Shown in pieces: positions 1 to 64,000 of a stretch of DNA of 64,000 bases. Origin of the DNA: a virus; the IMG/VR virus record IMGVR_UViG_3300031774_000001; one strand, given 5' to 3'. The notes under the pieces were generated by a model. That model did not search any database. It saw only the letters and a list, made by a program, of their open reading frames with translations, and had not been told where the DNA came from. The position numbers and the translations under genes were made by a program. Positions within the stretch are counted from its first letter, which is position 1; each line of letters starts with the position of its first letter.

Positions 1-2
1 AA

Positions 3-2219
3 GACATAACGCAAGTTTCTGCTTCTTCTGTAGAAATGAATAGTGGTCTACAATTTTATGATGGCATATCAACAAACGAAATTCAACAAATCTTAATTAA
101 ATCAGCAAACGATTTAATCACTTTAGAAAATCCAAATTATCAATATGTTGCCGCTAGACTATTACTCTATAGTTTAAGAAAACAACTATTTCATAAAATG
201 TGGGATCATCCACATATTTACGACCACGCAAAAAAATGCATTGAGTTAGGTGTTTATGATAAAGAAGTTTTAAATTGGTATGATAAAAAAGATTTTGATA
301 GAATGGAAAATTGGTTAAATCACGAAAGAGATTATACTTTTACATATGCAGGTTTAAGACAAGTCATTGACAAATATCTAGTGCAAGATAGAAGTACAGG
401 ACAAATTTTTGAAACACCACAATTTATGTATATGATGATATCTGCTACATTATTTGCAAAATACCCAAAGAACAAAAGGATGAGTTATGTTAAAAAATAT
501 TATGACGCTATTTCACGTTTTAAAATCAATATTCCAACACCTGTTATGGCTGGTGTACGAACTCCTATTAGGCAGTATGCGAGTTGTGTCTTGGTGGATG
601 TTGATGATACTTTGTCTAGTATCTTTTCTAGTGATATGGCCATTGGTAAGTATGTTGCCCAAAGAGCAGGAATTGGTATCAATGCAGGAAGAATTAGAGG
701 GATCAACTCACGTATTAGAGGTGGCGAAGTACAACATACTGGCGTTATTCCTTTTCTTAAAAAATTTGAAGCAACTGTTAAGTGTTGTACTCAAAACGGA
801 GTACGAGGAGGGTCGGCAACTGTTCACTTCCCTATTTGGCACAAAGAAATAGAAGATATAATTGTTTTAAAAAATAATAAAGGTAGTGAAGATAATAGAG
901 TAAGAAAATTAGATTACTCTATACAGTTATCAAAATTATTTTATGAAAGATTTATTAATGATGAAGAGATAACTTTATTTTCACCACACGAAGTACCAGA
1001 ATTGTATGAAGCGTGGGGAACAAAAGAATTTGACGAACTATATACAACGGCAGAAAGAAAAACTAGTGTATGGAAAACTAAAATATCAGCACAACAATTG
1101 TTTATGGCAATTTTAAAAGAAAGAGCAGAAACAGGTCGTATTTACATTATGAATATAGACCATTGTAATACACACTCTAGTTTTAAAGATAGAGTTTATA
1201 TGTCTAACTTATGTCAAGAGATTACTTTACCTACAGACCCAATAAGTCATATAGATGGTGAAGGAGAAATTGCATTATGTATTTTATCAGCAGTTAATGT
1301 AGGACTTTTAAAAGATTTAGATGAATTAGAAACCTTATGCGATTTAGCAGTAAGGTCATTAGACGAAGTTATAGACCATCAAAGATATCCAGTTAAAGCG
1401 GCAGAAATTTCTACAAAAAGACGAAGAAGTTTAGGAATTGGATATATAGGTCTTGCTCACTACTTAGCAACATTAGGACTTGGTTATGAAACTAAAACTG
1501 CTTGGAAAGAAGTAGATAAGTTATCAGAAGCATTCCAGTATTATCTATTAAAATCTAGTAATGAATTAGCAAAAGAAAAAGGCAAGTGCGAAGCATTTGA
1601 CAAAACAAAGTATTCAGATGGTATCTTACCAATAGACACCTACAAAAAAGAAGTTGATGAGATTGTATCTCGGAAACTTTCATATAAATGGGAAGACTTG
1701 AGGAAAGATATTAAGGAATTTGGGTTAAGACATAGCACACTCACGGCTCAAATGCCTTCTGAAAGCTCTAGTGTGGTTTGTAATGCCACAAACGGCATTG
1801 AACCACCTAGAGATTATATTTCAGTTAAGAAGAGTAAGAAAGGTACTTTAAAACAAGTTGTACCTGATTACAAAAGATTAAAAAATAATTATACGTTATT
1901 ATGGGATATGAAAAGTAATGAAGGATATATAAACATAGTAGCAGTAATGCAAAAATATTTTGACCAATCAATTAGTGGTAATTGGTCATATAATCCTGAA
2001 AATTATGATGAAGGAGAAATACCTTTATCAATAATGGCAGAAGATTTATTAACAACTTATAAATTAGGTTGGAAGACTTCTTATTATCAAAACACATATG
2101 ATAGTAAGAAAGATGTTGAGGAACCTGTACATCCTATCGGTTGGAAAGATGATGTACCAGAATCTAAAACTATAACGGAGATAAAAGACGAAGAAGAATG
2201 TGAAACCTGTGTAATTTAA
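3..2219 (+). CDS. nrdA: Ribonucleotide reductase class Ia alpha subunit (5'-truncated by the window edge)
   Basis: ATP-cone remnant, PTPVMAG, SCVL, SNLCQEI catalytic motif, C-terminal CETC; frame is open to the window start. Confidence 0.98.
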   Translation, partial: DITQVSASSVEMNSGLQFYDGISTNEIQQILIKSANDLITLENPNYQYVAARLLLYSLRKQLFHKMWDHPHIYDHAKKCIELGVYDKEVLNWYDKKDFDRMENWLNHERDYTFTYAGLRQVIDKYLVQDRSTGQIFETPQFMYMMISATLFAKYPKNKRMSYVKKYYDAISRFKINIPTPVMAGVRTPIRQYASCVLVDVDDTLSSIFSSDMAIGKYVAQRAGIGINAGRIRGINSRIRGGEVQHTGVIPFLKKFEATVKCCTQNGVRGGSATVHFPIWHKEIEDIIVLKNNKGSEDNRVRKLDYSIQLSKLFYERFINDEEITLFSPHEVPELYEAWGTKEFDELYTTAERKTSVWKTKISAQQLFMAILKERAETGRIYIMNIDHCNTHSSFKDRVYMSNLCQEITLPTDPISHIDGEGEIALCILSAVNVGLLKDLDELETLCDLAVRSLDEVIDHQRYPVKAAEISTKRRRSLGIGYIGLAHYLATLGLGYETKTAWKEVDKLSEAFQYYLLKSSNELAKEKGKCEAFDKTKYSDGILPIDTYKKEVDEIVSRKLSYKWEDLRKDIKEFGLRHSTLTAQMPSESSSVVCNATNGIEPPRDYISVKKSKKGTLKQVVPDYKRLKNNYTLLWDMKSNEGYINIVAVMQKYFDQSISGNWSYNPENYDEGEIPLSIMAEDLLTTYKLGWKTSYYQNTYDSKKDVEEPVHPIGWKDDVPESKTITEIKDEEECETCVI

Positions 2220-2228
2220 AGGAGCCAA

Positions 2229-2900
2229 ATGGCGTTTTTATGTGCAAATGTTCCTCATATAGAGGTACTAGTTAAAAAACAATACCTTTACGATTTGAAG
2301 AAAGGTCACGGAGAGTTTGAACCAGGTATCTGGTGTACAGTTAAAAGTATTCAAGGTAGAGCATTATATTTTGAAACATATCTGTATGAAAGCGGAGCAT
2401 TATATGATAAGTTGCCTATAAATGCTTTTGTATGGAAAGAAACGAAAGAGGATATAAAATTGAGTGAATTACAGTTATGGGATTGTTTTGATTATGATAT
2501 ATCAGTTATTGAGAAACAATTAGTAAGTGGAAATAGATGTACATATTTGTCGCCATCTAAAAAAATGTTTGAAGGAAATTATATGTTTAGTATAGATAGT
2601 TGTAGTGCAACGAATAAAGAGTTGAACGTAGGATATAGTGAAACTCCTTCTCAACATAAATCATTTAACATAATAAAATTAGATAATGGTCATTTTGCCG
2701 CTCAACCAAACAATAGAGTTTTATTTTATGACAAGTCTTTAACACCAAGTAAACCAAAAAGACCTGATTATAAAGTATCTACTAGAGAATATAGTGTAGA
2801 TAATATTGATAAATGGACAGCAGGTGATAGTGATGAACACCATTATAAATTAACAGAATCAGAAAGATTACAAAACGAGTTAGAACCAATAAATGACTAA
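2229..2900 (+). CDS. Conserved marine phage hypothetical protein between nrdA and nrdB
   Basis: SD AAGGAG, 223 aa, QLWDCF and AAQPNNR motifs; no nuclease motif seen. Confidence 0.8.
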   Translation: MAFLCANVPHIEVLVKKQYLYDLKKGHGEFEPGIWCTVKSIQGRALYFETYLYESGALYDKLPINAFVWKETKEDIKLSELQLWDCFDYDISVIEKQLVSGNRCTYLSPSKKMFEGNYMFSIDSCSATNKELNVGYSETPSQHKSFNIIKLDNGHFAAQPNNRVLFYDKSLTPSKPKRPDYKVSTREYSVDNIDKWTAGDSDEHHYKLTESERLQNELEPIND

Positions 2901-3996
2901 AAGCGTATTTAATACAGAAAAAAAATTAGACTATACTAAACAACCTATGTTTTTTGGTCAAGATTTACAAGTACAAAGATATGATGAAATGAAATATCCT
3001 ATCTTTAATAAACTCTTTCAACAACAATTAGGTTACTTCTGGAGACCAGAAGAAGTATCTTTACAGAAAGATATATCAGACTATAAAGAGTTAAATGAAC
3101 AACAAAAGTTTATCTTTACATCTAATTTAAAATATCAAACAATGATGGATAGTGTGCAAGGACGAGGACCGGCTTTAGCATTTTTACCTTTTGTTTCAAT
3201 ACCTGAATTAGAGAGTTGTGTTCTTGCGTGGGACTTTTTTGAAAACATACACTCTCACTCATATACATATATCATTAAAAATTTATATTCAAATCCTAGT
3301 GAAGTTTTTGATACTATAATTTCAGATGAAAAGATTGAGAAAAGAGCAATTAGTATAACACAAAGATATGATGATATGATAAATTTAGGTTATAAATGGC
3401 AATTAAAACCAGATAGTGTTGATATGTATGAGTTGAAAAAGAAATTATATTTAACATTGATGACTGTTAATATATTAGAAGGATTAAGATTTTATGTTTC
3501 TTTTGCGTGTTCGTTTGCATTTGGAGAATTAAAAATGTTAGAAGGTTCTGCTAAAATATTATCATTAATAGCACGTGATGAAACTTTACATTTATCAATC
3601 TCACAAAGAATACTTAATAACTATCGTGATAATGAAAATGATAGAATTATGAATAAAGTGATGAAAGATACAGAAAAAGAAGTTTATACAATGTATGAAA
3701 ATGCAGTAGGACAAGAGAAACGTTGGGCGACTTATTTGTTCTCTAAAGGTTCTATGATAGGATTATCAGAAAAACTATTACATCAATTTGTAGAGTATAT
3801 GGCAAATAGACGTATGAGAGCAATAGGATTAGAACCACAATATGACCAAAAAGTAAATCCATTACCTTGGGTTGACCATTGGTTAAATAGTAGGTCATTA
3901 CAAAATGCACCACAGGAAACAGAAATTGAAAGTTATGTCATAGGTGGCATTAAACAAGATGTACAAAAGGATCAGTTTAAGAAATTTAAATTATAA
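2893..3996 (+). CDS. nrdB: Ribonucleotide reductase class Ia beta subunit
   Basis: FWRPEEV, DSVQGR, ENIHSHSY (radical Tyr), EGLRFYVSF, RDETLH di-iron ligands. Confidence 0.98.
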   Translation: MTKSVFNTEKKLDYTKQPMFFGQDLQVQRYDEMKYPIFNKLFQQQLGYFWRPEEVSLQKDISDYKELNEQQKFIFTSNLKYQTMMDSVQGRGPALAFLPFVSIPELESCVLAWDFFENIHSHSYTYIIKNLYSNPSEVFDTIISDEKIEKRAISITQRYDDMINLGYKWQLKPDSVDMYELKKKLYLTLMTVNILEGLRFYVSFACSFAFGELKMLEGSAKILSLIARDETLHLSISQRILNNYRDNENDRIMNKVMKDTEKEVYTMYENAVGQEKRWATYLFSKGSMIGLSEKLLHQFVEYMANRRMRAIGLEPQYDQKVNPLPWVDHWLNSRSLQNAPQETEIESYVIGGIKQDVQKDQFKKFKL

Positions 3997-4010
3997 AAAA
4001 GTATATTATT

Positions 4011-4193
4011 ATGGAAGATGAAATAGTAAAGAGTATTAGGTTAAGTTGTGGCAATTGCAAGGTGACTTATACTATAAAGTATGATGAAGAAGAAACAGAT
4101 ATGAAACCTATGTCTTGTCCATTTTGTAGTTATGAAATAGATGAAGAAGAAGATGATATTGGAGATGAAAATGAAGAAACTAGTTGGGATTGA
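4011..4193 (+). CDS. Small Zn-ribbon protein with acidic tail
   Basis: CGNC...CPFC, 60 aa. Confidence 0.7.
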   Translation: MEDEIVKSIRLSCGNCKVTYTIKYDEEETDMKPMSCPFCSYEIDEEEDDIGDENEETSWD

Positions 4194-4728
4194 TTATAGT
4201 TTAACAAGTCCTGCCATATGTGTTACAGATGACTTTAAGTTTGAAAATAGTCATTTCTATTTTCTTACTAATAAGAAAAAACATATGGGCAAATTTGGTA
4301 ATATAATTGGTTATGAACATCAACCTTATACAGACCCTATCCAAAGATTTACTCAAATTTCTGATTGGGTTTTAAAAGTATTAAAATTAAATCACTCTAA
4401 AGACAATATAGATACATTAGCAATAGCAATAGAAAACTATTCTTATGGTTCTAAAGGTCAAGCATTATTTCAAATAGCAGAAAATTGTGGCATACTTAAA
4501 TATAGATTAGCAGAACAAAAATACAAATATAGTGTTATTGTACCAAGTGTTGTTAAGAAACTTGCTACAGGTAAGGGTAATGCAGATAAAGAAATGATGT
4601 ATGAACAATTTTCTAAAGATACAAAAACAGATTTAAAGAAATTATTAGACACAACAAAAGCAGGCAATCCAGTATCAGATATAGTTGATAGTTGGTATAT
4701 AGCAAAGGCACATTATGGGCGACTTTAA
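4171..4728 (+). CDS. RuvC-like (RNase H fold) endonuclease/resolvase
   Basis: VGIDYSLTSPA, IAIENY, KKLATGKGNADK, DIVDS motifs. Confidence 0.8.
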   Translation: MKKLVGIDYSLTSPAICVTDDFKFENSHFYFLTNKKKHMGKFGNIIGYEHQPYTDPIQRFTQISDWVLKVLKLNHSKDNIDTLAIAIENYSYGSKGQALFQIAENCGILKYRLAEQKYKYSVIVPSVVKKLATGKGNADKEMMYEQFSKDTKTDLKKLLDTTKAGNPVSDIVDSWYIAKAHYGRL

Positions 4729-5032
4729 AATATTAATACTTGCATATCTAATTGGGCATAGTCCAATAGAAACACAACAAACTTTTCAAATGGAAGGTTG
4801 GTATAAAAGTATGGAAGAGTGTAAAAAAGAATTACTTTTACAAAAACCAGATGGAAGATACGAAGTGATGAACGAGTTTGTTGTAGATGGAGAGTTTAAA
4901 TGGGATTGGTTAGTTGCAGGTTGCAAAAGTGATACAACAGGAGAAGAATTCCAGATTTGGCCTGACTACCCTAAAGGTAAACCAAAAGAGTTAGAAGGCA
5001 TTGAGTTTGATGTTTTTGAATTAAATATATGA
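4715..5032 (+). CDS. Hypothetical protein
   Basis: Overlap-coupled ORF. Confidence 0.6.
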   Translation: MGDFKILILAYLIGHSPIETQQTFQMEGWYKSMEECKKELLLQKPDGRYEVMNEFVVDGEFKWDWLVAGCKSDTTGEEFQIWPDYPKGKPKELEGIEFDVFELNI

Positions 5033-5472
5033 AATTATTAAAAGCAAGACAATATGTAATCTGTCAACACGCACCATTAAAAGGAATAAAACCTAAAGTT
5101 ACAATAGTGCCTGTTAAAGATATAATGTTAACTGCTGATTATGAATGGATGATAAAAAGATATCCTGCTTTTAAAACTAGTATTGAAAGTGCAGGTATGA
5201 AGTTTCCTATTATCTATACAGATTTAGAACATTATTGGTTGAAAAGAAGATGGAAGAAAGACGAAGAAGGAAATTGTATACCTGGTTTATCAGTACATAC
5301 AGGTAATAAAAGAGTGTATTGGGCAAAGAGAAATGGGTTTACCCATATAGAAGGATACTTTGTTAATAATAAAGATGAACAAGCGGCAATAGTTAGACAA
5401 ACATTTTTAGCACCTGCTAGTTTTCCAACTACAAATGCTCGTGCATATCAAGAGGAGGTTAATAAAATATGA
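5029..5472 (+). CDS. ParB/Srx-like domain protein
   Basis: SIESAGMKFPII...GNKRV..AK..G resembles the ParB N-terminal motifs. Confidence 0.55.
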   Translation: MKLLKARQYVICQHAPLKGIKPKVTIVPVKDIMLTADYEWMIKRYPAFKTSIESAGMKFPIIYTDLEHYWLKRRWKKDEEGNCIPGLSVHTGNKRVYWAKRNGFTHIEGYFVNNKDEQAAIVRQTFLAPASFPTTNARAYQEEVNKI

Positions 5473-6119
5473 CTTTACCAGATTTAGCTAATTTTTCACC
5501 AGATGAATTAGACAATTTTGCTCAAAATAATTTTATGATATATAATTGGGCAATGCCACCTGAAGATTGTGAAATGATTATTAAGAAATTTGAACAGGTA
5601 GTCAAATATGATAAAACACAGGTAGATGAATTTAAGACTGGTCGTAAAAACTTTACTGAAATAGATATAGACAAATATGGTGATTCAGATTTTTGGAGAG
5701 AACCTAAAAAGAAATTTGTTGCAATGATGGAAGAATATAAAACAAGATTTATGAAAAATTTGGCTATAAAGGATATTCATTTTCCACCAGTAATAGATAT
5801 GGAAAATATAAGAATAAAAAAATATATGCCTAATGACGAAGACCAATTTAAAGTCCACGTAGATGTTGTTCGTTCTATGGGTGATTCAGCAAAAAGATTT
5901 TTAGTTTTTATATTATATCTTAATGATGTTGAAGATGGTGGTCATACAATGTTTCCAAAACCTAATATATGGGTAAAACCAAGAGCAGGAAGATTGTTAG
6001 TGTTTCCACCTTTTTGGACTCACCCACACGCAGGATTAAAACCATTAAGTGGTCCAAAATATGTTATGATGTCTTATTTACATTATGGGGACGCAGATGA
6101 TCCGAGGTATAAAAAATAA
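5469..6119 (+). CDS. 2OG-Fe(II) oxygenase (prolyl 4-hydroxylase-like)
   Basis: HVD, LYLNDVEDGG.T.F, FPP..THPH, KY. Confidence 0.9.
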   Translation: MTLPDLANFSPDELDNFAQNNFMIYNWAMPPEDCEMIIKKFEQVVKYDKTQVDEFKTGRKNFTEIDIDKYGDSDFWREPKKKFVAMMEEYKTRFMKNLAIKDIHFPPVIDMENIRIKKYMPNDEDQFKVHVDVVRSMGDSAKRFLVFILYLNDVEDGGHTMFPKPNIWVKPRAGRLLVFPPFWTHPHAGLKPLSGPKYVMMSYLHYGDADDPRYKK

Positions 6120-6403
6120 TGTATCAACCATTACCAAGAGAAGTGCAAATTAAAATGAGCAAAATTCACGGAGAAGGATTATTTGCAAAAGAAGATATTG
6201 ATGACAATACAAAGATAGGATTAGGTTGGTTGATTGTAGGTCCTGAATTAATAAGAACTCCATTAGGAGGTTTCATTAATCATAGTGATGAACCAAATAC
6301 AATAAAAATAAAAAAAGATAATAGATATTATCTCTATACAATAAGAGATATAAAAAAAGGTGAAGAGTTAACTTTAAAATATACTTTTTATAGTGTGAAA
6401 TGA
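6119..6403 (+). CDS. Minimal SET-domain protein (putative lysine methyltransferase)
   Basis: SKIHGEGLFA, FINHSDEPN, RDIKKGEELTLKY. Confidence 0.88.
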   Translation: MYQPLPREVQIKMSKIHGEGLFAKEDIDDNTKIGLGWLIVGPELIRTPLGGFINHSDEPNTIKIKKDNRYYLYTIRDIKKGEELTLKYTFYSVK

Positions 6404-7143
6404 GCAAATTAACTGTTATATTACCAGCGGCTGGAAAAGGAACTAGATTAAATCTACCATATCCAAAAGAAATATTACGATTAGATAATGATAATGCTTT
6501 GATTGATAATTGTTTTAATTTTTTTAGAGATTATGGAAGAAATGATGTTGAATTTATAGTTATTATTAATGAAGACAAACCAGAACTATTAACTTATTTA
6601 GCAAAATATAAAAGTAAATTTAACATATCATTTATATATCAAAATCCTTTTCATCAAGAATATACAGGTGCAATTAAAAGTGCTAGACCTTTATTTGGAG
6701 AACATAATATAGTTTTATTGCCTGATACATTAATGACATTACAACCAAATCAAGATTTATATACTTTAATTATGTCAGCATTACAAGAAACAGGATTTAC
6801 ATTTTTATATAAAGAAGAATTAGATGATTCAGTATTAAAAACTAAAGGTGCATTAAATATAAATGCTGAAAATTTAGTTTTAGATTATTGCGATAAACCT
6901 GAAAATAATAAATTAGGTATATATAATGCGTTTTGGTGTGCATTTGGATTTAGAAGACGAGTATTTGATACTTGTATGAGTTTTATGGAAAAATCTACGT
7001 TAAAAATGAAAGTAAATGGTAAAGATATAAAATCAACACCTATCTATGGTAGTAAAGCAATTAAAGTAAAAGACTATGTTGATTTAGGAACTTGGAGTGA
7101 AATAAGGAGATTATTAATAAATTATGAAAAAGATAATAACTGA
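6400..7143 (+). CDS. Sugar-phosphate nucleotidyltransferase
   Basis: ILPAAGKGTRL...PKE, LLPD, YVDLGTW. Confidence 0.85.
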   Translation: MSKLTVILPAAGKGTRLNLPYPKEILRLDNDNALIDNCFNFFRDYGRNDVEFIVIINEDKPELLTYLAKYKSKFNISFIYQNPFHQEYTGAIKSARPLFGEHNIVLLPDTLMTLQPNQDLYTLIMSALQETGFTFLYKEELDDSVLKTKGALNINAENLVLDYCDKPENNKLGIYNAFWCAFGFRRRVFDTCMSFMEKSTLKMKVNGKDIKSTPIYGSKAIKVKDYVDLGTWSEIRRLLINYEKDNN

Positions 7144-7696
7144 CTGTGATGGTGTCCTTTTAGACTGGTGTTTTGCTTTTGACATTTGGATGAGTGAACA
7201 AGGATATACTAGAATGCCTGAAACGGATCATTACTTTAGTCAATCAAAACGATATAACATACCCGAAAAAGAAGCATTAGAACAAGTTAATTTATTTAAT
7301 CAAACAGGAGTGTTAGGATTTGTACCAGCATATAAAGATAGTGTTGAGTATGTAACTAGATTGGCAAGAGAAGGTTATAGATTTGATGTTATTACTATGA
7401 TTGGACCTGACAAGTATGCTCATAAGTTAAGAAAAGCAAATTTAAGACATTTATTTGGTGATGTATTTGATGAAATATATTGTGCAGGAGATTTTAAACA
7501 ACCTAAAAAAGAAATTTTAGAAGAAAGATATAAAGGAACAAATTATGTTTGGATTGAGGATAGAGTTGATTATGCAATGCAAGGTGATGAAGTTGGTTTA
7601 AATACATTTATGATGGATCATCCTTATAATAGAGAATATAAAGGACAACGAGTGAAGAATTGGAAAGAATTATATGACACCACATTTAGAAGCTAA
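7124..7696 (+). CDS. HAD-family phosphatase/nucleotidase (T4 30.2-like)
   Basis: IITDCDGVLLDW motif I, WIED, HPYN. Confidence 0.8.
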   Translation: MKKIITDCDGVLLDWCFAFDIWMSEQGYTRMPETDHYFSQSKRYNIPEKEALEQVNLFNQTGVLGFVPAYKDSVEYVTRLAREGYRFDVITMIGPDKYAHKLRKANLRHLFGDVFDEIYCAGDFKQPKKEILEERYKGTNYVWIEDRVDYAMQGDEVGLNTFMMDHPYNREYKGQRVKNWKELYDTTFRS

Positions 7697-8339
7697 AATT
7701 GGTGATTATGCTGATACAGTATTATTACCTGGTGATCCGTTAAGAGCAAAATGGATTGCAGAAACATATTTAGATAATGTAAGACAAGTTAATAGTGTGA
7801 GAAATATGTTAGGCTTTACAGGAACATATAAAGGTAAATCTATATCAGTACAAGGAGGTGGTATGGGTATGCCTTCAAACGCAATTTACATACACGAACT
7901 TTATAATACGTATAATGTAAAAACTATTATAAGAGTGGGTAGTTGTGGTGGTATTCATAAAAATTTAAATGTAGGCGATATAGTTGTAGCTACAAGAGCA
8001 ATTACAGACAACGCAATGATAAATGTATCTGTTGTTGAAGGATCAAGTGATTTGTTAAATGCTTATATGAAAGTTGCACCTGAAAATACTATGCAAGGAT
8101 ATATCAAGTCTAGTGATTGGTTTTATAATCCAAATAAAGATTGGTGGAAAGATGAAAATATTGCAATAGCAGTTGAAATGGAAACACATATATTATATAA
8201 TTTAGCAAATAAATTTAACAAGAAAGCATTATCAGTATGTACAGTTGCAGACCATTTTGAAAAACCAGAAGATATGACTTCTAAAGAAAGAGAAACTAGT
8301 TTTAAAGCAATGATAGAGAGTATATTAAAAATATGTTAG
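7674..8339 (+). CDS. deoD: Purine nucleoside phosphorylase DeoD-type
   Basis: MTPH, LLPGDPLRAKWIAE, VRNMLGFTGTYKG, GMGMPS, IRVGSCG, AVEME. Confidence 0.93.
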   Translation: MTPHLEAKIGDYADTVLLPGDPLRAKWIAETYLDNVRQVNSVRNMLGFTGTYKGKSISVQGGGMGMPSNAIYIHELYNTYNVKTIIRVGSCGGIHKNLNVGDIVVATRAITDNAMINVSVVEGSSDLLNAYMKVAPENTMQGYIKSSDWFYNPNKDWWKDENIAIAVEMETHILYNLANKFNKKALSVCTVADHFEKPEDMTSKERETSFKAMIESILKIC

Positions 8340-9307
8340 TCTTTGTAACACCTAAAAGAAGTGAAGAACATAAAGTGCCTTATTCTTATAGAACAAGAGC
8401 AAATATAGTATCGGAGAATATATTTGATAGTAGAGTTACAGATGATATTAAAACTTTACAACAAAATGATGTTGCAGTATTAGGTAAAAGACATACAAGA
8501 GAGGATGCTGAATATTGTATAAAACACGATATTAAATATATTGTTGATGTTGCAGATGATAAGTTTACAATGTTTAAGCATTGGTATCATACAATACCAA
8601 AAGCAACAGCAGTTACTACAACTTGCCAGCATTTAAGAACAATTATATTAGATGAAGTTGGTAAAGGTTCTGTTATTATACCTGACCCTACTGAAAGAAA
8701 AAGAGGTGTACCAAAGTTTGAAGTAAAAGAAACTATGAAAGCATTTTATTATGGTGCAGAAGGTAATTATAGAAAAATAGATTGGTTAAGAGTTAAATCA
8801 ACTTTAAATTCTGTAAGAAAAACTAGAGTTGATATTATGACAAATAAATCAGAAGATCCACCTAAAGCTTACAAATATTTAAATAGATATGGACAATTTT
8901 GGTTAACACCAGAAGATAGAATAGCATTACAGAAAGAAGGTGTTAAAGAATATACCAGTTTAATAAATTGGAACTTTGATAAACAAGAGCAGTTAGTTAA
9001 TGAATCCGATTTTGTTTTATTACCAGTTACTTCTGATAGAGAATCAAGAAGTAAAGGAAATAATAGACCTATTGACGCATTGCAACAAGGTAGAATAGTA
9101 TTAACCAATCCAGGTATAAAGAGTTATGAAGATTTAAAAAAATACTTATATATAGGTGATTTTTATACAACGTATAAATTAATGCTTGAAAATCCTGAAG
9201 AAGTATTATCAAAAATTAGAAATGCTCAAACGTATATAAATGAACATTATACACCAAAAGCAATAGGATTGAAGTGGAAAAGAGTATATGACAGACTACA
9301 TAAATAG
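8333..9307 (+). CDS. Putative glycosyltransferase (GT-B-like)
   Basis: DVADD, SDFVLLP...SKGNNRPIDALQQG resembles a GT-B C-terminal motif; glycan-cluster context. Confidence 0.55.
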   Translation: MLVFVTPKRSEEHKVPYSYRTRANIVSENIFDSRVTDDIKTLQQNDVAVLGKRHTREDAEYCIKHDIKYIVDVADDKFTMFKHWYHTIPKATAVTTTCQHLRTIILDEVGKGSVIIPDPTERKRGVPKFEVKETMKAFYYGAEGNYRKIDWLRVKSTLNSVRKTRVDIMTNKSEDPPKAYKYLNRYGQFWLTPEDRIALQKEGVKEYTSLINWNFDKQEQLVNESDFVLLPVTSDRESRSKGNNRPIDALQQGRIVLTNPGIKSYEDLKKYLYIGDFYTTYKLMLENPEEVLSKIRNAQTYINEHYTPKAIGLKWKRVYDRLHK

Positions 9308-9316
9308 AGATAAGGA

Positions 9317-10477
9317 GTGATTATGAAATATCCATTAGCCTGTGATACTTGGGATCAAAAAGAACTAGACGCAATACAAGAAGTTATAAAAAGTGGCCGA
9401 TATACAATGGGCCCACACGTCAAGAAGTTTGAGCAAGAGTTTGCTAAATATTTTAGATGTAAAGACGCAGTTATGGTTAATAGTGGTTCAACCGCCAATC
9501 TATTAATGGTAGCATTATTAAAATTAAAATATAAAAAAGGTGGTAATATAATTGTGCCTGCTGTATCTTGGTCAACAACATATTTTCCATTACAACAATA
9601 CGGTTTCAAATTAAATTTTGTAGATGTAGATAGAGAAACTTTAAATATAGACCCTAATAAAGTTAGAGAAGCAATTAATGAGGATACGTGTGCTATATTT
9701 GCAGTTAATCTTTTAGGTAACTCCTGTGACCATTATTCATTAATGCATATTGCTAGAGATAATGGACTTATGTTAATAGAGGATAATTGTGAGAGTTTAG
9801 GTGCTCAGACATATAACTTTGAATATTGTGGAACGTTTGCTGATTTAGGTAGTTTTTCTTTCTTCTTTTCACATCACTTACAAACAATGGAAGGTGGTAT
9901 GATTGCTTGTAGAGATAAAGATGACGCAGATTATTTAAGGTCATTAAGAGCACACGGTTGGTGCCGAGATTTACCAGACGATAATAAGATTTATAAGAAG
10001 ACTGGAGATAAATTTAAAGATAGTTTTACGTTTGTAACTCCAGGATATAGTGTTAGACCATTAGAAATGAGTGGTGCGATAGGTAGTGTGCAACTTAAAA
10101 AAGAATTTGCAATGAGAACACAAAGAATTAAAAATGCTAAATATTTTCAAGAAAGATTTAAAAATAATAAAGATATTTTATTACAGAAAGAAATAGGAAC
10201 ATCTAGTTGGTTTGGATTCTCACTAGTATTACAAAACAATTTAGAAGGTAAACGTGATGAAGTTGTTAAGAAACTTACAGAAAATGGAGTAGAGTGTAGA
10301 CCTATTGTTGCAGGAAACTTTATGAAAAATCCTGTAATAGATTATCTTGAATATTATAGTAATAGTTGTCCTAATGCAGATTATATTCATAAGAATGGTT
10401 TGTTTATAGGAAATGATATAGGAGATTTAACATTAAACATTGATATGGTATACAGTATAATAAAGGAAGTAAAATGA
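9317..10477 (+). CDS. ColD-like GDP-4-keto-6-deoxymannose 3-dehydratase (DegT/DnrJ fold)
   Basis: VNSGSTANL, EDNCESLGA, SFFFSHHLQTMEGG with His at the usual PLP-Lys position; next to gmd. Confidence 0.85.
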   Translation: MIMKYPLACDTWDQKELDAIQEVIKSGRYTMGPHVKKFEQEFAKYFRCKDAVMVNSGSTANLLMVALLKLKYKKGGNIIVPAVSWSTTYFPLQQYGFKLNFVDVDRETLNIDPNKVREAINEDTCAIFAVNLLGNSCDHYSLMHIARDNGLMLIEDNCESLGAQTYNFEYCGTFADLGSFSFFFSHHLQTMEGGMIACRDKDDADYLRSLRAHGWCRDLPDDNKIYKKTGDKFKDSFTFVTPGYSVRPLEMSGAIGSVQLKKEFAMRTQRIKNAKYFQERFKNNKDILLQKEIGTSSWFGFSLVLQNNLEGKRDEVVKKLTENGVECRPIVAGNFMKNPVIDYLEYYSNSCPNADYIHKNGLFIGNDIGDLTLNIDMVYSIIKEVK

Positions 10478-11514
10478 AAAGAGCATTAATAACAGGTATA
10501 ACTGGACAAGACGGCGCCTATCTTGCTAAGTTATTATTAGAAAAAGGATATAAAGTATTTGGTGGACAAAGACGAAGTACATCACCAAAACATTGGCGAT
10601 TAGATGAAATGGGTATTACAGACCAAATAGAGTTTGTTGAACTTGATGTAATAGACCAAGCAAACATAAGAAGAGCAATAGAAGAAACTAAACCAGACGA
10701 AGTATATAATTTAGCGGCACAATCATTTGTATGGTTATCATTTAAACAACCAGAACTTGCTACTCTAATAGACGCAATGGGTCCTTTAAGAATACTAGAA
10801 AGTATTAGACAAGTAAATCCTAAAATAAAATTTTATCAAGCAAGTACAAGTGAAATGTATGGAAAAGTATTTGAAACTCCACAATCAGAAACAACAAAGT
10901 TTTGGCCAAGGTCGCCATATGGTGTTGCAAAACTATATGCTCATCACATAACAATTAACTATAGAGAAGCATATAATATGTTTGCTTGTTGTGGTCTTTT
11001 ATTTAATCACGAAAGTGCTCATAGAGGTGAGGATTTTGTAACTAGAAAGATATCAAAAGGTTTAGCAAAATGGTTGAAAGATAGTACACCTATTGTTTTA
11101 GGAAACTTAACAGCAAAAAGAGATTGGGGACACGCCGAAGATTTTGTTAGAGGTATGTGGCAAATGCTACAACACGATAAACCAGATGACTATGTATTAG
11201 CAACTGGTAAAATTCATACAGTAAAACAATTTGCAGATATGGCATTAGATTATAAAGAGATAGAACACTATTGGAAAGATGATGAGTGTTTTACAAAAGA
11301 TAATAGATTAATTATAACAACTGATAAGAAACATTTAAGACCTGCCGAGGTTGATGTATTACAAGGGGATGCTAGTAAGGCAAAAAGAGTATTAGGTTGG
11401 GAACATAAACATAACGTGGAGAGTTTAATGAAAGAAATGGTAGACGCTGATTGTGATAGAATAGGTGCAGATAAAGAAATGAATTTATGGGATAGTCCAG
11501 AGAGGTGTATATAA
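10474..11514 (+). CDS. gmd: GDP-mannose 4,6-dehydratase
   Basis: ALITGITGQDGAYLA, YNLAAQS, YQASTSE, PRSPYGVAK, FNHES, FVTRKI, RDWGHA. Confidence 0.97.
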   Translation: MKRALITGITGQDGAYLAKLLLEKGYKVFGGQRRSTSPKHWRLDEMGITDQIEFVELDVIDQANIRRAIEETKPDEVYNLAAQSFVWLSFKQPELATLIDAMGPLRILESIRQVNPKIKFYQASTSEMYGKVFETPQSETTKFWPRSPYGVAKLYAHHITINYREAYNMFACCGLLFNHESAHRGEDFVTRKISKGLAKWLKDSTPIVLGNLTAKRDWGHAEDFVRGMWQMLQHDKPDDYVLATGKIHTVKQFADMALDYKEIEHYWKDDECFTKDNRLIITTDKKHLRPAEVDVLQGDASKAKRVLGWEHKHNVESLMKEMVDADCDRIGADKEMNLWDSPERCI

Positions 11515-12263
11515 TGGCTGAATATGTTTTTACTACAACATTTAATAGAAAACTTTATGATGACTATGCTCATCAATTAATTGATACGTTTGTGGCAACA
11601 AAGCAGTTAGCAATGATGTATGTTTTTGTTGAAGATAACCCTAATTTTTACCCTAAAGTAGATAGAGTACACTATTATAATATATTTGATTACGAACCAG
11701 ATTTAAAAGATTTTATTGAAAGAAATAAACATAGAAAAGCAAATACTTTTTATGAAGAAGCAATAAGATTTAGTTATAAAGTATTTGCTCAATCAGCAGC
11801 CAGAGCTAGGGGTGAGAAAATAATTTATGTAGATAGTGATTGTAAGTTTATGGATACAATACCTGGCGAATGGTATCAGCAATGTATACCAAATTTGAAT
11901 TTTTTATCATTTTATGATAGACCAAAACAATATACAGAAACAGGTTTACTTGCATTTAATACTAGTCCAAATGGTAATTATAGCATATGCAATAGGTTTT
12001 TTGAAGAATATAAAAATTGGTATGTAACAGATAAAGTATATTCAATAAACAAATTAGGAAAGAATTTTTGGACAGATTGCCATACATTGGACGCAACTAG
12101 GCAAATGTTTAAAGACGATCCCAATTATAGTGAAAGACCACTAGGGGACGGTGAAAACGGTCATATAATGGCAAGAGATAAGTGGCTTAATCCATATATA
12201 GACCATAGAAAAGGAAAAAGAAAATTTTCCTCAAATAGTCCAGAATGGAGAAAACATAGATGA
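11505..12263 (+). CDS. Putative GT-A glycosyltransferase
   Basis: RFSYKVFA, YVDSD (DxD), ETG, WTDC, DHRKG. Confidence 0.65.
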   Translation: MYIMAEYVFTTTFNRKLYDDYAHQLIDTFVATKQLAMMYVFVEDNPNFYPKVDRVHYYNIFDYEPDLKDFIERNKHRKANTFYEEAIRFSYKVFAQSAARARGEKIIYVDSDCKFMDTIPGEWYQQCIPNLNFLSFYDRPKQYTETGLLAFNTSPNGNYSICNRFFEEYKNWYVTDKVYSINKLGKNFWTDCHTLDATRQMFKDDPNYSERPLGDGENGHIMARDKWLNPYIDHRKGKRKFSSNSPEWRKHR

Positions 12264-12517
12264 CGGATAAAGATGAGTTACAAAAAGCGTTAGATGGTGA
12301 AATGGGTTTACCAACAGAAACATCTAGCGAACACGATAGAACTTATGAGAACGAAGGCGCTAGAGATTACAGTCCTATGGTTCAAATAAGTATTAAAGAA
12401 TATGATAAATTAAAAGAACAAAATAAGTATATTACAGACCCTACTTTGATTGGTATGATAGATAAGTTAGAGTTTTTTTTAAAAGAGTTGAGAAAACACA
12501 TAGTAAGAAAATTATAA
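12260..12517 (+). CDS. Hypothetical protein
   Basis: ATGA-coupled ORF. Confidence 0.6.
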   Translation: MTDKDELQKALDGEMGLPTETSSEHDRTYENEGARDYSPMVQISIKEYDKLKEQNKYITDPTLIGMIDKLEFFLKELRKHIVRKL

Positions 12518-13194
12518 TGATTAACATTTTTGTTGGATATGATAGTAAAGAAAAGGTAGCATTTAATGTACTTGCATATAGTATATTAAAGTATAGTACA
12601 AGACCTGTATCTATTACACCAATATATCTTCCTAATATAAAAGATAACTTTATTAGAGAAAGAAGTAATATAGAATCAACTGAATTTAGTTTTAGTAGAT
12701 TTATAGTACCACACCTTATGAATTATAAGGGTTGGGCATTGTTTATGGATTGTGACCAGTTAATGATGACAGATGTTGCTGAATTATGGAGATTACGTGA
12801 TGAGAAATATGCTGTCCAAGTATGTAAACACGATTATATACCAAGAAACTCAAAGAAGTTTTTAGGTCAAACACAAACAAAATATGAAAAGAAAAATTGG
12901 TCAAGTTTTATGTTAATGAATTGTGATAAGTGTACAGCATTAACACCAGATTACGTTAATACTGCTACAGGATTACAATTACATCAATTTAAATGGTTAG
13001 AGAACGATAGTTTAATTGGAGAACTACCATTAGAGTGGAATTGGTTAGTTGGGGAATATCCTCGTAAAGATGATGTTAAGAATGTTCATTTTACAGAAGG
13101 TGGACCTTGGTTTGTAGATTATCTACAATGTGATTATTCAGATGAGTGGCACACTCTTAAAAGAGAAACAACTGAAACGAATATGGTTAAATGA
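12517..13194 (+). CDS. GT-A glycosyltransferase (GT8-like)
   Basis: IFVGYD, STEFSFSRF, FMDCD, KNWSSFML, WNWLV, HFTEGGPW. Confidence 0.85.
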   Translation: MINIFVGYDSKEKVAFNVLAYSILKYSTRPVSITPIYLPNIKDNFIRERSNIESTEFSFSRFIVPHLMNYKGWALFMDCDQLMMTDVAELWRLRDEKYAVQVCKHDYIPRNSKKFLGQTQTKYEKKNWSSFMLMNCDKCTALTPDYVNTATGLQLHQFKWLENDSLIGELPLEWNWLVGEYPRKDDVKNVHFTEGGPWFVDYLQCDYSDEWHTLKRETTETNMVK

Positions 13195-13958
13195 TCCAGG
13201 GACTATTGACAAGACCAGCGACAGATGATATTGTACAAAATTTTGTTGAAAGTGCAAAAGGAACATTACATAGTGATGGACCTAATTTTGATACAGTAAA
13301 CTTTAGTGGAGATATTGCTTGTTTTGGTGTATTAAGAGGTACAAGTGAAGTTATGGCACAGGCGAATAATTTTTATTACTTTGACCACGCTTATATGTTT
13401 GGTAATAGACATAATAAGTCAAAAATATTTGGTGAAAGAATATACAGATTAACAAAGAACTTTCAACATATAAGAGAAATAAAAAAGTTGAAAGCAACAG
13501 ATAGACAAAGAATACAAAAGTATCAACCGTATATTAAATTAAAAGATTGGAAGTATAGTGGAGATTATGTATTAGTGTGTGATATATCTGAACACGCAAA
13601 AAAATTTTATGATAGAACTAATTGGTTAAATGAAACTGTAAAAGAATTAAAGAAACATACAAAAAGAGAGATTAGAGTTAGAAGTAAAGGCGCTAAAACA
13701 TCTTTTAAAAATGATTTAAAAAATGCATATGCAGTTGTATCATTTCAATCAACTGTATGTATTGACGCAATGATAAATGGAATACCAAGTTTTTGTGATA
13801 AATTATCAATGGGGCTACCAGTATCACTAGATGATTTAAGTTTAATTGAAGACCCATTATATCCAAGTAATAGACAAGCGTGGATAGAAAGTTTATTAGC
13901 AAATCAATTTACTATGACAGAAATAAAGAATGGAACAGCGTGGAGAAATATACAATGA
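13191..13958 (+). CDS. Polysaccharide-biosynthesis/GT-B-like protein
   Basis: YYFDHAY, AVVSFQSTVCIDAMINGIP, QFT..EI..G; paralog of 15540..16352. Confidence 0.55.
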   Translation: MIQGLLTRPATDDIVQNFVESAKGTLHSDGPNFDTVNFSGDIACFGVLRGTSEVMAQANNFYYFDHAYMFGNRHNKSKIFGERIYRLTKNFQHIREIKKLKATDRQRIQKYQPYIKLKDWKYSGDYVLVCDISEHAKKFYDRTNWLNETVKELKKHTKREIRVRSKGAKTSFKNDLKNAYAVVSFQSTVCIDAMINGIPSFCDKLSMGLPVSLDDLSLIEDPLYPSNRQAWIESLLANQFTMTEIKNGTAWRNIQ

Positions 13959-14032
13959 GATTAGGTATTGGCGCTTTATTTGTTTTCTTGTCAAGTATAT
14001 TTGCTTGGATAATGAAGAGGAAGAAAAGATGA
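13955..14032 (+). CDS. 25-aa membrane micro-protein MRLGIGALFVFLSSIFAWIMKRKKR
   Basis: ATGA overlaps at both ends, SD TGGAG, one TM helix plus basic tail; not in the ORF track. Confidence 0.6.
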   Translation: MRLGIGALFVFLSSIFAWIMKRKKR

Positions 14033-14514
14033 AAGTATTAAAAAGTAAATTATCAGATTTTTTTAAATGGGTAAAGGGTACTGAACTTGTTGAGTTAGAT
14101 AATATAGACGTATCGGAAGATCCAGTTAGACCTGAATTAACTTTAGGTTGGCGAATAACAAATGGTCGTAAGATATTTGGTTTAAAATATGATGATGAAA
14201 TTGAAGGTATTATGTGTATAGCATTTACTAATGATGTTCCTTCAAGTATAAAAGAACTAGATATTATGAGTGAGTTAGCACATTTAAAAAATGAAAAGAA
14301 AATTGCTATTGCATATACAGTATGGTCAAGAAAAAGAGGTGCAGGTAAAGAGATAGTAAATAAAGTATTAGAATATGCTAAAAAGAATAAAATTGAAAGA
14401 GTAATAACGTTGTCCCCATTAACACCTATGGCGACACACTTTCATATTAGAAATGGTGCAAAACAAATTAATATAAACGAGGTAACCCAAAATTTTGAGT
14501 ATGAGATTAGATAA
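14029..14514 (+). CDS. GNAT-fold putative acetyltransferase
   Basis: YTVWSRKRGAGKEIV acetyl-CoA-like motif, FHIRNGA. Confidence 0.6.
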   Translation: MKVLKSKLSDFFKWVKGTELVELDNIDVSEDPVRPELTLGWRITNGRKIFGLKYDDEIEGIMCIAFTNDVPSSIKELDIMSELAHLKNEKKIAIAYTVWSRKRGAGKEIVNKVLEYAKKNKIERVITLSPLTPMATHFHIRNGAKQININEVTQNFEYEIR

Positions 14515-15556
14515 CGAAATAAAATTAGATTACAAAGACGTATTATTAAAACCTAAAAGGTCAACATTATCATCAAGACGTGATGTAGAAATGACTAGGT
14601 CATTTACATTTAGAAATTCTGGTGAAACATATGAGTGTTGTCCAATAATAGCGTCTAATATGGATGGTGTTGGAACATTTAGTATGGCAAAAGTTATACA
14701 AGAGTATAAGATGATGACCACGATTACGAAGACAACAACACTAGAACAATGGAAAAAAGCAGTTGGGGAAGGTATTAAATTAAAATATCTATCAGTATGT
14801 ACAGGCACAGGTAAGTTATGGGATGATGACGCTGAAGATTATTCTACAATGCAAAAAGTATTGAAGAGTTATCCAGATGTTAAATTTATTACGATAGATG
14901 TTGCAAATGGATATCATACAAATTTTTCAGATTTTGTTGGTGCAGTTAGAGAAGAGTATCCAGATAAAACTATTATTGCAGGTAATGTAGTAACTGCTGA
15001 AATGACAGAAGAACTAATTATACAAGGTGCAGACGTAGTTAAAGTAGGTATTGGACCAGGTAGTGTATGTACGACAAGAACTATGGCAGGTGTAGGTGTA
15101 CCTCAATTTAGTGCAGTAGTAGAATGTGCTGACGCCGCTAATGGTGTTGGTGGTCATATTATTGCAGATGGTGGTTGTAATATGCCAGGAGATATTGCGA
15201 AAGCATTTGGTGGTGGTGCTCACTTTGTTATGTTAGGTGGTATGTTAGCAGGACACAATGAAAGTGAAGTAGAAAGTAAAAATGGTAGAAGAGAATTTTA
15301 TGGTATGTCTTCTGATAGAGCAAGAGAAGTACACGGAAAAAGAAAAGACGGTTATAGAGGTAATGAAGGACGAGCAGTTATATTACCAGATAGAGGACCT
15401 GTTAAAGAAACGATAGAAGATTTATTAGGAGGTGTTCGTTCAAGTTGTACATATATTGGTGCAAGACGATTAAAAGATATTCCTAAATGTGCAAGTTTTG
15501 TTAGATGTGTACAACCATTGAATACAGTATTTGAAGCATATGATAGTAACTCATAA
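14501..15556 (+). CDS. guaC: GMP reductase
   Basis: KLDYKDVLLKPKRSTLSSR, IDVANGY, KVGIGPGSVCTTR, FYGMSS, GGVRSSCTYIGA. Confidence 0.95.
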   Translation: MRLDNEIKLDYKDVLLKPKRSTLSSRRDVEMTRSFTFRNSGETYECCPIIASNMDGVGTFSMAKVIQEYKMMTTITKTTTLEQWKKAVGEGIKLKYLSVCTGTGKLWDDDAEDYSTMQKVLKSYPDVKFITIDVANGYHTNFSDFVGAVREEYPDKTIIAGNVVTAEMTEELIIQGADVVKVGIGPGSVCTTRTMAGVGVPQFSAVVECADAANGVGGHIIADGGCNMPGDIAKAFGGGAHFVMLGGMLAGHNESEVESKNGRREFYGMSSDRAREVHGKRKDGYRGNEGRAVILPDRGPVKETIEDLLGGVRSSCTYIGARRLKDIPKCASFVRCVQPLNTVFEAYDSNS

Positions 15557-16352
15557 TATACCTTGGGATAAATGTTTAAGTAAACAATTGTTTCCTGCTA
15601 TAGAAAAAGGATGGTCAAGTGAAGGCAGACCTACTCATTTCTTTTGGGGACTTGCAGGTAAAAATATAAAAGGTATAAGAGAGTGCATAGAGAAAAATGA
15701 AGAGTGGTGGTATGTAGATGTTGGTTATTTAACACAACCAATTACAAGATATCCAGAACCAATTATACACGATTACGATAAGACATATTTTAGAATATGT
15801 AAAGGTAATTTACATACGATAAGAGGTAAAGTAGGGCCTGGAACACGATTACAGAAACTAGAGCATCTTGGGATAGATGTAGATTTTAAAGGGTGGAATA
15901 CTGGAGAAACAACTCATATACTAGTAGCACCTTCTTCTCAAACAGTAACTTACCATATTAATGGAATAAGTCAAGACGATTGGATTAAACAAGTTACAGA
16001 AGAGATTAAGAAACATACAGATTTACCTATTAAGTTTAGAAACAAACCTAGACCTGGTAATGAGTGGTGGGATACTGATATAAAAGATGATTTAAAAAAT
16101 GCTCATTGTTTGGTAACCAATATGAGTTTAGCTGGTGTTGACGCAATATTAAATCAAGTACCTGTTATATGCCATCAAAGAAATGTATGCTCATTTATAT
16201 CATCAAAGGATATAAAGTATATAAAGAAACCTATGAGAGCAGGAAGAAAGACTGTAAATGAGTGGTTAAAAATGATTGCAGAAAATCAATTTACAATACC
16301 TGAAATTGAAGATGGAACTGCTTATAGAATATTACAGGAACAAAACGTATGA
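15540..16352 (+). CDS. Polysaccharide-biosynthesis/GT-B-like protein
   Basis: WWYVDVGY, RNKP, CLVTNMSLAGVDAILNQVP, QFT..EI..G. Confidence 0.55.
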   Translation: MIVTHNIPWDKCLSKQLFPAIEKGWSSEGRPTHFFWGLAGKNIKGIRECIEKNEEWWYVDVGYLTQPITRYPEPIIHDYDKTYFRICKGNLHTIRGKVGPGTRLQKLEHLGIDVDFKGWNTGETTHILVAPSSQTVTYHINGISQDDWIKQVTEEIKKHTDLPIKFRNKPRPGNEWWDTDIKDDLKNAHCLVTNMSLAGVDAILNQVPVICHQRNVCSFISSKDIKYIKKPMRAGRKTVNEWLKMIAENQFTIPEIEDGTAYRILQEQNV

Positions 16353-16867
16353 TAATTAAACCATTTGGAGAAGAAGGCATTTCTATGTTGCAAGGTAATA
16401 GAAAAGACGTTCCTATAACAGATTATATTTGTGCATTGTTAGAAGAAGAAGGTGGTGTTACACCAGGAGATTTTATAGAAGAGGTACAAAAAGCAACTAT
16501 TCAAAATGGAAAAATGAAAAGGGTTCCTTATAATGCAAAAGTAGTTGATTTAATTAATGATATAACATATGAATATGAATCAAAAAATAGAAGTATAAAA
16601 GAAGTATGGGCAGTTTTAATGAGAGAAGGAGATTTCCATATGCTACATAATCATCAGGAAGTTGGTGGTGTATCTGGTGGTCTTTATCTAAAAATACCTG
16701 AAGTGAAACAACCACAAGGTAATATAAATTGGGTATCAGATAATAAAGTGTTTAGTTGGAGTCCAAAAGATGGAGATTATTTTGTTTGGCCTTCACATTT
16801 AATACACGGAGTTTATCCTTTTAAAGGGTCAGGAAATAGGATAATGATTTCTTGGAATAGTGTATGA
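16349..16867 (+). CDS. Putative 2OG-Fe(II) oxygenase
   Basis: HNH, SGGLYL, WPSHLIHGVYP, RIMISWN. Confidence 0.8.
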   Translation: MIIKPFGEEGISMLQGNRKDVPITDYICALLEEEGGVTPGDFIEEVQKATIQNGKMKRVPYNAKVVDLINDITYEYESKNRSIKEVWAVLMREGDFHMLHNHQEVGGVSGGLYLKIPEVKQPQGNINWVSDNKVFSWSPKDGDYFVWPSHLIHGVYPFKGSGNRIMISWNSV

Positions 16868-17541
16868 TAAATTTTGTATGTGTATATTATGGAACAAAGT
16901 ATTCACTAGATTATGTACAAGTGCTATACAATATGGTACAACGACATTTAACTATACCACATAAGTTTATATGTTTTTCAGACCACGTAAAACCTCAAAA
17001 GATATTAACAGGAGATATAGAGTTTAGAAAGTTTAAAGATTCACATTATGAAGGTTGGTGGAATAAAATGCAACTGTTTAGAGAAGAGTCAGACTTAAAA
17101 GGTCCTTGTTTATATATGGATTTAGATGTAGTGCTTTTAGATAACATTAATGATTTAGCGACATTTGGTGATGATATGACATTTGGTGTAATAAACGATT
17201 TTAACATATTGACAAAAGAGTATAATTCAAGTATAATGAAATTCAATAATGAAGTTGCAACAGATTTAGTATGGAAACCATTTCTACAACAAAAGACAGA
17301 ATTGATGAAATTGCAAGGTGACCAAAACGCAATGTCAAAATTAGTAAAAGGTAGTCAATACCTAAAAGTTATGCCAGACGAATGGTCATATTCCTACAAA
17401 TGGTTCAGCAGACAAGACCCTAGATTTGATAAGAGTAAATGGACGTTTGAAAAGAAAGATAAAGCTAAGGTTGCAGTATTTCACGGTAGACCTTTTCCTC
17501 ACGAATCTACACAGGAATGGGTTAAAAAAGAGTGGAATTAG
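16864..17541 (+). CDS. GT-A glycosyltransferase
   Basis: GTKY, GWWNK..LF, YMDLDVV, NSSIM, GDQ, VFHGRP.PH. Confidence 0.8.
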   Translation: MINFVCVYYGTKYSLDYVQVLYNMVQRHLTIPHKFICFSDHVKPQKILTGDIEFRKFKDSHYEGWWNKMQLFREESDLKGPCLYMDLDVVLLDNINDLATFGDDMTFGVINDFNILTKEYNSSIMKFNNEVATDLVWKPFLQQKTELMKLQGDQNAMSKLVKGSQYLKVMPDEWSYSYKWFSRQDPRFDKSKWTFEKKDKAKVAVFHGRPFPHESTQEWVKKEWN

Positions 17542-17624
17542 AACAAAACTAGAACAAATATCTCTAAAAACCGCATAAAATAGTGTTTTATTTACTTGAC
17601 TTTTGAGTAAAAAACCTGTATAGT
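17541..17624 (+). promoter_or_regulatory. GAAC-N7-GAAC box plus sigma70 promoter
   Basis: GAACAAAACTAGAAC 17541-17555; TTGACT 17596-17601, 17 bp, TATAGT 17619-17624. Confidence 0.85.
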
Positions 17625-17635
17625 ATACGTATACT

Positions 17636-18097
17636 ATGAAAAAAAACACTATGAACAAATCAAAAAAAGTTAAATTAAATAAAGTAGACTATACTTTCAA
17701 CGTATGTTATTTAAGAGAGTATATGGATCCCGAACACGAAGGTGATTTTTTCTACGCATACGAAACAATCTACAGAAACGTTCCATACAAATATAAAGAT
17801 AAATTCAATACAACAAAAATGAAGTTTAAAATTCTTAAACATTGTGATTGGAATTATAAAGAAAATGCTAAGAACTTTGCAAATTCAACTAGAATTGAAC
17901 TAATTGACCAAGACCAATACTATCAAACATATGAACAAGTATTTGGTGATGTTGCAGATAACGATAAACATATGTTTAATGATTACGGACAATCTTACGA
18001 TACAAGACAATCTTTCAGAAAAGATTTTAATCCTAAATTAACATATAAATTAAACCCAATAAAAGCAAAAATAGAAAAAGCGAAAGGACTACACTAA
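17636..18097 (+). CDS. Early hypothetical protein
   Basis: First ORF after a strong promoter. Confidence 0.75.
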   Translation: MKKNTMNKSKKVKLNKVDYTFNVCYLREYMDPEHEGDFFYAYETIYRNVPYKYKDKFNTTKMKFKILKHCDWNYKENAKNFANSTRIELIDQDQYYQTYEQVFGDVADNDKHMFNDYGQSYDTRQSFRKDFNPKLTYKLNPIKAKIEKAKGLH

Positions 18098-18282
18098 TGA
18101 GTAAAGTAAAACAATGGGCTACAGACGAAGCCGAAAAAGCAGTTGACAAAATATTGTCAGATGTTAAAAGTAATATAATGAGTATTGATATTGCTAGAAA
18201 TAAAATAATGCAAGTTAATAATGTTAACTTAACAGGAATTGATGAGTTTAATGTTGACGAAGTAATAGCGGAGAATATATAA
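18097..18282 (+). CDS. Hypothetical protein
   Basis: SD AAGGA, TAATG coupling. Confidence 0.7.
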   Translation: MSKVKQWATDEAEKAVDKILSDVKSNIMSIDIARNKIMQVNNVNLTGIDEFNVDEVIAENI

Positions 18283-18749
18283 TGAGTGATTTAACAGACG
18301 TATATGTAAATAAAGACGATATCGGTAAAAACCTATATAGAAAAAAAACATACTATACATTATGCATTGAGCAAGATGTATTAGCAAAAGATAAAGATGA
18401 AGCAGATAAATTGCTTTCAGATTGCGGAATAGACCACTCAAAAATCAATAGAGAATTAACAGAAGAAAAAAACGGTGTTGAAACTTATATGACAGACGCC
18501 AATTATACAGATTCAGATACAACCAAGTATATTGCAAAAGTTGTTTATGATGACTATGACGGTTTAGAAAACGCCAAAGAAAACGGTGATGTTGAGTTAG
18601 ACACATATGCTTTAGAAGATGATACAATTGATCCAGAAACAGGAGAGTGTATGAGTAAACCACTTGATGATTTACACGAAGCATTAAATCCAAATAACAA
18701 ATATGTTTTAAAAGACGGTGAAGTAAAAATCGTGAAAGAGAATCAATAA
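18282..18749 (+). CDS. Acidic hypothetical protein
   Basis: SD GGAG, TAATG coupling. Confidence 0.7.
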   Translation: MSDLTDVYVNKDDIGKNLYRKKTYYTLCIEQDVLAKDKDEADKLLSDCGIDHSKINRELTEEKNGVETYMTDANYTDSDTTKYIAKVVYDDYDGLENAKENGDVELDTYALEDDTIDPETGECMSKPLDDLHEALNPNNKYVLKDGEVKIVKENQ

Positions 18750-18925
18750 TGGATAGTACACATTTAATATTTTTAGGAATTATCGGAATGCTTTTAACTG
18801 TAATTGGATTTGGTATTGCTTTCTATATTGGAAGTAAATCAAATAAAGTAGAAGTAAAATTAACAGAAGTACAAAAATCATTAAGAGATTTAAATAGAAT
18901 AAATGGAAGGGATGATACTGAATAA
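18749..18925 (+). CDS. 58-aa single-TM protein
   Basis: MDSTHLIFLGIIGMLLTVIGFGIAFYIG...; TAATG coupled at both ends; not in the ORF track. Confidence 0.65.
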   Translation: MDSTHLIFLGIIGMLLTVIGFGIAFYIGSKSNKVEVKLTEVQKSLRDLNRINGRDDTE

Positions 18926-19191
18926 TGAAATACAACGAAGATAAAATATTAAAAGAAGTTTTAGACTATGTAAAAGGTACATATTCAAAACACTATTCTA
19001 CTACTAAAGAAGGATTCCAAGTACAAGATTTATTAAGACATTTAAAGATAGATAAAGATTTCAGTTTATCAAATGCAATTAAATACCTTTGTAGATACGG
19101 TAAAAAAGAAGGTAAAAATAAATTAGATTTATATAAAGCAATACACTATATTGTATTGTTAATTAATAGTGAAGAAAACAATGGCAAATAA
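18925..19191 (+). CDS. DUF3310-like phage protein
   Basis: HY, NAIKYLCRYGKK, DLYKAIHY. Confidence 0.85.
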   Translation: MKYNEDKILKEVLDYVKGTYSKHYSTTKEGFQVQDLLRHLKIDKDFSLSNAIKYLCRYGKKEGKNKLDLYKAIHYIVLLINSEENNGK

Positions 19192-19447
19192 AACAATATA
19201 CGTAGAACTAAAAAAGAAAACTGTACAATCAGCATATAATCAAGTAAAAATGTTGAGTGATTTAGATTTTCCTAATTTTCAAAAAGGAGAACCTTTACAC
19301 AATTTAGTTATGGAAATTAAAAGAGATATAAAAAAACAAATGAAACAACCACCTGCTTGGAAAGAATTTTTAGAATTCTGGCCTTTGAGTATAGTTATTC
19401 CAGGTATGTTAATATTAATATTAATGGCAAATGTATTTCAATGGTAA
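19181..19447 (+). CDS. Hypothetical protein with C-terminal TM helix
   Basis: FWPLSIVIPGMLILILMANVFQW. Confidence 0.65.
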   Translation: MANKTIYVELKKKTVQSAYNQVKMLSDLDFPNFQKGEPLHNLVMEIKRDIKKQMKQPPAWKEFLEFWPLSIVIPGMLILILMANVFQW

Positions 19448-19815
19448 GTAATAAAATAATATACAACAATATGAATTTCTATTATGACGTATATAATTTA
19501 GATGTATCTATTTACGGTAAAGAGTGGAAACCAGTTGAGTATTTAAGTGATTCAGAAAGAAGAGAGAAAGTAAAACAACATATATTAAAAAAAGACTTAA
19601 CACAAAGAATAGGAGGAAAAAAGTATATGGCATTATTAACAGAAAATCAAACAATCAACGGATTTGATAATACAGCAGATGTATTAATCTCTATTAAAGA
19701 GAACGTTGAGAATAATAATAAAGAAACAGCGATTGATATGCTAAATCAATTAATTGATAATGAGAAGACAGAATCAGATATTGATGTTGCATTAAATCTA
19801 CAAAATGATGAATAA
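19441..19815 (+). CDS. Hypothetical protein (internal AGGAGG start at 19627)
   Basis: ORF track; likely start ATG 19441. Confidence 0.55.
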   Translation: MVSNKIIYNNMNFYYDVYNLDVSIYGKEWKPVEYLSDSERREKVKQHILKKDLTQRIGGKKYMALLTENQTINGFDNTADVLISIKENVENNNKETAIDMLNQLIDNEKTESDIDVALNLQNDE

Positions 19816-19919
19816 TCCCGCTATAGCAGACTATCAAAGCAGTTGGAAAAGCTCGCCAGCGACCCTGCTAGGGGCTTGGAAATGCAAAAAAGTGAGTAAA
19901 ATAGGGGTTATTTTAAGGA

Positions 19920-19948
19920 TTGACATTTCCAGAGTTTTATGTTAGTAT
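19920..19948 (+). promoter_or_regulatory. sigma70 promoter
   Basis: TTGACA-17-TAGTAT with TG extension. Confidence 0.75.
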
Positions 19949-19976
19949 TAATACAATTGAGAAAGGAACATACATT

Positions 19977-20351
19977 ATGAGTAGTGTAATATACAATAAA
20001 GAGAACATCTATAAAGAGTTTGATGTAGCAAAACAAAAAGACATTGAACTATCAGATAAAAAAACACCAGAAGAAAAAGAGAACGATATCCATACAAACA
20101 GGTTACAGTTTTGTAAAGACCATAAAGAACTAAATGAGAAAGACCCAGGTTTATACGATTGTGATATTAAGTGGGACAGTTTAATAACTGCTTATTCTTC
20201 ACCAAATCCTAGAGACCATTTCTATAAAAGTGTGTTCGGTAGAACTTATGCAGAACAAATGGCCTTTGAAACTTCTGAATCAGAATCAGATGACGGAGGA
20301 GAAGATTCGTATTATAGAAGTAGAAGAAAGAACAGAAACTACAAAAGATAA
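19977..20351 (+). CDS. Hypothetical protein
   Basis: SD AAGGA, downstream of promoter. Confidence 0.7.
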   Translation: MSSVIYNKENIYKEFDVAKQKDIELSDKKTPEEKENDIHTNRLQFCKDHKELNEKDPGLYDCDIKWDSLITAYSSPNPRDHFYKSVFGRTYAEQMAFETSESESDDGGEDSYYRSRRKNRNYKR

Positions 20352-20352
20352 T

Positions 20353-20598
20353 ATGTCAAAACCTAAATTTAAAGAAATTTTTGACCCACAACAAACCGTT
20401 TGTGATGACTTTCACGAATGGGTGAGATTAGAAACTGAAAAAGTTTCTGATCCCATTATGGTACATATGACAATATTGGGTCAAACATTAAAAATTATGA
20501 AGTCAGTAATGCCTAGTGCAGATTATGATGGAATAATGGAAACGGTTTATCAATCAAAAGATAGAATTGAACCGTTTAAGAAAGTAACTACACATTAA
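20353..20598 (+). CDS. Hypothetical protein
   Basis: Packed ORF, start reassigned to ATG 20353. Confidence 0.65.
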   Translation: MSKPKFKEIFDPQQTVCDDFHEWVRLETEKVSDPIMVHMTILGQTLKIMKSVMPSADYDGIMETVYQSKDRIEPFKKVTTH

Positions 20599-20619
20599 TA
20601 TGAGAGGAGTGATTTAATT

Positions 20620-20850
20620 ATGAAAAAACTATTAATGATTGCTACAGTATTATTTACTACAAATGCTATAGCAGAAGATAAGAAGATAACACCACAAGAG
20701 TTTGGTACAGCACTTGCTGAAACGCCAGCTAAACTTGTTAATTTTATTAGTGGTGAAGTTGATAAAACAAAAGAGTATCAAAAGAAAACTTGGTCAGAAG
20801 CAAAAACAAAGTGGCCTTGGAAACATTTATTTAAAACGGATAGTGAATAA
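20620..20850 (+). CDS. Small secreted protein
   Basis: SD AGGAG, signal peptide MKKLLMIATVLFTTNAIA. Confidence 0.75.
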   Translation: MKKLLMIATVLFTTNAIAEDKKITPQEFGTALAETPAKLVNFISGEVDKTKEYQKKTWSEAKTKWPWKHLFKTDSE

Positions 20851-21056
20851 TGATTGGTGATTTTGTTTGTACTAGTGCTAATGATGGCACACATTTATTC
20901 AGACCTGTTTCTGCTAGAGCACAAACACTTTGGCAGGAAAAAGGTTTTAATAATTATGTAATTGATAATAATGAAGATTATTACATTGTAAAGAGTGTTA
21001 ATAGTCAGAAAATATGTGATGAAATACGCAAGAATAATATGGATTTTACTAGTTAG
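20850..21056 (+). CDS. Hypothetical protein
   Basis: TAATG coupling. Confidence 0.6.
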   Translation: MIGDFVCTSANDGTHLFRPVSARAQTLWQEKGFNNYVIDNNEDYYIVKSVNSQKICDEIRKNNMDFTS

Positions 21057-21507
21057 TTTAACACTAACTAATTGTGCTAACAGGTCTCATACAGGTGCCG
21101 TGTTAGGTGCAGGTACAGGAACAACTGTATGTTTAGAATACATATCAGATAATCCTTACTTAATTGCTACGTGTGCTGTAGGGGCTGCTTTTGCAGGTGC
21201 AGAAATTTTATACAATAGTGATAAAGATGTACATAACGCTGTATTCGTAGACCATTTAAATACAAGTGGATACGGTTCAAGTTATACTAATTGGTATAAT
21301 AAACAAACAGGTAATAATGGAATTATACACATAACAAGGTCTTATATGGTTGGACCTCTTAAATGTAAAGATTATGACCATACAGTAGATATAACAAGTC
21401 AATGGCCTTTAATTGGTGTTGGTAATGTTAATAGAAAAGTTGTATTTGGAACTGCTTGTCAGTTGCCAGACGGAAGATGGATTGAAAAACCTGAAGGAGT
21501 GAATTAA
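21019..21507 (+). CDS. Lipoprotein, 17-kDa surface antigen/glycine-zipper-like
   Basis: Lipobox LTNC, GAVLGAGTG zipper, WYN..TGN.G, CKDY, GTAC...DGRW. Confidence 0.75.
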   Translation: MKYARIIWILLVSLTLTNCANRSHTGAVLGAGTGTTVCLEYISDNPYLIATCAVGAAFAGAEILYNSDKDVHNAVFVDHLNTSGYGSSYTNWYNKQTGNNGIIHITRSYMVGPLKCKDYDHTVDITSQWPLIGVGNVNRKVVFGTACQLPDGRWIEKPEGVN

Positions 21508-21508
21508 T

Positions 21509-22009
21509 ATGGATCCCAAAAATTATAAAATTTATATGTATGCAACGTTAATTATGATAACAGTATTGTTATGTATGGAAATGGCTTGGGGTTGTGTAGA
21601 TTGTGATTTAAATAAGAAAGCTTTTGATAAAAAGGCTGAAGTAATGGAGATAGAGTGGCATAATCCAGATGGAACTATTCAACGTAGTACTAAAGTTGTA
21701 GATGGTTCTGAAAAAATATTATATGATAATGTAAAACCAGTAACTAAAAATGATACTGAACAATTTTGTTATGTTAAAGTTATTATTAAACAAGAAGCAA
21801 ATGGAAACATTTCTAAAGAAGAGAAATTATATTGTTCCGATGGAAGAAGTGGTGTAGATACACCTTCTTATTGGGAACTTTTTGCCCAGTTTTACTACCG
21901 TGATGTCTATACTCCAGAGTATTGCAGATATTATAGTCGTAAAAGTCACGCTTTTAAATCGTACGGAAAAGTGTGTTTAAATGAGTACGGAGAATGGAAG
22001 GTAAAATAA
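21509..22009 (+). CDS. Secreted Cys-containing protein
   Basis: Hydrophobic N-terminus, C-terminal GKVCL...GEW. Confidence 0.65.
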   Translation: MDPKNYKIYMYATLIMITVLLCMEMAWGCVDCDLNKKAFDKKAEVMEIEWHNPDGTIQRSTKVVDGSEKILYDNVKPVTKNDTEQFCYVKVIIKQEANGNISKEEKLYCSDGRSGVDTPSYWELFAQFYYRDVYTPEYCRYYSRKSHAFKSYGKVCLNEYGEWKVK

Positions 22010-22152
22010 TGATTAAAAATATAATCATACTTACTCTCCTATTGGTTATTGTATATGGAGTTACTGCTGAACAGTTTTTGGGCTATGCTCAATCCAGCGT
22101 TGACTTATTACAAGAACTGTTATATAATGTACAAAGGAGTGTGAAAAACTAA
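22009..22152 (+). CDS. 47-aa membrane peptide
   Basis: MIKNIIILTLLLVIVYG...; TAATG coupled at both ends. Confidence 0.55.
   Translation: MIKNIIILTLLLVIVYGVTAEQFLGYAQSSVDLLQELLYNVQRSVKN
22100..22128 (+). promoter_or_regulatory. sigma70 promoter
   Basis: TTGACT-17-TATAAT, followed by SD AAGGAG. Confidence 0.8.
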
Positions 22153-22775
22153 TGAACAAATACATTAAGATTTTATCAGTTGCTGTCTTTGGTCTGTTAT
22201 TGACTAATTGTGCAGGAAATTATAAAATCAAAAGTGAAAAAGGTAAAGTAGTTAATACTGTTCCAAAATGGTATATGGCTGATTTTTCTGAAACTAAAGC
22301 TTGTGATATAGCAAGATTTGGTAAAGGTAAAGAAAAGCAATGTATATTTGGAGTTGGTACTAGCGTTTCACCAGACTTGAATCTCGCAATTGAGAAAGCT
22401 AAAATGATAGCGAAAGCTGAATTAGCAGACATTATCAAAGGGGAGATGAATAAAGAGTCGAAACAATTTATTACTGAAATTGGTAAACATAACAGTAAGA
22501 ACGTTGTTAGTGAAGTAGAATCTGTATTGGTCAATATTATTAAAGATACACCAGTTAGAGGATATGAAATATTTGAGCAAGATGTAACCCTTACAAAAAA
22601 TGGTTATTATAGAGCTTGGATAGGCTTAAGATTGCCATTAGGTGAATATAATAAAATGTTCAACTATACAATTGCTGAAGCTACAGACGCTTATAACTTA
22701 AAGTATCACGCTAATAAGTCATTTGAGAAACTTATGAAAAAAGAAGAGGTTTCAGATGGACAAGTTAGTAATTAA
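22152..22775 (+). CDS. LPP20-like lipoprotein
   Basis: Lipobox LTNC, VPKWY, G.G.S.DL.LA..KA...AKAELA. Confidence 0.7.
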   Translation: MNKYIKILSVAVFGLLLTNCAGNYKIKSEKGKVVNTVPKWYMADFSETKACDIARFGKGKEKQCIFGVGTSVSPDLNLAIEKAKMIAKAELADIIKGEMNKESKQFITEIGKHNSKNVVSEVESVLVNIIKDTPVRGYEIFEQDVTLTKNGYYRAWIGLRLPLGEYNKMFNYTIAEATDAYNLKYHANKSFEKLMKKEEVSDGQVSN

Positions 22776-23046
22776 AGATATCACAGTATATACGAAACAA
22801 AATTGTGTATACTGTGTAAAGGCAAAGGCCTTGCTAAAAGGCCTTGGTCTAACTTATACGGAAAAAAGTTTAGAAACAGATTTTAATAATGATCCTACAA
22901 AGTTAATTGAAGACATTGGTAAAAAAGTAAGAGCAATGCCTCAAATTAAAATAGAAGGTGAACTAGTCGGCGGATATAATCAACTAATAGAATATTTTAA
23001 CAATAAAGGTTTAGTAAATTTTAAAGGTGAGATTACACGTGACTAA
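22756..23046 (+). CDS. Glutaredoxin
   Basis: VYTKQNCVYCVKAK, MPQI, VGGY. Confidence 0.92.
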   Translation: MDKLVIKDITVYTKQNCVYCVKAKALLKGLGLTYTEKSLETDFNNDPTKLIEDIGKKVRAMPQIKIEGELVGGYNQLIEYFNNKGLVNFKGEITRD

Positions 23047-23536
23047 TGATAAAGATAAAAAAGGAAAGATAATTATATTTCCTGAAAACAGAATTAAAAA
23101 GAAGATAACTCATCCACAGGAATCTCCATTTACAAAACGATTAAAAGAACAACAAACTAGAGAATTTGTTGAAGGTAGTGTAGATGAAATTGGATTTGAA
23201 TTATTAAGAAAATTTAGTGATATGGGATTAAGAACTAATAAAGAAACATTTACAAAAGACCTTGCGTTAGTTATTGATTGTATAAGAGGTTTAATCTATA
23301 GAGATTTTAATATGGCACACGCAGCTCAATTAATGGCAAATAAAATGGTATCAATCAAATTTAATAGAGGTGGTAAGGCAAGTGCCGCTAGAATAGACTA
23401 TAATGATTTTATGAAGAAACCAAAAAGACCAAATGTTTTTAATAAAGAATTTAAAGAAGAGTTAAACGATTTACAAGATGGATCAGATATGTTTGAATCT
23501 GATATGGATTTAAATGGAGATGATGATAAAAAATAG
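23039..23536 (+). CDS. Hypothetical protein
   Basis: GTG start with SD AAGGTG; KIIIFP N-terminal motif. Confidence 0.65.
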   Translation: MTNDKDKKGKIIIFPENRIKKKITHPQESPFTKRLKEQQTREFVEGSVDEIGFELLRKFSDMGLRTNKETFTKDLALVIDCIRGLIYRDFNMAHAAQLMANKMVSIKFNRGGKASAARIDYNDFMKKPKRPNVFNKEFKEELNDLQDGSDMFESDMDLNGDDDKK

Positions 23537-23672
23537 TTTAATGATATTAGTAATGCTTACTTTTGTAGGTTGTGCAAAAGAAAAACCTACACTCAATTCA
23601 ATGGAGAAATTTTTTGATTGTTTAGGGGATAGTAGTAAGTGTGAGAAATTGAAGAATTCCGTGGAGGAATAG
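23520..23672 (+). CDS. 50-aa putative lipoprotein
   Basis: Lipobox FVGC, two further Cys; not in the ORF track. Confidence 0.5.
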   Translation: MMIKNSLMILVMLTFVGCAKEKPTLNSMEKFFDCLGDSSKCEKLKNSVEE

Positions 23673-23718
23673 TCCTATGCAGACTTTAAAAAGCAAAAAT
23701 AAAGGAGGAAGAAACATT

Positions 23719-24012
23719 ATGTTTTTTTCAAAAAGTAAAGTTGCAACAGCAACTAAAGGCAGAAAAAGACTGTCTAAAACTCAAAAAGTAATAAACTTAT
23801 TTGAGAAAGGTGAACCAGTTTCTTGGAAAGTTTTAAGAAACAGATACGACCTTATATCACCAAGAGCGATGGTTGACAAACTACGTTCAAAAGGTCATAT
23901 GATTTATATTAATAAATCATCTTCAGGTACATCTTATAGATTGGGTACTCCTACAAAAGCTATTATAGCTGCTGGGATAACTAAACTATACGGTACTGAC
24001 TACGCATACTAA
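23719..24012 (+). CDS. Winged helix-turn-helix DNA-binding protein
   Basis: SD AAGGAGG; SPRAMVDKLRSKGHMIY...YRLG. Confidence 0.7.
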   Translation: MFFSKSKVATATKGRKRLSKTQKVINLFEKGEPVSWKVLRNRYDLISPRAMVDKLRSKGHMIYINKSSSGTSYRLGTPTKAIIAAGITKLYGTDYAY

Positions 24013-24081
24013 TGCGTTAATTGAATCGTAACCAATACGATTGACACAGGCGACCATATATGTATAAAATTCGCCTGTGTC
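24002..24081. repeat. Three tandem inverted repeats (last one an 11-bp perfect stem)
   Basis: ACGCAT/ATGCGT, AATCGTA/TACGATT, GACACAGGCGA/TCGCCTGTGTC. Confidence 0.75.
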
Positions 24082-24096
24082 TTAATAAAAGGAATT

Positions 24097-24432
24097 ATGA
24101 AAGAAGAAAAATTTATAAAATTAAACGATAAAATAAAAGCATTAAATTCAACAAGAGTATTTAAAAAGATTACACCTAAAGGTGATTTATCTTGGTATAT
24201 AAAATGGGTAGCAAGTTTAATGTTAATGATTGCAGTTTGCTTTAGAGCAGCTGACTTTAATCATATGTTTGATTTGTATTTTAGTTTTATGGGAACAACT
24301 GGTTGGTTAGTAGTAGGATTTTTATGGCACGATAGAGCATTAATATTCTTAAATGCTGTATTATCAACAGTATTATTAATAGGTATATTAAAAGAATTAA
24401 CAACTTGTTCCACTTGTATGATACCATTATAA
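24097..24432 (+). CDS. Small multi-TM membrane protein
   Basis: WYIKWVAS, GWLVVGFLWHDRALIFLN. Confidence 0.75.
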   Translation: MKEEKFIKLNDKIKALNSTRVFKKITPKGDLSWYIKWVASLMLMIAVCFRAADFNHMFDLYFSFMGTTGWLVVGFLWHDRALIFLNAVLSTVLLIGILKELTTCSTCMIPL

Positions 24433-24433
24433 T

Positions 24434-25318
24434 ATGAAAACAACTGATTTAACTCCAGTAGAAATTCACAATAAAATATATTATAAAAGGGATGATTATT
24501 ATGCTCCCTATGGTAGAGATAATGTTAATGGTGGTAAGACAAGACAGGCAATTTGTTTGTTTGAAGAAGTAAAAGATGATATTGTAAAAAACCACAATGG
24601 TGGTGTAATAACAGGTTCATCTGTACATAGTCCACAAGCACCAATTATAGCTGCCGTTGCTCAAGACTTTGGTTTTAAATGTATTATAGGTGTAGGTGGT
24701 ACAAAACCTAATACAATAGATAATCACCATATGATAAGATTATCAAGACACTATGGTGCTGATATTGAAAACGTTGCAGGTCACGGTATGACTTCAGCGA
24801 TAGACGCTAATATTAAAAGAAAATTAATATCTAAAAATGGTTATATGTTAATCAAGTTTGGTAATAGTGCTGCTACGAATCCAGAATCAATATTTGATAG
24901 TGTTGCTAATCAAGTTAAAAACATACCTGATAAGTTAGACAATATAGTAATTGCAGTAGGTAGTGGTATACAGTTTGCAGGTATAGTAAAAGGTATAGAG
25001 AAGTTTAAGAAAAAGGTAAAAAGAATTATAGGGGTCACCTTTGTTGACCGTAGTAAAAAGATTAATGAGTATTTAAATCAATTTAGTAATCTTGAATCAG
25101 GATTTAAGAAGTATCAAGATTATGAAATGTACAAAACAACTTTACCATACGCAAAACCAGTATGGGAAGATGTGGGTAATGGCTTTATTGACGATATATA
25201 CGAAGGTAAAGCACATAAATGGATGAGAGAGAATATAGATACTACAAAAGAAAAGACGCTATTTTGGAGTATAGGGAGAAGATTAACAGCGGAACAGGTA
25301 GATAAGTTATATAAATAG
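24434..25318 (+). CDS. PLP-dependent fold-II enzyme (ACC deaminase/D-cysteine desulfhydrase-like)
   Basis: TPVE, KRDD, GGKTR (PLP Lys), VIAVGSG. Confidence 0.8.
   Translation: MKTTDLTPVEIHNKIYYKRDDYYAPYGRDNVNGGKTRQAICLFEEVKDDIVKNHNGGVITGSSVHSPQAPIIAAVAQDFGFKCIIGVGGTKPNTIDNHHMIRLSRHYGADIENVAGHGMTSAIDANIKRKLISKNGYMLIKFGNSAATNPESIFDSVANQVKNIPDKLDNIVIAVGSGIQFAGIVKGIEKFKKKVKRIIGVTFVDRSKKINEYLNQFSNLESGFKKYQDYEMYKTTLPYAKPVWEDVGNGFIDDIYEGKAHKWMRENIDTTKEKTLFWSIGRRLTAEQVDKLYK
25310..25317 (+). promoter_or_regulatory. T4-type late promoter
   Basis: TATAAATA at gene boundary. Confidence 0.7.
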
Positions 25319-25352
25319 ATATAATGATTAATATTAAAAATTGGAGTATAAA

Positions 25353-25877
25353 ATGGCAGAAGAACCAAAACAACATCCATCATTAATGAGTAAGTCTTCT
25401 ATGCAAGCAATGTCAGCTACGGCTGGTTCAGGTGACTTGTTATTTTCAGAAGTCTTAACTAAAGTAAATAACGCAAAAGATAAAGCTAAAAAGATAGAGG
25501 TCTTAAAAAGATACGACCATCCATCTTTAAGAATGCTTTTAAAAGGATCGTTTGATCCTAGCATTGAGTGGGAATTACCAGAAGGTACACCACCTTTTAT
25601 GGAAAATCCAGCACCGAAAGGTACTGAGCATACAATCCTTAAAACTGAAGCAAAACGTTTGTGGCATTTTATTAAAGGCGCAGATACTAAAACTACAAAA
25701 ACTCAAAAAGAAACTTTGTTTATCCAAATGTTAGAAGGATTACATAGTGATGAAGCAAGACTCTTGCTTAATGTAAAAGATAAAACTTTACATAGAGCAT
25801 ATAAAGGGTTAAGTGATTCTGTAGTAAAAGAATCTTTCGGATGGAACGAATTGTATCAAAAATTAGAACAAAAATAG
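25353..25877 (+). CDS. Conserved T4-like phage protein
   Basis: FDPSIEWELPEG.PP, FIQMLEGLH..EA.LL; late promoter. Confidence 0.75.
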   Translation: MAEEPKQHPSLMSKSSMQAMSATAGSGDLLFSEVLTKVNNAKDKAKKIEVLKRYDHPSLRMLLKGSFDPSIEWELPEGTPPFMENPAPKGTEHTILKTEAKRLWHFIKGADTKTTKTQKETLFIQMLEGLHSDEARLLLNVKDKTLHRAYKGLSDSVVKESFGWNELYQKLEQK

Positions 25878-25950
25878 AACACTTTGTTAAAAAACCCTTA
25901 TAAAACAAGGGTTATTTGTGCTTGACTTTCCTTGTGGATTTGTGTATAAT
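25866..25950 (+). promoter_or_regulatory. GAAC-N7-GAAC box plus sigma70 promoter
   Basis: GAACAAAAATAGAAC 25866-25880; TTGACT 25922-25927, 17 bp, TATAAT 25945-25950. Confidence 0.85.
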
Positions 25951-25990
25951 AAACACATATAAACAATAAATATTAGGAGAGAAATATATT

Positions 25991-26320
25991 ATGAAAAAAG
26001 TGATGTTTATTATATTATTGAATTTAGCCCTATGGTTTGGATTAACAAGTCTATCCAATGTAGCTAATGCAAATGATTATAACAAAGCAGTTATTGGCCA
26101 CGTTATCAAATCAAGTATTGATAAAACCAATGTAGATACAACTGCTTTAATGGAGCAAGAACTACATAGGTTAGTATACGTTATGATAAATGAGTTTAGT
26201 GGCGTATTACAATCACACCTACCAAATATACTAGAAGGTCTTGCTAGTGAAATCAGACAACAAAATGATAAAGAGTTTAAATGTGCTCTTTTAAAAGGTA
26301 GTAACTATGAGTGTAATTGA
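25991..26320 (+). CDS. Secreted hypothetical protein
   Basis: SD AGGAG, signal peptide ending ANA. Confidence 0.75.
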   Translation: MKKVMFIILLNLALWFGLTSLSNVANANDYNKAVIGHVIKSSIDKTNVDTTALMEQELHRLVYVMINEFSGVLQSHLPNILEGLASEIRQQNDKEFKCALLKGSNYECN

Positions 26321-26501
26321 AAACATAGTTAATACCTTGAACTGGATATATCAATATGTTCCTAAAGAACTATTGATTATAATTTTATCAAGTTTAGTAA
26401 TGTTTATTTTTTTAGAAATAGGAGATAGAAAAAGGAAAAAGCAATGGCTAAAAGAGTTAGAACCAAAACCAGTAAAAGGCAGAAAGTCAAAAAAAGACTA
26501 A
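26307..26501 (+). CDS. Single-TM protein
   Basis: Hydrophobic segment plus basic tail. Confidence 0.6.
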   Translation: MSVIENIVNTLNWIYQYVPKELLIIILSSLVMFIFLEIGDRKRKKQWLKELEPKPVKGRKSKKD

Positions 26502-26881
26502 AGATGGAATTGGCCGAAGTGAAAACTCGTAAGTATAAAACTACATTTAAAGATATTAAAAAGTATTTTAAACTTATTAATAAACACGTATTTGATGGTA
26601 AACTATCTCCGTTTAATGATATTAAAATTAAACAAATAAAGGATAGAGAATATCCTAGAGTGTGGGGTCAAGTTGTTATTAATGACCAAGAAAGAAAAGG
26701 AACTAGAAACTACGTATTAGAAATGATACCTAGTTATAAGAATAAAAAAGAATTTGTGGACACATTAGGACACGAAATGATACACCTGTTTCAAATGAGT
26801 AATTTAGGGGATACAGGAAATCATAATGATATGTTTTATAGCTTTAGACCTAAACTGAATGCTATAGGATTAGATATATAA
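26444..26881 (+). CDS. SprT-like zinc metalloprotease
   Basis: N..VFDGKL, TLGHEMIH, H...F. Confidence 0.8.
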   Translation: MAKRVRTKTSKRQKVKKRLKMELAEVKTRKYKTTFKDIKKYFKLINKHVFDGKLSPFNDIKIKQIKDREYPRVWGQVVINDQERKGTRNYVLEMIPSYKNKKEFVDTLGHEMIHLFQMSNLGDTGNHNDMFYSFRPKLNAIGLDI

Positions 26882-26898
26882 TAAAAAAAGGATATATT

Positions 26899-27180
26899 AT
26901 GGGTGAGGTGAGAAAGACAAAAGAACTAGACCACTATTTAAAGAGAATAATCTTAAAAGTTCCAGACAAAATTCAACAGTTTATAGATAATGCAGACGGT
27001 GAATTCTCTATGACTTATTATACTGGAGATTGGTCAAAAGACATATATGATAACTTTACTGAATTACAAGCAGAAAAGATATTTAAAAGTATGGCTAAAT
27101 TTCAAAACAAAATAAGTTTTGTTCAAAAGAAAAATCAACCATCAATCGGTGGTTATGAGTACAAAGTAGCGAGGTTTTAA
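26899..27180 (+). CDS. Hypothetical protein
   Basis: SD AAGGA. Confidence 0.65.
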   Translation: MGEVRKTKELDHYLKRIILKVPDKIQQFIDNADGEFSMTYYTGDWSKDIYDNFTELQAEKIFKSMAKFQNKISFVQKKNQPSIGGYEYKVARF

Positions 27181-27872
27181 TGAAACTGAAACCAAGTACA
27201 TCTAATTTTTTCAAAAAAGCATATTGGTGGTTTAAAGCAACATTATTAGTTGTTGCAATATCAACTATAACATATGGTATAGGAACATTTACACCTAATC
27301 CTATTGCAGTTAAACAAGCAACAGAAGAAGTTAGAATAGAACACGCTGAATGGGCAGAAAAATTAGGATTAAATGAACCTAGTTTTGAATATACAAACTC
27401 AAAAGAATTTATAATAGAACTTAACAAGTGTGTTGATTTTTTAAATTATCATACACCACCAAGTAAAAGAGTACCTATTCAAATGGTGACAGCACAAGCC
27501 GCTTTAGAGAGTGCTTGGGGTAAGAGTAGATTTGCTGTAGAAGCAAATAACTTATTTGGTATTAGAGTATTTAAAAGTACTAAAAAACATTTATTACCAC
27601 AAGGTGTTGATAAGTGGCCAGGTTGGGGTGTTAGAGTATTTGAAACAAAATGTAATAGTGTAAAAGAATACATAAGATTATTAAATGAACACCCAGCATA
27701 TAAAGAATTTAGAGAGTTAAGAGCAAAATTATTACAAGACGGTGAATTACTAGACGCAAAAGCATTAGTAAAAACTTTAGATAAGTTTTCTACTACAGAA
27801 GATTATGACCAAAGAGTTATTAATATAATGGGTAAAGTAGAAAAAGTATTAAACGATATTAAAGAGGAATAA
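27180..27872 (+). CDS. Glucosaminidase (GH73/Bax-like) with N-terminal TM anchor
   Basis: AQAALESAWGKSRFA.EANNLFGI, LN.HPAY..FR. Confidence 0.88.
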   Translation: MKLKPSTSNFFKKAYWWFKATLLVVAISTITYGIGTFTPNPIAVKQATEEVRIEHAEWAEKLGLNEPSFEYTNSKEFIIELNKCVDFLNYHTPPSKRVPIQMVTAQAALESAWGKSRFAVEANNLFGIRVFKSTKKHLLPQGVDKWPGWGVRVFETKCNSVKEYIRLLNEHPAYKEFRELRAKLLQDGELLDAKALVKTLDKFSTTEDYDQRVINIMGKVEKVLNDIKEE

Positions 27873-28927
27873 TGAGAAATTTGTTTTTCATTTTAGTAGT
27901 ACTGTTAAGTGCCATATCTATATCAGGTATAGCAGCTGCATATAGTATTATAGGACTAGCAACTCTTTTTGCTGGTGCGAAGATAGCAATTATTGCTATG
28001 GGTACTTCATTAGAAGTTGGTAAGTTAGTTGCCGCCAGTTGGTTATATCATAACTGGAAGAATCCAAATCTACCACAATCAATAAAAGGATATTTAACAA
28101 CGTCTGTTATTGTATTAGTATTTGTAACTAGTATGGGTATCTTTGGTTTTCTATCAAAGGCACACCTAGACCAAGTAAGACCTACGAGTGATAATAATGT
28201 ACAGATACAATTAATAGATAGACAGATTATACAAGAAAACGTTGTTATAGATAGAGCAGAAAATACATTAAACTTATTAGATAAAGCATTAGAGGTATAT
28301 ATAGATAAGGAATATGTTAGTAGAGGACTAAAAGAACGTAAGAAACAAAAAGAAGAAAGAGATTTTTTAAATAATGAAATAAGAGTTGCAATGGATAAGA
28401 TTGCAAAATTGACATTAGATAAAGGTAATATAGAACTAGAACAATTAAAGATAGAAGCAGATGTAGGTCCACTTAAATATGTTGCAGAATTAATATATGG
28501 TGATGAAGCAAAAGAACATTTTGATAAAGCAGTTAGATGGATTATCATTGTATTAATATTTGTATTTGATCCATTAGCAGTATTATTATTGATTGCCGCT
28601 AATATATCATTAAGAGAAAGAAAATTAGCAAATGAAGCGAAAAGTAAGAAAAAAGAAAAAGAAGTCAATTGGCAAAGGGAAGCGACTAGAGCGAAAACTA
28701 TATCGCAAGGTCTCCGAGATAAGCAAAAGTTTTACAAAACATTTTTTGCAAAACTAGGTAAGAGAGATTTAAAGAATAGAGATTATGAAGAGTTTTTTAA
28801 GAGTATGGGTACAGAAGAGTTAATGAAACTAGGTTTGGATCCAGATGAAATACGAATCAAACTAGACCAGATAATGGAATGGAATGAAAAACCAAAAAAC
28901 TATTTAGAGCCAGGAGTTAAGAAATGA
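27872..28927 (+). CDS. Membrane protein with coiled coil
   Basis: 3 N-terminal TMs (SIIGLATLF, LEVGKLV, SMGIFGFLSKAH), VGPLKY, VFDPLAV TM. Confidence 0.8.
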   Translation: MRNLFFILVVLLSAISISGIAAAYSIIGLATLFAGAKIAIIAMGTSLEVGKLVAASWLYHNWKNPNLPQSIKGYLTTSVIVLVFVTSMGIFGFLSKAHLDQVRPTSDNNVQIQLIDRQIIQENVVIDRAENTLNLLDKALEVYIDKEYVSRGLKERKKQKEERDFLNNEIRVAMDKIAKLTLDKGNIELEQLKIEADVGPLKYVAELIYGDEAKEHFDKAVRWIIIVLIFVFDPLAVLLLIAANISLRERKLANEAKSKKKEKEVNWQREATRAKTISQGLRDKQKFYKTFFAKLGKRDLKNRDYEEFFKSMGTEELMKLGLDPDEIRIKLDQIMEWNEKPKNYLEPGVKK

Positions 28928-29319
28928 AAATAATAGACTGGCATAAAGAAAGAATAGAGTGGTTTAAGAAAAAAACTGGTTGTTCTACTTATGGAGTATA
29001 TTGGATATCTTTTATTAAAGGTATTATGATTGGTGCAGTTATTATGTTATTAACAGGTTGTGGTACAGCACCTGCTTGGTTAGCAACTAGTACTGGTTCT
29101 TATTCACAATATAAGGTAACTTCACTTGTTAAAACAGGTACAGACTTGGCATTATCAGCTGCCGATTTACCTACAACTAACGATTGGGCGTTATCAAAGA
29201 TAACAGGTTATGATTGTAAAGTAACTAGAGCTATTAAAGAAGGAGTTGAGTATATTTGTAAGAACGTAGAAATACACGCCCCTACAAATACTACCATTGA
29301 CAAAGATGATAAAAAATGA
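28924..29319 (+). CDS. Putative lipoprotein
   Basis: Hydrophobic segment ending in lipobox LTGC. Confidence 0.6.
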   Translation: MKIIDWHKERIEWFKKKTGCSTYGVYWISFIKGIMIGAVIMLLTGCGTAPAWLATSTGSYSQYKVTSLVKTGTDLALSAADLPTTNDWALSKITGYDCKVTRAIKEGVEYICKNVEIHAPTNTTIDKDDKK

Positions 29320-29325
29320 TATTAT
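29297..29325 (+). promoter_or_regulatory. sigma70 promoter
   Basis: TTGACA-17-TATTAT with TG extension. Confidence 0.75.
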
Positions 29326-29332
29326 GATACTT

Positions 29333-29497
29333 ATGAATACACACTTATACGCTTGCCCTAGATGTGCTGATGTTTTAATTAAAAAAGCAGAAAAAGCATT
29401 AGATAGGTCACAAACAGAATGGTCAAAGAACTTTTGGCACGGAGTATGGCAGAAGTTAAGGGCTAAATATCAACCAGAAAAGGTAACATATCATTAA
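29333..29497 (+). CDS. Small hypothetical protein (likely leaderless)
   Basis: ATG 7 nt after the -10; CPRC; WSKNFW. Confidence 0.6.
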   Translation: MNTHLYACPRCADVLIKKAEKALDRSQTEWSKNFWHGVWQKLRAKYQPEKVTYH

Positions 29498-29691
29498 TGA
29501 AACAATTAATAATAGACGCAGTTAAACAACACGCTGAAGGTAATATTGCAAAGTCAAAAGCAAACATACAGGTATTTTTAAATAATCCTGTTGGTGTTGC
29601 AACGCATATGGATTCAGTTGAAACAGTTGTTAAAGAATTAAAAGTCATTGCAGATAATAAAGAAATTATTGAAACTCTAAAGGACATTTAA
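29497..29691 (+). CDS. Conserved small phage protein
   Basis: AEGNIAK.KANI..FL.NPVGVA.H. Confidence 0.75.
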   Translation: MKQLIIDAVKQHAEGNIAKSKANIQVFLNNPVGVATHMDSVETVVKELKVIADNKEIIETLKDI

Positions 29692-29696
29692 AATAT

Positions 29697-30269
29697 ATGT
29701 TAAATTATGTTTTAAATGGTGGAATAGTAACTCTTCCAGGTTTTTTCCCAGCAGACAAATATTGGGAAATTAAAAAAGATTTAGATAATTTACAATGGCG
29801 TGAATCACATCAACCATTTAAAAATCATTATGGAAATAGATTACAGGCGTTTCCTTGTTATGAAAGTCCATATGATAAAGAGAACGATTTTACTATAAAC
29901 AAGATAGAAAGTATTTTACAAAATAAAATTACTGATTTCAAGACACTTGCTAGAAAAATTGTATTGAGTGAGATAAAACAATCTCCACAAAACTTTGGTA
30001 AATATGGTTTCATACATAGAGATACTTCTATAGAAGATAAAGAACCTTTAATAGCAGCAGTTATGTATTTTGACCAAGCATATGATGGTGGTACGGCATT
30101 TTTTCATACTCAAATGGAGAAAACACCAGACATATATATAAGTGCTATTCCAAATAGATTGGTTTTATATAGTGGTGCTAACCAACACGCACCTTGTTTA
30201 GATTATACTTTTAAAGAAAGAAAAACAATATCTTACTTTTTTAGATTACAGAAAAAAGATGACAAGTAA
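29697..30269 (+). CDS. 2OG-Fe(II) oxygenase-like
   Basis: IHRD, YF...GGTAFF, NRLVLY...H, R. Confidence 0.75.
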   Translation: MLNYVLNGGIVTLPGFFPADKYWEIKKDLDNLQWRESHQPFKNHYGNRLQAFPCYESPYDKENDFTINKIESILQNKITDFKTLARKIVLSEIKQSPQNFGKYGFIHRDTSIEDKEPLIAAVMYFDQAYDGGTAFFHTQMEKTPDIYISAIPNRLVLYSGANQHAPCLDYTFKERKTISYFFRLQKKDDK

Positions 30270-30426
30270 AAAGAATATGACAACTAATAGAACTCCTAGA
30301 CGAATTGATAGAAGTGCTGGAGGTAGAAGCAAAGGTGTAATTGCTCCTATGTTAAAGAAATACTTTGCACCAAAAAATGAAGATGAATATAACAAATTGA
30401 AAAAGAAATATGAAGTTAAAAATTAA
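30259..30426 (+). CDS. 55-aa basic protein
   Basis: Fills the gap; overlaps both neighbours. Confidence 0.45.
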   Translation: MTSKKNMTTNRTPRRIDRSAGGRSKGVIAPMLKKYFAPKNEDEYNKLKKKYEVKN

Positions 30427-30553
30427 AAAATCAGAATATCAAGATATAGCTGATTGTATTCTAATGGAACAAGTATCTGCTCCTGAAATAGTGGAGTTAT
30501 TTGAAGACAAAGGTTTTTATAAGTGGTACAAGAAGAGATATCTTAATGCCTAG
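30410..30553 (+). CDS. 47-aa hypothetical protein
   Basis: MKLKIKKSEYQDIADCI...; overlaps both neighbours. Confidence 0.5.
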   Translation: MKLKIKKSEYQDIADCILMEQVSAPEIVELFEDKGFYKWYKKRYLNA

Positions 30554-30866
30554 ATATACGTTTGAAAATAAGAAGACAGGTAAGAAGTGGACAGATATGA
30601 TGATGATTTCAGAAATGGAAGATTATCTAAAGAAGAATAAACATATTAGACAAGTACCTGTACCCATAAATATAGTTGCTGGCGTCCAAGGGATTTCTTA
30701 TAGAGAAGACGGCGGTTGGAAAGATGTTAAACAAAAAATAGCAGAAGCACACCCAAATAGCTCTTTTGCTAAACATCATAGACGTAGAGGAACAAAAGAA
30801 ATTAAAACGGACCAAGCAAGAGCTAGAGCAAGAATAAAAGCTAGACGACAAGGAGTACCAGATTAA
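30546..30866 (+). CDS. FmdB-like conserved T4-like protein
   Basis: MPRYTFENKKTG, GWKDV..KI...HP. Confidence 0.7.
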   Translation: MPRYTFENKKTGKKWTDMMMISEMEDYLKKNKHIRQVPVPINIVAGVQGISYREDGGWKDVKQKIAEAHPNSSFAKHHRRRGTKEIKTDQARARARIKARRQGVPD

Positions 30867-31255
30867 TGAGTAAAGATATACCAGACTTTATGCGTGGGTT
30901 TGATTTAGATAACGATTGGGGTTTCACTCCAGTATCATCTAAACCATCAGACACACCGAGCATTGATCCTAAAGTAGTAGAAGGAACAAACATTGAACTA
31001 TCTAAAGTTAAGTCAGATGTTTCTACTATCAAAAGTATGATGAACGAAATTATGCAAATAGTGAACGATAAAGAAACGATAACAAAAGAAATTAGTGATG
31101 AAGAAACTAAAGCAAGGTTTAAAGATATTGAAAAGATTGTGTTACCGTTCTTATATAATTTACAAAAAAGTGATGAACCTTATATACATTGGCCTAATAG
31201 AGGTCCAATTATTAAGGCGCAAATAGAGAAACTATTAAAACTAACAAGAGGATAA
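30866..31255 (+). CDS. Conserved T4-like hypothetical protein
   Basis: DWGF, LPFLYNL, YIHWPNR. Confidence 0.75.
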   Translation: MSKDIPDFMRGFDLDNDWGFTPVSSKPSDTPSIDPKVVEGTNIELSKVKSDVSTIKSMMNEIMQIVNDKETITKEISDEETKARFKDIEKIVLPFLYNLQKSDEPYIHWPNRGPIIKAQIEKLLKLTRG

Positions 31256-31258
31256 TAA

Positions 31259-31729
31259 ATGAAATTAACCGAAAACTTTTCGTTGAAAGAAATGACTAAA
31301 AGCCAGACCGCTGAACGGAATGGTATTAGTAATAATCCTAGTGAAGACCATCAAGATAATTTAAAGAAATTATGTGAGAACATACTACAACCAATTAGAA
31401 CTCATTACGGTAAGGTAGTATCAGTATCAAGTGGTTACCGTTCACCAGAATTATGTGTTAAGATAGGTTCAAGCTTAAAATCACAGCACGCCAAAGGCCA
31501 AGCCGCTGATTTTGAAATATTTGGGTTACCAAATGCTGAACTAGCAAAATACATCATTGACAATTTAGATTTTGACCAATTGATATTAGAGTACCACAAT
31601 GTGGATGAACCTAATAGCGGTTGGATCCATTGCTCATATAAGAATTCAGAAGATAATAGAAAGCAGATATTAAGAGCTTATAGAAATTCTGATGGAAAGA
31701 CGATATATGAGCCATATGACCCTAGCTGA
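31259..31729 (+). CDS. Peptidase M15A (D-Ala-D-Ala peptidase fold), putative endolysin
   Basis: LTENFSLKE, SSGYRS, SQHAKGQAADF, DQLILE, WIHCSY. Confidence 0.9.
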   Translation: MKLTENFSLKEMTKSQTAERNGISNNPSEDHQDNLKKLCENILQPIRTHYGKVVSVSSGYRSPELCVKIGSSLKSQHAKGQAADFEIFGLPNAELAKYIIDNLDFDQLILEYHNVDEPNSGWIHCSYKNSEDNRKQILRAYRNSDGKTIYEPYDPS

Positions 31730-31813
31730 GAGGTAAATACTCTTAATAATGAGCAAATAAAGGAACGTAAGAAACTTACCGACCATTATATGCTACACAG
31801 GTCTATTTAAGCA

Positions 31814-31842
31814 TTGACAAAGTGCTAATATAATGTTATTAT
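31814..31842 (+). promoter_or_regulatory. sigma70 promoter
   Basis: TTGACA-17-TATTAT with TG extension. Confidence 0.8.
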
Positions 31843-31848
31843 AAGATT

Positions 31849-32010
31849 ATGAATATACAAAAGCAGATTACAGTATTAAAAGATACAATCAAGTGGTTTA
31901 GAACTCAAATTGAACCACACGATTGTGGATGGATGTACACAACAATAGACGGTATCAAACACCGAATAAGTGATTTGAGAAAGAAATTGAGGAAACAAAA
32001 TGGCAAGTAA
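31849..32010 (+). CDS. 53-aa hypothetical protein (likely leaderless)
   Basis: ATG 6 nt after the -10; EPHDCGWMYTTI. Confidence 0.6.
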   Translation: MNIQKQITVLKDTIKWFRTQIEPHDCGWMYTTIDGIKHRISDLRKKLRKQNGK

Positions 32011-32698
32011 ATTTTCTTGGGTTGATTTAGATAAAAATAAACTTCCAAAAACAAAAGGTAGACGTATAAACGGTTTTCGTTTTTATGACGTTGATGGTAA
32101 AAACTATCCATCTATCACAACAGTTTTAGGTGTACAGAAAAAAGAAGGATTAGATAAGTGGAGAAAAGCAGTTGGTGAAGAAGCAGCCAATTGGGAAATG
32201 GGTAGAGCGGCACGAAGAGGTAAAGCAACTCATACACTTGTTGAACAATATTTAAGAGGTGAAACTCCTAGTATTAGGGACGTACTACCTTTGGGTATGT
32301 TTAGATTAATGCTACCTTACATAGACCAAATTAATAACATACATTTACTAGAAGAGATTATGTATAGTCATAAATTGACTATTGCAGGTCAAGTAGATTG
32401 TGTCGCAGAATACAATGGCAAGTTATCAGTAATAGATTTCAAAACAGCAAACAAAGAACGACAAGAAAGTTGGATAGAAAACTATTATATACAAACTTGT
32501 GCTTATGCAATGATGTATGAGGAGATATTCGGTAAACGCATTGACCAATTAGTTATATTAATGGCAGGTGAAGATGGCACTATGCGTTCTTTTGTCAAGG
32601 ATAGAAAATTATTTGAACCTAAACTTGAAGAATCTATAAAGTATTTTTATAAATACTATGAAGAACTAAACAAAGATAAAATCAAGCAAAATCATTAA
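32000..32698 (+). CDS. PD-(D/E)XK exonuclease
   Basis: YPSITTVL, RGKATH, AGQVDC, IDFKT, QTCAYA. Confidence 0.9.
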   Translation: MASKFSWVDLDKNKLPKTKGRRINGFRFYDVDGKNYPSITTVLGVQKKEGLDKWRKAVGEEAANWEMGRAARRGKATHTLVEQYLRGETPSIRDVLPLGMFRLMLPYIDQINNIHLLEEIMYSHKLTIAGQVDCVAEYNGKLSVIDFKTANKERQESWIENYYIQTCAYAMMYEEIFGKRIDQLVILMAGEDGTMRSFVKDRKLFEPKLEESIKYFYKYYEELNKDKIKQNH

Positions 32699-32733
32699 CA
32701 AAGTGGCCTAAATTTTATCCACGAGAGGTCACT

Positions 32734-33141
32734 ATGTACAAGACAATAATATCACTAATTTTTGGAGCATTACTCTTAATGAGTACTGTTGCTATGGCGG
32801 AGCAAACACCAGAAACACCTAATACTATAGAACCATTACAGCCTGAACAAGACCAAATGGCAAAATTATATTGGATGTCAATGCCAGTTATTTGTGGTAA
32901 ACAGGAATATGTTGAAGAGTATTTAAAACATCATAAATTTCTAATGGCTAATATGTCAGTTGGAAGAGAGAATGCAAAACCTGAAAACCAAATTGTATAT
33001 TACGTTACCTACTGGATATCAGAAGACTTTTCTCAATCAATAGCAGTAGTAACTAATATGGCAGGTACAGAATCTTGTATGATGTATAAGTCATTTGATT
33101 TACAATGGACTGAACCACCAAGATTAGGGAAAGATTTATAA
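32734..33141 (+). CDS. Secreted hypothetical protein
   Basis: Signal peptide ending AMA, PVICG, SC. Confidence 0.7.
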   Translation: MYKTIISLIFGALLLMSTVAMAEQTPETPNTIEPLQPEQDQMAKLYWMSMPVICGKQEYVEEYLKHHKFLMANMSVGRENAKPENQIVYYVTYWISEDFSQSIAVVTNMAGTESCMMYKSFDLQWTEPPRLGKDL

Positions 33142-33144
33142 TGA

Positions 33145-33396
33145 ATTTGACGTTGAAGAATAGATAATAACTAGTGAGGACGTGGGTGCGATTCCCACCA
33201 CCTCCACCAATTCAAAACACATATAATAGTGTGCTTTAAGGGGGTGAGTTAGATTCGACTACTACTAAAACTATTTGGAGTTAAATCGCTGATAGCGTAC
33301 TATCAAAACTATAAAAGCAAACGAAAGTTTAGCTCTTGCTGCCTAGTTACTAGGCAAACGGCGTTGTGTAGTACGTGGCAACAGAAACTACACACT
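33145..33396 (+). ncRNA. ssrA: Circularly permuted two-piece tmRNA (alphaproteobacterial type)
   Basis: Acceptor piece ends GTGGG-TGCGATT-CCCAC-CACCTCC-ACCA (33209); intervening hairpin; coding piece starts GGGGGTG (33240); G3-U70 pair; tag ANESLALAA* 33317-33346. Confidence 0.93.
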
Positions 33397-33424
33397 TTAC
33401 ATTTACTAGAAAATATGTTATAGT
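33396..33424 (+). promoter_or_regulatory. sigma70 promoter for gp33
   Basis: TTTACA-17-TATAGT, ATG 6 nt downstream. Confidence 0.65.
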
Positions 33425-33430
33425 AACACA

Positions 33431-33646
33431 ATGAACTCAAAAGAATTTTCACTAATTATAGAGGACATAGTAAAGAAGCATAAAGAACTATCTTATGTGG
33501 ATGCTATTGTTAAATATTGTGATGAAAATAATATTGAAATTGAAACTACAGCACGTCTAATTACAAAACAACTCAAAGAAAAAATACAACATCAATCAGC
33601 ACAACTAAACCTGTTAAAAGGTGGTAAACCTGGAATGTTGCCATAA
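33431..33646 (+). CDS. 33: Late promoter co-activator gp33
   Basis: FS..IE.IV, YVDAIV.YC.EN.IE.E, LKEKI. Confidence 0.85.
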   Translation: MNSKEFSLIIEDIVKKHKELSYVDAIVKYCDENNIEIETTARLITKQLKEKIQHQSAQLNLLKGGKPGMLP

Positions 33647-33900
33647 TGAAGAAGTATAAAAACTATCAAGCATTTAAAGAATCACTATTAGGTTTTAAAT
33701 TACCTGATTTGTCTTTAGATATAAATGGTCTTAAAAGAATTTCTATACCTACAAGTGATACAATACCAGGTGCGTGTGTAAAAAGAACTTTACCTAAAGT
33801 TACATTACCTGAAGGCAAGACAATTGGTCTAGCATATAACAAAGGTAATTATCAAGTTGTAGATAAATCAGATTTTGAAACTATGGGTAGAAAGATATGA
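33646..33900 (+). CDS. Hypothetical protein
   Basis: AYNKGNYQV motif. Confidence 0.7.
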   Translation: MKKYKNYQAFKESLLGFKLPDLSLDINGLKRISIPTSDTIPGACVKRTLPKVTLPEGKTIGLAYNKGNYQVVDKSDFETMGRKI

Positions 33901-34514
33901 AAGTAGATTTTATAGATAAAATGGGAAGTGACCTATCAGTAGTAAACGCTGCTAGAGTATCATTTGCAAAAAGAAAAGAAGTACTTGATGAGAAAGATGA
34001 TAAGTTAATTAAATATTTGGCACATTGGGGTCATTGGTCACCATTTGCTCACGCTACAATGTCATTTAGAATTAAGGCACCAATATTTGTTGCAAGACAA
34101 TTAGTTAAACATCAAGTTGGTTTAAGTTGGAATGAAGTGAGTAGAAGATATGTAGATGATGATCCAGAATTTTATATGATAGATGAGTGGAGAAGTAGAC
34201 CAAAGAAGTCTATCAAACAAGGTTCAGGTGATAAACTTATAAAATTTGATATTACTCACGCTGTTGATACAGCAAAAGGAACATATCACTATATGTTAGA
34301 GGAAGGTATTGCACCTGAAATGGCACGTATGATATTACCTCAAAATATGATGACCGAATGGATATGGTCTGGTAGTGTATATGCTTTTAGTAGAGTATGT
34401 AATTTAAGAACTAAATCAAACGCACAAAAAGAAACAGGAAGTGTAGCTGAACAAATGGCAAGTATTATGAGAGAACATTTTCCATTATGCAGTAAGTATT
34501 TGCTTGACAAATAG
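33897..34514 (+). CDS. thyX: FAD-dependent thymidylate synthase
   Basis: VVNAARVSF, HWSPF, VARQLVKH...NEVSRRY, ARMILPQ, AQKE. Confidence 0.95.
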   Translation: MKVDFIDKMGSDLSVVNAARVSFAKRKEVLDEKDDKLIKYLAHWGHWSPFAHATMSFRIKAPIFVARQLVKHQVGLSWNEVSRRYVDDDPEFYMIDEWRSRPKKSIKQGSGDKLIKFDITHAVDTAKGTYHYMLEEGIAPEMARMILPQNMMTEWIWSGSVYAFSRVCNLRTKSNAQKETGSVAEQMASIMREHFPLCSKYLLDK

Positions 34515-34532
34515 CAGTTATTGGTATATAAT
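34504..34532 (+). promoter_or_regulatory. sigma70 promoter
   Basis: TTGACA-17-TATAAT. Confidence 0.85.
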
Positions 34533-34541
34533 GAGAGATAT

Positions 34542-35027
34542 ATGAATATATTTTACCTAGATAAAGACGTTAATAAATCAGCAGAATATCACAACGATAA
34601 GCATTGTGTTAAAATGATACTAGAGTATGCTCAATTACTATGTACTGCTCATTGGGAATTAGATGTATCAAATACAGTAATGAATAATCCTTTAGGGTTG
34701 TATAGACCTACACATAAAAATCATCCAAGTGCTATATGGGTTAGAAAATCAAAAGCGAACTACGAATACTTGTATAGATTATTTAATGCTCTATGTAATG
34801 AGTACACACATAGATATGGCAAGACACATTTAACATATAAAAAATTACATAACGTTTTAGCCACACCACCACAAAATATACCAGATAAAGAATTTACAGA
34901 ACCAACACCTGCTATGCCAAAAGATGTTAGGAATAGTGATAGTCTAAAAGCGTATAGAGATTATTATAAGAAATACAAATCACACCTTGCAGTATGGACT
35001 AAAAGAGATACGCCTAGTTGGTATTAA
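34542..35027 (+). CDS. Pyrimidine-dimer DNA glycosylase-like protein
   Basis: MNIFYLD, DKH.VKM.LE.AQLL.TAH, HKNHPSAIW, EY.HRYGK.H, AYR.YY. Confidence 0.75.
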   Translation: MNIFYLDKDVNKSAEYHNDKHCVKMILEYAQLLCTAHWELDVSNTVMNNPLGLYRPTHKNHPSAIWVRKSKANYEYLYRLFNALCNEYTHRYGKTHLTYKKLHNVLATPPQNIPDKEFTEPTPAMPKDVRNSDSLKAYRDYYKKYKSHLAVWTKRDTPSWY

Positions 35028-35028
35028 T

Positions 35029-35652
35029 ATGGCATATGGTGGCTTTGATGTATATAAAATATATCTAGGTGTTAAGTTACATTTTACAACAGACACCTAC
35101 GACTATTATAAATATAGTGGAAAGGTAAATGCAACATTGGATTCATTTACTAAACGGAAAGATAGATACTTCTTCTACAAGTTATCTACAAGATATAGTC
35201 CAAGTGAAGTGCTTGAATTCTTTGTAAGTAATTTTGTTGACGATAGTAAGAAATGGATTGGTAACTTATTAAATGACGATGGACACAAAACCTACCTCAA
35301 TTACAGAAAATATTTTGAGTCTTTTGACTACAGTTTACGAAACAGTATTAATAGTATTGTTTATGACTTTAGCAGGAGGGGCATTTCTTTTGATGATGGT
35401 TTCAGCGTGGTTAATGGGCAACATCCAAGAATGCTACGCTTACTTATTCAAAGGAGAATTAATTTCCCAACCGCCATCATACTCGACTCGGTTCTTAATT
35501 TTATCAAAAACTGGGATAAACAAATTACGGAAAAAGTTGTGTGGCCTGATATGTCCAGAAAACTCAAAAAAATGAAACCATTTATATCATTTAATAGAAC
35601 TAAAGCAAAATTAATAATGAAGGAGATTATAACTAGTGAACTCAAATCTTAA
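35029..35652 (+). CDS. 59: Helicase loader gp59
   Basis: YLGVKLHF...YDYYKY.GK, F.KRKDRYFF.KL; upstream of gp32. Confidence 0.88.
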   Translation: MAYGGFDVYKIYLGVKLHFTTDTYDYYKYSGKVNATLDSFTKRKDRYFFYKLSTRYSPSEVLEFFVSNFVDDSKKWIGNLLNDDGHKTYLNYRKYFESFDYSLRNSINSIVYDFSRRGISFDDGFSVVNGQHPRMLRLLIQRRINFPTAIILDSVLNFIKNWDKQITEKVVWPDMSRKLKKMKPFISFNRTKAKLIMKEIITSELKS

Positions 35653-35714
35653 AAAGAAAATAAACGGCACGTGGACTATACAAGAAATATTAGAAGCAAT
35701 GGAGGTAATATTAA

Positions 35715-36269
35715 ATGGAAGAGTTAAGTAGAACATATGAAGTCATAGATAACTTCTTACAACCAACGGTGTTTGATAAGATGAAGAAAACAATAATGGG
35801 TAATTACTTTCCTTGGTTTCATTATGATGAAATTGTAAGAGAGAACGAACATAAAAAAGATTTAACATTTTATTCAATGCATATGTTATATGATAATGAC
35901 AGACCAACATTTCAGAATTCTTTTGAACTAATGGATCCAGTCTTGGGTGAGTTAATGAAACTTGATGACCCTAGATTTCGTATGAATACTTTAATAAGAG
36001 TAAAAATTAATAACTATCCAAATCAAGGTACATTTAGAGAACATACTAAGCATACAGATTGGCCGAGTAAGGGTGGTTTAAACCGTAAGGCGTGTTTATT
36101 TGCTATAAACACTTGCGATGGATATACCAAGATAGATGATGGAAAAGATTCAGTTAAAATTGATAGTAAAGAAAATAGAGCAATATTATTTGATCCAAGT
36201 ATTCCTCATTGCAGTACAAATACAACAAATGATACAAGGAGAGTTAATATAAACTTTAACTATTTTTAA
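35715..36269 (+). CDS. 2OG-Fe(II) oxygenase-like (tandem copy 1)
   Basis: IDNFL, FPW, HTD, NTCDGYT, NR...FD...H, R..ININYF-like end. Confidence 0.8.
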   Translation: MEELSRTYEVIDNFLQPTVFDKMKKTIMGNYFPWFHYDEIVRENEHKKDLTFYSMHMLYDNDRPTFQNSFELMDPVLGELMKLDDPRFRMNTLIRVKINNYPNQGTFREHTKHTDWPSKGGLNRKACLFAINTCDGYTKIDDGKDSVKIDSKENRAILFDPSIPHCSTNTTNDTRRVNINFNYF

Positions 36270-36796
36270 TGGAACATATAGTAATAGACAATTTTTTAGA
36301 TAAGAAAGATTTTGAAGACATACAATCAAAGGTAATGGGTAGATACTTTCCTTGGTTTTATTATGATACAATAGTAAAAGAATCCGAAAGAGGTCAAATA
36401 GGTAATCAATTTTTTAATATGCATATGTTATATGATAATGATAGACCAACATTTAATACATCTTTTGAATTAATGGATCCAATTTTGAATAAATTATTTC
36501 AACGTGATGATGATTTTAAGTTGAGAACTTTAGTAAGAGTAAAAATAAATTCATATCCAAATCAAAATAAATTTATTGAACATAGTATGCACCAAGATTT
36601 TCCACCTAGTAAACTACCATATAAGACGTGTCTATTCTGTTTAAACACTTGCGATGGATATACAAAACTTGAAGACGGTACTAAAATTGATAGTATTGCT
36701 AATAGAGCAATCTTTTTTGATCCAACTTTTGAACATTGTAGTACAAACACAACAGACCAACCACGGAGAGTTAATATAAACTTTAACTATTTTTAA
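36269..36796 (+). CDS. 2OG-Fe(II) oxygenase-like (tandem copy 2)
   Basis: Paralog of the preceding gene, HQD. Confidence 0.8.
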   Translation: MEHIVIDNFLDKKDFEDIQSKVMGRYFPWFYYDTIVKESERGQIGNQFFNMHMLYDNDRPTFNTSFELMDPILNKLFQRDDDFKLRTLVRVKINSYPNQNKFIEHSMHQDFPPSKLPYKTCLFCLNTCDGYTKLEDGTKIDSIANRAIFFDPTFEHCSTNTTDQPRRVNINFNYF

Positions 36797-36797
36797 T

Positions 36798-37703
36798 ATG
36801 ATAATGACAGATAAAGACGCTGACGATTATTATAAAATGATAAAAGAACTAGAAACAGAAAAGAAGTCTGCTAGAGTATTCTGTATTGGTAATGGTGAAA
36901 GTAGAATTGGTATAGATTTAAATAAGTATAAACAATTTGGTAAGATATATGGTTGCAATGCCATTTATAGAGATTATCCGAACTTATGTGATGTGTTAAC
37001 TGGTGTAGACCACGGCATAGTCCACGAAATGTACCACGCTGGTATGGCACAAAAGATACCTTGTTATTTTAGAAATTGGACTAAAGTGCCTGCTCAATCA
37101 TATGACGCAGTTATGGAAAGTGGAGTACCTAAAGAAGATTTAGAACTAGCAAAGAAACTTGGTGGTATAGTCAGTAATGAACGAGGTGATAGTAAAGAAT
37201 ATGTTTTACACGGTGCTAATTTAAAAGGTGTAGTGAGTATATTAAAAAAAGATGGTGCAGTTACTAAACAAAATGTCCTTAATTCAACAGTTAAAGTCAG
37301 TTGGATAAAAGAACCAGATTACTCACACTCAATAGACGATATAAGCGACCCTAGAGACCACGGTTGGGCTTGTGGTCCTTCTTCTGGTTTAGTTGCAGTT
37401 AAAAGAGAGAAACCTTGTGAAGTGTATATAATAGGACACGATTTATATAGCCATAATGATAAGATTAACAATATATACAAGAGTACCAAGCATTATACAG
37501 CCAAAGATAACAGTCCAACACCAGCTATTAACTGGATTAATCAATGGAAGATGTTAGCGGAATGGTATCCAGACATACATTTCTATAAAGTCAATAGATA
37601 TAATGATGGTAGAGATAAGGTAAATGGAAAGATTGAAGAGTGGAAAAATCTATCAAATATTAAGTACATAGATTATACCACACTTGACAATATGCTCAAA
37701 TAA
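36798..37703 (+). CDS. Hypothetical protein, possible glycan-related Rossmann-like fold
   Basis: FCIGNGESR, YGCNAIYRD, GWACG, IIGHDL. Confidence 0.6.
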   Translation: MIMTDKDADDYYKMIKELETEKKSARVFCIGNGESRIGIDLNKYKQFGKIYGCNAIYRDYPNLCDVLTGVDHGIVHEMYHAGMAQKIPCYFRNWTKVPAQSYDAVMESGVPKEDLELAKKLGGIVSNERGDSKEYVLHGANLKGVVSILKKDGAVTKQNVLNSTVKVSWIKEPDYSHSIDDISDPRDHGWACGPSSGLVAVKREKPCEVYIIGHDLYSHNDKINNIYKSTKHYTAKDNSPTPAINWINQWKMLAEWYPDIHFYKVNRYNDGRDKVNGKIEEWKNLSNIKYIDYTTLDNMLK

Positions 37704-37734
37704 TGTTATTATGAACATAATGAGTGTATAAATA
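37684..37734 (+). promoter_or_regulatory. Tandem sigma70 and late promoters for gp32
   Basis: TTGACA-17-TATTAT (37684-37712) and TATAAATA (37727-37734). Confidence 0.8.
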
Positions 37735-37800
37735 ATAATGAACCCGATAATATAGGGTACACAAATACAACGAATATGTTAATACAAGGAGATAATACAT

Positions 37801-38691
37801 ATGGATTTTGAAACATTAAAATCATCATCAAGTAACTTTGATAAGATTACAAAGGCACTTGAAAAGAACCTCGGTCCCGAGGATCAAGCAAACAAAAACA
37901 AGTATCAAGACGATAGACTTTGGAAACCAGAGTTAGATAAAACTGGTAACGGTTATGCTGTTATTAGATTTTTACCTGCTTCTAATGGCGAAGAAATGCC
38001 TTGGCAAAGAGTATGGTCACACGCATTTCAAGACAAAGGCGGTTGGTACATTGAAAATTCATTAACAACTTTAAATTCTAAAGATCCAGTTAGTGAAGAT
38101 AATACTAGATTATGGAATACAGGTGTAGATAGTGATAAGGATATTGCTCGTAAGAGAAAAAGAAAATTATCATATTATTCTAACATTTATATTGTAAGTG
38201 ATCCAAAACATCCTGAAAATGAAGGCAAAGTTTTCTTATACAAATTTGGTAAAAAGATATTTGATAAGATATCAGAAGCAATGCAACCTCAATTTGCGGA
38301 TGAAAAGGCAATCAACCCATTTGATTTTTGGAAAGGTGCAAACTTTAAACTAAAAATTAGAAAAGTTGATGGTTATTGGAACTACGACAAATCTGAATTT
38401 GAAGGTGTTACGCCAGTAGCAAGTGAAGATACTGCTATAAAAGAGATATGGGCGAAACAATATCCTTTAAAACCTTTTGTAGACCCTAGTAATTTTAAAA
38501 CCTATGACGAACTCAAAGAGAAACTGAATAGGGTAATTATGGGTACACAAAGCACCGAAACTGTTGAAACAGTTGACCTCCCACAACAGACCAATGGTCA
38601 GGTGAAAAGTACTAACGTTGTGAACTCTAAACCTGCTAGTGAGGAAGACGACACATTGTCTTATTTTAGCAAATTGGCAGACGAAGAGTAA
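37801..38691 (+). CDS. 32: Single-stranded DNA-binding protein gp32
   Basis: DDRLWKP..DK.GNG.AVIRFLP, WYIEN, GKKIFDKI, NYDKSEF, acidic tail. Confidence 0.97.
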   Translation: MDFETLKSSSSNFDKITKALEKNLGPEDQANKNKYQDDRLWKPELDKTGNGYAVIRFLPASNGEEMPWQRVWSHAFQDKGGWYIENSLTTLNSKDPVSEDNTRLWNTGVDSDKDIARKRKRKLSYYSNIYIVSDPKHPENEGKVFLYKFGKKIFDKISEAMQPQFADEKAINPFDFWKGANFKLKIRKVDGYWNYDKSEFEGVTPVASEDTAIKEIWAKQYPLKPFVDPSNFKTYDELKEKLNRVIMGTQSTETVETVDLPQQTNGQVKSTNVVNSKPASEEDDTLSYFSKLADEE

Positions 38692-38723
38692 ACCTTTCTC
38701 TCTCAAATAAACGTTAAAACTTC

Positions 38724-38752
38724 AAGGGCACCTAGTAATAGGTGCCCTTTTT
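38724..38752 (+). terminator. Rho-independent terminator
   Basis: AAGGGCACCTA-GTAA-TAGGTGCCCTT followed by a T run. Confidence 0.9.
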
Positions 38753-38755
38753 CAT

Positions 38756-38763
38756 TATAAATA
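38756..38763 (+). promoter_or_regulatory. Late promoter
   Basis: TATAAATA 5 nt before the gp2 ATG. Confidence 0.85.
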
Positions 38764-38768
38764 GTAGT

Positions 38769-39323
38769 ATGGCAAATATATTTGAACCACTAAAAGACAG
38801 GCAAGCAGGTGTACTAAAGTCAGCATCCTGGTATAGGAATGCAGTACAAAGTATAGCAAATAAAGCAACTGCTACTGGTCTTATGCGACAAGGTAAACTG
38901 AATAGTAGACCTAGTGCTGGACGTTTGAATATGTATTTTTACGACCCTAAAACTAAAAAGAAATTACCATACTATGATACATTTCCATTAGTTTTACCAG
39001 TAGATACATTTAGAGGCGGTTTTGTTGGATTAAATTTTCATTATTTACCATACATAATGAGATTTAGATTATTACAAGAAATACAAAGATATGCTAGTAA
39101 TACGCAGTTTGATAGTACAACAAAAATAATGGCAACGTATTCTACACTTAAAAATATACCTTTGATTAAACCAACAATTAAGAAATATTTGTGGCGACAC
39201 ATAAGGTCAAACTTTTTAAGAGTAGACGCAGATGAAATGGCGATGGCAGTATATCTACCAGTACAACAATTTAAAAAGGCAACAGCTAGTCAAGTTTTTG
39301 CTGATAGTAGGAGAGCAATCTGA
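38769..39323 (+). CDS. 2: DNA end protector gp2
   Basis: YDPKTK..LPYYD.FPL, GLNFHYL, KKYL. Confidence 0.9.
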   Translation: MANIFEPLKDRQAGVLKSASWYRNAVQSIANKATATGLMRQGKLNSRPSAGRLNMYFYDPKTKKKLPYYDTFPLVLPVDTFRGGFVGLNFHYLPYIMRFRLLQEIQRYASNTQFDSTTKIMATYSTLKNIPLIKPTIKKYLWRHIRSNFLRVDADEMAMAVYLPVQQFKKATASQVFADSRRAI

Positions 39324-39329
39324 TAAGAA

Positions 39330-39467
39330 ATGGCAAAGAGAACATTATGGAGAGTTATGATAGTAAAGTTAAGAATGTGGTACGCTGACGTTAGGGGTCA
39401 TCACGGACATAAATGGAACTACGAACCATCCGAGCATTATATGGGTAGAAACAAAAACAGGAAATAG
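39330..39467 (+). CDS. 45-aa His/Trp-rich small protein
   Basis: RMWYADVRGHHGHKWNYEPSEHYMG; fills the gap; not in the ORF track. Confidence 0.55.
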   Translation: MAKRTLWRVMIVKLRMWYADVRGHHGHKWNYEPSEHYMGRNKNRK

Positions 39468-39469
39468 AT

Positions 39470-40411
39470 ATGGCAATATTTAGAGCAGGTAAACGTATCG
39501 GTAATATGGACATAAGAGTTGGTCTACCGAGAGATAGAACATTAGATAATGTTGAAGGCGATAAAAGATTAAAAAGACAACCTGGAACCAATCCACAAAC
39601 ATCTATTGGTAGATTTGTGTCTGAAATTAATAGAGGCGAAGGTATTGCTAGAGCAAATAGATTTTTAATTAGATTATATCCACCTAAACAAGTTTATTCT
39701 ACTGACTTTGATAGAGTAGATACATTACAATCAAACGATATGATAAAAAATGTTGAGTTGATGTGTACGTCTGTTGCATTACCTCATAGGGATGTATTAA
39801 CAGAAAATTTTGTAACTTATGGTCCAGGTAGAAAAATGCCATATGCATATGGTTATGGATCAAAAATTGAATGTATGTTTATGGGAGATAAGTTTTTAAG
39901 ACAAAGAGCATTTTTTGAAACTTGGCAAGGTAAAATGCATAGTCTTGATACACACAATTTACAATACTATGATAATTACATAGGGTCTATGGAAATTTAT
40001 CAGTTAGGACAATATAGAGAAACAGACCAAGATACAGGCTATAGTGATAACTATAGATTGACTTATGGTGTAAGATTGCACGAAGTATATCCAGAAACAA
40101 TTGGAGAGATACAGTATCAATCACTAACAGATGATCCAATACCTATGGACATACCTATAAGTTTTGCATTTAGAACTTGGGAGAATATAACATTAGACGC
40201 ATTAAATAATGTTAAATTTGGACAAGGAGTACCAGATATGCCTAACATTAAACCTGCTAAGAACTATGGTATATTTGGAGGCATATTAGGTAAAATGCCA
40301 CCAGAGATTAAAAGAGCAAGTAAACAAGTTATTGAGAAAATTAGAAGAGATATTCCAATTGGTAAGAGTACAGGAGGCAGGGTATATCCACCATTTGTGA
40401 TAAATAAGTAA
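39470..40411 (+). CDS. Tail-tube-like baseplate protein (gp54-like)
   Basis: ARANRF, C.SV.LP, FFE.W, YYDNY, EVYP; T4-like synteny. Confidence 0.75.
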   Translation: MAIFRAGKRIGNMDIRVGLPRDRTLDNVEGDKRLKRQPGTNPQTSIGRFVSEINRGEGIARANRFLIRLYPPKQVYSTDFDRVDTLQSNDMIKNVELMCTSVALPHRDVLTENFVTYGPGRKMPYAYGYGSKIECMFMGDKFLRQRAFFETWQGKMHSLDTHNLQYYDNYIGSMEIYQLGQYRETDQDTGYSDNYRLTYGVRLHEVYPETIGEIQYQSLTDDPIPMDIPISFAFRTWENITLDALNNVKFGQGVPDMPNIKPAKNYGIFGGILGKMPPEIKRASKQVIEKIRRDIPIGKSTGGRVYPPFVINK

Positions 40412-40432
40412 TATAATATAAAGGAGTAAATT

Positions 40433-41173
40433 ATGGCATTGCCTATATTAGAAACAGCGACATATGAATTGACATTACCATCTAAAGATGTTAAAGTGAA
40501 ATTCAGACCTTTCCTTGTAAAAGAGGAAAAGATATTGCTACAAGCATTAGAGTCAGATAACAATAAAGAAATGGTTACGGCTTTAAAACAAATAGTACAC
40601 GCTTGTACTTTTGGTTCTGTAGATATCAATACACTACCTATATTTGATGTAGAGTATATATTTTTACAGATAAGGTCAAAATCAGTTGGTGAAATAACAA
40701 AACTTAAATTGTTATGTCCTGATGATAAGAAAACTTATGCAGAAGTAGAAATTGATTTATCTAAAGTGGAAGTCCACGTAGATGAAGACCATACTAATAA
40801 TATTGTGGTTGATGAGGATAAAAAGATAGGGTTGATTATGAGTTATCCTACCATTAATTCCGTTGATCCTGAAAATGTTGGTAAAAAGAATATGAAAACC
40901 AAGCAGATGTTTGAATTGCTAGCCAATTCAGTATATCAAGTGTATGAAGGCGACAAAATACACGCTGTTGGTGATTATACTAAAGCAGAATTGCATAAAT
41001 TTTTAGAGAGTTTAGACAGTAAAGCATACAAGAAAATCAATGATTTCTTTGATAGTATGCCTAAACTTAAGCAAGACGTAGAATTAGAGAATCCTAAAAC
41101 GAAAGTTAAGACAACGCTTACGTTATCTGGATTACAGGATTTTTTCGTATTGCCCTCTCTCACGAATCGTTAG
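40433..41173 (+). CDS. 26: Baseplate hub assembly protein gp26
   Basis: MALP, RPFLVKEEK.LL, FDVEYIFLQIR.KSVGE, FFDSMPKL, GLQDFF. Confidence 0.9.
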   Translation: MALPILETATYELTLPSKDVKVKFRPFLVKEEKILLQALESDNNKEMVTALKQIVHACTFGSVDINTLPIFDVEYIFLQIRSKSVGEITKLKLLCPDDKKTYAEVEIDLSKVEVHVDEDHTNNIVVDEDKKIGLIMSYPTINSVDPENVGKKNMKTKQMFELLANSVYQVYEGDKIHAVGDYTKAELHKFLESLDSKAYKKINDFFDSMPKLKQDVELENPKTKVKTTLTLSGLQDFFVLPSLTNR

Positions 41174-41340
41174 AGAATTATTATCAGGTGAATTTTGCAT
41201 TAATGCAACATCATAAATATTCATTGACTGAATTGGAGAATATGGTGCCTTGGGAGAGGGAAATATATGTGAATTTGTTATCCAATCATATCAAAGAAGA
41301 AAATGATAGGATTAGGTTAAAGAATGCAGGACAAAAATAA
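41140..41340 (+). CDS. 51: Baseplate hub assembly catalyst gp51 (probably reached by -1 frameshift from gp26; first ATG 41203)
   Basis: LENYYQVNFALMQHHKYSLTELENMVPWEREIYV in the -1 frame; not in the ORF track. Confidence 0.8.
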   Translation, partial: FFRIALSHESLENYYQVNFALMQHHKYSLTELENMVPWEREIYVNLLSNHIKEENDRIRLKNAGQK

Positions 41341-41348
41341 AGGAAGTT

Positions 41349-41672
41349 ATGGCAGACGATTTAATAAAAGTAAAAAAGACTACGGAAGAGTATGAAGTAG
41401 CAAAGAGTGATTTGATACCTGAAGAAGGTGATGACGCTCCTACAATAACAAATAAAATTGCAGGTCTATTAGACAAATTTAGGGTTATACCTAGACTGGT
41501 GATGTTGGCGTATATCTATGCCTTCTATAAATCAGTAACTTGGTTTATGCAATTACCAGACCCAACCAATTCACAAGCAATGTACATATCAACGATAGTT
41601 GGTGCTGGTGCAGCCTTCTTTGGATTATATGTTGGCAAACCAGGTGCAAAGATACCTAAAATTAAAAAATAA
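41349..41672 (+). CDS. Two-TM membrane protein (holin-like topology)
   Basis: RVIPRL, WFM.L..PT..Q, GAGAAFFGLY. Confidence 0.65.
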   Translation: MADDLIKVKKTTEEYEVAKSDLIPEEGDDAPTITNKIAGLLDKFRVIPRLVMLAYIYAFYKSVTWFMQLPDPTNSQAMYISTIVGAGAAFFGLYVGKPGAKIPKIKK

Positions 41673-41680
41673 GGAGAGTT

Positions 41681-42133
41681 ATGGCAAAAGATAGAATAGA
41701 TATATCAAGTGAATCCGCTGTAAGTATGCCTATGAAGAATCTTTTGGCTATAATCTCAGCCGTCGCTGTTGGCGTATGGGCTTATTTTGGAGTGATTGAG
41801 CGATTGAACAAACTGGAGACCAATACAACATTATTAGAAAAAGATTTAACACAAGCAGAAGCAGCCTTAACTGCTGATATAGATAAGAACAACGAATTTA
41901 GAATCAAATGGCCGAGAGGTGATTTAGGATCACCACCTGCTGATTCTGAGCAATTTATGTTAATAGAATTTTTGAGTGGTCAAGTAGAGTCCATACAAAA
42001 AGATTTACAGAATATGATGAACAATGCAGTTAATATTGAGAGATTGCAGAAAGATATGGAAAAGGTTTTAGCTGACGTAGAAAAATTAAAAGATAAAATA
42101 AGAAGTGTCAAAAACGGACACTCGGGAGAGTAA
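41681..42133 (+). CDS. TM plus coiled-coil protein
   Basis: SD AAGGAG; PMKNLL..I..V.VGVWAYFG. Confidence 0.7.
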   Translation: MAKDRIDISSESAVSMPMKNLLAIISAVAVGVWAYFGVIERLNKLETNTTLLEKDLTQAEAALTADIDKNNEFRIKWPRGDLGSPPADSEQFMLIEFLSGQVESIQKDLQNMMNNAVNIERLQKDMEKVLADVEKLKDKIRSVKNGHSGE

Positions 42134-42135
42134 AT

Positions 42136-42435
42136 ATGGACGCAACAACATTAATTACCATTATAACTATGTTTATTGTAACCGATACCTCAAGCGAATT
42201 CGTTAAGTACGATGGATTAATGGATTGCTTGAAAGAGAAGAGAGCAATAGAAAAGTTAAAAGATGGTCGTAGAGTTATTTGTGGTCCTTCTTTAGCAGAA
42301 GTTGACGCAGATGGCAATATAATTAGTATCAAAAACAAAATGCCTGACCAATCAGGTAGTTTGAAACTAGGTGGTACTGCTAAATCATTATCTGAAAAGA
42401 AAAAAGAAAAGAAAACTAAAGTATTAACGAAATAG
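42136..42435 (+). CDS. Hypothetical protein
   Basis: GL.DCL..KR motif, similar to CLKTKR in 43529..44011. Confidence 0.6.
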   Translation: MDATTLITIITMFIVTDTSSEFVKYDGLMDCLKEKRAIEKLKDGRRVICGPSLAEVDADGNIISIKNKMPDQSGSLKLGGTAKSLSEKKKEKKTKVLTK

Positions 42436-42443
42436 GATAAATT

Positions 42444-43520
42444 ATGAAACTTAATTTTAAAAAGAATATTCAAAATATCATTGGTGTTTTGATGTTAGCC
42501 GCTGTGTTATTAGCAGTTGCTTTTACTAGTAATAGTAATAAAGGTTCAAAAGTTGTAGTAGAAAAAGAAATAGGTTTACTTCAACAAGTGAAAGAGAGAG
42601 GATATATTATATGTGGAGTTAATGCTAACTTACCAGGATTTTCTGCTCAAGACGAGAGTGGAACTTGGAGTGGTTTAGATGTTGATTTCTGTAAGGCAGT
42701 ATCCGCTGCTATATTTGGTGACTCAAGTAAAGTAGAATTTGTAGGATTAAATGCTGCTCAAAGATTTCCAACATTAGCGTCAGGTAATATTGATGTACTT
42801 GCAAGAAACACAACGTGGACAATCAGTCGTGATGTTAACTTGATGTTTGAATTTGCAGGAGTTAACTATTATGATGGACAAGGGTTTTTAATACCAACAG
42901 AATTAGGAATTAAAAGTGCTAAAGGTTTAGATGGTGCGTTTGTATGTATTACAAAAGAAACTACAAGTGAATTAAATCTAAATGATTATTTTGCAGAAAA
43001 CAATATGGCATATAGACCAATATATGTTGAAGGTAATAAAGAAGCAAAAGCAAAACTATTTGGTGGTGAGTGTGATGTATTCACAACAGACGCCTCTGGT
43101 TTAGCAAGTGCTAGGTCTGGTGCAGAAGATCCAAGTAAATGGATGGTATTACCAGAAATTATATCTAAAGAACCTTTAGGTCCACTTGTAAGACAAGGCG
43201 ACCAAGAGTGGGAAGATGTAATTAGATGGACACATTTTATTATGGTTAATGCTGAAGAAGCAGGTATCACTAGTAAAAATGTTGATGAAATGTTAACTGC
43301 TAAATCAAAAGAAGTTAAAAGAATATTAGGTGTTGAAGGTTATATCGGTCCTATGTTAGGGTTAGGTATGAAATTTGGTTATAACATTATCAAACAAGTA
43401 GGAAACTATGGTGAATCATTTGAGAGAAATGTAGGACCTAATACTCCACTTGCATTAGAACGAGGATTAAATAATCTTTGGAAGAACGGTGGCGTAATGT
43501 ACGTACCACCTATTAGATAG
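42444..43520 (+). CDS. aapJ: General L-amino-acid ABC transporter substrate-binding protein (AapJ/BztA family)
   Basis: G.DVDFC.AV.AA, RNTTWT.SRD, YYDGQGF, TDAS.L, ISKEPLGP.VRQGD, VGNYGE.FERN, YVPPIR. Confidence 0.92.
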   Translation: MKLNFKKNIQNIIGVLMLAAVLLAVAFTSNSNKGSKVVVEKEIGLLQQVKERGYIICGVNANLPGFSAQDESGTWSGLDVDFCKAVSAAIFGDSSKVEFVGLNAAQRFPTLASGNIDVLARNTTWTISRDVNLMFEFAGVNYYDGQGFLIPTELGIKSAKGLDGAFVCITKETTSELNLNDYFAENNMAYRPIYVEGNKEAKAKLFGGECDVFTTDASGLASARSGAEDPSKWMVLPEIISKEPLGPLVRQGDQEWEDVIRWTHFIMVNAEEAGITSKNVDEMLTAKSKEVKRILGVEGYIGPMLGLGMKFGYNIIKQVGNYGESFERNVGPNTPLALERGLNNLWKNGGVMYVPPIR

Positions 43521-43528
43521 GGAGAAAT

Positions 43529-44011
43529 ATGTTTAAAACATTAATAGACAAAATAGGTTTTAAGAACGGCGATACTAAATGGTTATTAAAGATTTTAGGT
43601 GCTATATTTGCTATTGCAATAATATTTGGAGTTTTCTTACATAATCAAGCAAAAGCAGATTGTACAGGTTGCGGAGATGATGGACACCAACAATGTCCAC
43701 TAGAAGCAGGTGAACACGCACACGATCCAGAAGTAGTATTTGCAGTATGTGTATTTTCAGATGGTCAATTAATAGACCATAAAGGTGCAGATAATATGTC
43801 CGATTGCTTAAAAACAAAAAGAGAAGTTGAGAAAAAGTGGAGAAATAGAGCAGAAGGTACAGATAGCGTAGAGATTAATGGTATCACGTATCAAATACAC
43901 GGTGACTCATTAGCATTTATGTGTGATTTAGTTGACGCTCAAGTACATCATTACGAAGACGGCAGTTGGGAAATAGTAGAGATACTAGGCAAACATAAAA
44001 AAGAAGAGTAA
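43529..44011 (+). CDS. Membrane-anchored Cys/His-rich protein
   Basis: TM segment, CTGCGDDGHQQC, HAHD. Confidence 0.65.
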   Translation: MFKTLIDKIGFKNGDTKWLLKILGAIFAIAIIFGVFLHNQAKADCTGCGDDGHQQCPLEAGEHAHDPEVVFAVCVFSDGQLIDHKGADNMSDCLKTKREVEKKWRNRAEGTDSVEINGITYQIHGDSLAFMCDLVDAQVHHYEDGSWEIVEILGKHKKEE

Positions 44012-44014
44012 TCA

Positions 44015-45904
44015 ATGGCAGAATCTATGGTAGTTGCCGACAACGTAGAGTTGGTCGCTAATAATATACAGAATAAAGTTGGTGCAACATTGCTTGGTAC
44101 TAGAGCAATGGCAGAAGACACTACTAAAGAAGTTAGTGAAACATCTATAGGTGTATTAGACCAGATTAAAACTTTTCAAGAGGCAACTGTTCAAAAAGTA
44201 CACGCTGTTTGGGAAATATTAAAATCACAATTAGATTTACAAAAAGACGCTGAACGTAGAGCAAGGGAAAATGAAAAAGAACTTGCCCTTGAAAGAGGTG
44301 GTGCAGGTGGTGGCGCAGGCACACTTACTGGTCTTAAAGGTGCAGTTGATGACGCAGGAGAAGGTTTTGGTTCAAGATTAAAAGACCAATTACTAGGTGC
44401 AGGTACAGCTTTATTTACTATGGCAGGATTAAAATCCTTTGCAGGTAAGATATTCAAAGCAGGTTTGTTTTTAATGTTGGCTGATTTGGCAGGTGACGCT
44501 TTAATTGACCATTTTGATGTAGAAGACCCTGCTGTTAAAGAACAAATTAAATTAGGATTACCAACTGCTGCTGTTTTATTTGGATTATTAAAATTTAGAA
44601 CTGCTATTATGGCAATAATACCTGCTATGGTTGCTATGGCATTATGGTCTCTTACAGATTTTATAACAGGTGATAAAGTTGCCGCTGAATATAATGGTTT
44701 TGATTGGGGTAAAGTTGCATTAACAGGTCCAGCATTATTGTTAACTGCTAAAATGTTTGGATTACTTGGTACTGCTGCTGGTGGTGCATTAACTATTGGT
44801 GGTTTAATAGTGGGTTGGCCTGTTGTTATTGCCGCTTCATTAGCAATTGCATTAGCGGCTGGTATGGGATATTTAACTAGTAAAGTTGGTCAAACTCAAC
44901 AATTAATGTTAGACCATTTAGAAGATATACATAAACTCACGCAAGATGAATTTAATAGAAGATTAGTAGAAGAAAAATCTAAATTTTTACAAAGATTAAG
45001 TCCTGCATTATATAAATGGTTTGGTGGAGATACTACTATGCTACAAGAAGTTGAAGGTGCTACAGAAGCAATGGCAGACAAAGCTGAATCTAAAGAAGGA
45101 AAAGTTTCTAAAAAAGAAGTAGACGATACTTTGGCAACAGGTGATAAATTACTTATGTCAATGGCCTCAGCAGAATTTAAAGAAGAGGCAATGTATGATG
45201 AACACAAATTAGATTATATAAGAGAAATTGCTACAAATTTATTGAGAACAGCTGCGTCAGGTAAAGTATCGCAAGAAGACGCAGACGCAATGACACTTCA
45301 AGCTAAATCAATGTTTGACCAAGTTGAGGTATTAGCGGCAGAAATATATCAAGAAAAAGGAAAAGACGCCCCTAAACATATAAGAAAAATAGCTCTTAAA
45401 GAAGACTATAAAGGTATGAGTATTGATCCTTTGGAAAGAGACCGAGAGCATAAACTTAAAATGGCTGATTTAGAAAATATTAAATCAGCTCACGAAGCAG
45501 AAATAGCGAGATTGGATGCATTAAAAGAAGATTCTCCTGACGAATATGGAAAAGAAGAAAAAGCAAAACATAAAGTAGCTGTAAAAGCATTATCAGGAAT
45601 TGAATCAGAAATACGACAATTACGACATAACAGAATCTTTTCAGATGAAGATAAATTGACAATAGACAAATTATATCAAATAATTTCACCAGAGTTAGGG
45701 TCACAATTGTTGGAAGAAGGATTAAAAGATAAAAAAGTTAATTTAAAAGATATCAATAAGTTAATTCAAGAAAAAAGTGAATCAAAATTTAAAGACCAAA
45801 TGCATTGGTCACAAAAGGTAAGCAATGTAAAAGCTGATACTATTGCAGTTGGCATTCATAACAAAGGTGTAAAAATTGACAATACAGATTTTAGGATTAA
45901 TTAA
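44015..45904 (+). CDS. Tape-measure/baseplate hub-like protein (gp29 position)
   Basis: Long helical protein with Gly/Ala-rich hydrophobic middle, downstream of gp26/51. Confidence 0.55.
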   Translation: MAESMVVADNVELVANNIQNKVGATLLGTRAMAEDTTKEVSETSIGVLDQIKTFQEATVQKVHAVWEILKSQLDLQKDAERRARENEKELALERGGAGGGAGTLTGLKGAVDDAGEGFGSRLKDQLLGAGTALFTMAGLKSFAGKIFKAGLFLMLADLAGDALIDHFDVEDPAVKEQIKLGLPTAAVLFGLLKFRTAIMAIIPAMVAMALWSLTDFITGDKVAAEYNGFDWGKVALTGPALLLTAKMFGLLGTAAGGALTIGGLIVGWPVVIAASLAIALAAGMGYLTSKVGQTQQLMLDHLEDIHKLTQDEFNRRLVEEKSKFLQRLSPALYKWFGGDTTMLQEVEGATEAMADKAESKEGKVSKKEVDDTLATGDKLLMSMASAEFKEEAMYDEHKLDYIREIATNLLRTAASGKVSQEDADAMTLQAKSMFDQVEVLAAEIYQEKGKDAPKHIRKIALKEDYKGMSIDPLERDREHKLKMADLENIKSAHEAEIARLDALKEDSPDEYGKEEKAKHKVAVKALSGIESEIRQLRHNRIFSDEDKLTIDKLYQIISPELGSQLLEEGLKDKKVNLKDINKLIQEKSESKFKDQMHWSQKVSNVKADTIAVGIHNKGVKIDNTDFRIN

Positions 45905-46213
45905 ATGATAACAATATTAGAAAACGCAAAAAATAGATTAGCAGAATTAAAAGAAAAACATAGTAAGAACTATGTTAGACTATCTGTAAAGGGTGGTGGT
46001 TGTGCTGGTTTTGGTTATGACTGGTCATTTGAAGACACAGCAAAAGATGATGATTTAGTTGTTGATGATACGTTGTTAGTAGATAAAAGTTTTGAATTGT
46101 ATTTACTAGGTATGCAATTGGATTATAAGAACGATATATTTGGTGCAAACTTTGTATTCAACAACCCAAAAGCTAAATCTAGTTGTGGGTGTGGCACATC
46201 ATTTTCTATTTAA
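45905..46213 (+). CDS. A-type Fe-S carrier (IscA/HesB family)
   Basis: VKGGGCAGF.Y, NP.AKSSCGCGTSF. Confidence 0.93.
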   Translation: MITILENAKNRLAELKEKHSKNYVRLSVKGGGCAGFGYDWSFEDTAKDDDLVVDDTLLVDKSFELYLLGMQLDYKNDIFGANFVFNNPKAKSSCGCGTSFSI

Positions 46214-46637
46214 ATCCTAATTCTTTTTCAGTAATCAATTTAAATTCCATACTATTATTTACACAATAAGCTTTTGCCGCTGACCATTTTGCTTTATTTT
46301 TGATATAGTTAAATGACTCACGCATATAAGATTTAGTTTTTAATTTAGGTTTTTTAGGTTTGACACATTGTCTTGATGGTTTAATTTCAATCATATACTT
46401 TTTATTTTTAGTTGTCTTGATAACAAAGTCTGGAAAGTATCTATGGAATTTCTTATCTAATGGATTATAGTATCTGATAGGCAATTCTTCACTTGCCCAA
46501 ACTAATATGTCAGGATTTAGGTCGCAATAACGCATAAACCTACGCTCTAATAGTGACCTATACACTATCATATTTGGGTTGCCTACATATTTTCTAGGGT
46601 ATGTTGGTCTGTATATTCCTTTGTAACTCTTCTTCAT
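46206..46637 (-). CDS. 4: Head completion nuclease gp4
   Basis: KY.G...IVYRS..E, W.SEE, HRYFPDF, IEIKP, N.AKW.AA. Confidence 0.9.
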   Translation of the reverse strand: MKKSYKGIYRPTYPRKYVGNPNMIVYRSLLERRFMRYCDLNPDILVWASEELPIRYYNPLDKKFHRYFPDFVIKTTKNKKYMIEIKPSRQCVKPKKPKLKTKSYMRESFNYIKNKAKWSAAKAYCVNNSMEFKLITEKELGFK

Positions 46638-46654
46638 AAACTACCTATAAATCA

Positions 46655-46676
46655 TATAAATATAATAGTATTTATA
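46655..46676. promoter_or_regulatory. Overlapping late promoters on both strands (gp48 on +, gp4 on -)
   Basis: TATAAATA 46655-46662 and TATTTATA 46669-46676. Confidence 0.8.
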
Positions 46677-46688
46677 ACAAGGATCAAA

Positions 46689-47927
46689 ATGGGACACGTA
46701 TCAGGACATAAAAGAAGTATAAGACTAGGCACTTACTTAAAAAATGCAGTAAGCAATGCTAAAAGATTTGTGGTTAATAAGTATGTAGGAAACATAAGTC
46801 CCTCAGCTCTTATTAGTAATTTTGGTTCAACAGCTATAAATTCAGTAAATACCGATCCAGTCAATAAATTATTAAAGAAATCACCATTTGAGATTAATCA
46901 AGATAGAAGAAGTTTAAAGCATAGAGACCCTTTAGGTTTTAAACATTTACAATATCCAACAGATTTAACTGGTAATGAACACGGTAATTGGATACTATTT
47001 TTCCCAATTACATCAAACGTTGGTGATAATCCAGCAGACCATCCAGATTTTAAATTAGCAGAAAGTATGGGAATGCCAAAACCAACTAAATTTGTTGAAG
47101 AAGGAGATTTAGAAGAATCTAATATAAATGAAGTTGCTAGTGATGAGATAAGAGAACAATATAAAAAAAGAGGCATTGAATTACCTAGAATGGTTAAAAC
47201 AAATACTACATTAGCGGGTACTGAATATAATAGTAAAGATATTGTATCAGGTGCAATTGCATTATATATGCCACCAAATATTAAAGTAAGTTATGGTGCA
47301 GAATGGGGACCAGAAGATATGGGAATTTCAGGAGATATAGCAAATGCTTTTAATGCTATTCAAACAAGTGATAAAGAAGGTATGGAACTAGTGACTGAAA
47401 CATTAAGACACGGTACAGGTATAACATTACAAAAAATGAAAGAAGGTCTATCAAATGTAACATCAGGTGCAGGTATGGGTGATTGGGCAAAACTATTAGG
47501 TAAAGGTGTAGGATTAGCAATTAACAATCACGCTGAAATGTTTTATGAAGGTCCACAATTTAGAAGTTTTGATTATTCATTTAGATTTTGGCCTAGAAAT
47601 CCAGATGAAGTAAAAACAATACAAGATATAATTTTAATGTTTAAATGGCATATGCATCCTGAAAGAAATACTAAAGCTTGGCACGCAGGTCGTATGTTTG
47701 AATATCCTTCAGAATTTGAAATACATTATTTGCATAGAAGTGGTGTTAATGAAAGTTTAAATAAAATATCAAGATGTGCTTTAACAAAATGTGATATAAG
47801 TTATACACCATCTGAATCAAATAATTTTAAAACTTTTGAAGATTTTTCACCAGTTACATATCAAGTTGATTTGGCATTTAAAGAATTAGAATATATGACT
47901 AAAGATAAAATTGGACAAGGATTCTAA
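46689..47927 (+). CDS. 48: Baseplate tail tube cap gp48
   Basis: L.YP, I.LYMP, FR.F.YSF.F.P....E, YPSEF, L.F.ELE. Confidence 0.85.
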   Translation: MGHVSGHKRSIRLGTYLKNAVSNAKRFVVNKYVGNISPSALISNFGSTAINSVNTDPVNKLLKKSPFEINQDRRSLKHRDPLGFKHLQYPTDLTGNEHGNWILFFPITSNVGDNPADHPDFKLAESMGMPKPTKFVEEGDLEESNINEVASDEIREQYKKRGIELPRMVKTNTTLAGTEYNSKDIVSGAIALYMPPNIKVSYGAEWGPEDMGISGDIANAFNAIQTSDKEGMELVTETLRHGTGITLQKMKEGLSNVTSGAGMGDWAKLLGKGVGLAINNHAEMFYEGPQFRSFDYSFRFWPRNPDEVKTIQDIILMFKWHMHPERNTKAWHAGRMFEYPSEFEIHYLHRSGVNESLNKISRCALTKCDISYTPSESNNFKTFEDFSPVTYQVDLAFKELEYMTKDKIGQGF

Positions 47928-48466
47928 TGTCAAGATATTTTGAACAGTTTCCATTAATGTTATACGATATTAAGGCAAATGGTTATTATAAACTAGTGCC
48001 TGATATATTTCGTAGAATTAAAACAAGAGATAAAATAAAAAATAACATAACAATATTAGATGTTTATGATGTTGAAGATGGAGAGAAACCAGAACACGTA
48101 GCATATAAAGTATACGGTGATACAAATTATTTTTGGGTTGTGTGTATGATAAACAATATTGAAAATGTTTATTATGATTGGCCGTTGTCAAATATGCAAT
48201 TTGAAAGTTTTTTAAAAGACAAATACGTTAATGTTGACGCAGTACATCATTATGAAAAGATACAATCAAGTGGACCTCAAATAGGTGATGGACCTGATGA
48301 TTATTCTCATATGATAGAATGCAATTCAACAGATTCAGGCGCAGGTCCTGTTACCAATTATGAATATGAAAGAAGATTATTAGACAAGAAAAGACAAATT
48401 AAAATAGTTAGTCCACAATATCTTGATTTGTTTTTACAAGAATTTAAAACATTGATTAAACAATGA
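47927..48466 (+). CDS. 53: Baseplate wedge gp53
   Basis: YF..FP, GEKPE.VA.KVYG...YFWVV...N.I....DWP, VHHYE, TNYEYE. Confidence 0.9.
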   Translation: MSRYFEQFPLMLYDIKANGYYKLVPDIFRRIKTRDKIKNNITILDVYDVEDGEKPEHVAYKVYGDTNYFWVVCMINNIENVYYDWPLSNMQFESFLKDKYVNVDAVHHYEKIQSSGPQIGDGPDDYSHMIECNSTDSGAGPVTNYEYERRLLDKKRQIKIVSPQYLDLFLQEFKTLIKQ

Positions 48467-48467
48467 T

Positions 48468-49997
48468 ATGGCACAAAATAAAGAAAGACTCACAAAAGCA
48501 GGCGACTACAATTTAGACGTTGCCGAAATATTATCCTACAGAATGACAGGTGGTGTGCCTGGTCAACAGCAACCTTATAGGGTAAATATACTACCTATCA
48601 TTACACAAATAGAAATTAACGAAGGTATTTTTAATAAATCAGTTTTGGGTAGAATACAAGTGTATGATACGCAAGATGTAAGAACGGTATTACCTATTGT
48701 TGGTTTAGAAAGATTAAATCTAAAATTTCATACACCTGGTCTTGATGGCATATGTGCTGTTGCTAACGAAGGTCACCCATTTCACATATACAAAATTGAC
48801 CAAGTTGCACCTGACAGTAAAGCAGTTGCCGCTGGTGGTCAAGTATATGACATTTATTTTTGTTCAAGAGAATCTTATTTTAATCTTATAAGAAAAGTCA
48901 GTAAAGCATATGATGGACCTGTTGAATTAGGTGTTGAAGATATATTTAAGAATAGAAATTATCTTAACAGTAAAAAGAATTTATATGTTGAACCTACAAA
49001 ATATAATACTAAAATGGTTATGCCAAATGTAAGACCATTTCAGGCAATTGATATGTTAGCAAAAAAGGCAGTATCAGGATTATATGAAAATGCAGGATAT
49101 CTATTCTATGAAACAAAAGACGGATATAATTTTAGAAGTATTGAATCATTATTAGCAGTTGCAGGTAGTGTAGCAAGACCTGCTAAATTTGCATATTACT
49201 ATCAAATGGGAAGTGTTAGACATCCAGTATTTGGTTCTAAAGATATAGTGGCAGATATGCACGGTGTATATAGTTGGGATTTAAATAGACCATCTGATAC
49301 ATTAAATAATTTGGCAGAAGGTGGTTATGCAAGTAAATTAATTGAACACGATATGTTTTATAAGACAATCAATACAACAGAATATGATTATGCAAAAGAT
49401 TTTGGCAATCATTTTCATACTGAGCATAAATGGGGTAATAAATCTAATGACAAAACACCATTACCTAAAGCAAAATTTGATGACACATTTAAAACATTAT
49501 CACAGGCATACGACCAAAAATTAATGGTTAAATCACATACAAGTAATATACACGATACAGCGCCAACTATTAGTGATAAACATACTACACAAAAGGCAAT
49601 ATCACAAAGACAGTTATTATCTGTTGGTCAATTAGAACTTAATGTACCTGGTAATAGTGCCTTACAAGCAGGTGATATTATTACCTTTGATATGCCAATA
49701 ATGCAACCAACAGGACACAAAAAAGAAATAGTTTCTAGTCCATTTTGGGCAGGCAGATATTTAATATATGAAATGAAACATATTATAGATAGGTCAAAAG
49801 ACACATACTCTATGATATTAAAATGTTGTAAAGATAATGTAGCAAAAAGTTATGTTGCCGAGTATAACTCTTGGACACACTCAGCACCACGCAGAAAAAC
49901 TTACAATATTTACGAAACTGATAAAGAAATAATAACAAGAATGGGTACAAATGCTCAAGGTCTAACAACAGGACAACATAAGGCATTTAGAACGTAG
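48468..49997 (+). CDS. Baseplate hub/tail protein (gp27-like position)
   Basis: LPIVG.E, YLFYET..G.NF.SIE, VPG....AGD.I, GRYLI...H; precedes gp5. Confidence 0.7.
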   Translation: MAQNKERLTKAGDYNLDVAEILSYRMTGGVPGQQQPYRVNILPIITQIEINEGIFNKSVLGRIQVYDTQDVRTVLPIVGLERLNLKFHTPGLDGICAVANEGHPFHIYKIDQVAPDSKAVAAGGQVYDIYFCSRESYFNLIRKVSKAYDGPVELGVEDIFKNRNYLNSKKNLYVEPTKYNTKMVMPNVRPFQAIDMLAKKAVSGLYENAGYLFYETKDGYNFRSIESLLAVAGSVARPAKFAYYYQMGSVRHPVFGSKDIVADMHGVYSWDLNRPSDTLNNLAEGGYASKLIEHDMFYKTINTTEYDYAKDFGNHFHTEHKWGNKSNDKTPLPKAKFDDTFKTLSQAYDQKLMVKSHTSNIHDTAPTISDKHTTQKAISQRQLLSVGQLELNVPGNSALQAGDIITFDMPIMQPTGHKKEIVSSPFWAGRYLIYEMKHIIDRSKDTYSMILKCCKDNVAKSYVAEYNSWTHSAPRRKTYNIYETDKEIITRMGTNAQGLTTGQHKAFRT

Positions 49998-50137
49998 TAA
50001 AAGGGGATATTATGAGAACTACTGAAAGAATCTTTGAGAATCGCAAAATTTTTGGGTTTGCTAACGCTAGACGTGTATGGCAACCATTACAACTGGCCGT
50101 AGTAGAGATTAAGACAGGTTAAACACAGAAACAATGA

Positions 50138-50199
50138 GAACAATTAGAGAACAACTATCAGAATTGCCTATTGACACCGTGAGCGGAATAGTGTATAAC
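50138..50199 (+). promoter_or_regulatory. GAAC-N7-GAAC box plus sigma70 promoter
   Basis: GAACAATTAGAGAAC 50138-50152; TTGACA 50171-50176, 17 bp, TATAAC 50194-50199. Confidence 0.75.
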
Positions 50200-50467
50200 G
50201 TAGATGAACTACACACACCACAGCTAGGTCGCCAGTTATACTATGGTAGTCAACCTTACAGTATTCACGAGCAATTTAATGTTGTTCTACAAGGCATATT
50301 AGGTATTTTACCTCTTACGCAAGTGGTCGCAAAGGGTACGCAAACGAGGCTGCGTAAAGATATTATTACACGCAGTCCTCACACGAACCTGCGTAAAGGT
50401 ATTCTAAATAGTATTAAAATGCGTAAGTCGTGTTCTTTAAAAGAAAAACAATATGGGAAAAAATTAA

Positions 50468-51538
50468 ATGACTGACAATAATTTTTTAGGGTTTAATAAC
50501 TTTATCTGGTTTACTGGCGTTGTTGAAGATAGAATGGATCCATTTGCAGTAGGCCGAGTGCGAGTGCGTTGCGTAGGCATACACACACACGACAAAGAAG
50601 TTTTGCCTACTACAGACTTACCTTGGGCGCAAGTTATAATGCCTGTTACAAGTCCTGCGATAAGTGGACTAGGTCAGTCGCCGAGTTTTCTTGTAGAAGG
50701 CAGTTGGGTCTTTGGATATTTTAGAGATGGCGCAAACTGTCAAGAGCCTTGCGTAATAGGTTCACTCCCAGGTATGCCAGCAGAAAAGCCAGACGGCACT
50801 TTAGGATTTTCTGACCCTAACGCAAAATATCCTATTACAAAAAATGAATCAGATGTAAATAGACTTGCCTATAGTGGTTTCACGCAGTTAGGCCTGGTCG
50901 CTAGACAAGATAGTGTTAAGACAGGTATTGCAACGGCCGACTTCAATGCGACTACAAACGCAAGAGGTGGTGAGATAACAGCAAGTGATGGAGATATTTG
51001 GAATCAACCTGCGCCGGCCTGGGCCGCTGTTTATCCTTTCAATCACGTCTTTGAAAGTGAGAGTGGACATACAACAGAATTTGATGATACAGAAGGCGCC
51101 GAAAGAATTGCCCAATTTCATAGAACAGGCACAGGTTATGAAATAGACGCCGTGGGTAATATTAATATATCAAATGTTTCTAACAAATATGAAATTACAA
51201 ACGGTCACTCACGTTACGCCATTACAGGCGATAGTGACATTACAGTAGATGGTCGCCATAAGATATTCATTAACAAAACAGGCCAGGCCAACAATCACTA
51301 TGACATACAGATTGGCCCGAATGCAAACATTAACATACAAGTAGATAAAGGCAATATCAATCTGGTCACCGTTGATGGAGATGTAAATATGAATGTTGGT
51401 GGTAATTACAATCTAAAAGTAAAAGGTGATTACTATAGTGATATATGGGGCAGTAAGAACGAAACAATACAAGGCAGTAAAATATCAAATACAACTATGA
51501 GCGTATTTCATAGAGGCTCTTCAATTGATTTAAACTAA
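50468..51538 (+). CDS. 5: Baseplate central spike gp5 (OB-fold plus beta-helix, no lysozyme domain)
   Basis: WF.GVVEDR.DP...GRVRVR, LPWA, VFG.F.DG...Q.P..IG, YP.NHV.ESESGH..EFDDT. Confidence 0.9.
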   Translation: MTDNNFLGFNNFIWFTGVVEDRMDPFAVGRVRVRCVGIHTHDKEVLPTTDLPWAQVIMPVTSPAISGLGQSPSFLVEGSWVFGYFRDGANCQEPCVIGSLPGMPAEKPDGTLGFSDPNAKYPITKNESDVNRLAYSGFTQLGLVARQDSVKTGIATADFNATTNARGGEITASDGDIWNQPAPAWAAVYPFNHVFESESGHTTEFDDTEGAERIAQFHRTGTGYEIDAVGNINISNVSNKYEITNGHSRYAITGDSDITVDGRHKIFINKTGQANNHYDIQIGPNANINIQVDKGNINLVTVDGDVNMNVGGNYNLKVKGDYYSDIWGSKNETIQGSKISNTTMSVFHRGSSIDLN

Positions 51539-51717
51539 CAATAACATATATATCAAACTCGTAAATAAACCAAACAGAAATCTGAAAAACGAGCTGACAA
51601 AAAGGCTATTGTTAAATAACTCTAAAAATTTAAACTATAAATGCAATAACAATCATTAGATATATCGTTATTTAATTTTTCCGCCAAAAAAACCGGCCAG
51701 CATAAATATTCTCAAAT

Positions 51718-52101
51718 ATGTCTATTACAAAACAATCATACACCGACTTAAAAGAGTATTGGGACTTTCAACGTAAGATAGAATACAATAAAGAAAAATT
51801 ACGTGATTTAACTAAAGAAATGCAAGGCCGAGTTTATAATCAATTCGGTATGTTAGATGAGAAAGAGTTATTTGATAGTCTTTGGTGTAAACTTCCTCAA
51901 GACGCATACGAAAATCCGCCATCTACATATATACCAGAAAACGAATCTTACAGATTTGAATGGGAAGGCGAACCTAATAAACAGAAACAATTACCCTTAC
52001 ATAAAAAAGGACGACCTGTTGTTTTACGTGCTAGAAAGAAAATAGAAGATATACTACCCTTTGGTGACAATGATGTTATTAAGCATCCTGATGATAAATG
52101 A
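51718..52101 (+). CDS. Hypothetical protein
   Basis: CATAAATA late-like promoter at 51701; YWDFQRKIEYN. Confidence 0.7.
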   Translation: MSITKQSYTDLKEYWDFQRKIEYNKEKLRDLTKEMQGRVYNQFGMLDEKELFDSLWCKLPQDAYENPPSTYIPENESYRFEWEGEPNKQKQLPLHKKGRPVVLRARKKIEDILPFGDNDVIKHPDDK

Positions 52102-52163
52102 TAAGTGTATATGTCTTATTAATTGTATTTGTAGTAATGGCGATTATTCTTGGAAACTTGTAA
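52098..52163 (+). CDS. 21-aa hydrophobic micro-peptide MISVYVLLIVFVVMAIILGNL
   Basis: ATGA coupling to the upstream gene. Confidence 0.4.
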   Translation: MISVYVLLIVFVVMAIILGNL

Positions 52164-52231
52164 ATTATATATAACTGTGTAGTGTCCGCAAGAATGCTTA
52201 GAGTACCTAAAGACCAACGACTCGGCGAATT

Positions 52232-52516
52232 TCAATAACGAGTTCCTTTTACATATTTACTATTCCACAAATAGATATAATGACCTCTACGTGTATATCG
52301 TATGGTTAAAGGTTTCCATCTATCGTGTAGTCTTAATGTTTTAATGTAAGCAATACAATACTCTGGTTCCCAATCTTCTATTCTTACTCTATATGGTGAT
52401 TTACTATATAAGGCCTTTTGACAATAGACGATAAAGTCTACGTCTGAAAATACGTGACTAGTTTGGCTGGATGATATGATGATTTTGTTTTTAGATGGTA
52501 CGTCTGTAATAAGCAC
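52232..52516 (-). CDS. Hypothetical protein on the minus strand
   Basis: GTG start, SD GAAGG, own minus-strand promoters; no competing + ORF. Confidence 0.6.
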   Translation of the reverse strand: MLITDVPSKNKIIISSSQTSHVFSDVDFIVYCQKALYSKSPYRVRIEDWEPEYCIAYIKTLRLHDRWKPLTIRYTRRGHYIYLWNSKYVKGTRY

Positions 52517-52534
52517 TTTAACCTTCTAAATTTA

Positions 52535-52652
52535 TATTTATAATACTACGGATTTGGCCTGGTGTCAAGTCTAAAAATTTTGCGAATCTTCTGAATGTCT
52601 TAAAGTTTGGGCGTGGCGCAGACTTGACTTTTGCTCTTATAAATAGTATTAT
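52535..52652. promoter_or_regulatory. Divergent dual (sigma70 plus late) promoters
   Basis: Minus: TTGACA(52568-63)-17-TATTAT and TATAAATA(52542-35); plus: TTGACT(52624)-17-TATTAT and TATAAATA(52638). Confidence 0.75.
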
Positions 52653-52674
52653 AGTAAAAACGGAGAATTAAATT

Positions 52675-53118
52675 ATGGATAGAAGAGAAGCCTTTGCTCA
52701 AATGATAGCACAATCAGAAGATAGTGGTATATACGGCGCCACTTACGATTTCAACGCAAGTCCCAAAGAATCAAAAAAAGTAAAAGAATCAGAAGAACCC
52801 TTTAAAGAGTATTGTGAAAGAAAATACGAAGGTAAAGGACACTACACTAGAAGAATGCCTAGTCTTACAAATAAACCACCAAAAGAAAAAGTTATTAATT
52901 TAAATAAGTATGAACGATATTGGGAAAATTCAACTCCCACAGGTCACGTTATTACAATCTATTCGCAAGACAATACTTTATTAACAATTAATTGTAATTG
53001 GCCAAAAGATTATTATCCACGTTTACACAACATAGACAAGGAGAGATATGGTAAAAGAAGCACACAAAGACTTAAAAAGAAAAGTAAATCTACAAGAAGA
53101 GGTAAGAAGAAACGATAG
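52675..53118 (+). CDS. Hypothetical protein
   Basis: SD GGAG, downstream of promoter. Confidence 0.7.
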   Translation: MDRREAFAQMIAQSEDSGIYGATYDFNASPKESKKVKESEEPFKEYCERKYEGKGHYTRRMPSLTNKPPKEKVINLNKYERYWENSTPTGHVITIYSQDNTLLTINCNWPKDYYPRLHNIDKERYGKRSTQRLKKKSKSTRRGKKKR

Positions 53119-53236
53119 AAGTTTTACAAGTTGGAAAGAATTGAAAGACTTAAAAAAGATTAAATTAGCATTGAAAGATAAATTATTAAAAAGTAAAAAT
53201 AATGAAAGAAGCGACAAAACGATTTCTAAAGTATAG
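53048..53236 (+). CDS. DUF465/YdcH-like small coiled-coil protein
   Basis: H..L...V, LKK.KLALKD.L. Confidence 0.6.
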   Translation: MVKEAHKDLKRKVNLQEEVRRNDRSFTSWKELKDLKKIKLALKDKLLKSKNNERSDKTISKV

Positions 53237-53642
53237 ACCAAACGCAAAGTACGTAGAAAAAGTAGACCATAGACCGAATACAGATTACAAACAAAGAGAA
53301 TGCATTTCTATGACGATTATGGAAGCAAAAAACTTTGGAAGTGAATTTATATCAGGTTGGTTAGTTGATGATTATAGAACAGACATAGAGGCAACACCTA
53401 TTATTCATCATTGTTGGAATATAGAAAAAAACGGCACACATTACGATACGATACCAGTCATAGAAAAAAAGTATGATTACGTTTCTGATCCAGATGTAAA
53501 TAAACCTTATAAGTATAAGGACAGATTTTATTGGTCGCCTGTGATATACTTAAATGATGAATTAAAAATAATTATACCAAATGGCAAACAAGCAACTATT
53601 ACAGAAGAAGAACACAAAAGATTTATTAATGAACATCAATAA
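53202..53642 (+). CDS. Hypothetical protein
   Basis: C...SGWL...HHCWN...YDT, possible cysteine-protease-like triad. Confidence 0.65.
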   Translation: MKEATKRFLKYRPNAKYVEKVDHRPNTDYKQRECISMTIMEAKNFGSEFISGWLVDDYRTDIEATPIIHHCWNIEKNGTHYDTIPVIEKKYDYVSDPDVNKPYKYKDRFYWSPVIYLNDELKIIIPNGKQATITEEEHKRFINEHQ

Positions 53643-53747
53643 AAACTTAAATAAAGAATATCCTAAATTCTTAAAATCAATTCCCAAATTAAGTAATAAG
53701 GATATAATGAAACATAAATTAATGAAACTATTAGAGGAGCTAAAACA

Positions 53748-53924
53748 ATGTATGATGAAATGAACGGAGTACAAGTGTTATGGCATTTATTAACAAATTG
53801 GGAAGAAGGTAAAGGACTTTGGTTTATAATTGCAATTGCTATGATAGCAGTTGCTCTATCTTTAATATCAGATAGATATGAAGAATATAAAGTTAAACCA
53901 GAAGATTATCAAAATCATTATTAA
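53748..53924 (+). CDS. 58-aa single-TM protein
   Basis: SD GAGGAG; not in the ORF track. Confidence 0.65.
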   Translation: MYDEMNGVQVLWHLLTNWEEGKGLWFIIAIAMIAVALSLISDRYEEYKVKPEDYQNHY

Positions 53925-53932
53925 GGAGTAAA

Positions 53933-54340
53933 ATGAAAAGATATTTATATTTAACATTAGGATGGTTATGTGTTGGTTTGGCATACATTGGTGTAGTAAC
54001 ACCTGGTATACCTTTCAGCATATTTTTAGTAATTGCCGCTTGGGCATTTGCTAAATCATCTAAAAAATGGCACGATTGGTTATACAATCACAAATACTTT
54101 GGTCCGTTTCTAACAGGTTGGACTAAACATAAAGTATTTCCACAATATGCAAAGTACTCAATGTTAATTGTTATGGCAAGTTCACTTGCAATACTTTGGC
54201 ATAGTACACATAATTTAAATGCATTATTATGGTCAGGTGGATTTATGTTTCTATGTGCTGTATGGGCGTGGAGATATCCTGCAACAAAAGAAATTGCAGA
54301 CGCAAGAAAGGCCGCAGGTAAAAGGGTAGCTTGGTTATGA
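53933..54340 (+). CDS. YbaN/DUF454 inner membrane protein
   Basis: G...VGLAYIGVV.PG.P...F...AAWAFAKSS.K.H.WL.NH..FGP...W. Confidence 0.9.
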   Translation: MKRYLYLTLGWLCVGLAYIGVVTPGIPFSIFLVIAAWAFAKSSKKWHDWLYNHKYFGPFLTGWTKHKVFPQYAKYSMLIVMASSLAILWHSTHNLNALLWSGGFMFLCAVWAWRYPATKEIADARKAAGKRVAWL

Positions 54341-55095
54341 TAGAAAATAAAGAAACAAATTTTTCAAGTCAAGTTGAAGACATAGATGTAATGAAAGGTG
54401 GTAATTTAAATTTTGGTCCTTATGTTGCACACTATAAAATTCATCAACATTTATTAGAAGGACTTTTACAAAGAGGTGATAAGAGTAAACCTGGTTCAGG
54501 TAATCATAACTTGGCAGGTATAATAGAAGACCAAAGAGGTTATACGCAAGAAGATAAGAAATGGTTTATAGACCATTTCCAACCTTACGTAACTGACTAT
54601 GTTGAATCTTCAGTAAAATATTCTGGTCAACAAGTTGATTATAGTAAACCAGTTCCATCATTTTCAACTAAATTTACATTAATAGATTTATGGATTAATT
54701 ATATGAAAGAGAACGAACAAAATCCAGAACACTCTCACGGTGGTATGTTATCTTGGGTTATATTTTTAAAAGTTCCTGATTTAGAAGAAGAACGAAGAAA
54801 TTATAAAGGTAAGAGTTATGGACCAGGTGGTGTTACGTTTCATTATGGTGAAACATCTAATCCAACTTGGGCACAACACTCATATGGTTATATGCCTGAA
54901 GTTGGTGGTATGTGGATATTTCCTGCACAATTAAGACACCAAGTAACTTCTTTTAAAACTCCAGGTGTAAGAGTAAGTGTATCAGGTAATTTATTTTTTA
55001 ATCATCCTAATGATACATCAAAGACACTTGAAGAAGAAAACTTACAAAAACAAAATATGGACTTTGCAAGTAGAGTCGCTCAAAATATAAAATGA
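54337..55095 (+). CDS. Putative 2OG-Fe(II) oxygenase
   Basis: WIN, NPEHSH, IFPAQLRHQV, RVSVSGN. Confidence 0.85.
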   Translation: MIENKETNFSSQVEDIDVMKGGNLNFGPYVAHYKIHQHLLEGLLQRGDKSKPGSGNHNLAGIIEDQRGYTQEDKKWFIDHFQPYVTDYVESSVKYSGQQVDYSKPVPSFSTKFTLIDLWINYMKENEQNPEHSHGGMLSWVIFLKVPDLEEERRNYKGKSYGPGGVTFHYGETSNPTWAQHSYGYMPEVGGMWIFPAQLRHQVTSFKTPGVRVSVSGNLFFNHPNDTSKTLEEENLQKQNMDFASRVAQNIK

Positions 55096-55946
55096 GGTTA
55101 ATACAACCTATATTTGCTAGTTATTCTACAAGAGATACTGGATTAGGTGAAGACAATAAAATCTTTAATGCGTGGAAAGAAATTAATGAACGTGTTAAGA
55201 AAGATATTGATTTAGGAGTAAAAGAATTTCTTTTATTCTATGTTCCTGAATTTAAGTTAGGTGAAAAATCTGATACACATAGAGGTGATGAACATATTGA
55301 TTCACATAAGTTTGACCAAGTATGTGTAACTGCCGCTAGTCTTTCAAGAGATATACAACCACATTGTAGATTAATTGTAGATGTTTGTTTATGTTCTTAT
55401 ACACAGGACGGACATTGTTGTATAATAGGCGACCAAGAAAAAACAGATAAATTATTATTAGACCAAGCAAAATCAATTTATACAGCGTCTGGTGCTACAA
55501 TAGCGCCAAGTGATTGTCAAGACAATACAGTTAAAAATATTAAATCAGTAAAAGATGGTAATATAGATGTTATGAGTTATAGTACCAAATTTCGTTCAAC
55601 ATTTTATAGAAGTTGGCGAAATGCAATGAAAATATCAAAAGGTATTCATAGACCTTATCAATTAGATGTATCAGATAAAGCAGGTGCAATTAATCGTTCT
55701 ATAAAATATTCAAAAGATGGTGCAGATGAATTAATGTTAAAACCAGGTATTACTAGTTTAGATTTAATTCAAGGCATAAAGAAAGCAACTGGCAAACCTG
55801 TTGGTGTATATCAAACATCAGGAGAATGGTTAGGTATAGGTGCTCCTGGTAGTTTAGAAGAAACATATCATATATTCAAAAGAGCAGGTGCAGACTATAT
55901 GATAACTTATGGGGCAAGACGTTTAGCAAGACATCATAGACAGTAA
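55092..55946 (+). CDS. hemB: Porphobilinogen synthase (ALA dehydratase), shortened and divergent
   Basis: DVCLCSYT.DGHC Zn motif, APSD, MSYSTKF, YQLD, GAD.LMLKP, YQTSGE, KRAGAD..ITY. Confidence 0.9.
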   Translation: MRLIQPIFASYSTRDTGLGEDNKIFNAWKEINERVKKDIDLGVKEFLLFYVPEFKLGEKSDTHRGDEHIDSHKFDQVCVTAASLSRDIQPHCRLIVDVCLCSYTQDGHCCIIGDQEKTDKLLLDQAKSIYTASGATIAPSDCQDNTVKNIKSVKDGNIDVMSYSTKFRSTFYRSWRNAMKISKGIHRPYQLDVSDKAGAINRSIKYSKDGADELMLKPGITSLDLIQGIKKATGKPVGVYQTSGEWLGIGAPGSLEETYHIFKRAGADYMITYGARRLARHHRQ

Positions 55947-55966
55947 TACTCATAAATAGTAGTATT

Positions 55967-56563
55967 ATGAGTAAACACTACCAAACGGTAGAGGACCTAG
56001 ATATTAATTTAGAGGAGCTAATAGCGTGTTATGAACAGTTTAAAGAATCAAAAGGTTTTTCTACAGACAATCCTGATAATATAGACTTCAATGCTATATG
56101 TATCAACCGTAAACCTGGAGACCCCAAATCAATCTCTGGTGGTAATATCCGTGGAATCTATTGGACCTATCCTGACAATACAGGTAAAGAAGAACAAAGA
56201 CTTGAAGAAGTCAACGAAGAAGAATACACTCAAATTTGTCCAGAATTTAAAAACACGTATATTGAAACTCTTTACGATTATTTAACATTAAGATTTAAGT
56301 TAGGTCGTGTTCGTTTTCTAATGAAACCACCTAGAAGTTGTTTAAGTTGGCACCGTGATCCCGAAAAGAGATTACATATCCCAATGATAACAAATGGTGG
56401 TAGTAGAATGGTTATTGAAGATGAGAGTTTTCATATGCCAGCCAATGGAAATGCTTATATTACTGATAATACGAAATATCACAACTTTTTTAATGGTGGT
56501 GAGACTCAAAGAGTTCACCTAGTTGCAACTTTATTAGATTCTAGTGATTCAACTACTGATTAG
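55967..56563 (+). CDS. Asp/Asn beta-hydroxylase-like 2OG-Fe(II) oxygenase
   Basis: GRVR, WHRD..RLHIP..TN, YH...N.G...RVHLV; CATAAATA promoter at 55951. Confidence 0.8.
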   Translation: MSKHYQTVEDLDINLEELIACYEQFKESKGFSTDNPDNIDFNAICINRKPGDPKSISGGNIRGIYWTYPDNTGKEEQRLEEVNEEEYTQICPEFKNTYIETLYDYLTLRFKLGRVRFLMKPPRSCLSWHRDPEKRLHIPMITNGGSRMVIEDESFHMPANGNAYITDNTKYHNFFNGGETQRVHLVATLLDSSDSTTD

Positions 56564-56766
56564 TCTTGTTCAGAATACAACGTTTGCGAGTATAGAGCTA
56601 AAATAAACATAGCAATTCCTAACAATGACAAAGTACCACACAAAAACCAATTATCGTTCATAGGAATTCCTTTATAACCACCGTCAATTGCACCGACAGC
56701 GCCGATTAGACAGAAAGTTCCTCCTATTGATAGAATAATAGTTAAATATTCAAGTATTTTTTTCAT
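56560..56766 (-). CDS. 68-aa two-TM membrane protein
   Basis: SD AAGGA, own strong promoter, two hydrophobic helices. Confidence 0.8.
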   Translation of the reverse strand: MKKILEYLTIILSIGGTFCLIGAVGAIDGGYKGIPMNDNWFLCGTLSLLGIAMFILALYSQTLYSEQD

Positions 56767-56795
56767 AATGTTTCCTTTTTTCAACTTATACGTTA

Positions 56796-56887
56796 ACTAT
56801 ATACTAAAAATAGAAAAAAGTCAAGGGAAAAATTCAAAAAAATGAGAAAAATTAAGGTTTTTTTAGTTGTTTGTTCGCTTTTTGTTC
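56796..56887 (-). promoter_or_regulatory. GAAC-N7-GAAC box plus sigma70 promoter (minus strand)
   Basis: GTTCGCTTTTTGTTC 56873-56887; TTGACT 56824-56819, 17 bp, TATAGT 56801-56796. Confidence 0.85.
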
Positions 56888-56994
56888 TCGTTTCTTGCGG
56901 AAACGTGCATAATTGCAAATTTTCTTACGATTTTGAAAAGTTTCCGAATCGGGAAGCCCTTTTCACTTGTAATTTTTAGTATAAATATATCACT

Positions 56995-57156
56995 ATGACT
57001 TATTGCAACAATTGTGGTAGGGAATCCCATTGTGGAGAACCGAAATTTGAAATGATGGAAGCTAGGAAAATAGAAATCTGTAGATATTGCAGATGTGATG
57101 ATAAAAAATGTAAAAGAAAGTTGAGCAAACAGAATGGCAAAAGAAAGAAAATTTAA
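56995..57156 (+). CDS. 53-aa Cys-rich basic Zn-binding protein
   Basis: CNNCGRESHCG...ICRYCRC..C; TATAAATA 56980-56987; not in the ORF track. Confidence 0.65.
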   Translation: MTYCNNCGRESHCGEPKFEMMEARKIEICRYCRCDDKKCKRKLSKQNGKRKKI

Positions 57157-57340
57157 GTTTACTGATAATAAAGAAATTAATGAAGAAGTAACTGCTATGA
57201 GTTGGAAAAAGGCAGTTAAATCTTTTCAAAATAAAGTAAAAACACCCTTAATCTTTATTGAATGGATAAGTAAAAAAGGTGTTGAAATGACAAAGTGGCA
57301 AAAACTACCAATTGGTAGAAAAGACAAGTTAGGAAGATAG
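57134..57340 (+). CDS. Basic hypothetical protein
   Basis: AMSWKKAVKS, LPIGR. Confidence 0.7.
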   Translation: MAKERKFKFTDNKEINEEVTAMSWKKAVKSFQNKVKTPLIFIEWISKKGVEMTKWQKLPIGRKDKLGR

Positions 57341-57343
57341 AAT

Positions 57344-57706
57344 ATGTCAAAATTAGAAACACTAGTTGAAGAGTTAGGTAAATTAACAGTAGTTGAAGCG
57401 GGTGAATTAGCAAAAAAATTAGAGAAAACTTGGGGTATAGATTTAGCGGCTATACAAGGAAGTGCTCCTGCACCTGTACAAGAAAAAGAAGACTCTTTAT
57501 TCAAAGTTACGTTAACAGGATTTGACGCAGGTAAGAAAATAGGTGTTATTAAGGCAGTTAGAGCATTTAAAGATATGGGATTACTTGAAGCAAAGAATTT
57601 TGTTGAAGGCGTTCCTTCTGTAATTGCAGAAGACCAACAAAAAGAAGAAGCAGATAAGATTAAAAAAGATATAGAAACAGCTGGAGGAAAAATAGAGGTA
57701 AAATGA
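57344..57706 (+). CDS. rplL: Ribosomal protein bL12 (L7/L12)
   Basis: LTVVEA.EL.K.LE..WG N-terminal domain; F.V.L..KKI.VIKAVR...GL.EAK..VEG.P, KEEA..IK..IE.AG..IEVK. Confidence 0.93.
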   Translation: MSKLETLVEELGKLTVVEAGELAKKLEKTWGIDLAAIQGSAPAPVQEKEDSLFKVTLTGFDAGKKIGVIKAVRAFKDMGLLEAKNFVEGVPSVIAEDQQKEEADKIKKDIETAGGKIEVK

Positions 57707-57807
57707 TAGAACCAATAGACACAAAAAAAGTAAAAGAATGGTTTACTAAAAGTTCAGTACCAAATTGGGCTATAGTAGTTATCGTAGTTATTTGGATAAT
57801 TGCATAA
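57703..57807 (+). CDS. 34-aa membrane peptide
   Basis: ATGA/TAATG coupled; VPNWAIVVIVVIWIIA. Confidence 0.55.
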   Translation: MIEPIDTKKVKEWFTKSSVPNWAIVVIVVIWIIA

Positions 57808-58109
57808 TGCCAAAACTTTGTAGAGATTACGATTTAGGAGCAACTGGTCACGGTTGTGATCCTGTAATAGGTGTACAAGCAACACAATTTAAAGTTAGAG
57901 CAAACAATAAACCTGTTGCTAGAAAAGGTGATCCTACAAGACCACATACCATACCATCACTAATACCACCGTGCATTCCACATATGGGTAAAGTTAATAT
58001 GGGATCCAAGAAGAATGTTAGAGTTATGGGAAAATTAGTTGCAAGAGTAACAGATTCTTATGATATGGGAGAAATGATTGAGGGTTCTCCTACAGTAAGA
58101 GCGGGATAA
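57807..58109 (+). CDS. PAAR spike-tip protein (gp5.4-like)
   Basis: GH, PVARKGD..H, H, ARVTD, GSPTV. Confidence 0.88.
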   Translation: MPKLCRDYDLGATGHGCDPVIGVQATQFKVRANNKPVARKGDPTRPHTIPSLIPPCIPHMGKVNMGSKKNVRVMGKLVARVTDSYDMGEMIEGSPTVRAG

Positions 58110-58129
58110 CTGTTATAAATATTACAGTT

Positions 58130-58639
58130 ATGGCACAAAACAACCAAGCATTTTTAGGCGATTATACTCCAGAAGTTAAAAGTTCTAGTAAAAGGCAATC
58201 TAGGAAGTTTAGAGATATAGATTTAAACTTTGATAGACATCCAGTTACTAATGATATTAATGTGGTTGAAGACGCAATAGCAATAAAAAGGTCTGTTAAA
58301 AACTTAATACAAACAAATTTCTATGAAAGACCTTTCCATCCAGAATTAGGATGTGGTATAAGAGAATTATTGTTTGAAAATTACTCACCAGTAATTTCAG
58401 TATATATCAAAAGAAAAATAGAAGAAGTTTTAAAAAATCACGAACCTAGAATAGATTTAACAGGTATTGTTATAAATGGAGATGATTTTGAAGGTGGAGA
58501 GGCTAGTGAAATAGTGGACGCTGGTAGATTAGCTTCTAATGATATAGACGGCAATAGATTACGTATAGATGTTTATTTTAATATCATAGGTACACCAAGT
58601 CCACAAACAGTTTCAATGAGTTTACAAAGGTTAAGATAA
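58130..58639 (+). CDS. 25: Baseplate wedge gp25
   Basis: DIDLNF.RHP.T.D, AIKRSVKNLI.T..YERPF.P..G, EPR; late promoter at 58114. Confidence 0.92.
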   Translation: MAQNNQAFLGDYTPEVKSSSKRQSRKFRDIDLNFDRHPVTNDINVVEDAIAIKRSVKNLIQTNFYERPFHPELGCGIRELLFENYSPVISVYIKRKIEEVLKNHEPRIDLTGIVINGDDFEGGEASEIVDAGRLASNDIDGNRLRIDVYFNIIGTPSPQTVSMSLQRLR

Positions 58640-58640
58640 A

Positions 58641-60494
58641 ATGGCACAACATAAATTAGAAGTATCAGAATTAGATTTTGATAAAATAAAAGTTAATCTA
58701 AAAACTTTCTTACAAAGTCAAACACAATTTCAAGATTATGATTTTGATGGTGCTGGTTTATCTATTTTATTAGATGTATTATCTTACAATACCCATTACT
58801 TGTCATACATTGCTAATATGTCAACTAATGAAATGTATTTGGATAGTGCTGATATTAGAAAAAATATTGTTTCATTAGCAAAGATGTTAGGATATACTCC
58901 TACATCTCCTAGAACACCAAGAGCAGTTATTGATGTTGTTGTTAACAACGCAACAGGTTCATCCGTAACTATGCAGAAGGGAACAGTTTTCACAACTACA
59001 GTTGATAAAACAGATTATCAATATGTAACTAATGCAGATACAACAATTTCACCAGTAAATGGAATTTATAAATTTGAAGATGTAACTGTTTATGAAGGAA
59101 CATTGGTTACATTTAAATATACTAATGATGTAAATGATAAAGACCAAAAATTTGTTATACCTAGTTCTTTTGCAGATACTTCAACTTTAAAAGTTACCGT
59201 TCAAAATAGTTCTACAGATACAACACAATCAGTTTATTCTTTAGCAGGTGGTTATAATAGTGTATCAAGTGATTCAAAAGTTTATTTTATACAAGAAGGT
59301 CAAGATGGTCAATACGAAATTTATTTTGGCGATGGTATTGTAGGTACTAAATTAGAAGACGGTAATATTGTTATATTAGAATACATTGTAACTAATACTT
59401 CAAGTTCAAATGGTGCTTCAAAATTTTCATTATCAGGAAACATTGGTGGATTTACAAATGTAACTATAACAACTGATTCTAATTCTCAAGGTGGTGCAAT
59501 TGCAGAAACAAATCAATCAATAAAATTTAATGCACCTTTACAATATGCAGCTCAAGATAGAGCAGTTACAGCAACTGATTATGAAACTTTAGTTAAATCA
59601 ATTTATCCAAATGCAAATTCAGTAAGTGCGTGGGGTGGTGAAGATGATGAAACTCCACAATACGGTGTTGTAAATATTTCAATTAAAGCAAAATCAGGAA
59701 CAGTATTATCAGATACATCAAAAGCAGATATTGTAACTCAATTAAAACCATATAACGTTGCTTCAGTAAGACCAGTTATAAAAGATCCAGAAACAACTTC
59801 TGTATTAATTGTTTCAAATGTTAAGTATGACGCAAAGGCAACAGCAAAAACTGCTGCTACTTTGAAAGCAGATATTATTGATAAGTTAACAACTTATAAT
59901 GCTTCTACTTTACAAAAGTTTGACGCAGTATTCAGATATTCAAAAGTTACAGGTTTGATTGATAGTGCTGATGATAGTATTTTATCAAACATTACAACTG
60001 TTAAAATTAGAAAAGATTTCCAACCATTAATTAGTACATCAGCAAAATATAATATCTATTTTAGAAATGCATTATATAATCCACACTCTGGACATATGGC
60101 AAGTACAGGTGGAATATTAAGTTCATCAGGATTTAAAATAGAAGGTAATGCTAACGAATGCTTTTTTGATGATGATGGCGCAGGAAATGTAAGATTATAT
60201 TATATGTCAAGTGGTGTAAAAAATTATTTAAATTCAACACAAGGTACAATTAATTATTCAACAGGTGCAATAACACTTAATTCAATGAACATTGCTAGTA
60301 TATCAAATATAGATGGTGTAGCTTCAACAGTAATAAGATTAACTGTAGTACCAAGTTCTAATGATGTTGTTCCAGTTAGAGACCAAATTGTTGAAATGGA
60401 TATTGCAAATTCAAATATAACAGTTACAGCTGATAGTTTTGTAGGAGGAAGTGCTGAGGCAGGTGTAGGATACACAACTACTTCCAGTTACTAA
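58641..60494 (+). CDS. 6: Baseplate wedge gp6
   Basis: ELDFD.IK.NLK.FL, DYDF.G.GLS.LLD.L.YNTHY, YFGDG, Q.RAVT..DY. Confidence 0.95.
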   Translation: MAQHKLEVSELDFDKIKVNLKTFLQSQTQFQDYDFDGAGLSILLDVLSYNTHYLSYIANMSTNEMYLDSADIRKNIVSLAKMLGYTPTSPRTPRAVIDVVVNNATGSSVTMQKGTVFTTTVDKTDYQYVTNADTTISPVNGIYKFEDVTVYEGTLVTFKYTNDVNDKDQKFVIPSSFADTSTLKVTVQNSSTDTTQSVYSLAGGYNSVSSDSKVYFIQEGQDGQYEIYFGDGIVGTKLEDGNIVILEYIVTNTSSSNGASKFSLSGNIGGFTNVTITTDSNSQGGAIAETNQSIKFNAPLQYAAQDRAVTATDYETLVKSIYPNANSVSAWGGEDDETPQYGVVNISIKAKSGTVLSDTSKADIVTQLKPYNVASVRPVIKDPETTSVLIVSNVKYDAKATAKTAATLKADIIDKLTTYNASTLQKFDAVFRYSKVTGLIDSADDSILSNITTVKIRKDFQPLISTSAKYNIYFRNALYNPHSGHMASTGGILSSSGFKIEGNANECFFDDDGAGNVRLYYMSSGVKNYLNSTQGTINYSTGAITLNSMNIASISNIDGVASTVIRLTVVPSSNDVVPVRDQIVEMDIANSNITVTADSFVGGSAEAGVGYTTTSSY

Positions 60495-60500
60495 TGAATA

Positions 60501-63077
60501 ATGGCAAAGTTTAATGATAAGATTTCAACAATACTTTCGGGACAACTACCTGAATTTATAGTTAGTGAACATCCAAAGTTTGCAGAATTTCTTAAAGTCT
60601 ATTACCAATTACTAGAGTCCGCTGAGTTATCAGTAACTTCTGTTAAATCAACAGAAGGTATCTTACTAGAAACAGAAACAAATCAAGCAAATAATTTAGT
60701 ACTAAACGCAAGTGCTTTAGGTAGTGCAAGAACATCACTAGACGCAGGCGATAAAATTATTTTTGAAACTTATTCTGGTACTGAATATGGAAAATTTGAA
60801 AGAGGTGAAACAGTTACAGGACAAACTTCTAATGCAACTGCTGTTTTATTAGCAGAAGATTTAGATAATGGACGTTTATTCATAAGTGCAAACAGTTCAT
60901 TTATAACTGGTGAAATAGTTGTAGGTGCTACCACAAATGCATATGCAACAATAGATAATTATAAACCTAATCCTGTAAATAATATTGCTGACCTAGTTAA
61001 CTTTAGAGACCCAGACGGAGTAATTAGTAATTTCTTATCAAATTTTAGAGATGAATTTCTTGCAACACTACCAGATAAATTAGCAAACAATGTTAATAAA
61101 AGAAGTCTTATAAAAAATATTAAATCTCTTTATCGTTCTAAAGGAACAAATAGAGGTCACGAAATATTTTTTAGAGTATTATTTAATGAAGAATCACAAA
61201 CATTTTATCCTAGAGAACAATTATTAAGAGTATCAGATGGTAAGTATGATACATTAAAAGTTTTAAGAGCAATTGGTGATAGTGGCGATACAGCACAATT
61301 AGTAGGAAGAACAATATCAGGTTCAACTAGTAATGCCTATGCAATTATTGAAAATGTTAATAAGTATCAAGTAGGTGCAGATACAGTTACAGAATTTATT
61401 TTAAATAATGATTCTATTCAAGGCATATTTCAAATTGGTGAACAAATAGTAGGAACTGCTTCAGATGAAGACAATTTTTATATTAGAGCAACTGTAACAG
61501 GAATACCAGGAACAAAAATAATTTCAAATGATGGAACATTAAATGAAACTGATGATACAATTAAAGTTGTTGCAGGTGGTATAGGTGCTATATTTAATAT
61601 TGATGAAATCGGTTCAGGTGCATTAACAGAAATTGTAATTACAAATAAAGGCGCAAACTATTCAGTTGGAGATGAATTAGTATTTGATAATAGTGGAACA
61701 AATGGAAAAGACGCCGCTGGATTTATAAGAGTTATTAATGGTGGTATTGCCGCTGAAGATTCTGACCAAATAGTTTTAGAAGATGGTACTAATGCAGGTG
61801 ACCAATATTTTGGTAATAGTATTATGCAAGAGAAAGATACAGGCAATGGAACAATTGAAAAAATATTTTTAACTTATGGTGGTACAGGATATACTTCTTT
61901 ACCTACCGTATCTATAACAACATCAACTGGTTCAACTGGAACTGTAAATGCGTGGGGTGATGAGATTGGAAGAATTACTAAATTAAAAACAGTTGAATTA
62001 GGAAAAAAATATCAAGACGCTCCAAGTCCTCCAACATTAGCATTTTATAATAGTGCTATATTATCAGGTGCAACAGGAAACTTTACAATAGGTTCATCTT
62101 GTACAACATCTAGTGGACAAGGAACAATTACTGGTTATAATTCTAATACAAATGTATTAAGAATAAAAGATATTACAGGTACATTTACAGAAGGTCAAGT
62201 ATTATCAGCAGATTCAGGTGGTACAGGAACTATTGCAAAAAATGATCCTGCAACAGCAACAGTTAATGTAGTTTCAGTTGCAGATACAGATGGACAGTTT
62301 ATTAATGAAGATGGTAAACTTTCTGAAACTACAATGAAGATACAAGATAGTAAATACTTTCAAGATTTTTCTTATGTATTGAAAGTTGCTAGTTCTATTG
62401 CAGTATGGCGGGATGCATTTAAAAAGACAATGCATACAGCAGGATTTTATTTTACAGGTCAAGTAGATATTACAAATAGAGTAGACGCAAGAGGATCATT
62501 ACCTATGGTTGGTGCTGTTTCTGGTAGAAGTGAAGTTGAAATACCATTAATTGCAATTCTTAATACTTTATTCTCGGTTATATTTGGTAGAAGATTAGGA
62601 ACAATAGATGATGGAACATCTTTAAGAGCAAATGCTCTTGAATCAGGAACAATTGATATGGACCCACAAACAAGTGAACATTTTGCTCCTAATCAAAGAG
62701 ATATAACTTTAAGTAGAGCTGGAATAGATTATACTTATTTAAGTAGAAAAAGGTCATCAATAGGTGGTCAAGTTGTTAAAGCTGGTCACATATATGGTGG
62801 ACCACGTTGGGGAACACTTAACAAATACGCAACTACTATATTTGCAAATGATCCAGGATATACATTTAAAACATTAAATGAATTAAAAGTATTTGGTACA
62901 AGGACTAGTTTAGACGGACAAAGTGGAATATTCTTAATGTCTTCTGACCCTAATGGTAAGGGTGTTAAGATGGCAACTGCTTTTCCTTCAGTAATTACAT
63001 TTAACCAAAATGACTTTAGTAATACAGTTGTTACTTGGTCTGATACTATGCCATTATTTGATGATACAACACCGTAA
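60501..63077 (+). CDS. Baseplate wedge subunit (gp7-like)
   Basis: QLPEF...F..FLK.YY, Y.SKGT, IQDSKYFQDFSY, H.AG. Confidence 0.8.
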   Translation: MAKFNDKISTILSGQLPEFIVSEHPKFAEFLKVYYQLLESAELSVTSVKSTEGILLETETNQANNLVLNASALGSARTSLDAGDKIIFETYSGTEYGKFERGETVTGQTSNATAVLLAEDLDNGRLFISANSSFITGEIVVGATTNAYATIDNYKPNPVNNIADLVNFRDPDGVISNFLSNFRDEFLATLPDKLANNVNKRSLIKNIKSLYRSKGTNRGHEIFFRVLFNEESQTFYPREQLLRVSDGKYDTLKVLRAIGDSGDTAQLVGRTISGSTSNAYAIIENVNKYQVGADTVTEFILNNDSIQGIFQIGEQIVGTASDEDNFYIRATVTGIPGTKIISNDGTLNETDDTIKVVAGGIGAIFNIDEIGSGALTEIVITNKGANYSVGDELVFDNSGTNGKDAAGFIRVINGGIAAEDSDQIVLEDGTNAGDQYFGNSIMQEKDTGNGTIEKIFLTYGGTGYTSLPTVSITTSTGSTGTVNAWGDEIGRITKLKTVELGKKYQDAPSPPTLAFYNSAILSGATGNFTIGSSCTTSSGQGTITGYNSNTNVLRIKDITGTFTEGQVLSADSGGTGTIAKNDPATATVNVVSVADTDGQFINEDGKLSETTMKIQDSKYFQDFSYVLKVASSIAVWRDAFKKTMHTAGFYFTGQVDITNRVDARGSLPMVGAVSGRSEVEIPLIAILNTLFSVIFGRRLGTIDDGTSLRANALESGTIDMDPQTSEHFAPNQRDITLSRAGIDYTYLSRKRSSIGGQVVKAGHIYGGPRWGTLNKYATTIFANDPGYTFKTLNELKVFGTRTSLDGQSGIFLMSSDPNGKGVKMATAFPSVITFNQNDFSNTVVTWSDTMPLFDDTTP

Positions 63078-63112
63078 AACATTATAAATAGTAAAGTAAT
63101 TTAAAGGAAGAA

Positions 63113-64000
63113 ATGGCTAAACAATCAATATTTTTAGGAACAGTCGCCAATGACGGAACAGGTACTAACCTGCGTGGTGGTGGTAGTATCATAAATCAAA
63201 ATTTTGATGAAATATATACTAATTTAGGGGATGGTAGTAATCTACAAGGATTTATTACTATTGAAGATACTAGTTCTACAACGGATCAAGTAAATCTTGG
63301 TCAAAAAATACAGTTTATTGGTGCAAATGGTATTACAACAACCGTTGGTAGTAATGAAGTTCAAATAGCAATAGACGGTACAGTTCTTACAGAAACATCA
63401 ACAGATACACTAACAAATAAAAACATTGCTTTAGGTACTAATATAATTTCAGGAACATTATCAGATTTTAATACAGCAGTTTCAGACGCTAATTTAGTTT
63501 CAATTGCTGGAACAGAAACCCTTACAAACAAGACATTAACAAGTCCAGTTATTAACACACCAACAGGTGATGTTGCAACTAAAGACGGAACACAAACCCT
63601 TACAAATAAAACTTTAACAAGTCCAGTTATTAACACACCAACAGGTGATGTTGCAACTATAACTGGAACTCAAATTCTTTCTAATAAAACAATAGATACT
63701 GGATCAAACTCAATTACAGGTACGTTATTTACTTTTGCTGATGATACATCATCAACTAATACTATAGTACAAGGAGATACTTTAAAATTTTCTGGTGGTA
63801 CTGGTATACAAACAACTTTAAGTGGAGATTTAATTGAAATTAAAGCTTCAGGAATTACAACTACAGAAATAGACGCTAATGCTGGAATTGTAAATACACA
63901 ATTAGCAAACAATTCAGTTACTATTGGTTATACAGCAATTGAATTAGGAACAAGTGCAACGCAAGTAAGTGGATTATCAATAACTGGTTCTGCTTACATA
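63113..64000 (+). CDS. Virion structural/fibre protein with gp9/gp10-like N-terminus (3'-truncated)
   Basis: MAKQ.I.LGT.ANDGTG..LR.GG..IN.NF.EIY; TLTNKT repeats; late promoter at 63083. Confidence 0.85.
   Translation, partial: MAKQSIFLGTVANDGTGTNLRGGGSIINQNFDEIYTNLGDGSNLQGFITIEDTSSTTDQVNLGQKIQFIGANGITTTVGSNEVQIAIDGTVLTETSTDTLTNKNIALGTNIISGTLSDFNTAVSDANLVSIAGTETLTNKTLTSPVINTPTGDVATKDGTQTLTNKTLTSPVINTPTGDVATITGTQILSNKTIDTGSNSITGTLFTFADDTSSTNTIVQGDTLKFSGGTGIQTTLSGDLIEIKASGITTTEIDANAGIVNTQLANNSVTIGYTAIELGTSATQVSGLSITGSAYI
63509..63690 (+). repeat. 78-bp (26-aa) tandem repeat in the fibre gene
   Basis: Two near-identical GT.TLTNKTLTSPVINTPTGDVAT units plus a partial third. Confidence 0.9.

Follow-up and report, generated by a model that had tools for sequence, protein, structure and literature searches.

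Loss of restriction-type words from an uncultured pelagimyophage and the sequence contexts in which they survive

Introduction

Complete loss of a short restriction-type word is known from the Staphylococcus phage K-like genomes, where GATC is absent, an example of restriction-site or palindrome avoidance. Phages also use orphan methyltransferases against restriction, such as the Dam enzymes of T4 and P1 and the CcrM-like enzymes of alphaproteobacterial phages. In laboratory DNA, overlapping Dam methylation blocks cleavage by TaqI, ClaI and XbaI. Among marine phages, about one half of the pelagiphages examined by Seong et al. (2022, PMC9516812) show depletion of GANTC, and myovirus-like genomes have multi-motif methylomes (Hiraoka et al. 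2022, PMC8919816). Here a 64,000-nucleotide stretch of DNA from an uncultured virus (IMG/VR record IMGVR_UViG_3300031774_000001), referred to as the window, is compared with these systems.

Results and Discussion

The window encodes the baseplate proteins gp5, gp6 and gp7 as well as NrdAB, and contains a match to alpha_tmRNA (87 bits). The top protein matches are found in Pelagibacter phage Mosig (NrdA 85%, gp6 72%), which is the nearest isolate, and in HTVC008M, an isolate whose genome is complete. A megablast search of isolate phages with the window gave no match. The window phage is a pelagimyophage, an uncultured marine T4-like phage, and its host is probably a marine alphaproteobacterium, SAR11 or a relative. 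A complete sister genome of 177 kb is about 86% identical to the window and shows the same avoidance pattern.

The counts of short words were compared with those obtained after shuffling synonymous codons within each ORF (200 replicates). Maximum-order Markov expectations served as a second null and agree with the codon shuffles. HGATCD and CATG are absent from the window (88.7 ± 6.5 and 119.4 ± 8.3 expected), as is HCTNAGD (60 expected), while TCGA occurs 3 times against 58.7 expected, and HGATGC together with its reverse complement once against 56.8 (codon shuffle in all cases). The restriction-type avoidance put forward in the original prediction, including the absence of CATG and the rarity of TCGA, is thus upheld by both nulls, with counts far below a null that preserves protein sequence and codon usage. 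The purge extends to words that the original prediction had missed, namely CTNAG, CASTG, CAGAG, GAGAC, CATCG, CACAGW, CGCG, CCGG, CTGCAG, TCTAGA, GTGCAC, ACGGG and CAGGG; the depletion of AGCT is partial. Asymmetric words, GATGC and GAGAC among others, are depleted in either orientation. The observed and expected counts in this orientation test are 45/186 for GATGC and 14/103 for GCATC, which are not the window counts (5 and 4, respectively), and 41/136 for GAGAC and 10/27 for GTCTC. Depletion of both orientations indicates an effect on duplex DNA, and selection at the mRNA level is ruled out. The depletion is genuine restriction-type avoidance. The features of the window are listed in Table 1.

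Table 1. Purged words and surviving sites in the window
Feature	Position	Strand	Remark
At least 15 restriction-type words purged	1..64000	both strands	about 550 expected sites gone; codon shuffles and Markov
CCGG survivor	3169..3172		others start at 51014 and 51693; 3/3 read CCGGCY (RGCCGG)
Spared GGATC example, ACGGATCAT (ACG GAT CAT)	7225..7229	+	1/54 GATC sites
GGATGC, spared SfaNI-type word	8503..8508	+	direct count
GGATGC, other sites	starts 11367, 33499, 45514, 62411		all 5 GATGC are GGATGC
Sole GCATC without C after it (AGATGC on minus strand)	15863..15867	+	
GGATCC	17725..17730		count in line with shuffle expectation
GGATCC, other 7 sites	starts 21511, 28837, 31623, 35933, 36475, 50536, 58002		
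GCATCC	starts 38823, 47654, 52083		3/4 GCATC sites
GAGTCGA, TCGA survivor overlapping GANTC	22455..22461		
GATTCGA, TCGA survivor overlapping GANTC	33252..33258		within tmRNA gene
TCGACTC, TCGA survivor overlapping GANTC	35483..35489		
GAGACTC, sole GAGAC without C after it	56501..56507	+	overlaps GANTC (GACTC)

Two classes can be distinguished among the surviving sites. The first consists of sites that overlap GANTC. In the window, TCGA without such an overlap is absent (52.6 expected), whereas TCGA with the overlap occurs 3 times against 6.6 expected; GAGAC in the contexts other than GAGACC and GAGACTC is absent against 33.2 expected. The TCGA survivors overlap GANTC in 3/3 cases in the window, 2/2 in genome G006, 4/4 in G012, 3/5 in G013, 2/3 in G014 and 1/1 in G008. 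TCGANTC accounts for 15 of the 18 TCGA survivors overall, where a rough chance estimate is about 8% per site. The GAGAC survivors not followed by C read GAGACTC in 1/1 cases in the window, 6/6 in G006 and 3/4 in G014. In G006, GAGACTC and CAGAGTC occur at 6 sites each (6.2 and 5.3 expected), while GAGAC and CAGAG in other contexts occur 0 and 4 times against 100 and 94. The principle of the original prediction, that overlap with a methylated motif spares a site, therefore stands, with all three TCGA survivors and the single GAGACD survivor of the window overlapping GANTC. Since the survivors overlap GANTC, the target adenine would be the one methylated by a CcrM-type enzyme. The overlap itself is directly visible in the counts, and judging by this pattern it is a genuine methylation footprint. 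We propose that m6A protects the TCGA and GAGAC survivors, as well as those of CAGAG in the sister genome, and that methylation of a single strand would suffice.

The likely writer of GANTC methylation is the methyltransferase of a swap slot located outside the window, right after the DNA polymerase gene; the host CcrM may add to it. In relatives this slot is occupied either by a beta-class DPPY enzyme (A) or by an MT-A70 enzyme. A has DPPY (residue 29) ahead of FAGTG (residue 307), which is the beta-class order with motif IV before motif I. The enzyme matches the Pfam family N6_N4_Mtase with an E-value of 7e-40 and is similar to CcrM and to methyltransferases of alphaproteobacterial phages; against the NCBIfam equivalog model of CcrM it scores 77 bits (cut-off 830). 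GANTC is kept (observed/expected 0.6-1.0) in all seven genomes with A or MT-A70 and purged (0.07-0.13) in three of the five genomes without them (G007, G008 and HTVC008M), the genomes compared not being phylogenetically independent. The variable slot methyltransferases thus track GANTC, not GGAT, and the sequence evidence makes GANTC specificity of both A and MT-A70 likely. The slot gene of HTVC008M is DruA-like, no slot methyltransferase was found in contigs G007-G009, and in one lineage a glycosyltransferase and a sugar epimerase occupy the slot.

The second class comprises sites spared by a single flanking base. The window contains 54 GATC sites, which read TGATCC (22), GGATCA (15), GGATCC (8), AGATCC (5), CGATCC (3) and GGATCG (1); 36 of them are in-frame GAT-Cxx. 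As originally predicted, every one lies within GGATC or GATCC and none reads [ACT]GATC[AGT], and GATGC/GCATC is found almost solely as GGATGC/GCATCC (8 sites, with one exception at 15863). All coordinates given with these claims proved exact, 7225 included. The spared contexts occur close to the shuffle expectation: 54 against 69.5 for GGATC or GATCC, 8 against 7.2 for GGATCC, and 8 against 6.1 for GGATGC with its reverse complement. A codon or amino-acid constraint was rejected as the origin of the spared contexts, as synonymous escapes exist in each of them and several reading frames are involved. Positive selection for GGATC was rejected as well. Its counts are at or slightly under the shuffle expectation and its turnover is like that of control 5-mers, 57% of GGATC sites being conserved between the window and G006 and 49-71% of the control sites.

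The idea that GGAT is a special exempt core did not hold: it represents one of at least seven single-flanking-base exemptions, with no motif covering all of them. GAGAC, CAGAG, CTNAG, CATCG and CACAG are likewise purged except next to one particular G or C. The spared contexts are GGATC, GGATGC, GAGACC, CCAGAG, GCTNAG, CCATCG and CACAGS, and survivors within them occur at shuffle-expected numbers, so that they are selectively neutral. None of the short motifs CC, CCW, WCC, CWGG, SSATS and RGCY fits all exemptions. The base following GATCC is unconstrained, CCTGAG and ACCGG are not spared, and the survivors of GCTNAG have Y rather than R in front of them. Beyond the flanking base, the surroundings of the one-base survivors reflect only other purged words, as a secondary effect. 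An overlap with RGCY, seen in 3/3 CCGG survivors of the window, was not reproduced in G006 (1 against 8.6 expected) and is a weak hint at most. Six of the seven exemptions have a spared flank identical to the outermost G or C of the core, a regularity that suggests one common cause, and a reading based on nuclease specificity does not supply one.

The distribution of words among relatives is mosaic, a different subset being purged in each. Mosig lacks ACGT (0/166, observed/expected) and retains CATG. The exemptions of GGATGC, CCAGAG and CACAGS are shared by HTVC008M, Mosig and G007. In HTVC008M the observed and expected counts are 0/208 for HGATCD, 55/78 for GGATCD and 28/7 for GGATCC. The GGATC exemption is absent in G007-G009 and Melnitz; Mosig has it for GGATCC alone, and in G012 it is partial. 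GGATGC is spared and GGATCD is not in G007, G008 and Mosig, so the two exemptions, which had been treated as one trait, are uncoupled.

We propose that selection has removed from this lineage the words targeted by many sequence-specific nucleases of the host, among them CATG, GATC, TCGA, CTNAG, CASTG, GCATC, GTCTC, CAGAG, CATCG, CACAG, CGCG, CCGG and several 6-mers. Host nucleases would be inactive on the contexts spared by one base, and their true targets would be one base pair longer: HGATCD, GCATCD, GAGACD, DCAGAG, HCTNAGD, DCATCG and CACAGW. Since the one-base rules are the same in relatives with differing methyltransferases or none, a host-nuclease cause is favoured; nucleases not acting on these contexts are the most likely explanation of the second class, and a GGAT-specific phage adenine methyltransferase is less likely. 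For the account as a whole, in which many host-nuclease targets were lost, the first class is protected at GANTC and the second is not cut, we see about an even chance. Among the considerations that weigh against it, each of seven unrelated nucleases would need a one-base negative discrimination, and no restriction enzyme is known to have a specificity like HGATCD or HCTNAGD.

The exemptions could instead be due to a phage methyltransferase encoded outside the window and acting at GGATC and GGATG (SATCC on the other strand), with hemimethylation being enough. This is possible, although we are inclined to doubt it. As had been predicted, methyltransferase genes exist beyond the window: three orphans are present in the sister genome, outside the span matching the window. 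The predicted link between such genes and the GGAT exemption was not borne out. The candidates are B and C, two conserved orphans that both carry TSPPYF. By the usual motif rule SPPY points to methylation of N4-cytosine rather than adenine, and this is the activity suggested by the sequences of B and C, which argues against m6A at GGAT. B scores 25.9 bits on PF01555, under the cut-off of 26.7; C has no Pfam match, and its motif I reads DMSMGYGG. Structures similar to the model predicted for B (pLDDT 83) are limited to class I methyltransferases of a generic kind; the nearest solved ones are RNA and small-molecule methyltransferases, which lends no weight to a GGAT enzyme.

Several features do fit such an enzyme. 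Overlap protection via GANTC demonstrably works in the same genomes. The GGATC exemption varies as a gene-dependent trait would, which also counts against the host-nuclease account, and is missing in G007-G009, where the slot methyltransferase was not found either. The fourfold depletion of AGATCC next to neutral GGATCC, together with the GGATCC-only state of Mosig, neatly fits hemi- versus full methylation and is a further point against the host-nuclease account. Marine metagenomes are reported to contain GATCC and CCATC/GATGG as methylated motifs, along with phage methyltransferases for CCATC/GATGG (PMC8919816, PMC9516812). The exemption does not, however, follow the genes. HTVC008M shows both exemptions, yet six-frame searches detected no MT-A70, D12, N6_N4 or C5 methyltransferase in it, and it has no relative of B or C. 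G007 possesses B and C and is not GGATC-exempt, Mosig lacks both and still spares GGATGC, and a swap of A for MT-A70 between phages with 99% identical B leaves the rule unchanged. Moreover, a GGAT enzyme would account for only two of the at least seven one-base exemptions. Since the exemptions recur whatever the methyltransferase set, a GGAT(C/G) adenine methyltransferase is possible but unsupported. The comparison of loci yielded no near-isogenic pair differing in GGATC state; the B proteins of the L178 and L174 types are only 76% identical.

It is unlikely, in our estimation, that an unrecognised DNA modification, specific to sequence context and shared by pelagimyophages or by their hosts, left the exemptions as its footprint. 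A modification at GG/CC steps that canonical methyltransferase searches would miss, made by the host (m5C or phosphorothioate) or by an unrecognised pelagimyophage enzyme, appears improbable. It would match the repeated terminal base in six of the seven exemptions and the sharing of exemptions by phages with unrelated methyltransferases or none. m5C is poorly detected by SMRT sequencing. Tailoring enzymes and 2OG oxygenases are numerous in these phages, and the glycosyltransferase and epimerase of the one slot can be added to them. Dnd and Ssp phosphorothioation systems are present in SAR11 genomes (PMC13712998). A general CC/GG mark is at odds with the complete loss of CCGG, CAGGG, ACGGG and CCCATC, and GCTNAG lies outside such a rule. 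Known phosphorothioation marks only a minority of its sites, which speaks against it here. The search for a gene common to the GGATC-exempt G006 and HTVC008M and missing from Mosig and Melnitz gave no plausible candidate.

Finally, the purged words might be targets of the phage's own nucleases that degrade host DNA, as in chloroviruses. The purge can be absolute, as for CATG in G006 (0 against 280 expected in the codon shuffle and 445 in the Markov model), and the purged set differs among close relatives like a mobile-gene trait. Few restriction-modification systems are reported for SAR11 (PMC9516812), which would favour self-avoidance, but sporadic ones are now reported (PMC13712998). No restriction-like nuclease gene was found to track any purged word. 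HTVC008M and Mosig, which were plated on the same host strain, differ in their purged words, and a phage GANTC methyltransferase offsetting GANTC avoidance is the classic arrangement against host restriction. We consider self-avoidance highly improbable.

Significance and comparison with known systems

SAR11-type bacteria are thought to be poor in defence systems. The lineage studied here rewrote about one site per 120 bases, escaping a dozen or more nucleases, and its close relatives escape other sets. Such rewriting, with sets that differ, argues for restriction pressure that is strong and diverse at the strain level in the bacteria most abundant in the sea. Sites that survived the purge can serve as a methylation read-out from sequence alone, in this case for GANTC, which assigns a likely function to the methyltransferase swap slot beside the DNA polymerase gene. 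As for the one-base exemptions, they would represent nuclease specificities of a new type or else a modification that has gone unseen; if the latter is true, phage epigenomes could be read from sequence via exemptions.

Similar to the Staphylococcus phage K-like genomes, the window has completely lost short restriction-type words at the DNA level through synonymous codons. Here, however, at least 15 words are lost at once, each relative has its own subset, and most words survive only in defined flanks. The GANTC depletion described by Seong et al. (2022, PMC9516812) shares both phage group and motif with the one seen here. Its cause was left open in that study; here the depletion tracks the absence of the slot methyltransferase, and where GANTC is kept, overlapping TCGA, GAGAC and CAGAG are rescued. 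Like T4 and P1 with their Dam enzymes and the genomes of PMC8919816, these phages carry solitary methyltransferases without a nuclease partner, about two to three per genome, with the difference that methylation is deduced here solely from the sites that escaped the purge. As in the block by Dam, the methylated adenine of one motif would lie inside the site of another enzyme and one strand would be enough; in the pelagimyophages the effect shows up as a footprint left by evolution, and GANTC takes the place of the GATC of Dam.

Purged words and their spared contexts

The long ORFs of the window all lie on the plus strand, its GC content is 31.5%, and Pfam matches are found to NrdA, NrdB, a DegT aminotransferase and gp5-, gp6- and gp7-like baseplate proteins. 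The closest isolate-phage proteins are those of Pelagibacter phage Mosig (NrdA 85%, gp6 72%), followed by HTVC008M and Methylophilales phage Melnitz. Together with a permuted alphaproteobacterial tmRNA (see table), which contains one of the window's three remaining TCGA sites, this shows that the window derives from an uncultured T4-like pelagimyophage, the host of which is probably an alphaproteobacterium. About 12 coupled genes, including one for a DegT-type aminotransferase, form a run in the window, and the question arises whether the enzymes encoded there could act on DNA instead of surface sugars.

The GATC, GATGC, CATG and TCGA counts and coordinates of the original prediction were all correct on direct recount. 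In shuffles keeping each protein and its codon usage, 88.7 ± 6.5 HGATCD and 119 CATG sites are expected in the window, and none of either is present. TCGA occurs 3 times (59 expected) and HGATGC once (57 expected), while GGATC/GATCC (54 vs 69.5), GGATCC (8 vs 7.2) and GGATGC (8 vs 6) are spared. Asymmetric words are depleted in both orientations, and the effect is therefore on duplex DNA. The purge extends to HCTNAGD (0 observed vs 60 expected), CASTG (0 vs 31), DCAGAG (0 vs 38), GAGACD (1 vs 36), DCATCG (0 vs 21), CACAGH (9 vs 37), CGCG (0 vs 9), CCGG (3 vs 18), CTGCAG (0 vs 10.5), TCTAGA (0 vs 12) and AGCT (68 vs 160).

The survivors in the window each fit their own flank rule, and the spared contexts of the further words are about as frequent as expected: GAGACC (12 vs 7), CCAGAG (11 vs 10), GCTNAG/CTNAGC (18 vs 28), CCATCG (8 vs 9) and CACAGG (17 vs 11). 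Since several other words are spared by one flanking base, the sparing of sites that overlap GGAT is one instance of a general rule, by which a single G or C on the flank is enough to exempt a site. The GGATC sites that remain behave as neutral sequence: their counts are near expectation, and 57% of them are conserved at orthologous positions in a sister genome 87% identical over aligned positions (control 5-mers, 49-71%). AGATCC/GGATCT is depleted fourfold in the window (5 vs 21.6) and in the complete sister genome G006 (15 vs 61), unlike the neutral TGATCC, CGATCC and GGATCC, which suggests a second agent, either RGATCY-like or specific for AGATCC.

G006, a 177,460-bp IMG/VR contig with 119-bp terminal repeats and a CheckV completeness of 100%, aligns to 48 of the 64 kb of the window at ~86% identity. 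Its pattern is alike, with CATG at 0 vs 280, HGATCD at 0 vs 203 and TCGA at 2 vs 169 in codon shuffles. In a comparison of some 200 related loci and eleven longer genomes, the purged subset differs from lineage to lineage: Mosig lacks ACGT (166 expected) and keeps CATG, and the related contig G007 purges GANTC, ACGT, AGCT, TCGA and CATG. HGATCD is absent from 11 of the 12 genomes examined, Melnitz keeping 7 of 209 expected. GGCC occurs about as often as expected in the window (41 vs 48.5) and is threefold depleted in G006 (26 vs 77); thus the sisters differ in the words avoided. The RGCY words (AGCT, AGCC/GGCT, GGCC) are only two- to threefold depleted in most related genomes (observed/expected about 0.3-0.6 in 10 of 11; Mosig 0.82), in contrast to the all-or-none purges of other words. 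Among the m4C motifs reported from marine myovirus-like genomes, RGCY is the most frequent (PMC8919816).

Coordinates of features in the window and in related phages (L-numbers, related loci)
Feature	Location	Details
Run of coupled genes	window 6400-17541	
DegT-type aminotransferase	window 9317-10477	
Permuted alphaproteobacterial tmRNA	window 33095-33396	Rfam alpha_tmRNA 87 bits, tmRNA_permuted 100 bits
GGCC cluster around gp5 gene	window 48000-52000	12 of 41 sites
Swap slot just after DNA polymerase gene	G006 L091:3306-8264; relatives L099:7114-9559, L244:4823-5380, L249:535-1659, L250:4010-5227	
DUF6433 protein	HTVC008M L248:39169-39630; Mosig 117864-118409; G008 10267-10788	

A probable footprint of GANTC methylation

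The surviving TCGA sites almost always read TCGANTC or GANTCGA, so that the adenine of TCGA is that of GANTC. Such overlap is seen in 3/3 survivors of the window, 2/2 of G006, 4/4 of G012, 3/5 of G013, 2/3 of G014 and 1/1 of G008, against a roughly estimated chance rate of about 8%. Likewise, the window has a single GAGAC with a base other than C after it, and this site reads GAGACTC. In G006, GAGACTC (6 vs 6.2) and CAGAGTC (6 vs 5.3) are as frequent as expected, while GAGAC and CAGAG in other contexts are found 0 vs 100 and 4 vs 94 times. Nuclease preference would hardly account for a three-base flank that spells out an established methylation motif; the pattern fits m6A protection at GANTC, for which one methylated strand would be enough.

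No methyltransferase gene was found in the window; G006 has three. The product of the first, A (349 aa, DPPY at residue 29, PF01555 E-value 7e-40), has CcrM as its best solved relative and shares 40-47% identity with methyltransferases of Caulobacter and Dinoroseobacter phages. B (409 aa) and its paralogue C (383 aa, 26% identical, motif I DMSMGYGG) contain a TSPPYF motif. B is found very often in marine metagenomes, where it bears no functional name, and its predicted fold (pLDDT 83) matches generic class I methyltransferases only. A swap slot separates B from the DNA polymerase gene and holds A, a 186-aa MT-A70 enzyme (PF05063, E-value 1e-31) or nothing, and phages with 99% identical B proteins differ in A versus MT-A70. 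The matching position encodes an HhaI-like C5 methyltransferase in Melnitz and a DruA/DUF4338-like protein in HTVC008M. In one lineage the slot also holds genes for a GT28-like glycosyltransferase, a DUF2334-like protein and an NAD-dependent sugar epimerase. Elsewhere, a small conserved DUF6433 protein has an invariant (N/D)PPY motif and is far too short for a methyltransferase.

Because GANTC is kept in phages with A or MT-A70 (observed/expected 0.6-1.0) and purged in G007, G008 and HTVC008M (0.07-0.13), which have neither, we infer that both slot enzymes, though unrelated, share one function and are putative GANTC methyltransferases. Half of the pelagiphages had earlier been described as depleted in GANTC, with no cause given (PMC9516812).

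Cause of the one-base exemptions

The original prediction explained the sparing of sites overlapping GGAT by an adenine methyltransferase acting at GGAT(C/G). Protection by overlapping methylation probably does occur at GANTC in the same genomes, and the GGATC exemption differs among relatives: G007-G009 and Melnitz lack it, Mosig spares GGATCC alone, G012 has it in part, and it is not found in contigs that show no slot methyltransferase. The depletion of AGATCC beside neutral GGATCC is what hemi- versus full methylation would give, and methylation at GATCC and CCATC/GATGG is known from marine microbes and from phages (PMC8919816, PMC9516812). However, the complete 147-kb isolate genome of HTVC008M shows both exemptions (observed/expected: HGATCD 0/208, GGATCD 55/78, GGATCC 28/7, HGATGC 9/115, GGATGC 14/22), and six-frame searches of it found no MT-A70, D12, N6_N4 or C5 methyltransferase. 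HTVC008M also lacks relatives of B and C, and none of its methyltransferase-like ORFs contains a (D/N/S)PP(Y/F/W/H) motif. The GGATC exemption is absent from G007, although both B and C are present there; GGATGC is spared but GGATC is not in G007, G008 and Mosig; and the swap of A for MT-A70 leaves the GGAT exemption unchanged. The CCAGAG, CACAGS and GGATGC exemptions recur regardless of the methyltransferase set. A GGAT methyltransferase is therefore rather unlikely, and nucleases inactive on the exempt contexts are the leading explanation, with an even chance of being correct. In six of seven cases the base that confers exemption duplicates the G or C at the end of the target word, a regularity that independent nuclease quirks would not predict and that no single motif among those tried reproduced. 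Some undetected host or non-canonical modification ranks third and is improbable.

That the purge is so broad, and so variable between sister phages, implies nuclease pressure that is both considerable and varied. For a long time SAR11 genomes were believed to be devoid of restriction-modification; sporadic systems, Dnd and Ssp among them, have since been reported (PMC9516812, PMC13712998). Restriction-site avoidance is a known phenomenon, which here provides a useful read-out of GANTC methylation from sequence only.

Follow-up and report, generated by a model that had tools for sequence, protein, structure and literature searches.

Why does a T4-type phage carry, upstream of four of its promoters, a direct repeat of the kind bound by a bacterial damage regulator? 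The window, by which we mean the whole 64,000-nt stretch of DNA analysed here, belongs to a T4-type pelagimyophage, as indicated by the gp5, gp32, gp59, NrdAB and baseplate genes found in it and in its relatives; assignment to a SAR11 host, a member of the most abundant bacterial lineage of the surface ocean, rests on similarity to phages Mosig and HTVC008M and on an alpha-type tmRNA. A preliminary description placed four GAAC-N7-GAAC boxes at 17541-17555, 25866-25880 and 50138-50152 on the plus strand and at 56873-56887 on the minus strand, and read them as sites for host LexA. This repeat, equivalent to GTTC-N7-GTTC, is the alphaproteobacterial SOS box, the LexA operator (PMC8565304). All four boxes were recovered at these coordinates and at the claimed distances from box end to -35 (40, 41, 18 and 48 nt), ahead of promoters that all conform to TTGAC(T/A)-17-TATA(G/A)(T/C). 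Each is a perfect direct repeat in the extended form AGAACA..GAACA, and each is co-oriented with its own promoter, as are the host boxes with lexA, umuD and recA. The four sites comprise the following features:

17540..17556, plus strand: box 1, AGAACAAAACTAGAACA, overlapping the TAG stop codon of the glycosyltransferase gene at 16864-17541
17596..17624, plus strand: promoter 1, TTGACT-17-TATAGT, 40 nt after box 1, with 10/12 consensus matches
25865..25881, plus strand: box 2, AGAACAAAAATAGAACA, overlapping the end of the DUF6433 gene at 25341-25877 (final codons plus stop)
25893..25913, plus strand: intrinsic-terminator-like hairpin between box 2 and promoter 2, with a 7-pair stem and a T-rich tail
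25922..25950, plus strand: promoter 2, TTGACT-17-TATAAT, 41 nt after box 2, with 11/12 consensus matches
50137..50153, plus strand: box 3, AGAACAATTAGAGAACA, in a conserved non-coding region before gp5
50171..50199, plus strand: promoter 3, TTGACA-17-TATAAC, 18 nt after box 3, with an imperfect -10
56872..56888, minus strand: box 4, AGAACAAAAAGCGAACA, a perfect extended motif
56796..56824, minus strand: promoter 4, TTGACT-17-TATAGT, 48 nt after box 4, with 10/12 consensus matches
56560..56766, minus strand: gene for a 68-aa hydrophobic protein, the sole gene behind promoter 4, antisense to its neighbours

Promoter 1 drives an operon of small unknown genes (17636-19815) in which no family match was found except DUF3310 at 18925-19191, and promoter 2 drives 25991-29319, encoding a small membrane or secreted protein, a SprT-like protein and an endolysin-like glucosaminidase (Pfam SprT-like and Glucosaminidase; PHROG endolysin). 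Box 3 falls inside a formal 113-codon open reading frame (50134-50475) that a codon-position test indicates is not coding: substitutions are equal across the three codon positions, and box 3 and promoter 3 are conserved as nucleotides in relatives that share just 42-65% identity across the "ORF". Promoter 3 would transcribe a leader of ~260 nt (50206-50467) together with gp5 (50468-51538), an assignment made from Pfam Gp5_OB and PHROG baseplate hub. The 68-aa protein behind promoter 4 has no family match and is conserved at 78 related loci.

The repeat is far more frequent in the window than composition predicts. AGAACA-N6-GAACA occurs four times against 0.04 expected, with at most one occurrence in any shuffle, and GAAC-N7-GAAC occurs eight times against 1.28 expected, a count that 0 of 100 shuffles reached; the N7 spacing stands out, the same repeat giving only 0-3 matches at each spacing from N3 to N6 and from N8 to N11. 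The other four GAAC-N7-GAAC matches lie in coding sequence, without a promoter and without the flanking A residues. Given this enrichment over expectation and shuffles, the result that would have refuted the preliminary description, a motif equally frequent in coding DNA, does not obtain. No perfect box lies within 100 nt upstream of the strong sigma70-like promoters at 19920, 22100, 24041, 29297, 31814, 34504, 37684 and 52624, in agreement with the earlier listing of 19920, 22100, 29297, 31814, 34504 and 37684 as box-less; boxes with one mismatch occur near these remaining promoters only beside 22200 and 34504.

Whether the host has lexA at all had been left as a question, and the host clade does, with the same motif at lexA, at umuD and, in variant form, at recA. 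LexA scores above the curated cut-off (TIGR00498) in 57/61 Pelagibacteraceae genomes, and one GAAC-N7-GAAC stands ~40 nt upstream of lexA in all 35 Pelagibacteraceae lexA loci; recA is present in 4/4 SAR11 genomes checked, and the variant recA box, GAACAAAATGTGTAC, in 4/4 genomes. The SAR11 umuD box, aGAACAAAACAAGAACATG, is identical to the site-1 box of Mosig, HTVC008M and G001 (a complete 177 kb relative), and box 1 of the window differs from it by one base. Likeness extends to bases outside the search pattern, an A occupying position -1 in 96% of phage and 98% of host boxes and position +16 in 93% and 80%, respectively, and the spacer is A/T-rich in both. In the SAR11 strain HTCC1062, lexA, recA and umuDC (mucA) respond together (PMC2864753, PMC12753301).

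A 1.4 Mb host genome contains only four GAAC-N7-GAACA, two of them at lexA and umuD, and box density in the phage window is ~20x that of the host genome. So few host operators against four per phage genome would suit a model in which the boxes act mainly on the host, replicating phage sites titrating what little LexA a tiny SAR11 cell contains and derepressing recA, umuDC and other SOS genes, or bound LexA serving as a roadblock to read-through. Host SOS genes do go up during infection by another pelagiphage (PMC12753301), and boxes 1 and 2 coincide with the 3' end of the gene before them and precede a hairpin. However, a sponge needs neither co-orientation with promoters nor the helical phasing described below, and neither site 3 nor site 4 falls at the 3' end of a gene reading in the same direction. 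We regard this model as quite unlikely to account for the boxes, although titration or a roadblock could be a side effect on top of promoter control.

Comparison with related phages, a check proposed in the preliminary description, indicates that all four boxes are conserved in position: they remain at orthologous places in relatives while the 29-nt flanks drop to 32-47% identity, i.e., to background. Box 1 is kept as GAACAAAAC[ACGT]AGAAC, amid divergent flanks, in all relatives, even where protein identity in the flanking gene is as low as 57%; box 2 is kept in the IMG/VR relatives and in Mosig; and box 4 occurs in 25/53 distinct upstream regions of the orthologous gene and, by our reading of those sequences, in nearly every orthologue copy that has its own promoter. 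Of the 15 GAAC-N7-GAAC in G001, a promoter follows exactly four, the orthologues of sites 1-4. One close lineage (L013/L017) has lost the box, which is therefore not essential. Near-identical sequence is present in RNA libraries as metatranscriptome contigs, which show nothing further.

Three cultured phage-host pairs are available: Mosig and HTVC008M, both on HTCC1062, and Melnitz on OM43, which provides a natural negative control. Promoter-linked boxes number three in Mosig and four in HTVC008M. Melnitz is no more distant from the window phage than Mosig (57% versus 54.5% identity on the DUF6433 protein); its seven GAAC-N7-GAAC matches, against 12 to a control pattern, all lie within coding sequence, and no promoter is linked to any of them. 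Cyanophage S-PM2 has no promoter-linked boxes, and the pelagipodoviruses HTVC010P and HTVC019P have no boxes, which indicates a myophage trait rather than a general SAR11-phage strategy.

Another possibility is that the box is merely inherited as part of an intergenic cassette, mobile or duplicated and composed of the repeat, an A-run or terminator hairpin and an early promoter, with no regulatory role of its own or only as a recombination substrate. Sites 1, 2 and 4 share a layout of box, ~8 nt, AAAAACC, hairpin or T-runs, and TTGACT-17-TATA, and promoters are found both with and without boxes. Of the four sites only site 2 has a called terminator hairpin, sites 1 and 4 having A/T runs with no called stem and site 3 having neither; in relatives, hairpins occur in several box-promoter spacers. 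Against a cassette, the box persists where unrelated sequence replaces the rest, the host operators are matched by the box only and not by the spacer, site 3 lacks the layout, Melnitz has early promoters without boxes (PMC9004378), and box-promoter distances are quantised, as detailed next. Simple inheritance of this kind is very unlikely in our judgement, but the two ideas are not exclusive, as a cassette can carry a functional operator.

Distances from box to -35 cluster at 18, 39-42, 46-52, 59-62, 69-70 and 80-81 nt with empty gaps between, defining classes at 18, 40, 50, 61, 70 and 81 nt that are ~10.3 bp apart; the box-promoter spacers themselves are unrelated in sequence. Over 25 spacer families the best period is 10.3 bp (R = 0.67, Rayleigh p ~1e-5), as opposed to R = 0.02 at 12 bp, with the qualification that the families are not fully independent, site-3 orthologues making up four of the 25. 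Box 4 in the window is ~1.5-2 nt off the ideal phase, and one HTVC008M site, 10 nt from its -35, falls outside the series. Assuming a start 7 nt after the -10 hexamer, box centres lie near -61, -83/-84 and -91 in the window and near -93, -103, -113 and -124 in relatives.

In the host, at most tens of bases separate an operator from the gene start, a placement that looks promoter-proximal; that these operators overlap the core promoter is how we ourselves read the sequences. The phage boxes lack this overlap, ending 18-48 nt upstream of -35 in the window and up to 81 nt upstream in relatives, and the canonical mechanism, in which LexA covers the -35/-10 region, does not fit them. What their positions do satisfy is the placement expected of a class I-type upstream activator, on one helical face upstream of -35, where centres near -61, -72, -82, -93 and onward would be anticipated. 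The 10.3-bp distance classes thus favour face-of-helix contact over promoter occlusion, bearing out and sharpening an earlier caveat that boxes upstream of -35 are unlike simple occlusion. Promoters 1, 2 and 4, with 10-11 of 12 consensus matches, have no obvious need for an activator; only promoter 3 has a defective -10, TATAAC, and it is absent from the consensus-scan list because this hexamer lacks the conserved final T.

Upstream, helically phased positions are typical of OmpR/PhoB-type or similar activators, and the boxes might belong to some other direct-repeat regulator with an 11-bp period, either a host protein of that type or an unrecognised phage activator, which would act from a class I-type site on a subset of early or middle promoters with no link to SOS. 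An unknown control system is indeed to be expected, since published searches for middle promoters in pelagimyophages and Melnitz failed (PMC7029224, PMC9004378). The motif, however, is the very site found before 35/35 host lexA genes and also before umuD, unselected flanking bases included; it would take a coincidence for another protein to share this specificity, and a phage-encoded factor should persist in Melnitz, yet Melnitz lacks the boxes. No LexA homologue was detected at E <= 1 in G001, Mosig, HTVC008M or Melnitz, and no S24-type homologue in G001. The preliminary description had allowed for a phage-encoded regulator of the same specificity; one resembling LexA is thus improbable, while one with an unrelated DNA-binding fold cannot be excluded. 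We consider a different regulator, of host or phage, unlikely.

We observe identity of the motif with host operators, enrichment, conservation, host specificity and helical phasing, and infer from them, with good but not full confidence, that the four repeats are host LexA binding sites kept by selection in pelagimyophages, where they modulate promoters. The original host-LexA proposal accordingly gains support from enrichment, conservation and the host lexA gene with its motif, having withstood each of its own refuting conditions that can be checked by computation, with binding and an SOS response remaining inferences. Because conserved host-type LexA sites stand at helical-turn spacing from strong promoters, a few viral operons are probably tuned by host damage state, a conclusion for which there are no binding data.

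Under host LexA control, Pelagibacteraceae LexA would recognise (A)GAAC-N7-GAAC(A), and the phage would have given each of four sigma70 promoters a single upstream site of this kind, held to one face of the helix. Intact LexA could then modulate the four promoters by a face-of-helix-dependent contact, candidates being RNA polymerase (probably the alpha C-terminal domain), upstream A/T-rich UP-like DNA, and a bend or loop. Cleavage of LexA after UV or other DNA damage, or in an infection-triggered SOS response, would be predicted to change the output of the early unknown cluster, the SprT/endolysin-like operon, the gp5 leader and the small membrane protein. As to the sign of the effect, we lean slightly toward positive control or fine-tuning over repression, without expression data; the earlier ideas of a "UV sensor" and a "dormancy-to-lysis switch" are speculation. 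Possible, but doubtful, is a more specific scheme in which intact LexA is a positive face-of-helix co-factor whose self-cleavage serves as clock and damage sensor, switching the operons and partly replacing the missing early-to-middle switch; cleavage would there stem from sunlight damage to the host or from infection-caused breakdown of host DNA. This scheme is set in a phage lineage without a MotA/AsiA system and without recognisable middle promoters.

UV damage to SAR11 in the surface ocean cycles daily, and pelagimyophages are among the common viruses of SAR11. If LexA does act at these sites, a conserved set of four promoters wired to the host damage regulator would give pelagimyophages their first defined regulatory circuit, and a virulent T4-type phage would be reading host SOS state, LexA co-option having so far been documented in temperate elements; LexA may, moreover, act from far-upstream, helically phased positions. 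We found no published description of LexA boxes at pelagimyophage promoters in the literature.

The phage boxes share with the Pelagibacteraceae form of the alphaproteobacterial SOS box (PMC8565304) the direct repeat, its spacing, the flanking A residues and the A/T-rich spacer; the host operators lie near the gene start, fitting repression by occlusion, whereas the phage copies are phased at 18-81 nt upstream of -35. Host LexA sites at phage promoters, through which host DNA damage is read, are also known from LexA-controlled temperate phages and mobile elements, including GIL01 (P1/P3 dinBoxes), CTX-phi, coliphage 186 and others (PMC4551915, PMC6182141; review cited in PMC9437464). In those elements LexA, at times helped by a phage co-factor (gp7) or a LexA-like activator (gp6), holds the lysogeny-to-lysis switch at operators inside the promoter, whereas the pelagimyophage is strictly lytic and of T4 type, has no LexA homologue and carries four dispersed upstream sites. 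The window revealed no lysogeny module (repressor, antirepressor, integrase) in the absence of an integrase-specific search. A LexA-controlled lytic switch of the temperate kind was itself rejected on the grounds of T4-type gene content and the lack of a LexA or S24-type homologue in the complete relative.

At recA of Rhodobacter sphaeroides, LexA reportedly acts as both activator and repressor (Tapias et al. 2002, cited in PMC6182141). We know of no described case of LexA activation from -61 to -124. Together with positive regulation by M. tuberculosis LexA (PMC3381160), such dual action offers a precedent for stimulation as well as repression, alphaproteobacterial LexA included; these cases concern host genes, and the present one phage promoters. 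Another parallel is the co-option of CtrA boxes by phages of Alphaproteobacteria, in which the promoter regions of a virulent phage likewise contain conserved binding sites for a global regulator of the host, tying infection to host physiology, the Spo0A sites of phi29 being a like case (both as told in PMC9437464). There the signal is the cell cycle or sporulation, whereas here it would be DNA damage, and CtrA sites form clustered TTAA-N7-TTAA arrays, whereas the pelagimyophage boxes are single. Finally, T4-type phages contain promoter-early stem-loop (PeSL) cassettes, reported as recombination modules without a host-regulator site (Arbiol et al. 2010). Our sites may resemble PeSLs in having an intergenic stem-loop, called at site 2 alone, and an early sigma70 promoter that flank small early genes, and differ from them in that the conserved element is a LexA-type repeat, which outlives the hairpin.

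The LexA-type boxes (GAAC-N7-GAAC) that the preliminary description noticed at sigma70 promoters of this phage are borne out, and a scan against shuffled sequence shows the motif to be over-represented. The window holds eight matches against 1.28 expected, and other spacings within N3-N11 give only 0-3 matches each. All four named sites are present and share the longer form AGAACA-N6-GAACA, which is observed four times against 0.04 expected and at most once in any of 100 shuffles. Every box points the same way as a TTGAC(T/A)-17-TATAxx promoter downstream of it, the gap being 40, 41, 18 and 48 nt for boxes 1-4; no perfect box lies within 100 nt of the remaining strong promoter-like sites in the window. 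The boxes, promoters and target genes are as follows.

17541-17555, plus strand: box 1
17596-17624, plus strand: promoter 1; targets are seven small genes, of no known family except DUF3310
25866-25880, plus strand: box 2
25922-25950, plus strand: promoter 2; targets are a small membrane/secreted protein, an SprT-like protein and an endolysin-like glucosaminidase
50138-50152, plus strand: box 3
50171-50199, plus strand: promoter 3; targets are a conserved leader of ~260 nt (50206-50467, plus strand) and then gp5
56873-56887, minus strand: box 4
56796-56824, minus strand: promoter 4; target is one hydrophobic 68-aa protein on its own, encoded antisense to the genes around it

At sites 1 and 2 the box overlaps the preceding gene's stop codon, each time in another reading frame, indicating that the repeat is a nucleic-acid element and not a by-product of coding. 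Box 3 falls inside a formal 113-codon ORF (50134-50475, plus strand); relatives differ about equally at its first, second and third codon positions (for example 27/30/29 substitutions), a pattern from which we infer that the region before gp5 is non-coding.

In line with the proposal, the boxes proved to be conserved in position at all four sites among relatives that were retrieved solely through flanking proteins. Every distinct locus retains the site 1 box, even where protein identity is as low as 57%; the only base of the box that varies is the sixth spacer position, where all four bases are seen. Of 20 distinct loci with ≥77% identity at site 2, 19 have the box, as do several more at ~60%; it is missing from a more distant group that carries a hairpin alone at that position. 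One close lineage of IMG/VR relatives (L013 and L017, 85% protein identity) keeps the promoter downstream of the DUF6433 gene but has only GAGA-N7-GATA left of box 2, a natural loss-of-box variant useful for comparison. The box and promoter of site 3 are nucleotide-identical in relatives, within surrounding translated sequence that is only 42-65% identical. Of 53 distinct upstream regions, 25 have the site 4 box; from reading the sequences, we judge that it accompanies almost all copies of the small membrane-protein gene with a promoter of their own, and copies without it mostly lie directly behind another gene. When aligned on the box, the 29-nt flanks are 32-47% identical, near background for their composition, and the 7-nt spacer is 67-87% identical. 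A complete, terminally redundant relative of 177 kb contains 15 GAAC-N7-GAAC matches; a promoter follows exactly four of them, and those four are orthologous to sites 1-4.

The window (G+C content 30-32%) encodes NrdA/NrdB, a sugar-nucleotide cluster, ThyX, gp59, gp32, baseplate genes and gp5. In the phage collection, the only nucleotide match to it is a baseplate segment of Pelagibacter phage Mosig (a search with site 1 gave no match there), and its nearest cultured phages by protein are Mosig, the OM43 phage Melnitz and Pelagibacter phage HTVC008M. A permuted tmRNA of alphaproteobacterial type lies at 33095-33437 on the plus strand (tag peptide ANESLALAA; ARAGORN, Rfam RF01849 and RF04321), consistent with a SAR11 host; tmRNAs have been reported in Melnitz and Mosig (PMC9004378). 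Together, the gene content, the Mosig match, the nearest cultured phages and the tmRNA identify a pelagimyophage-type T4-like phage, with SAR11 as the most likely host. Directly upstream of box 1, the sugar-nucleotide modification cluster (9317-17541, plus strand) comprises a DegT-type aminotransferase, a GDP-mannose 4,6-dehydratase and a glycosyltransferase, and is accompanied by a GMP reductase/IMPDH-family gene (14495-15556). In an RNA-seq library contig (run X1), 38 other letters are all that separates 19447 from 24148, showing that 4.7 kb is replaced in a natural variant and that this early region is a flexible island.

As the proposal presupposes, the host clade encodes lexA: the gene exceeds the curated threshold in five of five Pelagibacter genomes found with a 16S probe and in 57 of 61 genomes across the family. 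One single GAAC-N7-GAAC, typically aGAACTTTTATAGAACa, stands ~40 nt before lexA in 35 of 35 loci. A second operator, aGAACAAAACAAGAACATG, precedes a umuD-like host gene and is identical to the site 1 box of the 177 kb relative, Mosig and HTVC008M, and a conserved variant, GAACAAAATGTGTAC, precedes recA in four of four genomes. These host boxes constitute a classical autoregulated SOS core. They agree with the published alphaproteobacterial motif (PMC8565304), and lexA, recA and umuDC (mucA) of strain HTCC1062 are induced together under stress and pelagiphage infection (PMC2864753, PMC12753301). Phage and host logos concur outside the selected positions (A at both -1 and +16, and an A/T-rich spacer whose last base is A). 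The host genome has just four GAAC-N7-GAACA per 1.4 Mb; the density in the phage window is ~20 times higher. Pelagibacter HIMB4 has one more perfect box, GAACATTTATAGAACA, at 37879-37894 of genome G006; this divergent intergenic site is upstream of a gene starting MSEQLKIDPYGF... that may be an extra member of a small SAR11 SOS regulon.

The preliminary description had also allowed for a phage-encoded regulator of the same specificity. Among cultured phages, HTVC008M and Mosig, both isolated on Pelagibacter HTCC1062, carry four and three intergenic promoter-linked boxes, respectively. Melnitz, a phage of the same family that infects OM43 (PMC9004378), is as near to the window phage as Mosig is; its GAAC-N7-GAAC matches number seven versus 12 for a control pattern, all are coding, and none has a promoter. 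Cyanophage S-PM2 behaves in the same way. No LexA homologue was detectable in the 177 kb relative, Mosig, HTVC008M or Melnitz. This distribution of boxes is the one predicted for the site of a host factor, and argues against a phage-encoded regulator. We also considered the E. coli-type LexA box CTGT-N8-ACAG as a host-switched counterpart in Melnitz; all six palindromic matches (versus ~2 for the control) lie inside long ORFs without a promoter and look like chance. Among pelagipodoviruses, HTVC010P and HTVC019P contain no GAAC-N7-GAAC, and HTVC011P has a pair near its left end, both on the reverse strand (3347-3361 and 4251-4265).

When measured from the end of the box to -35, the 86 distinct spacers of the window and its relatives fall into classes of 18, 39-42, 46-52, 59-62, 69-70 and 80-81 nt, and the intervals between are empty, bar some promoter calls that are evidently false and a single HTVC008M site (10 nt). 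Collapsing these spacers to 25 families, which include unrelated hairpins and A/T runs, gives a best period of 10.3 bp (R = 0.67, Rayleigh p ~1e-5; R = 0.23 at 9 bp and 0.02 at 12 bp), although the p-value is somewhat optimistic because site 3 orthologues are over-counted. If transcription starts 7 nt after the -10 hexamer, the box centres lie near -61, -83, -93, -103, -113 and -124, on one helix face and at positions familiar from class I activators. Such phasing suggests that the box would act together with the downstream promoter and not through occlusion. It likewise speaks against a box that serves mainly as a roadblock, as nothing but a LexA sponge or as a 3'-end signal in RNA. For LexA acting with the promoter, our computations leave the sign of the effect unsettled: the near-consensus sequences of promoters 1, 2 and 4 fit modulation or repression, and promoter 3, with a defective -10 hexamer (TATAAC) and a box at -61, fits activation. 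Positive action of LexA has precedent (PMC3381160; also Tapias et al. 2002, as cited in PMC6182141).

A generic sigma70 scan finds promoter-like sites no more numerous than in shuffles of this AT-rich DNA, so the promoter calls rest on near-consensus matches and conservation. Two other readings looked unconvincing by eye: that the boxes are overlapped by an antisense promoter, and that TAGAAC serves as the -10 of a promoter. At 56840-56850 on the minus strand and at many other loci (for example L030, L038, L336 and L389 in our set), a TTGATTTT(A/T)C-like motif stands between box and promoter, 25-35 nt before the -35 of early promoters, and distant box-less relatives carry it as well; it may be an UP-like element or the site of a second factor. 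No recognisable DNA-repair gene is found among the targets of promoters 1-4. The leader before gp5 is relatively G+C-rich and contains two exact copies of TGCGTAAAG (at 50351 and 50390), which shows no window-wide enrichment, and CTTACGCAAG-type half-palindromes; an Rfam search of the region returned nothing near threshold, and the RNAalifold consensus is weak (-11.8 kcal/mol, few compensatory pairs). Twenty metatranscriptome runs contain part of 17001-27000. The four that we compared with the window consist of contigs only, which do not show starts, ends or strand: one contig spans box, terminator and promoter 1 (17316-18188) and another ends at 17549, allowing no verdict on transcription units.

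Our literature searches found no description of LexA boxes in pelagimyophages, and the pelagimyophage and Melnitz papers mention neither LexA nor the box motif. Phages are already known to co-opt LexA or other global regulators of the host (PMC9437464, PMC4551915, PMC6182141). The present boxes, as putative LexA sites, would extend that theme in two new respects: their setting is a virulent T4-type phage, and their geometry is one of single sites lying far upstream and phased with their promoters.

Follow-up and report, generated by a model that had tools for sequence, protein, structure and literature searches.

A permuted two-piece tmRNA gene upstream of gp33 in an uncultured T4-like pelagimyophage

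Examination of a 64-kb stretch of the viral record IMGVR_UViG_3300031774_000001 (the window, to which the tmRNA coordinates refer) revealed a permuted tmRNA gene located directly upstream of gp33. The window has a G+C content of about 31%, carries nearly all of its ORFs on one strand and encodes the T4-type proteins NrdA, baseplate wedge gp6, hub and tail-tube cap, as well as gp32, a T4 baseplate protein, gp33, gp59, thyX and a denV-like glycosylase. Its gp6 is 72% identical to that of Pelagibacter phage Mosig, 56% to that of HTVC008M and 53% to that of the OM43 phage Melnitz. Judged from its sequence, the window phage is an uncultured T4-like pelagimyophage of the Kyanoviridae type with Mosig as its closest cultured relative. 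Elsewhere in the window, possible auxiliary metabolic genes code for a family-3 solute-binding protein (PF00497, 42444-43520), an aminotransferase (phrog_3139, 9317-10477) and a PLP-dependent enzyme (PF00291, 24434-25318). The features of the tmRNA locus are as follows.

32734-33141, plus strand: upstream ORF of 135 amino acids whose N-terminus is hydrophobic and resembles a signal peptide; conserved left neighbour of the tmRNA gene
33137-33142, plus strand: TATAAT, a -10-like element overlapping the stop codon of the upstream ORF
33145-33396, plus strand: permuted tmRNA gene (pre-tmRNA), delimited according to the Rfam models RF04321 and RF01849
33145-33209, plus strand: acceptor piece, with the helix 2 5' strands, T-arm, acceptor 3' strand, discriminator A and encoded CCA
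33145-33151 with 33280-33286 (ATTTGAC/GTTAAAT) and 33159-33163 with 33271-33275 (AATAG/CTATT): helix 2
33182-33198, plus strand: T-arm, GTGGG (33182-33186), loop TGCGATT, CCCAC (33194-33198)
33199-33205, plus strand: acceptor 3' strand CACCTCC, followed by the discriminator A and the encoded CCA (33207-33209)
33210-33239, plus strand: 30-nt spacer with a small hairpin
33240-33396, plus strand: coding piece, with the acceptor 5' strand, helix 2 3' strands, PK1, tag ORF and 3' structures
33240-33246, plus strand: 5' end GGGGGTG, forming a 7-bp acceptor stem with CACCTCC; G3:U70 is the pair 33242:33203
33287-33304, plus strand: PK1-like pseudoknot, CGC/GCG (33287-33289:33295-33297) and GATA/TATC (33291-33294:33301-33304)
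33317-33346, plus strand: tag ORF called by ARAGORN, with GCA resume codon, ANESLALAA and TAG stop
33341-33355, plus strand: stop-codon hairpin GCCTAG-TTA-CTAGGC, enclosing the stop codon
33365-33394, plus strand: 3' terminal hairpin of 8 bp with GGCAACAGAA in its loop
33396-33424, plus strand: sigma-70-like promoter TTTACA-17-TATAGT with TG before the -10 (10/12 matches)
33431-33646, plus strand: gp33, late-transcription coactivator (PF16805, E 6.7e-23), conserved right neighbour

A first-pass annotation, made from the sequence alone, had proposed a phage-encoded, circularly permuted two-piece tmRNA at this position and had named ARAGORN and the alphaproteobacterial Rfam model as means of checking it. 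Both searches were run and both were positive. The single ARAGORN call in the 64 kb is a permuted tmRNA with the tag ANESLALAA* (span 33114-33437). RF04321 (tmRNA_permuted) matches over its full length (model positions 1-213 of 213) at 33145-33346 with 99.6 bits (E 3.5e-18), and RF01849 (alpha_tmRNA) over positions 1-355 of 355 at 33095-33396 with 87.1 bits (E 3.4e-22), where the respective Rfam gathering cut-offs are 47 and 50 bits. The agreement between ARAGORN and Rfam places the tmRNA far above chance.

The permutation, also flagged by ARAGORN, can be read directly from the order of the parts: the CCA end at 33209 is followed by the spacer and then by GGGGGTG from 33240. The structural details given in the first-pass annotation all held. 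The T-arm, CACCTCC-ACCA, the 30-nt hairpin spacer and GGGGGTG lie where it had placed them, the G3-U70 alanine determinant falls within the 7-bp acceptor stem, and both strand pairs claimed for helix 2 are present and covary in viral homologues. Likewise, the PK1-like pseudoknot can be drawn ahead of the tag frame, ARAGORN returns the same tag, and the terminal hairpin carries GGCAACAGAA in its loop as described. Bases 33373-33376 of this loop can moreover pair with 33361-33364, which makes the element 33361-33394 a potential pseudoknot. By analogy, the spacer is expected to be excised in processing.

The slot upstream of gp33 is fixed in Mosig, HTVC008M, Melnitz and about 100 IMG/VR contigs among the matches listed, and about 100 viral loci among these matches share the order PD-(D/E)XK nuclease, small ORF, tmRNA, gp33, (thyX) and gp59. 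In the window, gp33 starts 35 nt past the end of the tmRNA gene. In most related viral contigs among the matches listed, a homologue of the 135-aa upstream ORF precedes the tmRNA by about 0.55-0.8 kb. The protein was considered as a cryptic SmpB and rejected: because it has a signal-peptide-like N-terminus and no Pfam or PHROG match, it is not a hidden cofactor.

The TATAAT at 33137-33142 is the probable promoter element of the pre-tmRNA. No convincing -35 accompanies it, and the promoter scanner passed over it for that reason. In Melnitz-type relatives the corresponding position is occupied by a complete promoter, TTGAC-N17-TATAAA. The possibility that a T4-type late promoter (TATAAATA) precedes the tmRNA was considered and discarded, as the motif in Melnitz-type relatives is a sigma-70-type -10 (TTGAC-N17), and of the late-promoter motif the window holds just TATAAT. 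The second promoter, at 33396-33424, is conserved in close relatives and ends 6 nt before the gp33 ATG with no Shine-Dalgarno sequence in between, so that the gp33 mRNA may be leaderless or nearly so. No intrinsic terminator was found after the tmRNA gene. The structured RNA in the short gap separating ssrA from gp33 varies from relative to relative: Melnitz (contig L004, 1886-1934) has a glutamine riboswitch (RF01739, 52.8 bits) there, and one IMG/VR contig (L007, 8176-8382) a manA RNA motif (RF01745, 64.7 bits). From their position between the two genes, these elements may control gp33 rather than the tmRNA. In the window, 33397-33430 is without any such RNA, and RF01739 has no match in 32000-34600 even at E values up to 10; the riboswitch, described for Melnitz, does not define the phage group.

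The first-pass annotation had also started from the premise that phage tmRNAs are mostly one-piece. For marine phages this premise fails. Buchholz et al. (2022, PMC9004378) reported two-piece tmRNAs in the isolates Melnitz, Mosig and HTVC008M as well as in 17 of 47 related contigs, the Mosig gene is labelled 'SsrA' in GenBank, and of 133 unique phage tmRNAs 53 were found to be two-piece by ARAGORN, 50 of these 53 coming from marine or aquatic phages (PMC9004378). A tmRNA database paper from 2025 lists 79 bacteriophage sequences (PMC11915505). The class being already published for pelagimyophages, the window tmRNA cannot be presented as novel on this ground. A blastn search with the tmRNA region gave no match at E <=1e-5 among 50,697 phage records, and the relatives described below were found through proteins and covariance models.

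RF04321 finds one copy each in Mosig, Melnitz and HTVC008M, whose tags are GEDNFALAA, ANDNYVPVDYALAA and ANFNEYALAA, respectively. A pattern for the tRNA-like domain matched at least 119 IMG/VR contigs, compared with 16 contigs in a cellular set of one genome per species (185,579 species); at least one of these 16 is a mis-binned phage contig. The contrast between viral and cellular counts carries little weight, since the pattern was derived from phage sequences; as applied to cellular genomes it demanded a spacer of 20-50 nt and TAGNTTCGAC, and it missed the tmRNAs of SAR11, which have a 13-nt spacer and TAGGATCGAC. The contig NYWG01000047.1, from a metagenome-assembled genome (MAG) named 'Verrucomicrobiales bacterium CPC23' with four permuted tmRNA matches, has the pelagimyophage gene order and the tag GEGNFALAA; it is 22,067 bp long, as is IMGVR_UViG_2816332427_000010, and most probably represents phage DNA that ended up in a bacterial MAG by mis-binning. 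Another MAG, MED657, holds three tmRNA matches. A second viral set (contigs L013, L014, L016, L040, L062 and similar ones) has the tRNA-like pattern without T4-like flanking genes; the tags called there by ARAGORN are mostly long, such as ANAFKPEVTVPMSVFADQELVAA and ANKRALGFADLTVGMSELRLAA, with the short ADAELVAA in a few.

The claim that gene finders miss permuted forms received some support. Among the matches listed, 23 of 121 viral loci with the tRNA-like pattern went without a tmRNA call from ARAGORN; 17 of these were re-tested and all 17 gave clear Rfam tmRNA matches (65-122 bits). ARAGORN alone thus under-counts two-piece phage tmRNAs by about one fifth.

Conservation of structure was evaluated on a MAFFT alignment of 46 non-redundant viral tmRNA copies among the matches listed. 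RNAalifold recovered, unaided, the T-arm, the acceptor stem and two helix-2 segments. With the structure drawn for the window, 81.6% of the cells are paired, compared with 40-47% after sliding of the partners; two-sided changes are seen in 242 cells, against 97 expected from shuffles; and the covariation score is 0.295, against 0.05-0.09 for the slid controls. None of 500 shuffles matched the observed values of pairing and covariation. In the T-arm, 100% of cells pair and three of the five pairs show compensatory changes, and the three helix-2 segments pair in 87-90% of cells, with up to 22 of the 46 sequences changed on both sides of a pair, while the invariance of the acceptor stem in this set is imposed by the search pattern. 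PK1 and the stop-codon hairpin pair in 58-66% of cells on this wide alignment, a value partly due to misalignment; PK1 shows compensating changes in close relatives (GACA with TGTC, for example), and the stop-codon hairpin occurs in part of the family only. The 3' hairpin also pairs less well on the wide alignment, again partly through misalignment; by direct scan, an ACAGAA-type loop flanked by a stem is present in all 83 T4-like viral tmRNAs among the matches listed, with 26 different stem sequences. ARAGORN finds a tag ORF in each of these 83 copies as well, and their 25 distinct tags all end in AA followed by a stop. The spacer varies among relatives in both length and sequence, ranging between about 25 nt and, in Melnitz, about 150 nt. 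Covarying helices, retained tag ORFs and retained 3' hairpins together point to purifying selection and not to a decaying fragment. We therefore regard the window gene as probably a functional, selectively maintained alpha-type two-piece ssrA of an uncultured T4-like pelagimyophage.

The two halves of the molecule differ in how far they vary. Among the matches listed, 25 viral contigs have the window's 52-nt tRNA-like core without a single difference, and yet this core is found with six tags: ANESLALAA, ANESYALAA, ANESYAMAA, GEGNFALAA, DNHIDYRMAA and DNESYRMAA. The commonest tag among the matches listed, ANESYALAA, is one residue away from that of the window. Across viral tags, the first five to six residues vary and the end A/R-L/M-A-A is kept. 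The resume codon is Gly (GGC) in three relatives with the tag GEGNFALAA, contig L042 among them, and Asp (GAC) in three others whose DN...RMAA tags end in RMAA instead of ALAA. The identical core with six tags, set against a single tag in the SAR11-like genomes described below, is a modestly new point.

Compared in 100-bp bins, contig L042 and the window are 94-100% identical over most of the flanks, with lower values in the upstream ORF and thyX, and 85% identical in the bin covering the greater part of the tag-coding half, where the tags differ. As thyX and the upstream ORF form divergent patches similar to that of the tag-coding half, ordinary mosaic recombination is the simplest explanation of the tag variation, and selection on the tag is a minority possibility. 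It is accordingly rather unlikely that the tag-coding half is a fast-changing exchangeable cassette, set on a frozen tRNA-like domain, whose variation is under selection. If selection rather than neutral mosaicism were at work, phages may tune the encounter of rescued products with host SspB/ClpXP, or may evade recognition of the tag or the mRNA-like domain by a host factor. The tRNA-like domain is presumably frozen because it must fit host AlaRS and SmpB.

The variable tag half could also bear on a phage-specific form of tagging, in which host or incomplete proteins are marked for amino-acid recycling, as proposed by Buchholz et al. (PMC9004378), and in which changes in the tag alter its handling by SspB. 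Such a role would agree with the variation of the first five to six residues beside a conserved A/R-L/M-A-A end, and with the presence of SspB in SAR11-like genomes that keep the one tag ANDNEMALAA. We consider it improbable: trans-translation tags the products of stalled ribosomes only, with no known selection of host proteins, and mosaic recombination, as in the thyX and upstream ORF patches, also explains the variation.

The host side was examined in a set of SAR11-like genomes, obtained from the bacterial order reached via one pattern match, with ten genomes drawn across the order. These genomes are 0.9-1.7 Mb in size with about 30% G+C, carry rhodopsin in four of five cases and would correspond to SAR11 (Pelagibacterales). 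They encode SmpB (1/1 tested), ClpX (5/5) and SspB (3/5). The absence of smpB from the window, noted in the first-pass annotation, was borne out by tblastn with a SAR11-like SmpB over the 64 kb (best E 3.9), and no SmpB is present in the complete genomes of Mosig, Melnitz and HTVC008M.

With no smpB in the window or in the three complete relatives, the window tmRNA must draw on the host SmpB pool, a dependence that would also suit a modulator or decoy, that is, a phage RNA whose main effect would be to compete for the SmpB of the host, or to weaken or divert its trans-translation in some other way, without added rescue. The tRNA-like domain is indeed the most constrained part, with its identical 52-nt core in 25 contigs of the matches listed that differ in tag, and the tRNA-like-domain-only RNA of mycobacteriophage DS6A offers a precedent (PMC4131195). 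A decoy would nevertheless not need the tag ORF, the AA-stop ends and the 3' hairpin, which are kept in 83 of 83 copies among the matches listed, and this role is highly improbable.

In a maximum-likelihood tree, the window tmRNA lies inside nested, well-supported groups that are all viral, the SAR11-like copies form their own clade (SH-aLRT 100), and the split between viral and cellular copies has an SH-aLRT of 89. Nested as it is in the viral clade, the window tmRNA is an old resident of the phage lineage and not a recent capture from a host. That the gene is a non-functional passenger (a recent host ssrA fragment, an integration-site remnant or an assembly chimera) is hardly credible, for although tmRNA genes are common integration sites and fragments occur in prophages (PMC9004378), the gene is full length with covarying helices, sits at the same place in three lytic T4-like isolates and, among the matches listed, in about 100 viral contigs, has about 60% identity to SAR11-like tmRNA, nests in the viral clade and is accompanied by no integrase-family match among the window ORFs scanned against Pfam and PHROGs.

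For the functional ssrA favoured here, ordinary trans-translation on host factors is the most likely mode of action, by analogy with cellular systems. One precursor would be transcribed from the promoter with its -10 at 33137-33142. The two-piece tmRNA of Caulobacter, reportedly described by Keiler et al. in 2000, serves as the model for precursor processing. By this analogy, host RNase P would cut 5' of G33240 and nucleases would trim the other piece to the CCA at 33209, with loss of the 30-nt spacer. The acceptor stem and helix 2, for which both pairing and covariation were observed, would hold the two pieces together. Host AlaRS would charge the molecule through G3:U70, and host SmpB and EF-Tu would bring it to ribosomes stalled on broken mRNAs, where translation would resume at the GCA at 33317 and add (A)ANESLALAA, the ALAA end directing the product to host ClpXP. 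The phage would thus supply the RNA alone, with SmpB, ClpX and SspB being host-encoded. Given the T-loop difference and the identity of about 60-62% to SAR11-like tmRNA detailed below, compatibility with host SmpB is assumed.

The first-pass annotation had conjectured that the phage tmRNA either supplements ribosome rescue or may replace a host tmRNA cleaved by anti-phage ribonucleases. The first of these roles is plausible; one may speculate that its benefit is extra rescue capacity in a small, ribosome-poor host during the mRNA breakdown of infection. SAR11 is the most abundant bacterial lineage of the ocean. T4-like phages of SAR11 and OM43 consistently carry a ribosome-rescue RNA of their own, which suggests that trans-translation capacity limits phage production in such tiny, ribosome-poor cells. 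The window tmRNA leaves this existing picture unchanged; what it brings out is the contrast between a frozen tRNA-like domain and a tag that varies even among near-identical phages, while the host tag is fixed. Cultured systems for the study of expression and tagging are available in Mosig or HTVC008M on HTCC1062 and Melnitz on H5P1.

Among known systems, the one-piece tmRNAs of mycobacteriophages (Bxz1 group) and Bacillus phage G are, like that of the window, phage-encoded without a phage smpB, but they have the unpermuted gene form and belong to other hosts and phage families (PMC4131195). The two-piece tmRNAs of Alphaproteobacteria (Caulobacter, RF01849 and the SAR11-like genomes) share with the window the permuted layout, G3:U70, the encoded CCA, helix 2, a 3' loop of the GGCAACAGAA type and a tag ending in ALAA; unlike in the window, the cellular copies have a genome-encoded SmpB alongside. 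The window acceptor strands GGGGGTG/CACCTCC are identical to those of six of the ten SAR11-like genomes. The SAR11-like copies differ from the window in their alpha-type T-loop GGCGGTA (TGCGATT in the window), in a spacer of 13 instead of 30 nt and in their near-invariant tag, ANDNEMALAA in nine of the ten genomes and ANDNKMALAA in one, and overall identity to the window tmRNA is about 60-62%. A literature search returned no match for the tag ANDNEMALAA. All ten of these genomes have thyX on the strand opposite the tmRNA gene, at a distance of about 1.15 kb, and thyX is near ssrA in the phages too; the proteins being about 35% identical, this shared proximity may be a coincidence.

The ssrA of the Methylophilales phage Melnitz comes from the same phage group, occupies the same slot upstream of gp33 and is alpha-type even though Melnitz infects a gammaproteobacterium (PMC9004378). 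It differs from that of the window by its spacer of about 150 nt, its longer tag ANDNYVPVDYALAA and its full TTGAC-N17-TATAAA promoter, and by a glutamine riboswitch between ssrA and gp33 where the window has a promoter-like site only. The SsrA of Mosig EXVC030M (MT647606, Mosig_00148) is, like that of the window, permuted and alpha-type, and the gene order is the same (PD-(D/E)XK nuclease, small ORF, ssrA, gp33, thyX, gp59). It differs in its tag, GEDNFALAA with a Gly resume codon, and in a longer spacer; over the 3' half of the tRNA-like domain the two genes agree at 28 of 33 bases, and blastn gave no match at E <=1e-5. Near-identical copies come from two short IMG/VR fragments of 4.7 and 7.0 kb: over the equivalent of 33177-33396, the tmRNA of IMGVR_UViG_3300006327_000157 (L152) is identical to that of the window and that of IMGVR_UViG_3300006318_000016 (L153) differs by one spacer base, so that, among the matches listed, these two contigs have a tag ORF identical to the window's. 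Their gp33 is 100% and their gp59 99% identical to those of the window, while their thyX is only 75% identical, which indicates a mosaic neighbourhood. The window tmRNA is thus one more uncultured example of a kind that has already been published.

Follow-up and report, generated by a model that had tools for sequence, protein, structure and literature searches.

A probable programmed −1 frameshift joins gp26- and gp51-like coding sequences in a pelagiphage-like T4-type myovirus

The window analysed here is a 64,000-nucleotide stretch of viral DNA with a G+C content of 31%, whose sequence identifies it as coming from an uncultured pelagiphage-like T4-type myovirus related to Pelagibacter phage Mosig. 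Mosig is the closest record (72% nucleotide identity over 96% of the query), followed by Methylophilales Melnitz phages and marine cyanomyoviruses. The upstream neighbour at the locus is a tail-tube-family gene (39470–40411, plus strand) whose product resembles the gp54/gp48 baseplate tube initiator; it matches phrog_45 'tail tube' (E 1.3e-22), and the orthologue in Mosig carries the annotation 'putative baseplate tail tube initiator'. The next gene is a gp26-like open reading frame (40433–41173, plus strand) encoding 246 residues (28.0 kDa), the putative short chaperone form (TAC-N). Residues 9–238 of this product align to positions 2–218 of the 219 in the Pfam profile PF12322 T4_baseplate (E 5.6e-60), and the product also matches the PHROGs profile phrog_150 'baseplate hub' (E 7.9e-63), making it a full-length member of the T4 gp26–gp51 family. 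Both T4 gp26 and T4 gp51 match these same two profiles. No second gp26/gp51 paralogue was found within the 64-kb window.

Near the end of the gp26-like gene, the zero-frame codons GAT TTT TTC occupy positions 41138–41146, with six T at 41140–41145 and C at 41146. The resulting heptamer T TTT TTC (41140–41146, plus strand) lies in the X XXY YYZ phase with respect to the zero-frame codons, (GA)T TTT TTC, such that both tRNAs can re-pair, as expected for programmed −1 ribosomal frameshifting. Runs of six T are by themselves common, with 34 on the plus strand of this window, and the significance of the heptamer rests on its conservation. Past the heptamer, the zero frame adds eight residues (VLPSLTNR) before the TAG at 41171–41173. 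The −1 frame, which reads ...FFRIALSHESLENYYQVNFALMQHHKYS..., is open from 41110 to a stop at 41338–41340, and from C41146 onwards it encodes a gp51-type C-terminal tail (41146–41340, plus strand; 64 codons and a stop) that begins RIALSHESLENYYQVNFALMQHHKYS... This 64-residue extension matches phrog_634 'baseplate hub assembly catalyst' (E 1.4e-29) as well as the C-terminal tail, positions 236–281, of phrog_150, the profile shared with gp26, and tblastn finds it in 576 phage records. The earliest start-like codons in the −1 frame of the window are GTG 41188 and ATG 41203, located 14 and 19 codons past the slip point, respectively, and the list of open reading frames includes a 50-residue one starting at this GTG (41188–41340). 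An earlier note on this DNA had described an in-phase slippery heptamer at the end of gp26, a zero frame that adds only eight residues after DFF and an open −1 frame with gp51-like residues beginning before any ATG; each of these holds in both position and phase.

Joining the two frames as join(40433..41146,41146..41340), plus strand, gives a predicted long product (TAC-NC) of 302 residues (34.9 kDa). Aligned with gp51 of T4 and of Aeromonas phage Aes012, this virtual fusion is colinear from end to end, and the alignment is unbroken across the junction, where the window reads LQDFF-RIALSHESLENYYQVNF. Provided that the shift occurs, the product has the architecture of a gp51-type long form, namely a gp26-like domain followed by a phrog_634 tail of ~50–60 residues.

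Genes 26 and 51 of T4 are two distinct genes with divergent transcription, and the same holds for Aes012. A complete PF12322 domain is present in both T4 proteins, spanning residues 1–206 of gp26 and 1–201 of gp51, whereas the phrog_634 tail is found in gp51 only, beyond the PF12322 domain; T4 gp51 thus corresponds to a gp26-like domain plus a tail. The same tail that distinguishes T4 gp51 (249 aa) from gp26 (208 aa) is encoded in the −1 frame of the window. The T4 proteins are, however, separate paralogues with ~20% identity and no T-run, whereas the window has a single gene whose two predicted forms would share an identical N-terminal 238 residues. At the homologous junction, which has no T-run in either two-gene phage, T4 gp51 has GAC GTG TTT and Aes012 gp51 has GAT TTG TTT, and the end of T4 gp26 (...GAG TTC TTT GAG...) keeps Phe-Phe by means of non-slippery codons. 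We note that the product of T4 gene 26 (L005:3803–4429) ends ...GLKEFFELL and so retains the G-L-x-x-F-F motif of the one-gene phages, and that the T4 record annotates an internal-start product, 26', of gene 26.

The comparative set comprises nine isolate-phage loci and 80 IMG/VR loci, with both parts locatable at 88 loci. All 88 have the gp51-like tail in the −1 frame with respect to gp26, and 87 have an in-phase T-run that begins at position 3 of the codon preceding Phe-Phe, this codon being always GAT, AGT or AAT and thus ending in T. The run is TTTTTTC at 77 of these 87 loci and TTTTTTT at the other ten, with run lengths of six, seven or eight, and the zero frame ends 0, 1, 2 or 8 codons past the heptamer (one codon in 51/87). 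The layout, found in pelagiphages and cyanophages, spans Kyanoviridae, Schizotequatrovirus, Emdodecavirus and a Desulfovibrio phage. It thus reaches well past the relatives of the window and is seen in Vibrio phages phi-Grn1 and D479 (Schizotequatrovirus), Sinorhizobium phiM7 (where the site is AAT TTT TTT), the freshwater phage S-CRM01 and Desulfovibrio phage 7757. The earlier note had proposed aligning the junction across marine T4-like phages and had named variable phase, or an independent SD plus start for gp51, as outcomes that would speak against a frameshift. The phase is instead constant, and no conserved start codon for the gp51 tail was found among 82 unique junctions. The only relative of the 88 without a T-run, IMGVR_UViG_3300009433_001623 (L028, 2190–2215), has AGT GTT TTC with an intact −1 tail. 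A variant site resembling the G GTT TTC of T7 gene 10, an error in sequencing and a genome that is defective are all possible readings.

Downstream of the heptamer, the −1 frame bears the marks of protein-coding sequence. Over the 20 codons after the heptamer in 78 unique junctions, the mean column entropy in the −1 frame is 0.84 for first, 0.54 for second and 1.32 for third codon positions. Third positions are the most variable, which is the signature of a protein-coding frame; in most genomes this coding stretch lies beyond the zero-frame stop. The motif RIALSH.SLE.Y is conserved in the −1 frame from the first codon after the heptamer. Since no conserved start precedes this motif, ordinary initiation cannot reach it, and the first ATG of the −1 frame in the relatives usually lies 19 codons downstream of the heptamer. 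Codon choice at the slip site is also distinctive: Phe237 is encoded by TTT in 82 of 82 cases and Phe238 by TTC in 73 of 83, as compared with 79% TTT gene-wide, and the other conserved Phe columns of the gene use both TTT and TTC, with TTT at 65–95%. This choice points to a constraint at the nucleotide level beyond that on the protein. The conservation of phase is not fully independent of that of the Phe-Phe residues.

A hairpin that the earlier note had placed nine nucleotides past the heptamer is present on the plus strand (TCTCT-C-ACG-AAT-CGT-T-AGAGA, 41156–41176), with stems of five and three base pairs and an AAU loop, and it forms in the centroid fold; it is, however, weak and not conserved. 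Folded alone, it reaches −5.8 kcal/mol, and its z-scores versus shuffled sequences of −0.72 (64 nt) and −1.3 (40 nt) are not beyond chance. Across 75 unique junctions, RNAalifold predicted no consensus pairs downstream of the heptamer. The best common stem register, columns 14–19 with 33–38, is 67.6% paired, with little covariation and not clearly above slid controls, and folds of the individual downstream sequences have a mean z of −1.27, with 28% of control windows from the same gene folding at least as well. No convincing conserved structure downstream of the heptamer thus emerges, and the hairpin in the window is not established as a stimulator; it may be a minor one or incidental. Strong stems are observed at the same place in some relatives, such as P-SSM2 (−15.6 kcal/mol, z −5.7).

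On the 5′ side, an SD-like purine element (GAGGG, GGAGG) lies about 10–16 nt upstream of the heptamer (41124–41131 in the window) and overlaps a conserved Gly codon. Its predicted pairing with the anti-SD is at or below −4 kcal/mol in ~50% of unique junctions, compared with 2.4% of background positions in the same genes, and the GAGGG element is ~20-fold enriched over background in the relatives; the element in the window is weak, at −3.1 only. The element may simply reflect the conserved Gly codon. It is conceivable, if on balance doubtful, that the signal is dnaX-like, with the GAGGG some 10–12 nt upstream of the heptamer, rather than a downstream structure, as the main stimulator and the Phe-Phe pair imposed on the protein by the signal. 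Polymerase slippage might, in addition, account for part of the long form. The suggestion that the signal imposes Phe-Phe draws on the presence of Val/Leu-Phe in two-gene phages such as T4 gp51.

A programmed −1 ribosomal frameshift very probably fuses gp26 to the gp51 tail, giving short and long forms of a putative chaperone. A gp26–gp51 fusion by −1 recoding had been put forward in the earlier note, and it draws strong support from the comparative evidence, including the phase (88/88), the T-run (87/88), the codon choice at the slip site, the lack of a T-run in the two-gene phages and the colinearity with T4 gp51. Recoding of one kind or another at this junction is very likely. The signal, its phase and conservation, the coding character of the −1 frame and the homology to gp26 and gp51 can be read from the compared sequences. 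The ribosomal nature of the shift, and an efficiency at which only a minority of ribosomes slip, are what we infer. Most ribosomes would read GAT TTT TTC, add eight further residues and stop at 41171–41173, yielding the 246-residue short form (TAC-N) equivalent to T4 gp26. The minority would slip back by one base with two tRNA-Phe on U UUU UUC and continue with CGU AUU GCC... in the −1 frame to 41340. The slippage would give the 302-residue long form (TAC-NC), built like T4 gp51 and with the junction ...QDFF-RIALSH... On the model of lambda G/GT and T4 gp26/gp51, the short and long forms may act together, non-structurally, in assembly of the hub, tape measure and tube.

An identical protein, DFF-RIALSH at its junction, would result if RNA polymerase added one U within the T6 run, producing a fusion mRNA with a single reading frame. 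Slippage by bacterial RNA polymerase becomes efficient only once a run has about nine or more bases. That the signal is a homopolymer run, reaching T7–T8 in 10/87 relatives, and that the downstream RNA lacks a convincing conserved structure are both compatible with such transcriptional slippage, but slippage should favour longer runs, whereas exactly T6 and C is found in 77/87 (88%), with the C kept against the TTT bias. Moreover, the run always begins at codon position 3, as X XXY YYZ demands and as slippage does not require. The paper PMC10274946 takes the alternative mechanism of the 2022 study by Vladimirov et al. to be separate short and long genes and not slippage. We consider polymerase slippage unlikely and the ribosomal −1 shift the most likely mechanism, since T6 and C is held against codon bias and always in phase.

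Without any recoding, a separate gp51-like protein of 45–50 residues could be made from GTG 41188 or ATG 41203, or by termination–reinitiation. The 50-residue GTG frame would be available for this, a short 'gp51' frame is annotated in several records and implied by most GenBank annotations, and in S-CRM01 and P-SSM2 an ATG lies no more than four codons from the run. However, no start is conserved: the first ATG, GTG or TTG falls at codon 14, 18 or 19, or is absent, in 76/82 unique junctions, the 14–19 residues that precede the first start are themselves conserved as −1 frame protein, and the annotated starts vary among records, with three records annotating nothing there. In addition, T4 has the tail only fused to a gp26-like domain, and a separate small protein would leave the invariant in-phase T-run, as well as its absence in the two-gene phages, unexplained, so we regard this reading as very improbable. 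It could also be argued that an in-frame gp51-type gene has been broken by a one-base homopolymer indel, either in the genome or in the assembly, given that homopolymers are prone to sequencing error and that the metagenomic relative L028 differs in the run. Such an error is effectively refuted by the conservation of the frame offset, which is equal in all 88 independent loci, including finished isolate genomes of four virus lineages.

An AlphaFold2 model of gp26 was generated from a 47-sequence alignment (mean pLDDT 83.8, pTM 0.79) and compared exhaustively with 48,161 representative chains using VIA-align. The top matches, all aligned on model residues 1–95, are 3fgx_B (Z 7.7, rmsd 4.1, 85 aligned), the HK97 tail assembly chaperone gp10 (2ob9_B; Z 7.3, rmsd 3.7, 82 aligned) and B. 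subtilis YqbN (3klu_A; Z 6.8, rmsd 4.2, 85 aligned). The tool itself describes Z values of this size as middling, but the matches are coherent and cover a whole domain; the hits below the top three have Z 4.9 and 4.2, the latter being unrelated. Foldseek found no match to the model in the PDB, and the gp26 profile retrieved nothing from PDB sequences at E < 0.28. The comparison with tail assembly chaperone (TAC) folds that the earlier note had proposed thus places solved chaperones of this kind (2ob9, 3klu) among the best matches to the gp26 N-domain, the model of which displays a TAC fold of the lambda G/GT and HK97 gp10 type. In T4, gp26 and gp51 are classed as hub assembly chaperones; the hub cannot be assembled without gp51, and virions do not contain it (PMC3004832). 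From the model and from this analogy, we infer that the gp26-like gene is a tail (baseplate-hub) assembly chaperone gene.

The lambda G/GT logic invoked in the earlier note gains support from the shared N-terminus of the two forms, the TAC-like N-domain model and the T4 hub-chaperone literature (PMC3004832). As with lambda gpG/gpGT (Xu, Hendrix and Duda, Mol Cell 2004; Levin et al. 1993), there would be short and long forms with a common N-terminus, from a gene that follows a tube-family gene, precedes a candidate tape measure and has a TAC-like N-domain model. Differences from lambda also exist: no sequence similarity is detectable, the N-terminal portion extends over ~240 residues with extra domains beyond the ~90-residue TAC-like fold, and five genes, including that of a substrate-binding protein, lie between the gp26-like gene and the candidate tape measure. 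The slippery sequences also differ, the lambda heptamer being G GGA AAG and that of the window U UUU UUC. The site of T7 gene 10A/10B (G GUU UUC) is likewise a U-rich Phe-codon slip site ending UUU UUC, but it resides in a capsid gene rather than a chaperone gene and the first half of the heptamer differs; it is cited alongside the T4-like TAC sites in PMC12846349.

The candidate tape measure (44015–45904, plus strand; 629 aa) is proposed from its position and composition, its central part being hydrophobic and rich in Gly/Ala and its C-terminal half charged. It has no Pfam, PHROG or NCBIfam match, a 24-sequence profile shows no detectable relation to T4 gp29 (hhalign probability 0.5%), and the only tblastn match among phages is a weak N-terminal one to Mosig. 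The ESM Atlas provides a lead, with a score of 0.91 to a cluster carrying PF25671 T4_Tape_measure; PF25671 itself recognises T4 gp29 but, in five relatives, no large ORF located after gp51. In the relatives, a large unannotated ORF occurs within zero to two genes after gp26/gp51, compared with five intervening ORFs in the window. A tape measure is a plausible assignment. The 629-residue tape-measure-like gene of the earlier note does lie downstream, five genes away rather than adjacent; its identity was not corroborated by either the family searches or the gp29 comparison. The 117 metagenome homologues (P0002–P0118) are mostly 621–640 aa despite only 30–45% identity; lengths so uniform are what one would expect of a ruler protein. 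We also observe, inside the tail-assembly block, a 358-residue ORF (42444–43520, plus strand) that resembles a periplasmic substrate-binding protein and carries a hydrophobic segment at its N-terminus. It follows the gp26/gp51 gene and precedes the candidate tape measure, and the corresponding position in Mosig lacks such an insert.

A 2022 study by Vladimirov and colleagues reportedly identified the TAC genes of T4-like phages and, to judge from the profile matches of the T4 proteins and from papers that cite it, concerns gp26 and gp51. Vladimirov, Gautam and Davidson (Virology 2022;566:9–15) is cited in PMC12846349 for polyT −1 frameshift signals that T4-like phages carry in their TAC-N genes, and PMC10274946 attributes to it T4-like phages with TAC-N and TAC-NC, some having a short gene plus a long fusion gene. 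As relayed by these citations, the T4-like TAC arrangement matches that of the window, with a poly-T slip site and short and long forms; the kind of system is thus known and the window locus is a further member, from a phage that was probably not part of the 2022 sample. Direct literature searches on a gp26/gp51 frameshift returned nothing relevant; according to the papers citing the 2022 study, the frameshift arrangement in T4-like phages appears to have been published already.

None of the 14 GenBank records inspected contains a joined CDS; the two genes are separate in T4 and Aes012, and the record of Desulfovibrio phage 7757 is unannotated. Several records instead carry a truncated 'gp51' from arbitrary, differing and non-homologous starts, and in Synechococcus phages DSL-LC03 (L092:1207–1376), Sf-CH1b (L093:1207–1383) and S-PRM1 (L094:1207–1392) the 'gp51' tail is left unannotated after 'baseplate hub', as an apparent gap of 170–185 nt. 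The correct annotation for the window is the joined CDS given above for the long product. Since the underlying point was apparently made in 2022, the value of the present analysis is practical and lies in such annotation.

Long-tailed phages as a rule derive both the short and the long tail chaperone from a single gene through frameshifting, and T4 has long been quoted as the exception. The comparison presented here suggests that most T4-type lineages follow the one-gene frameshift rule and that T4 has split the two forms into genes 26 and 51. The contrast between one-gene and two-gene phages also offers a natural system in which to ask what sets the short-to-long chaperone ratio.
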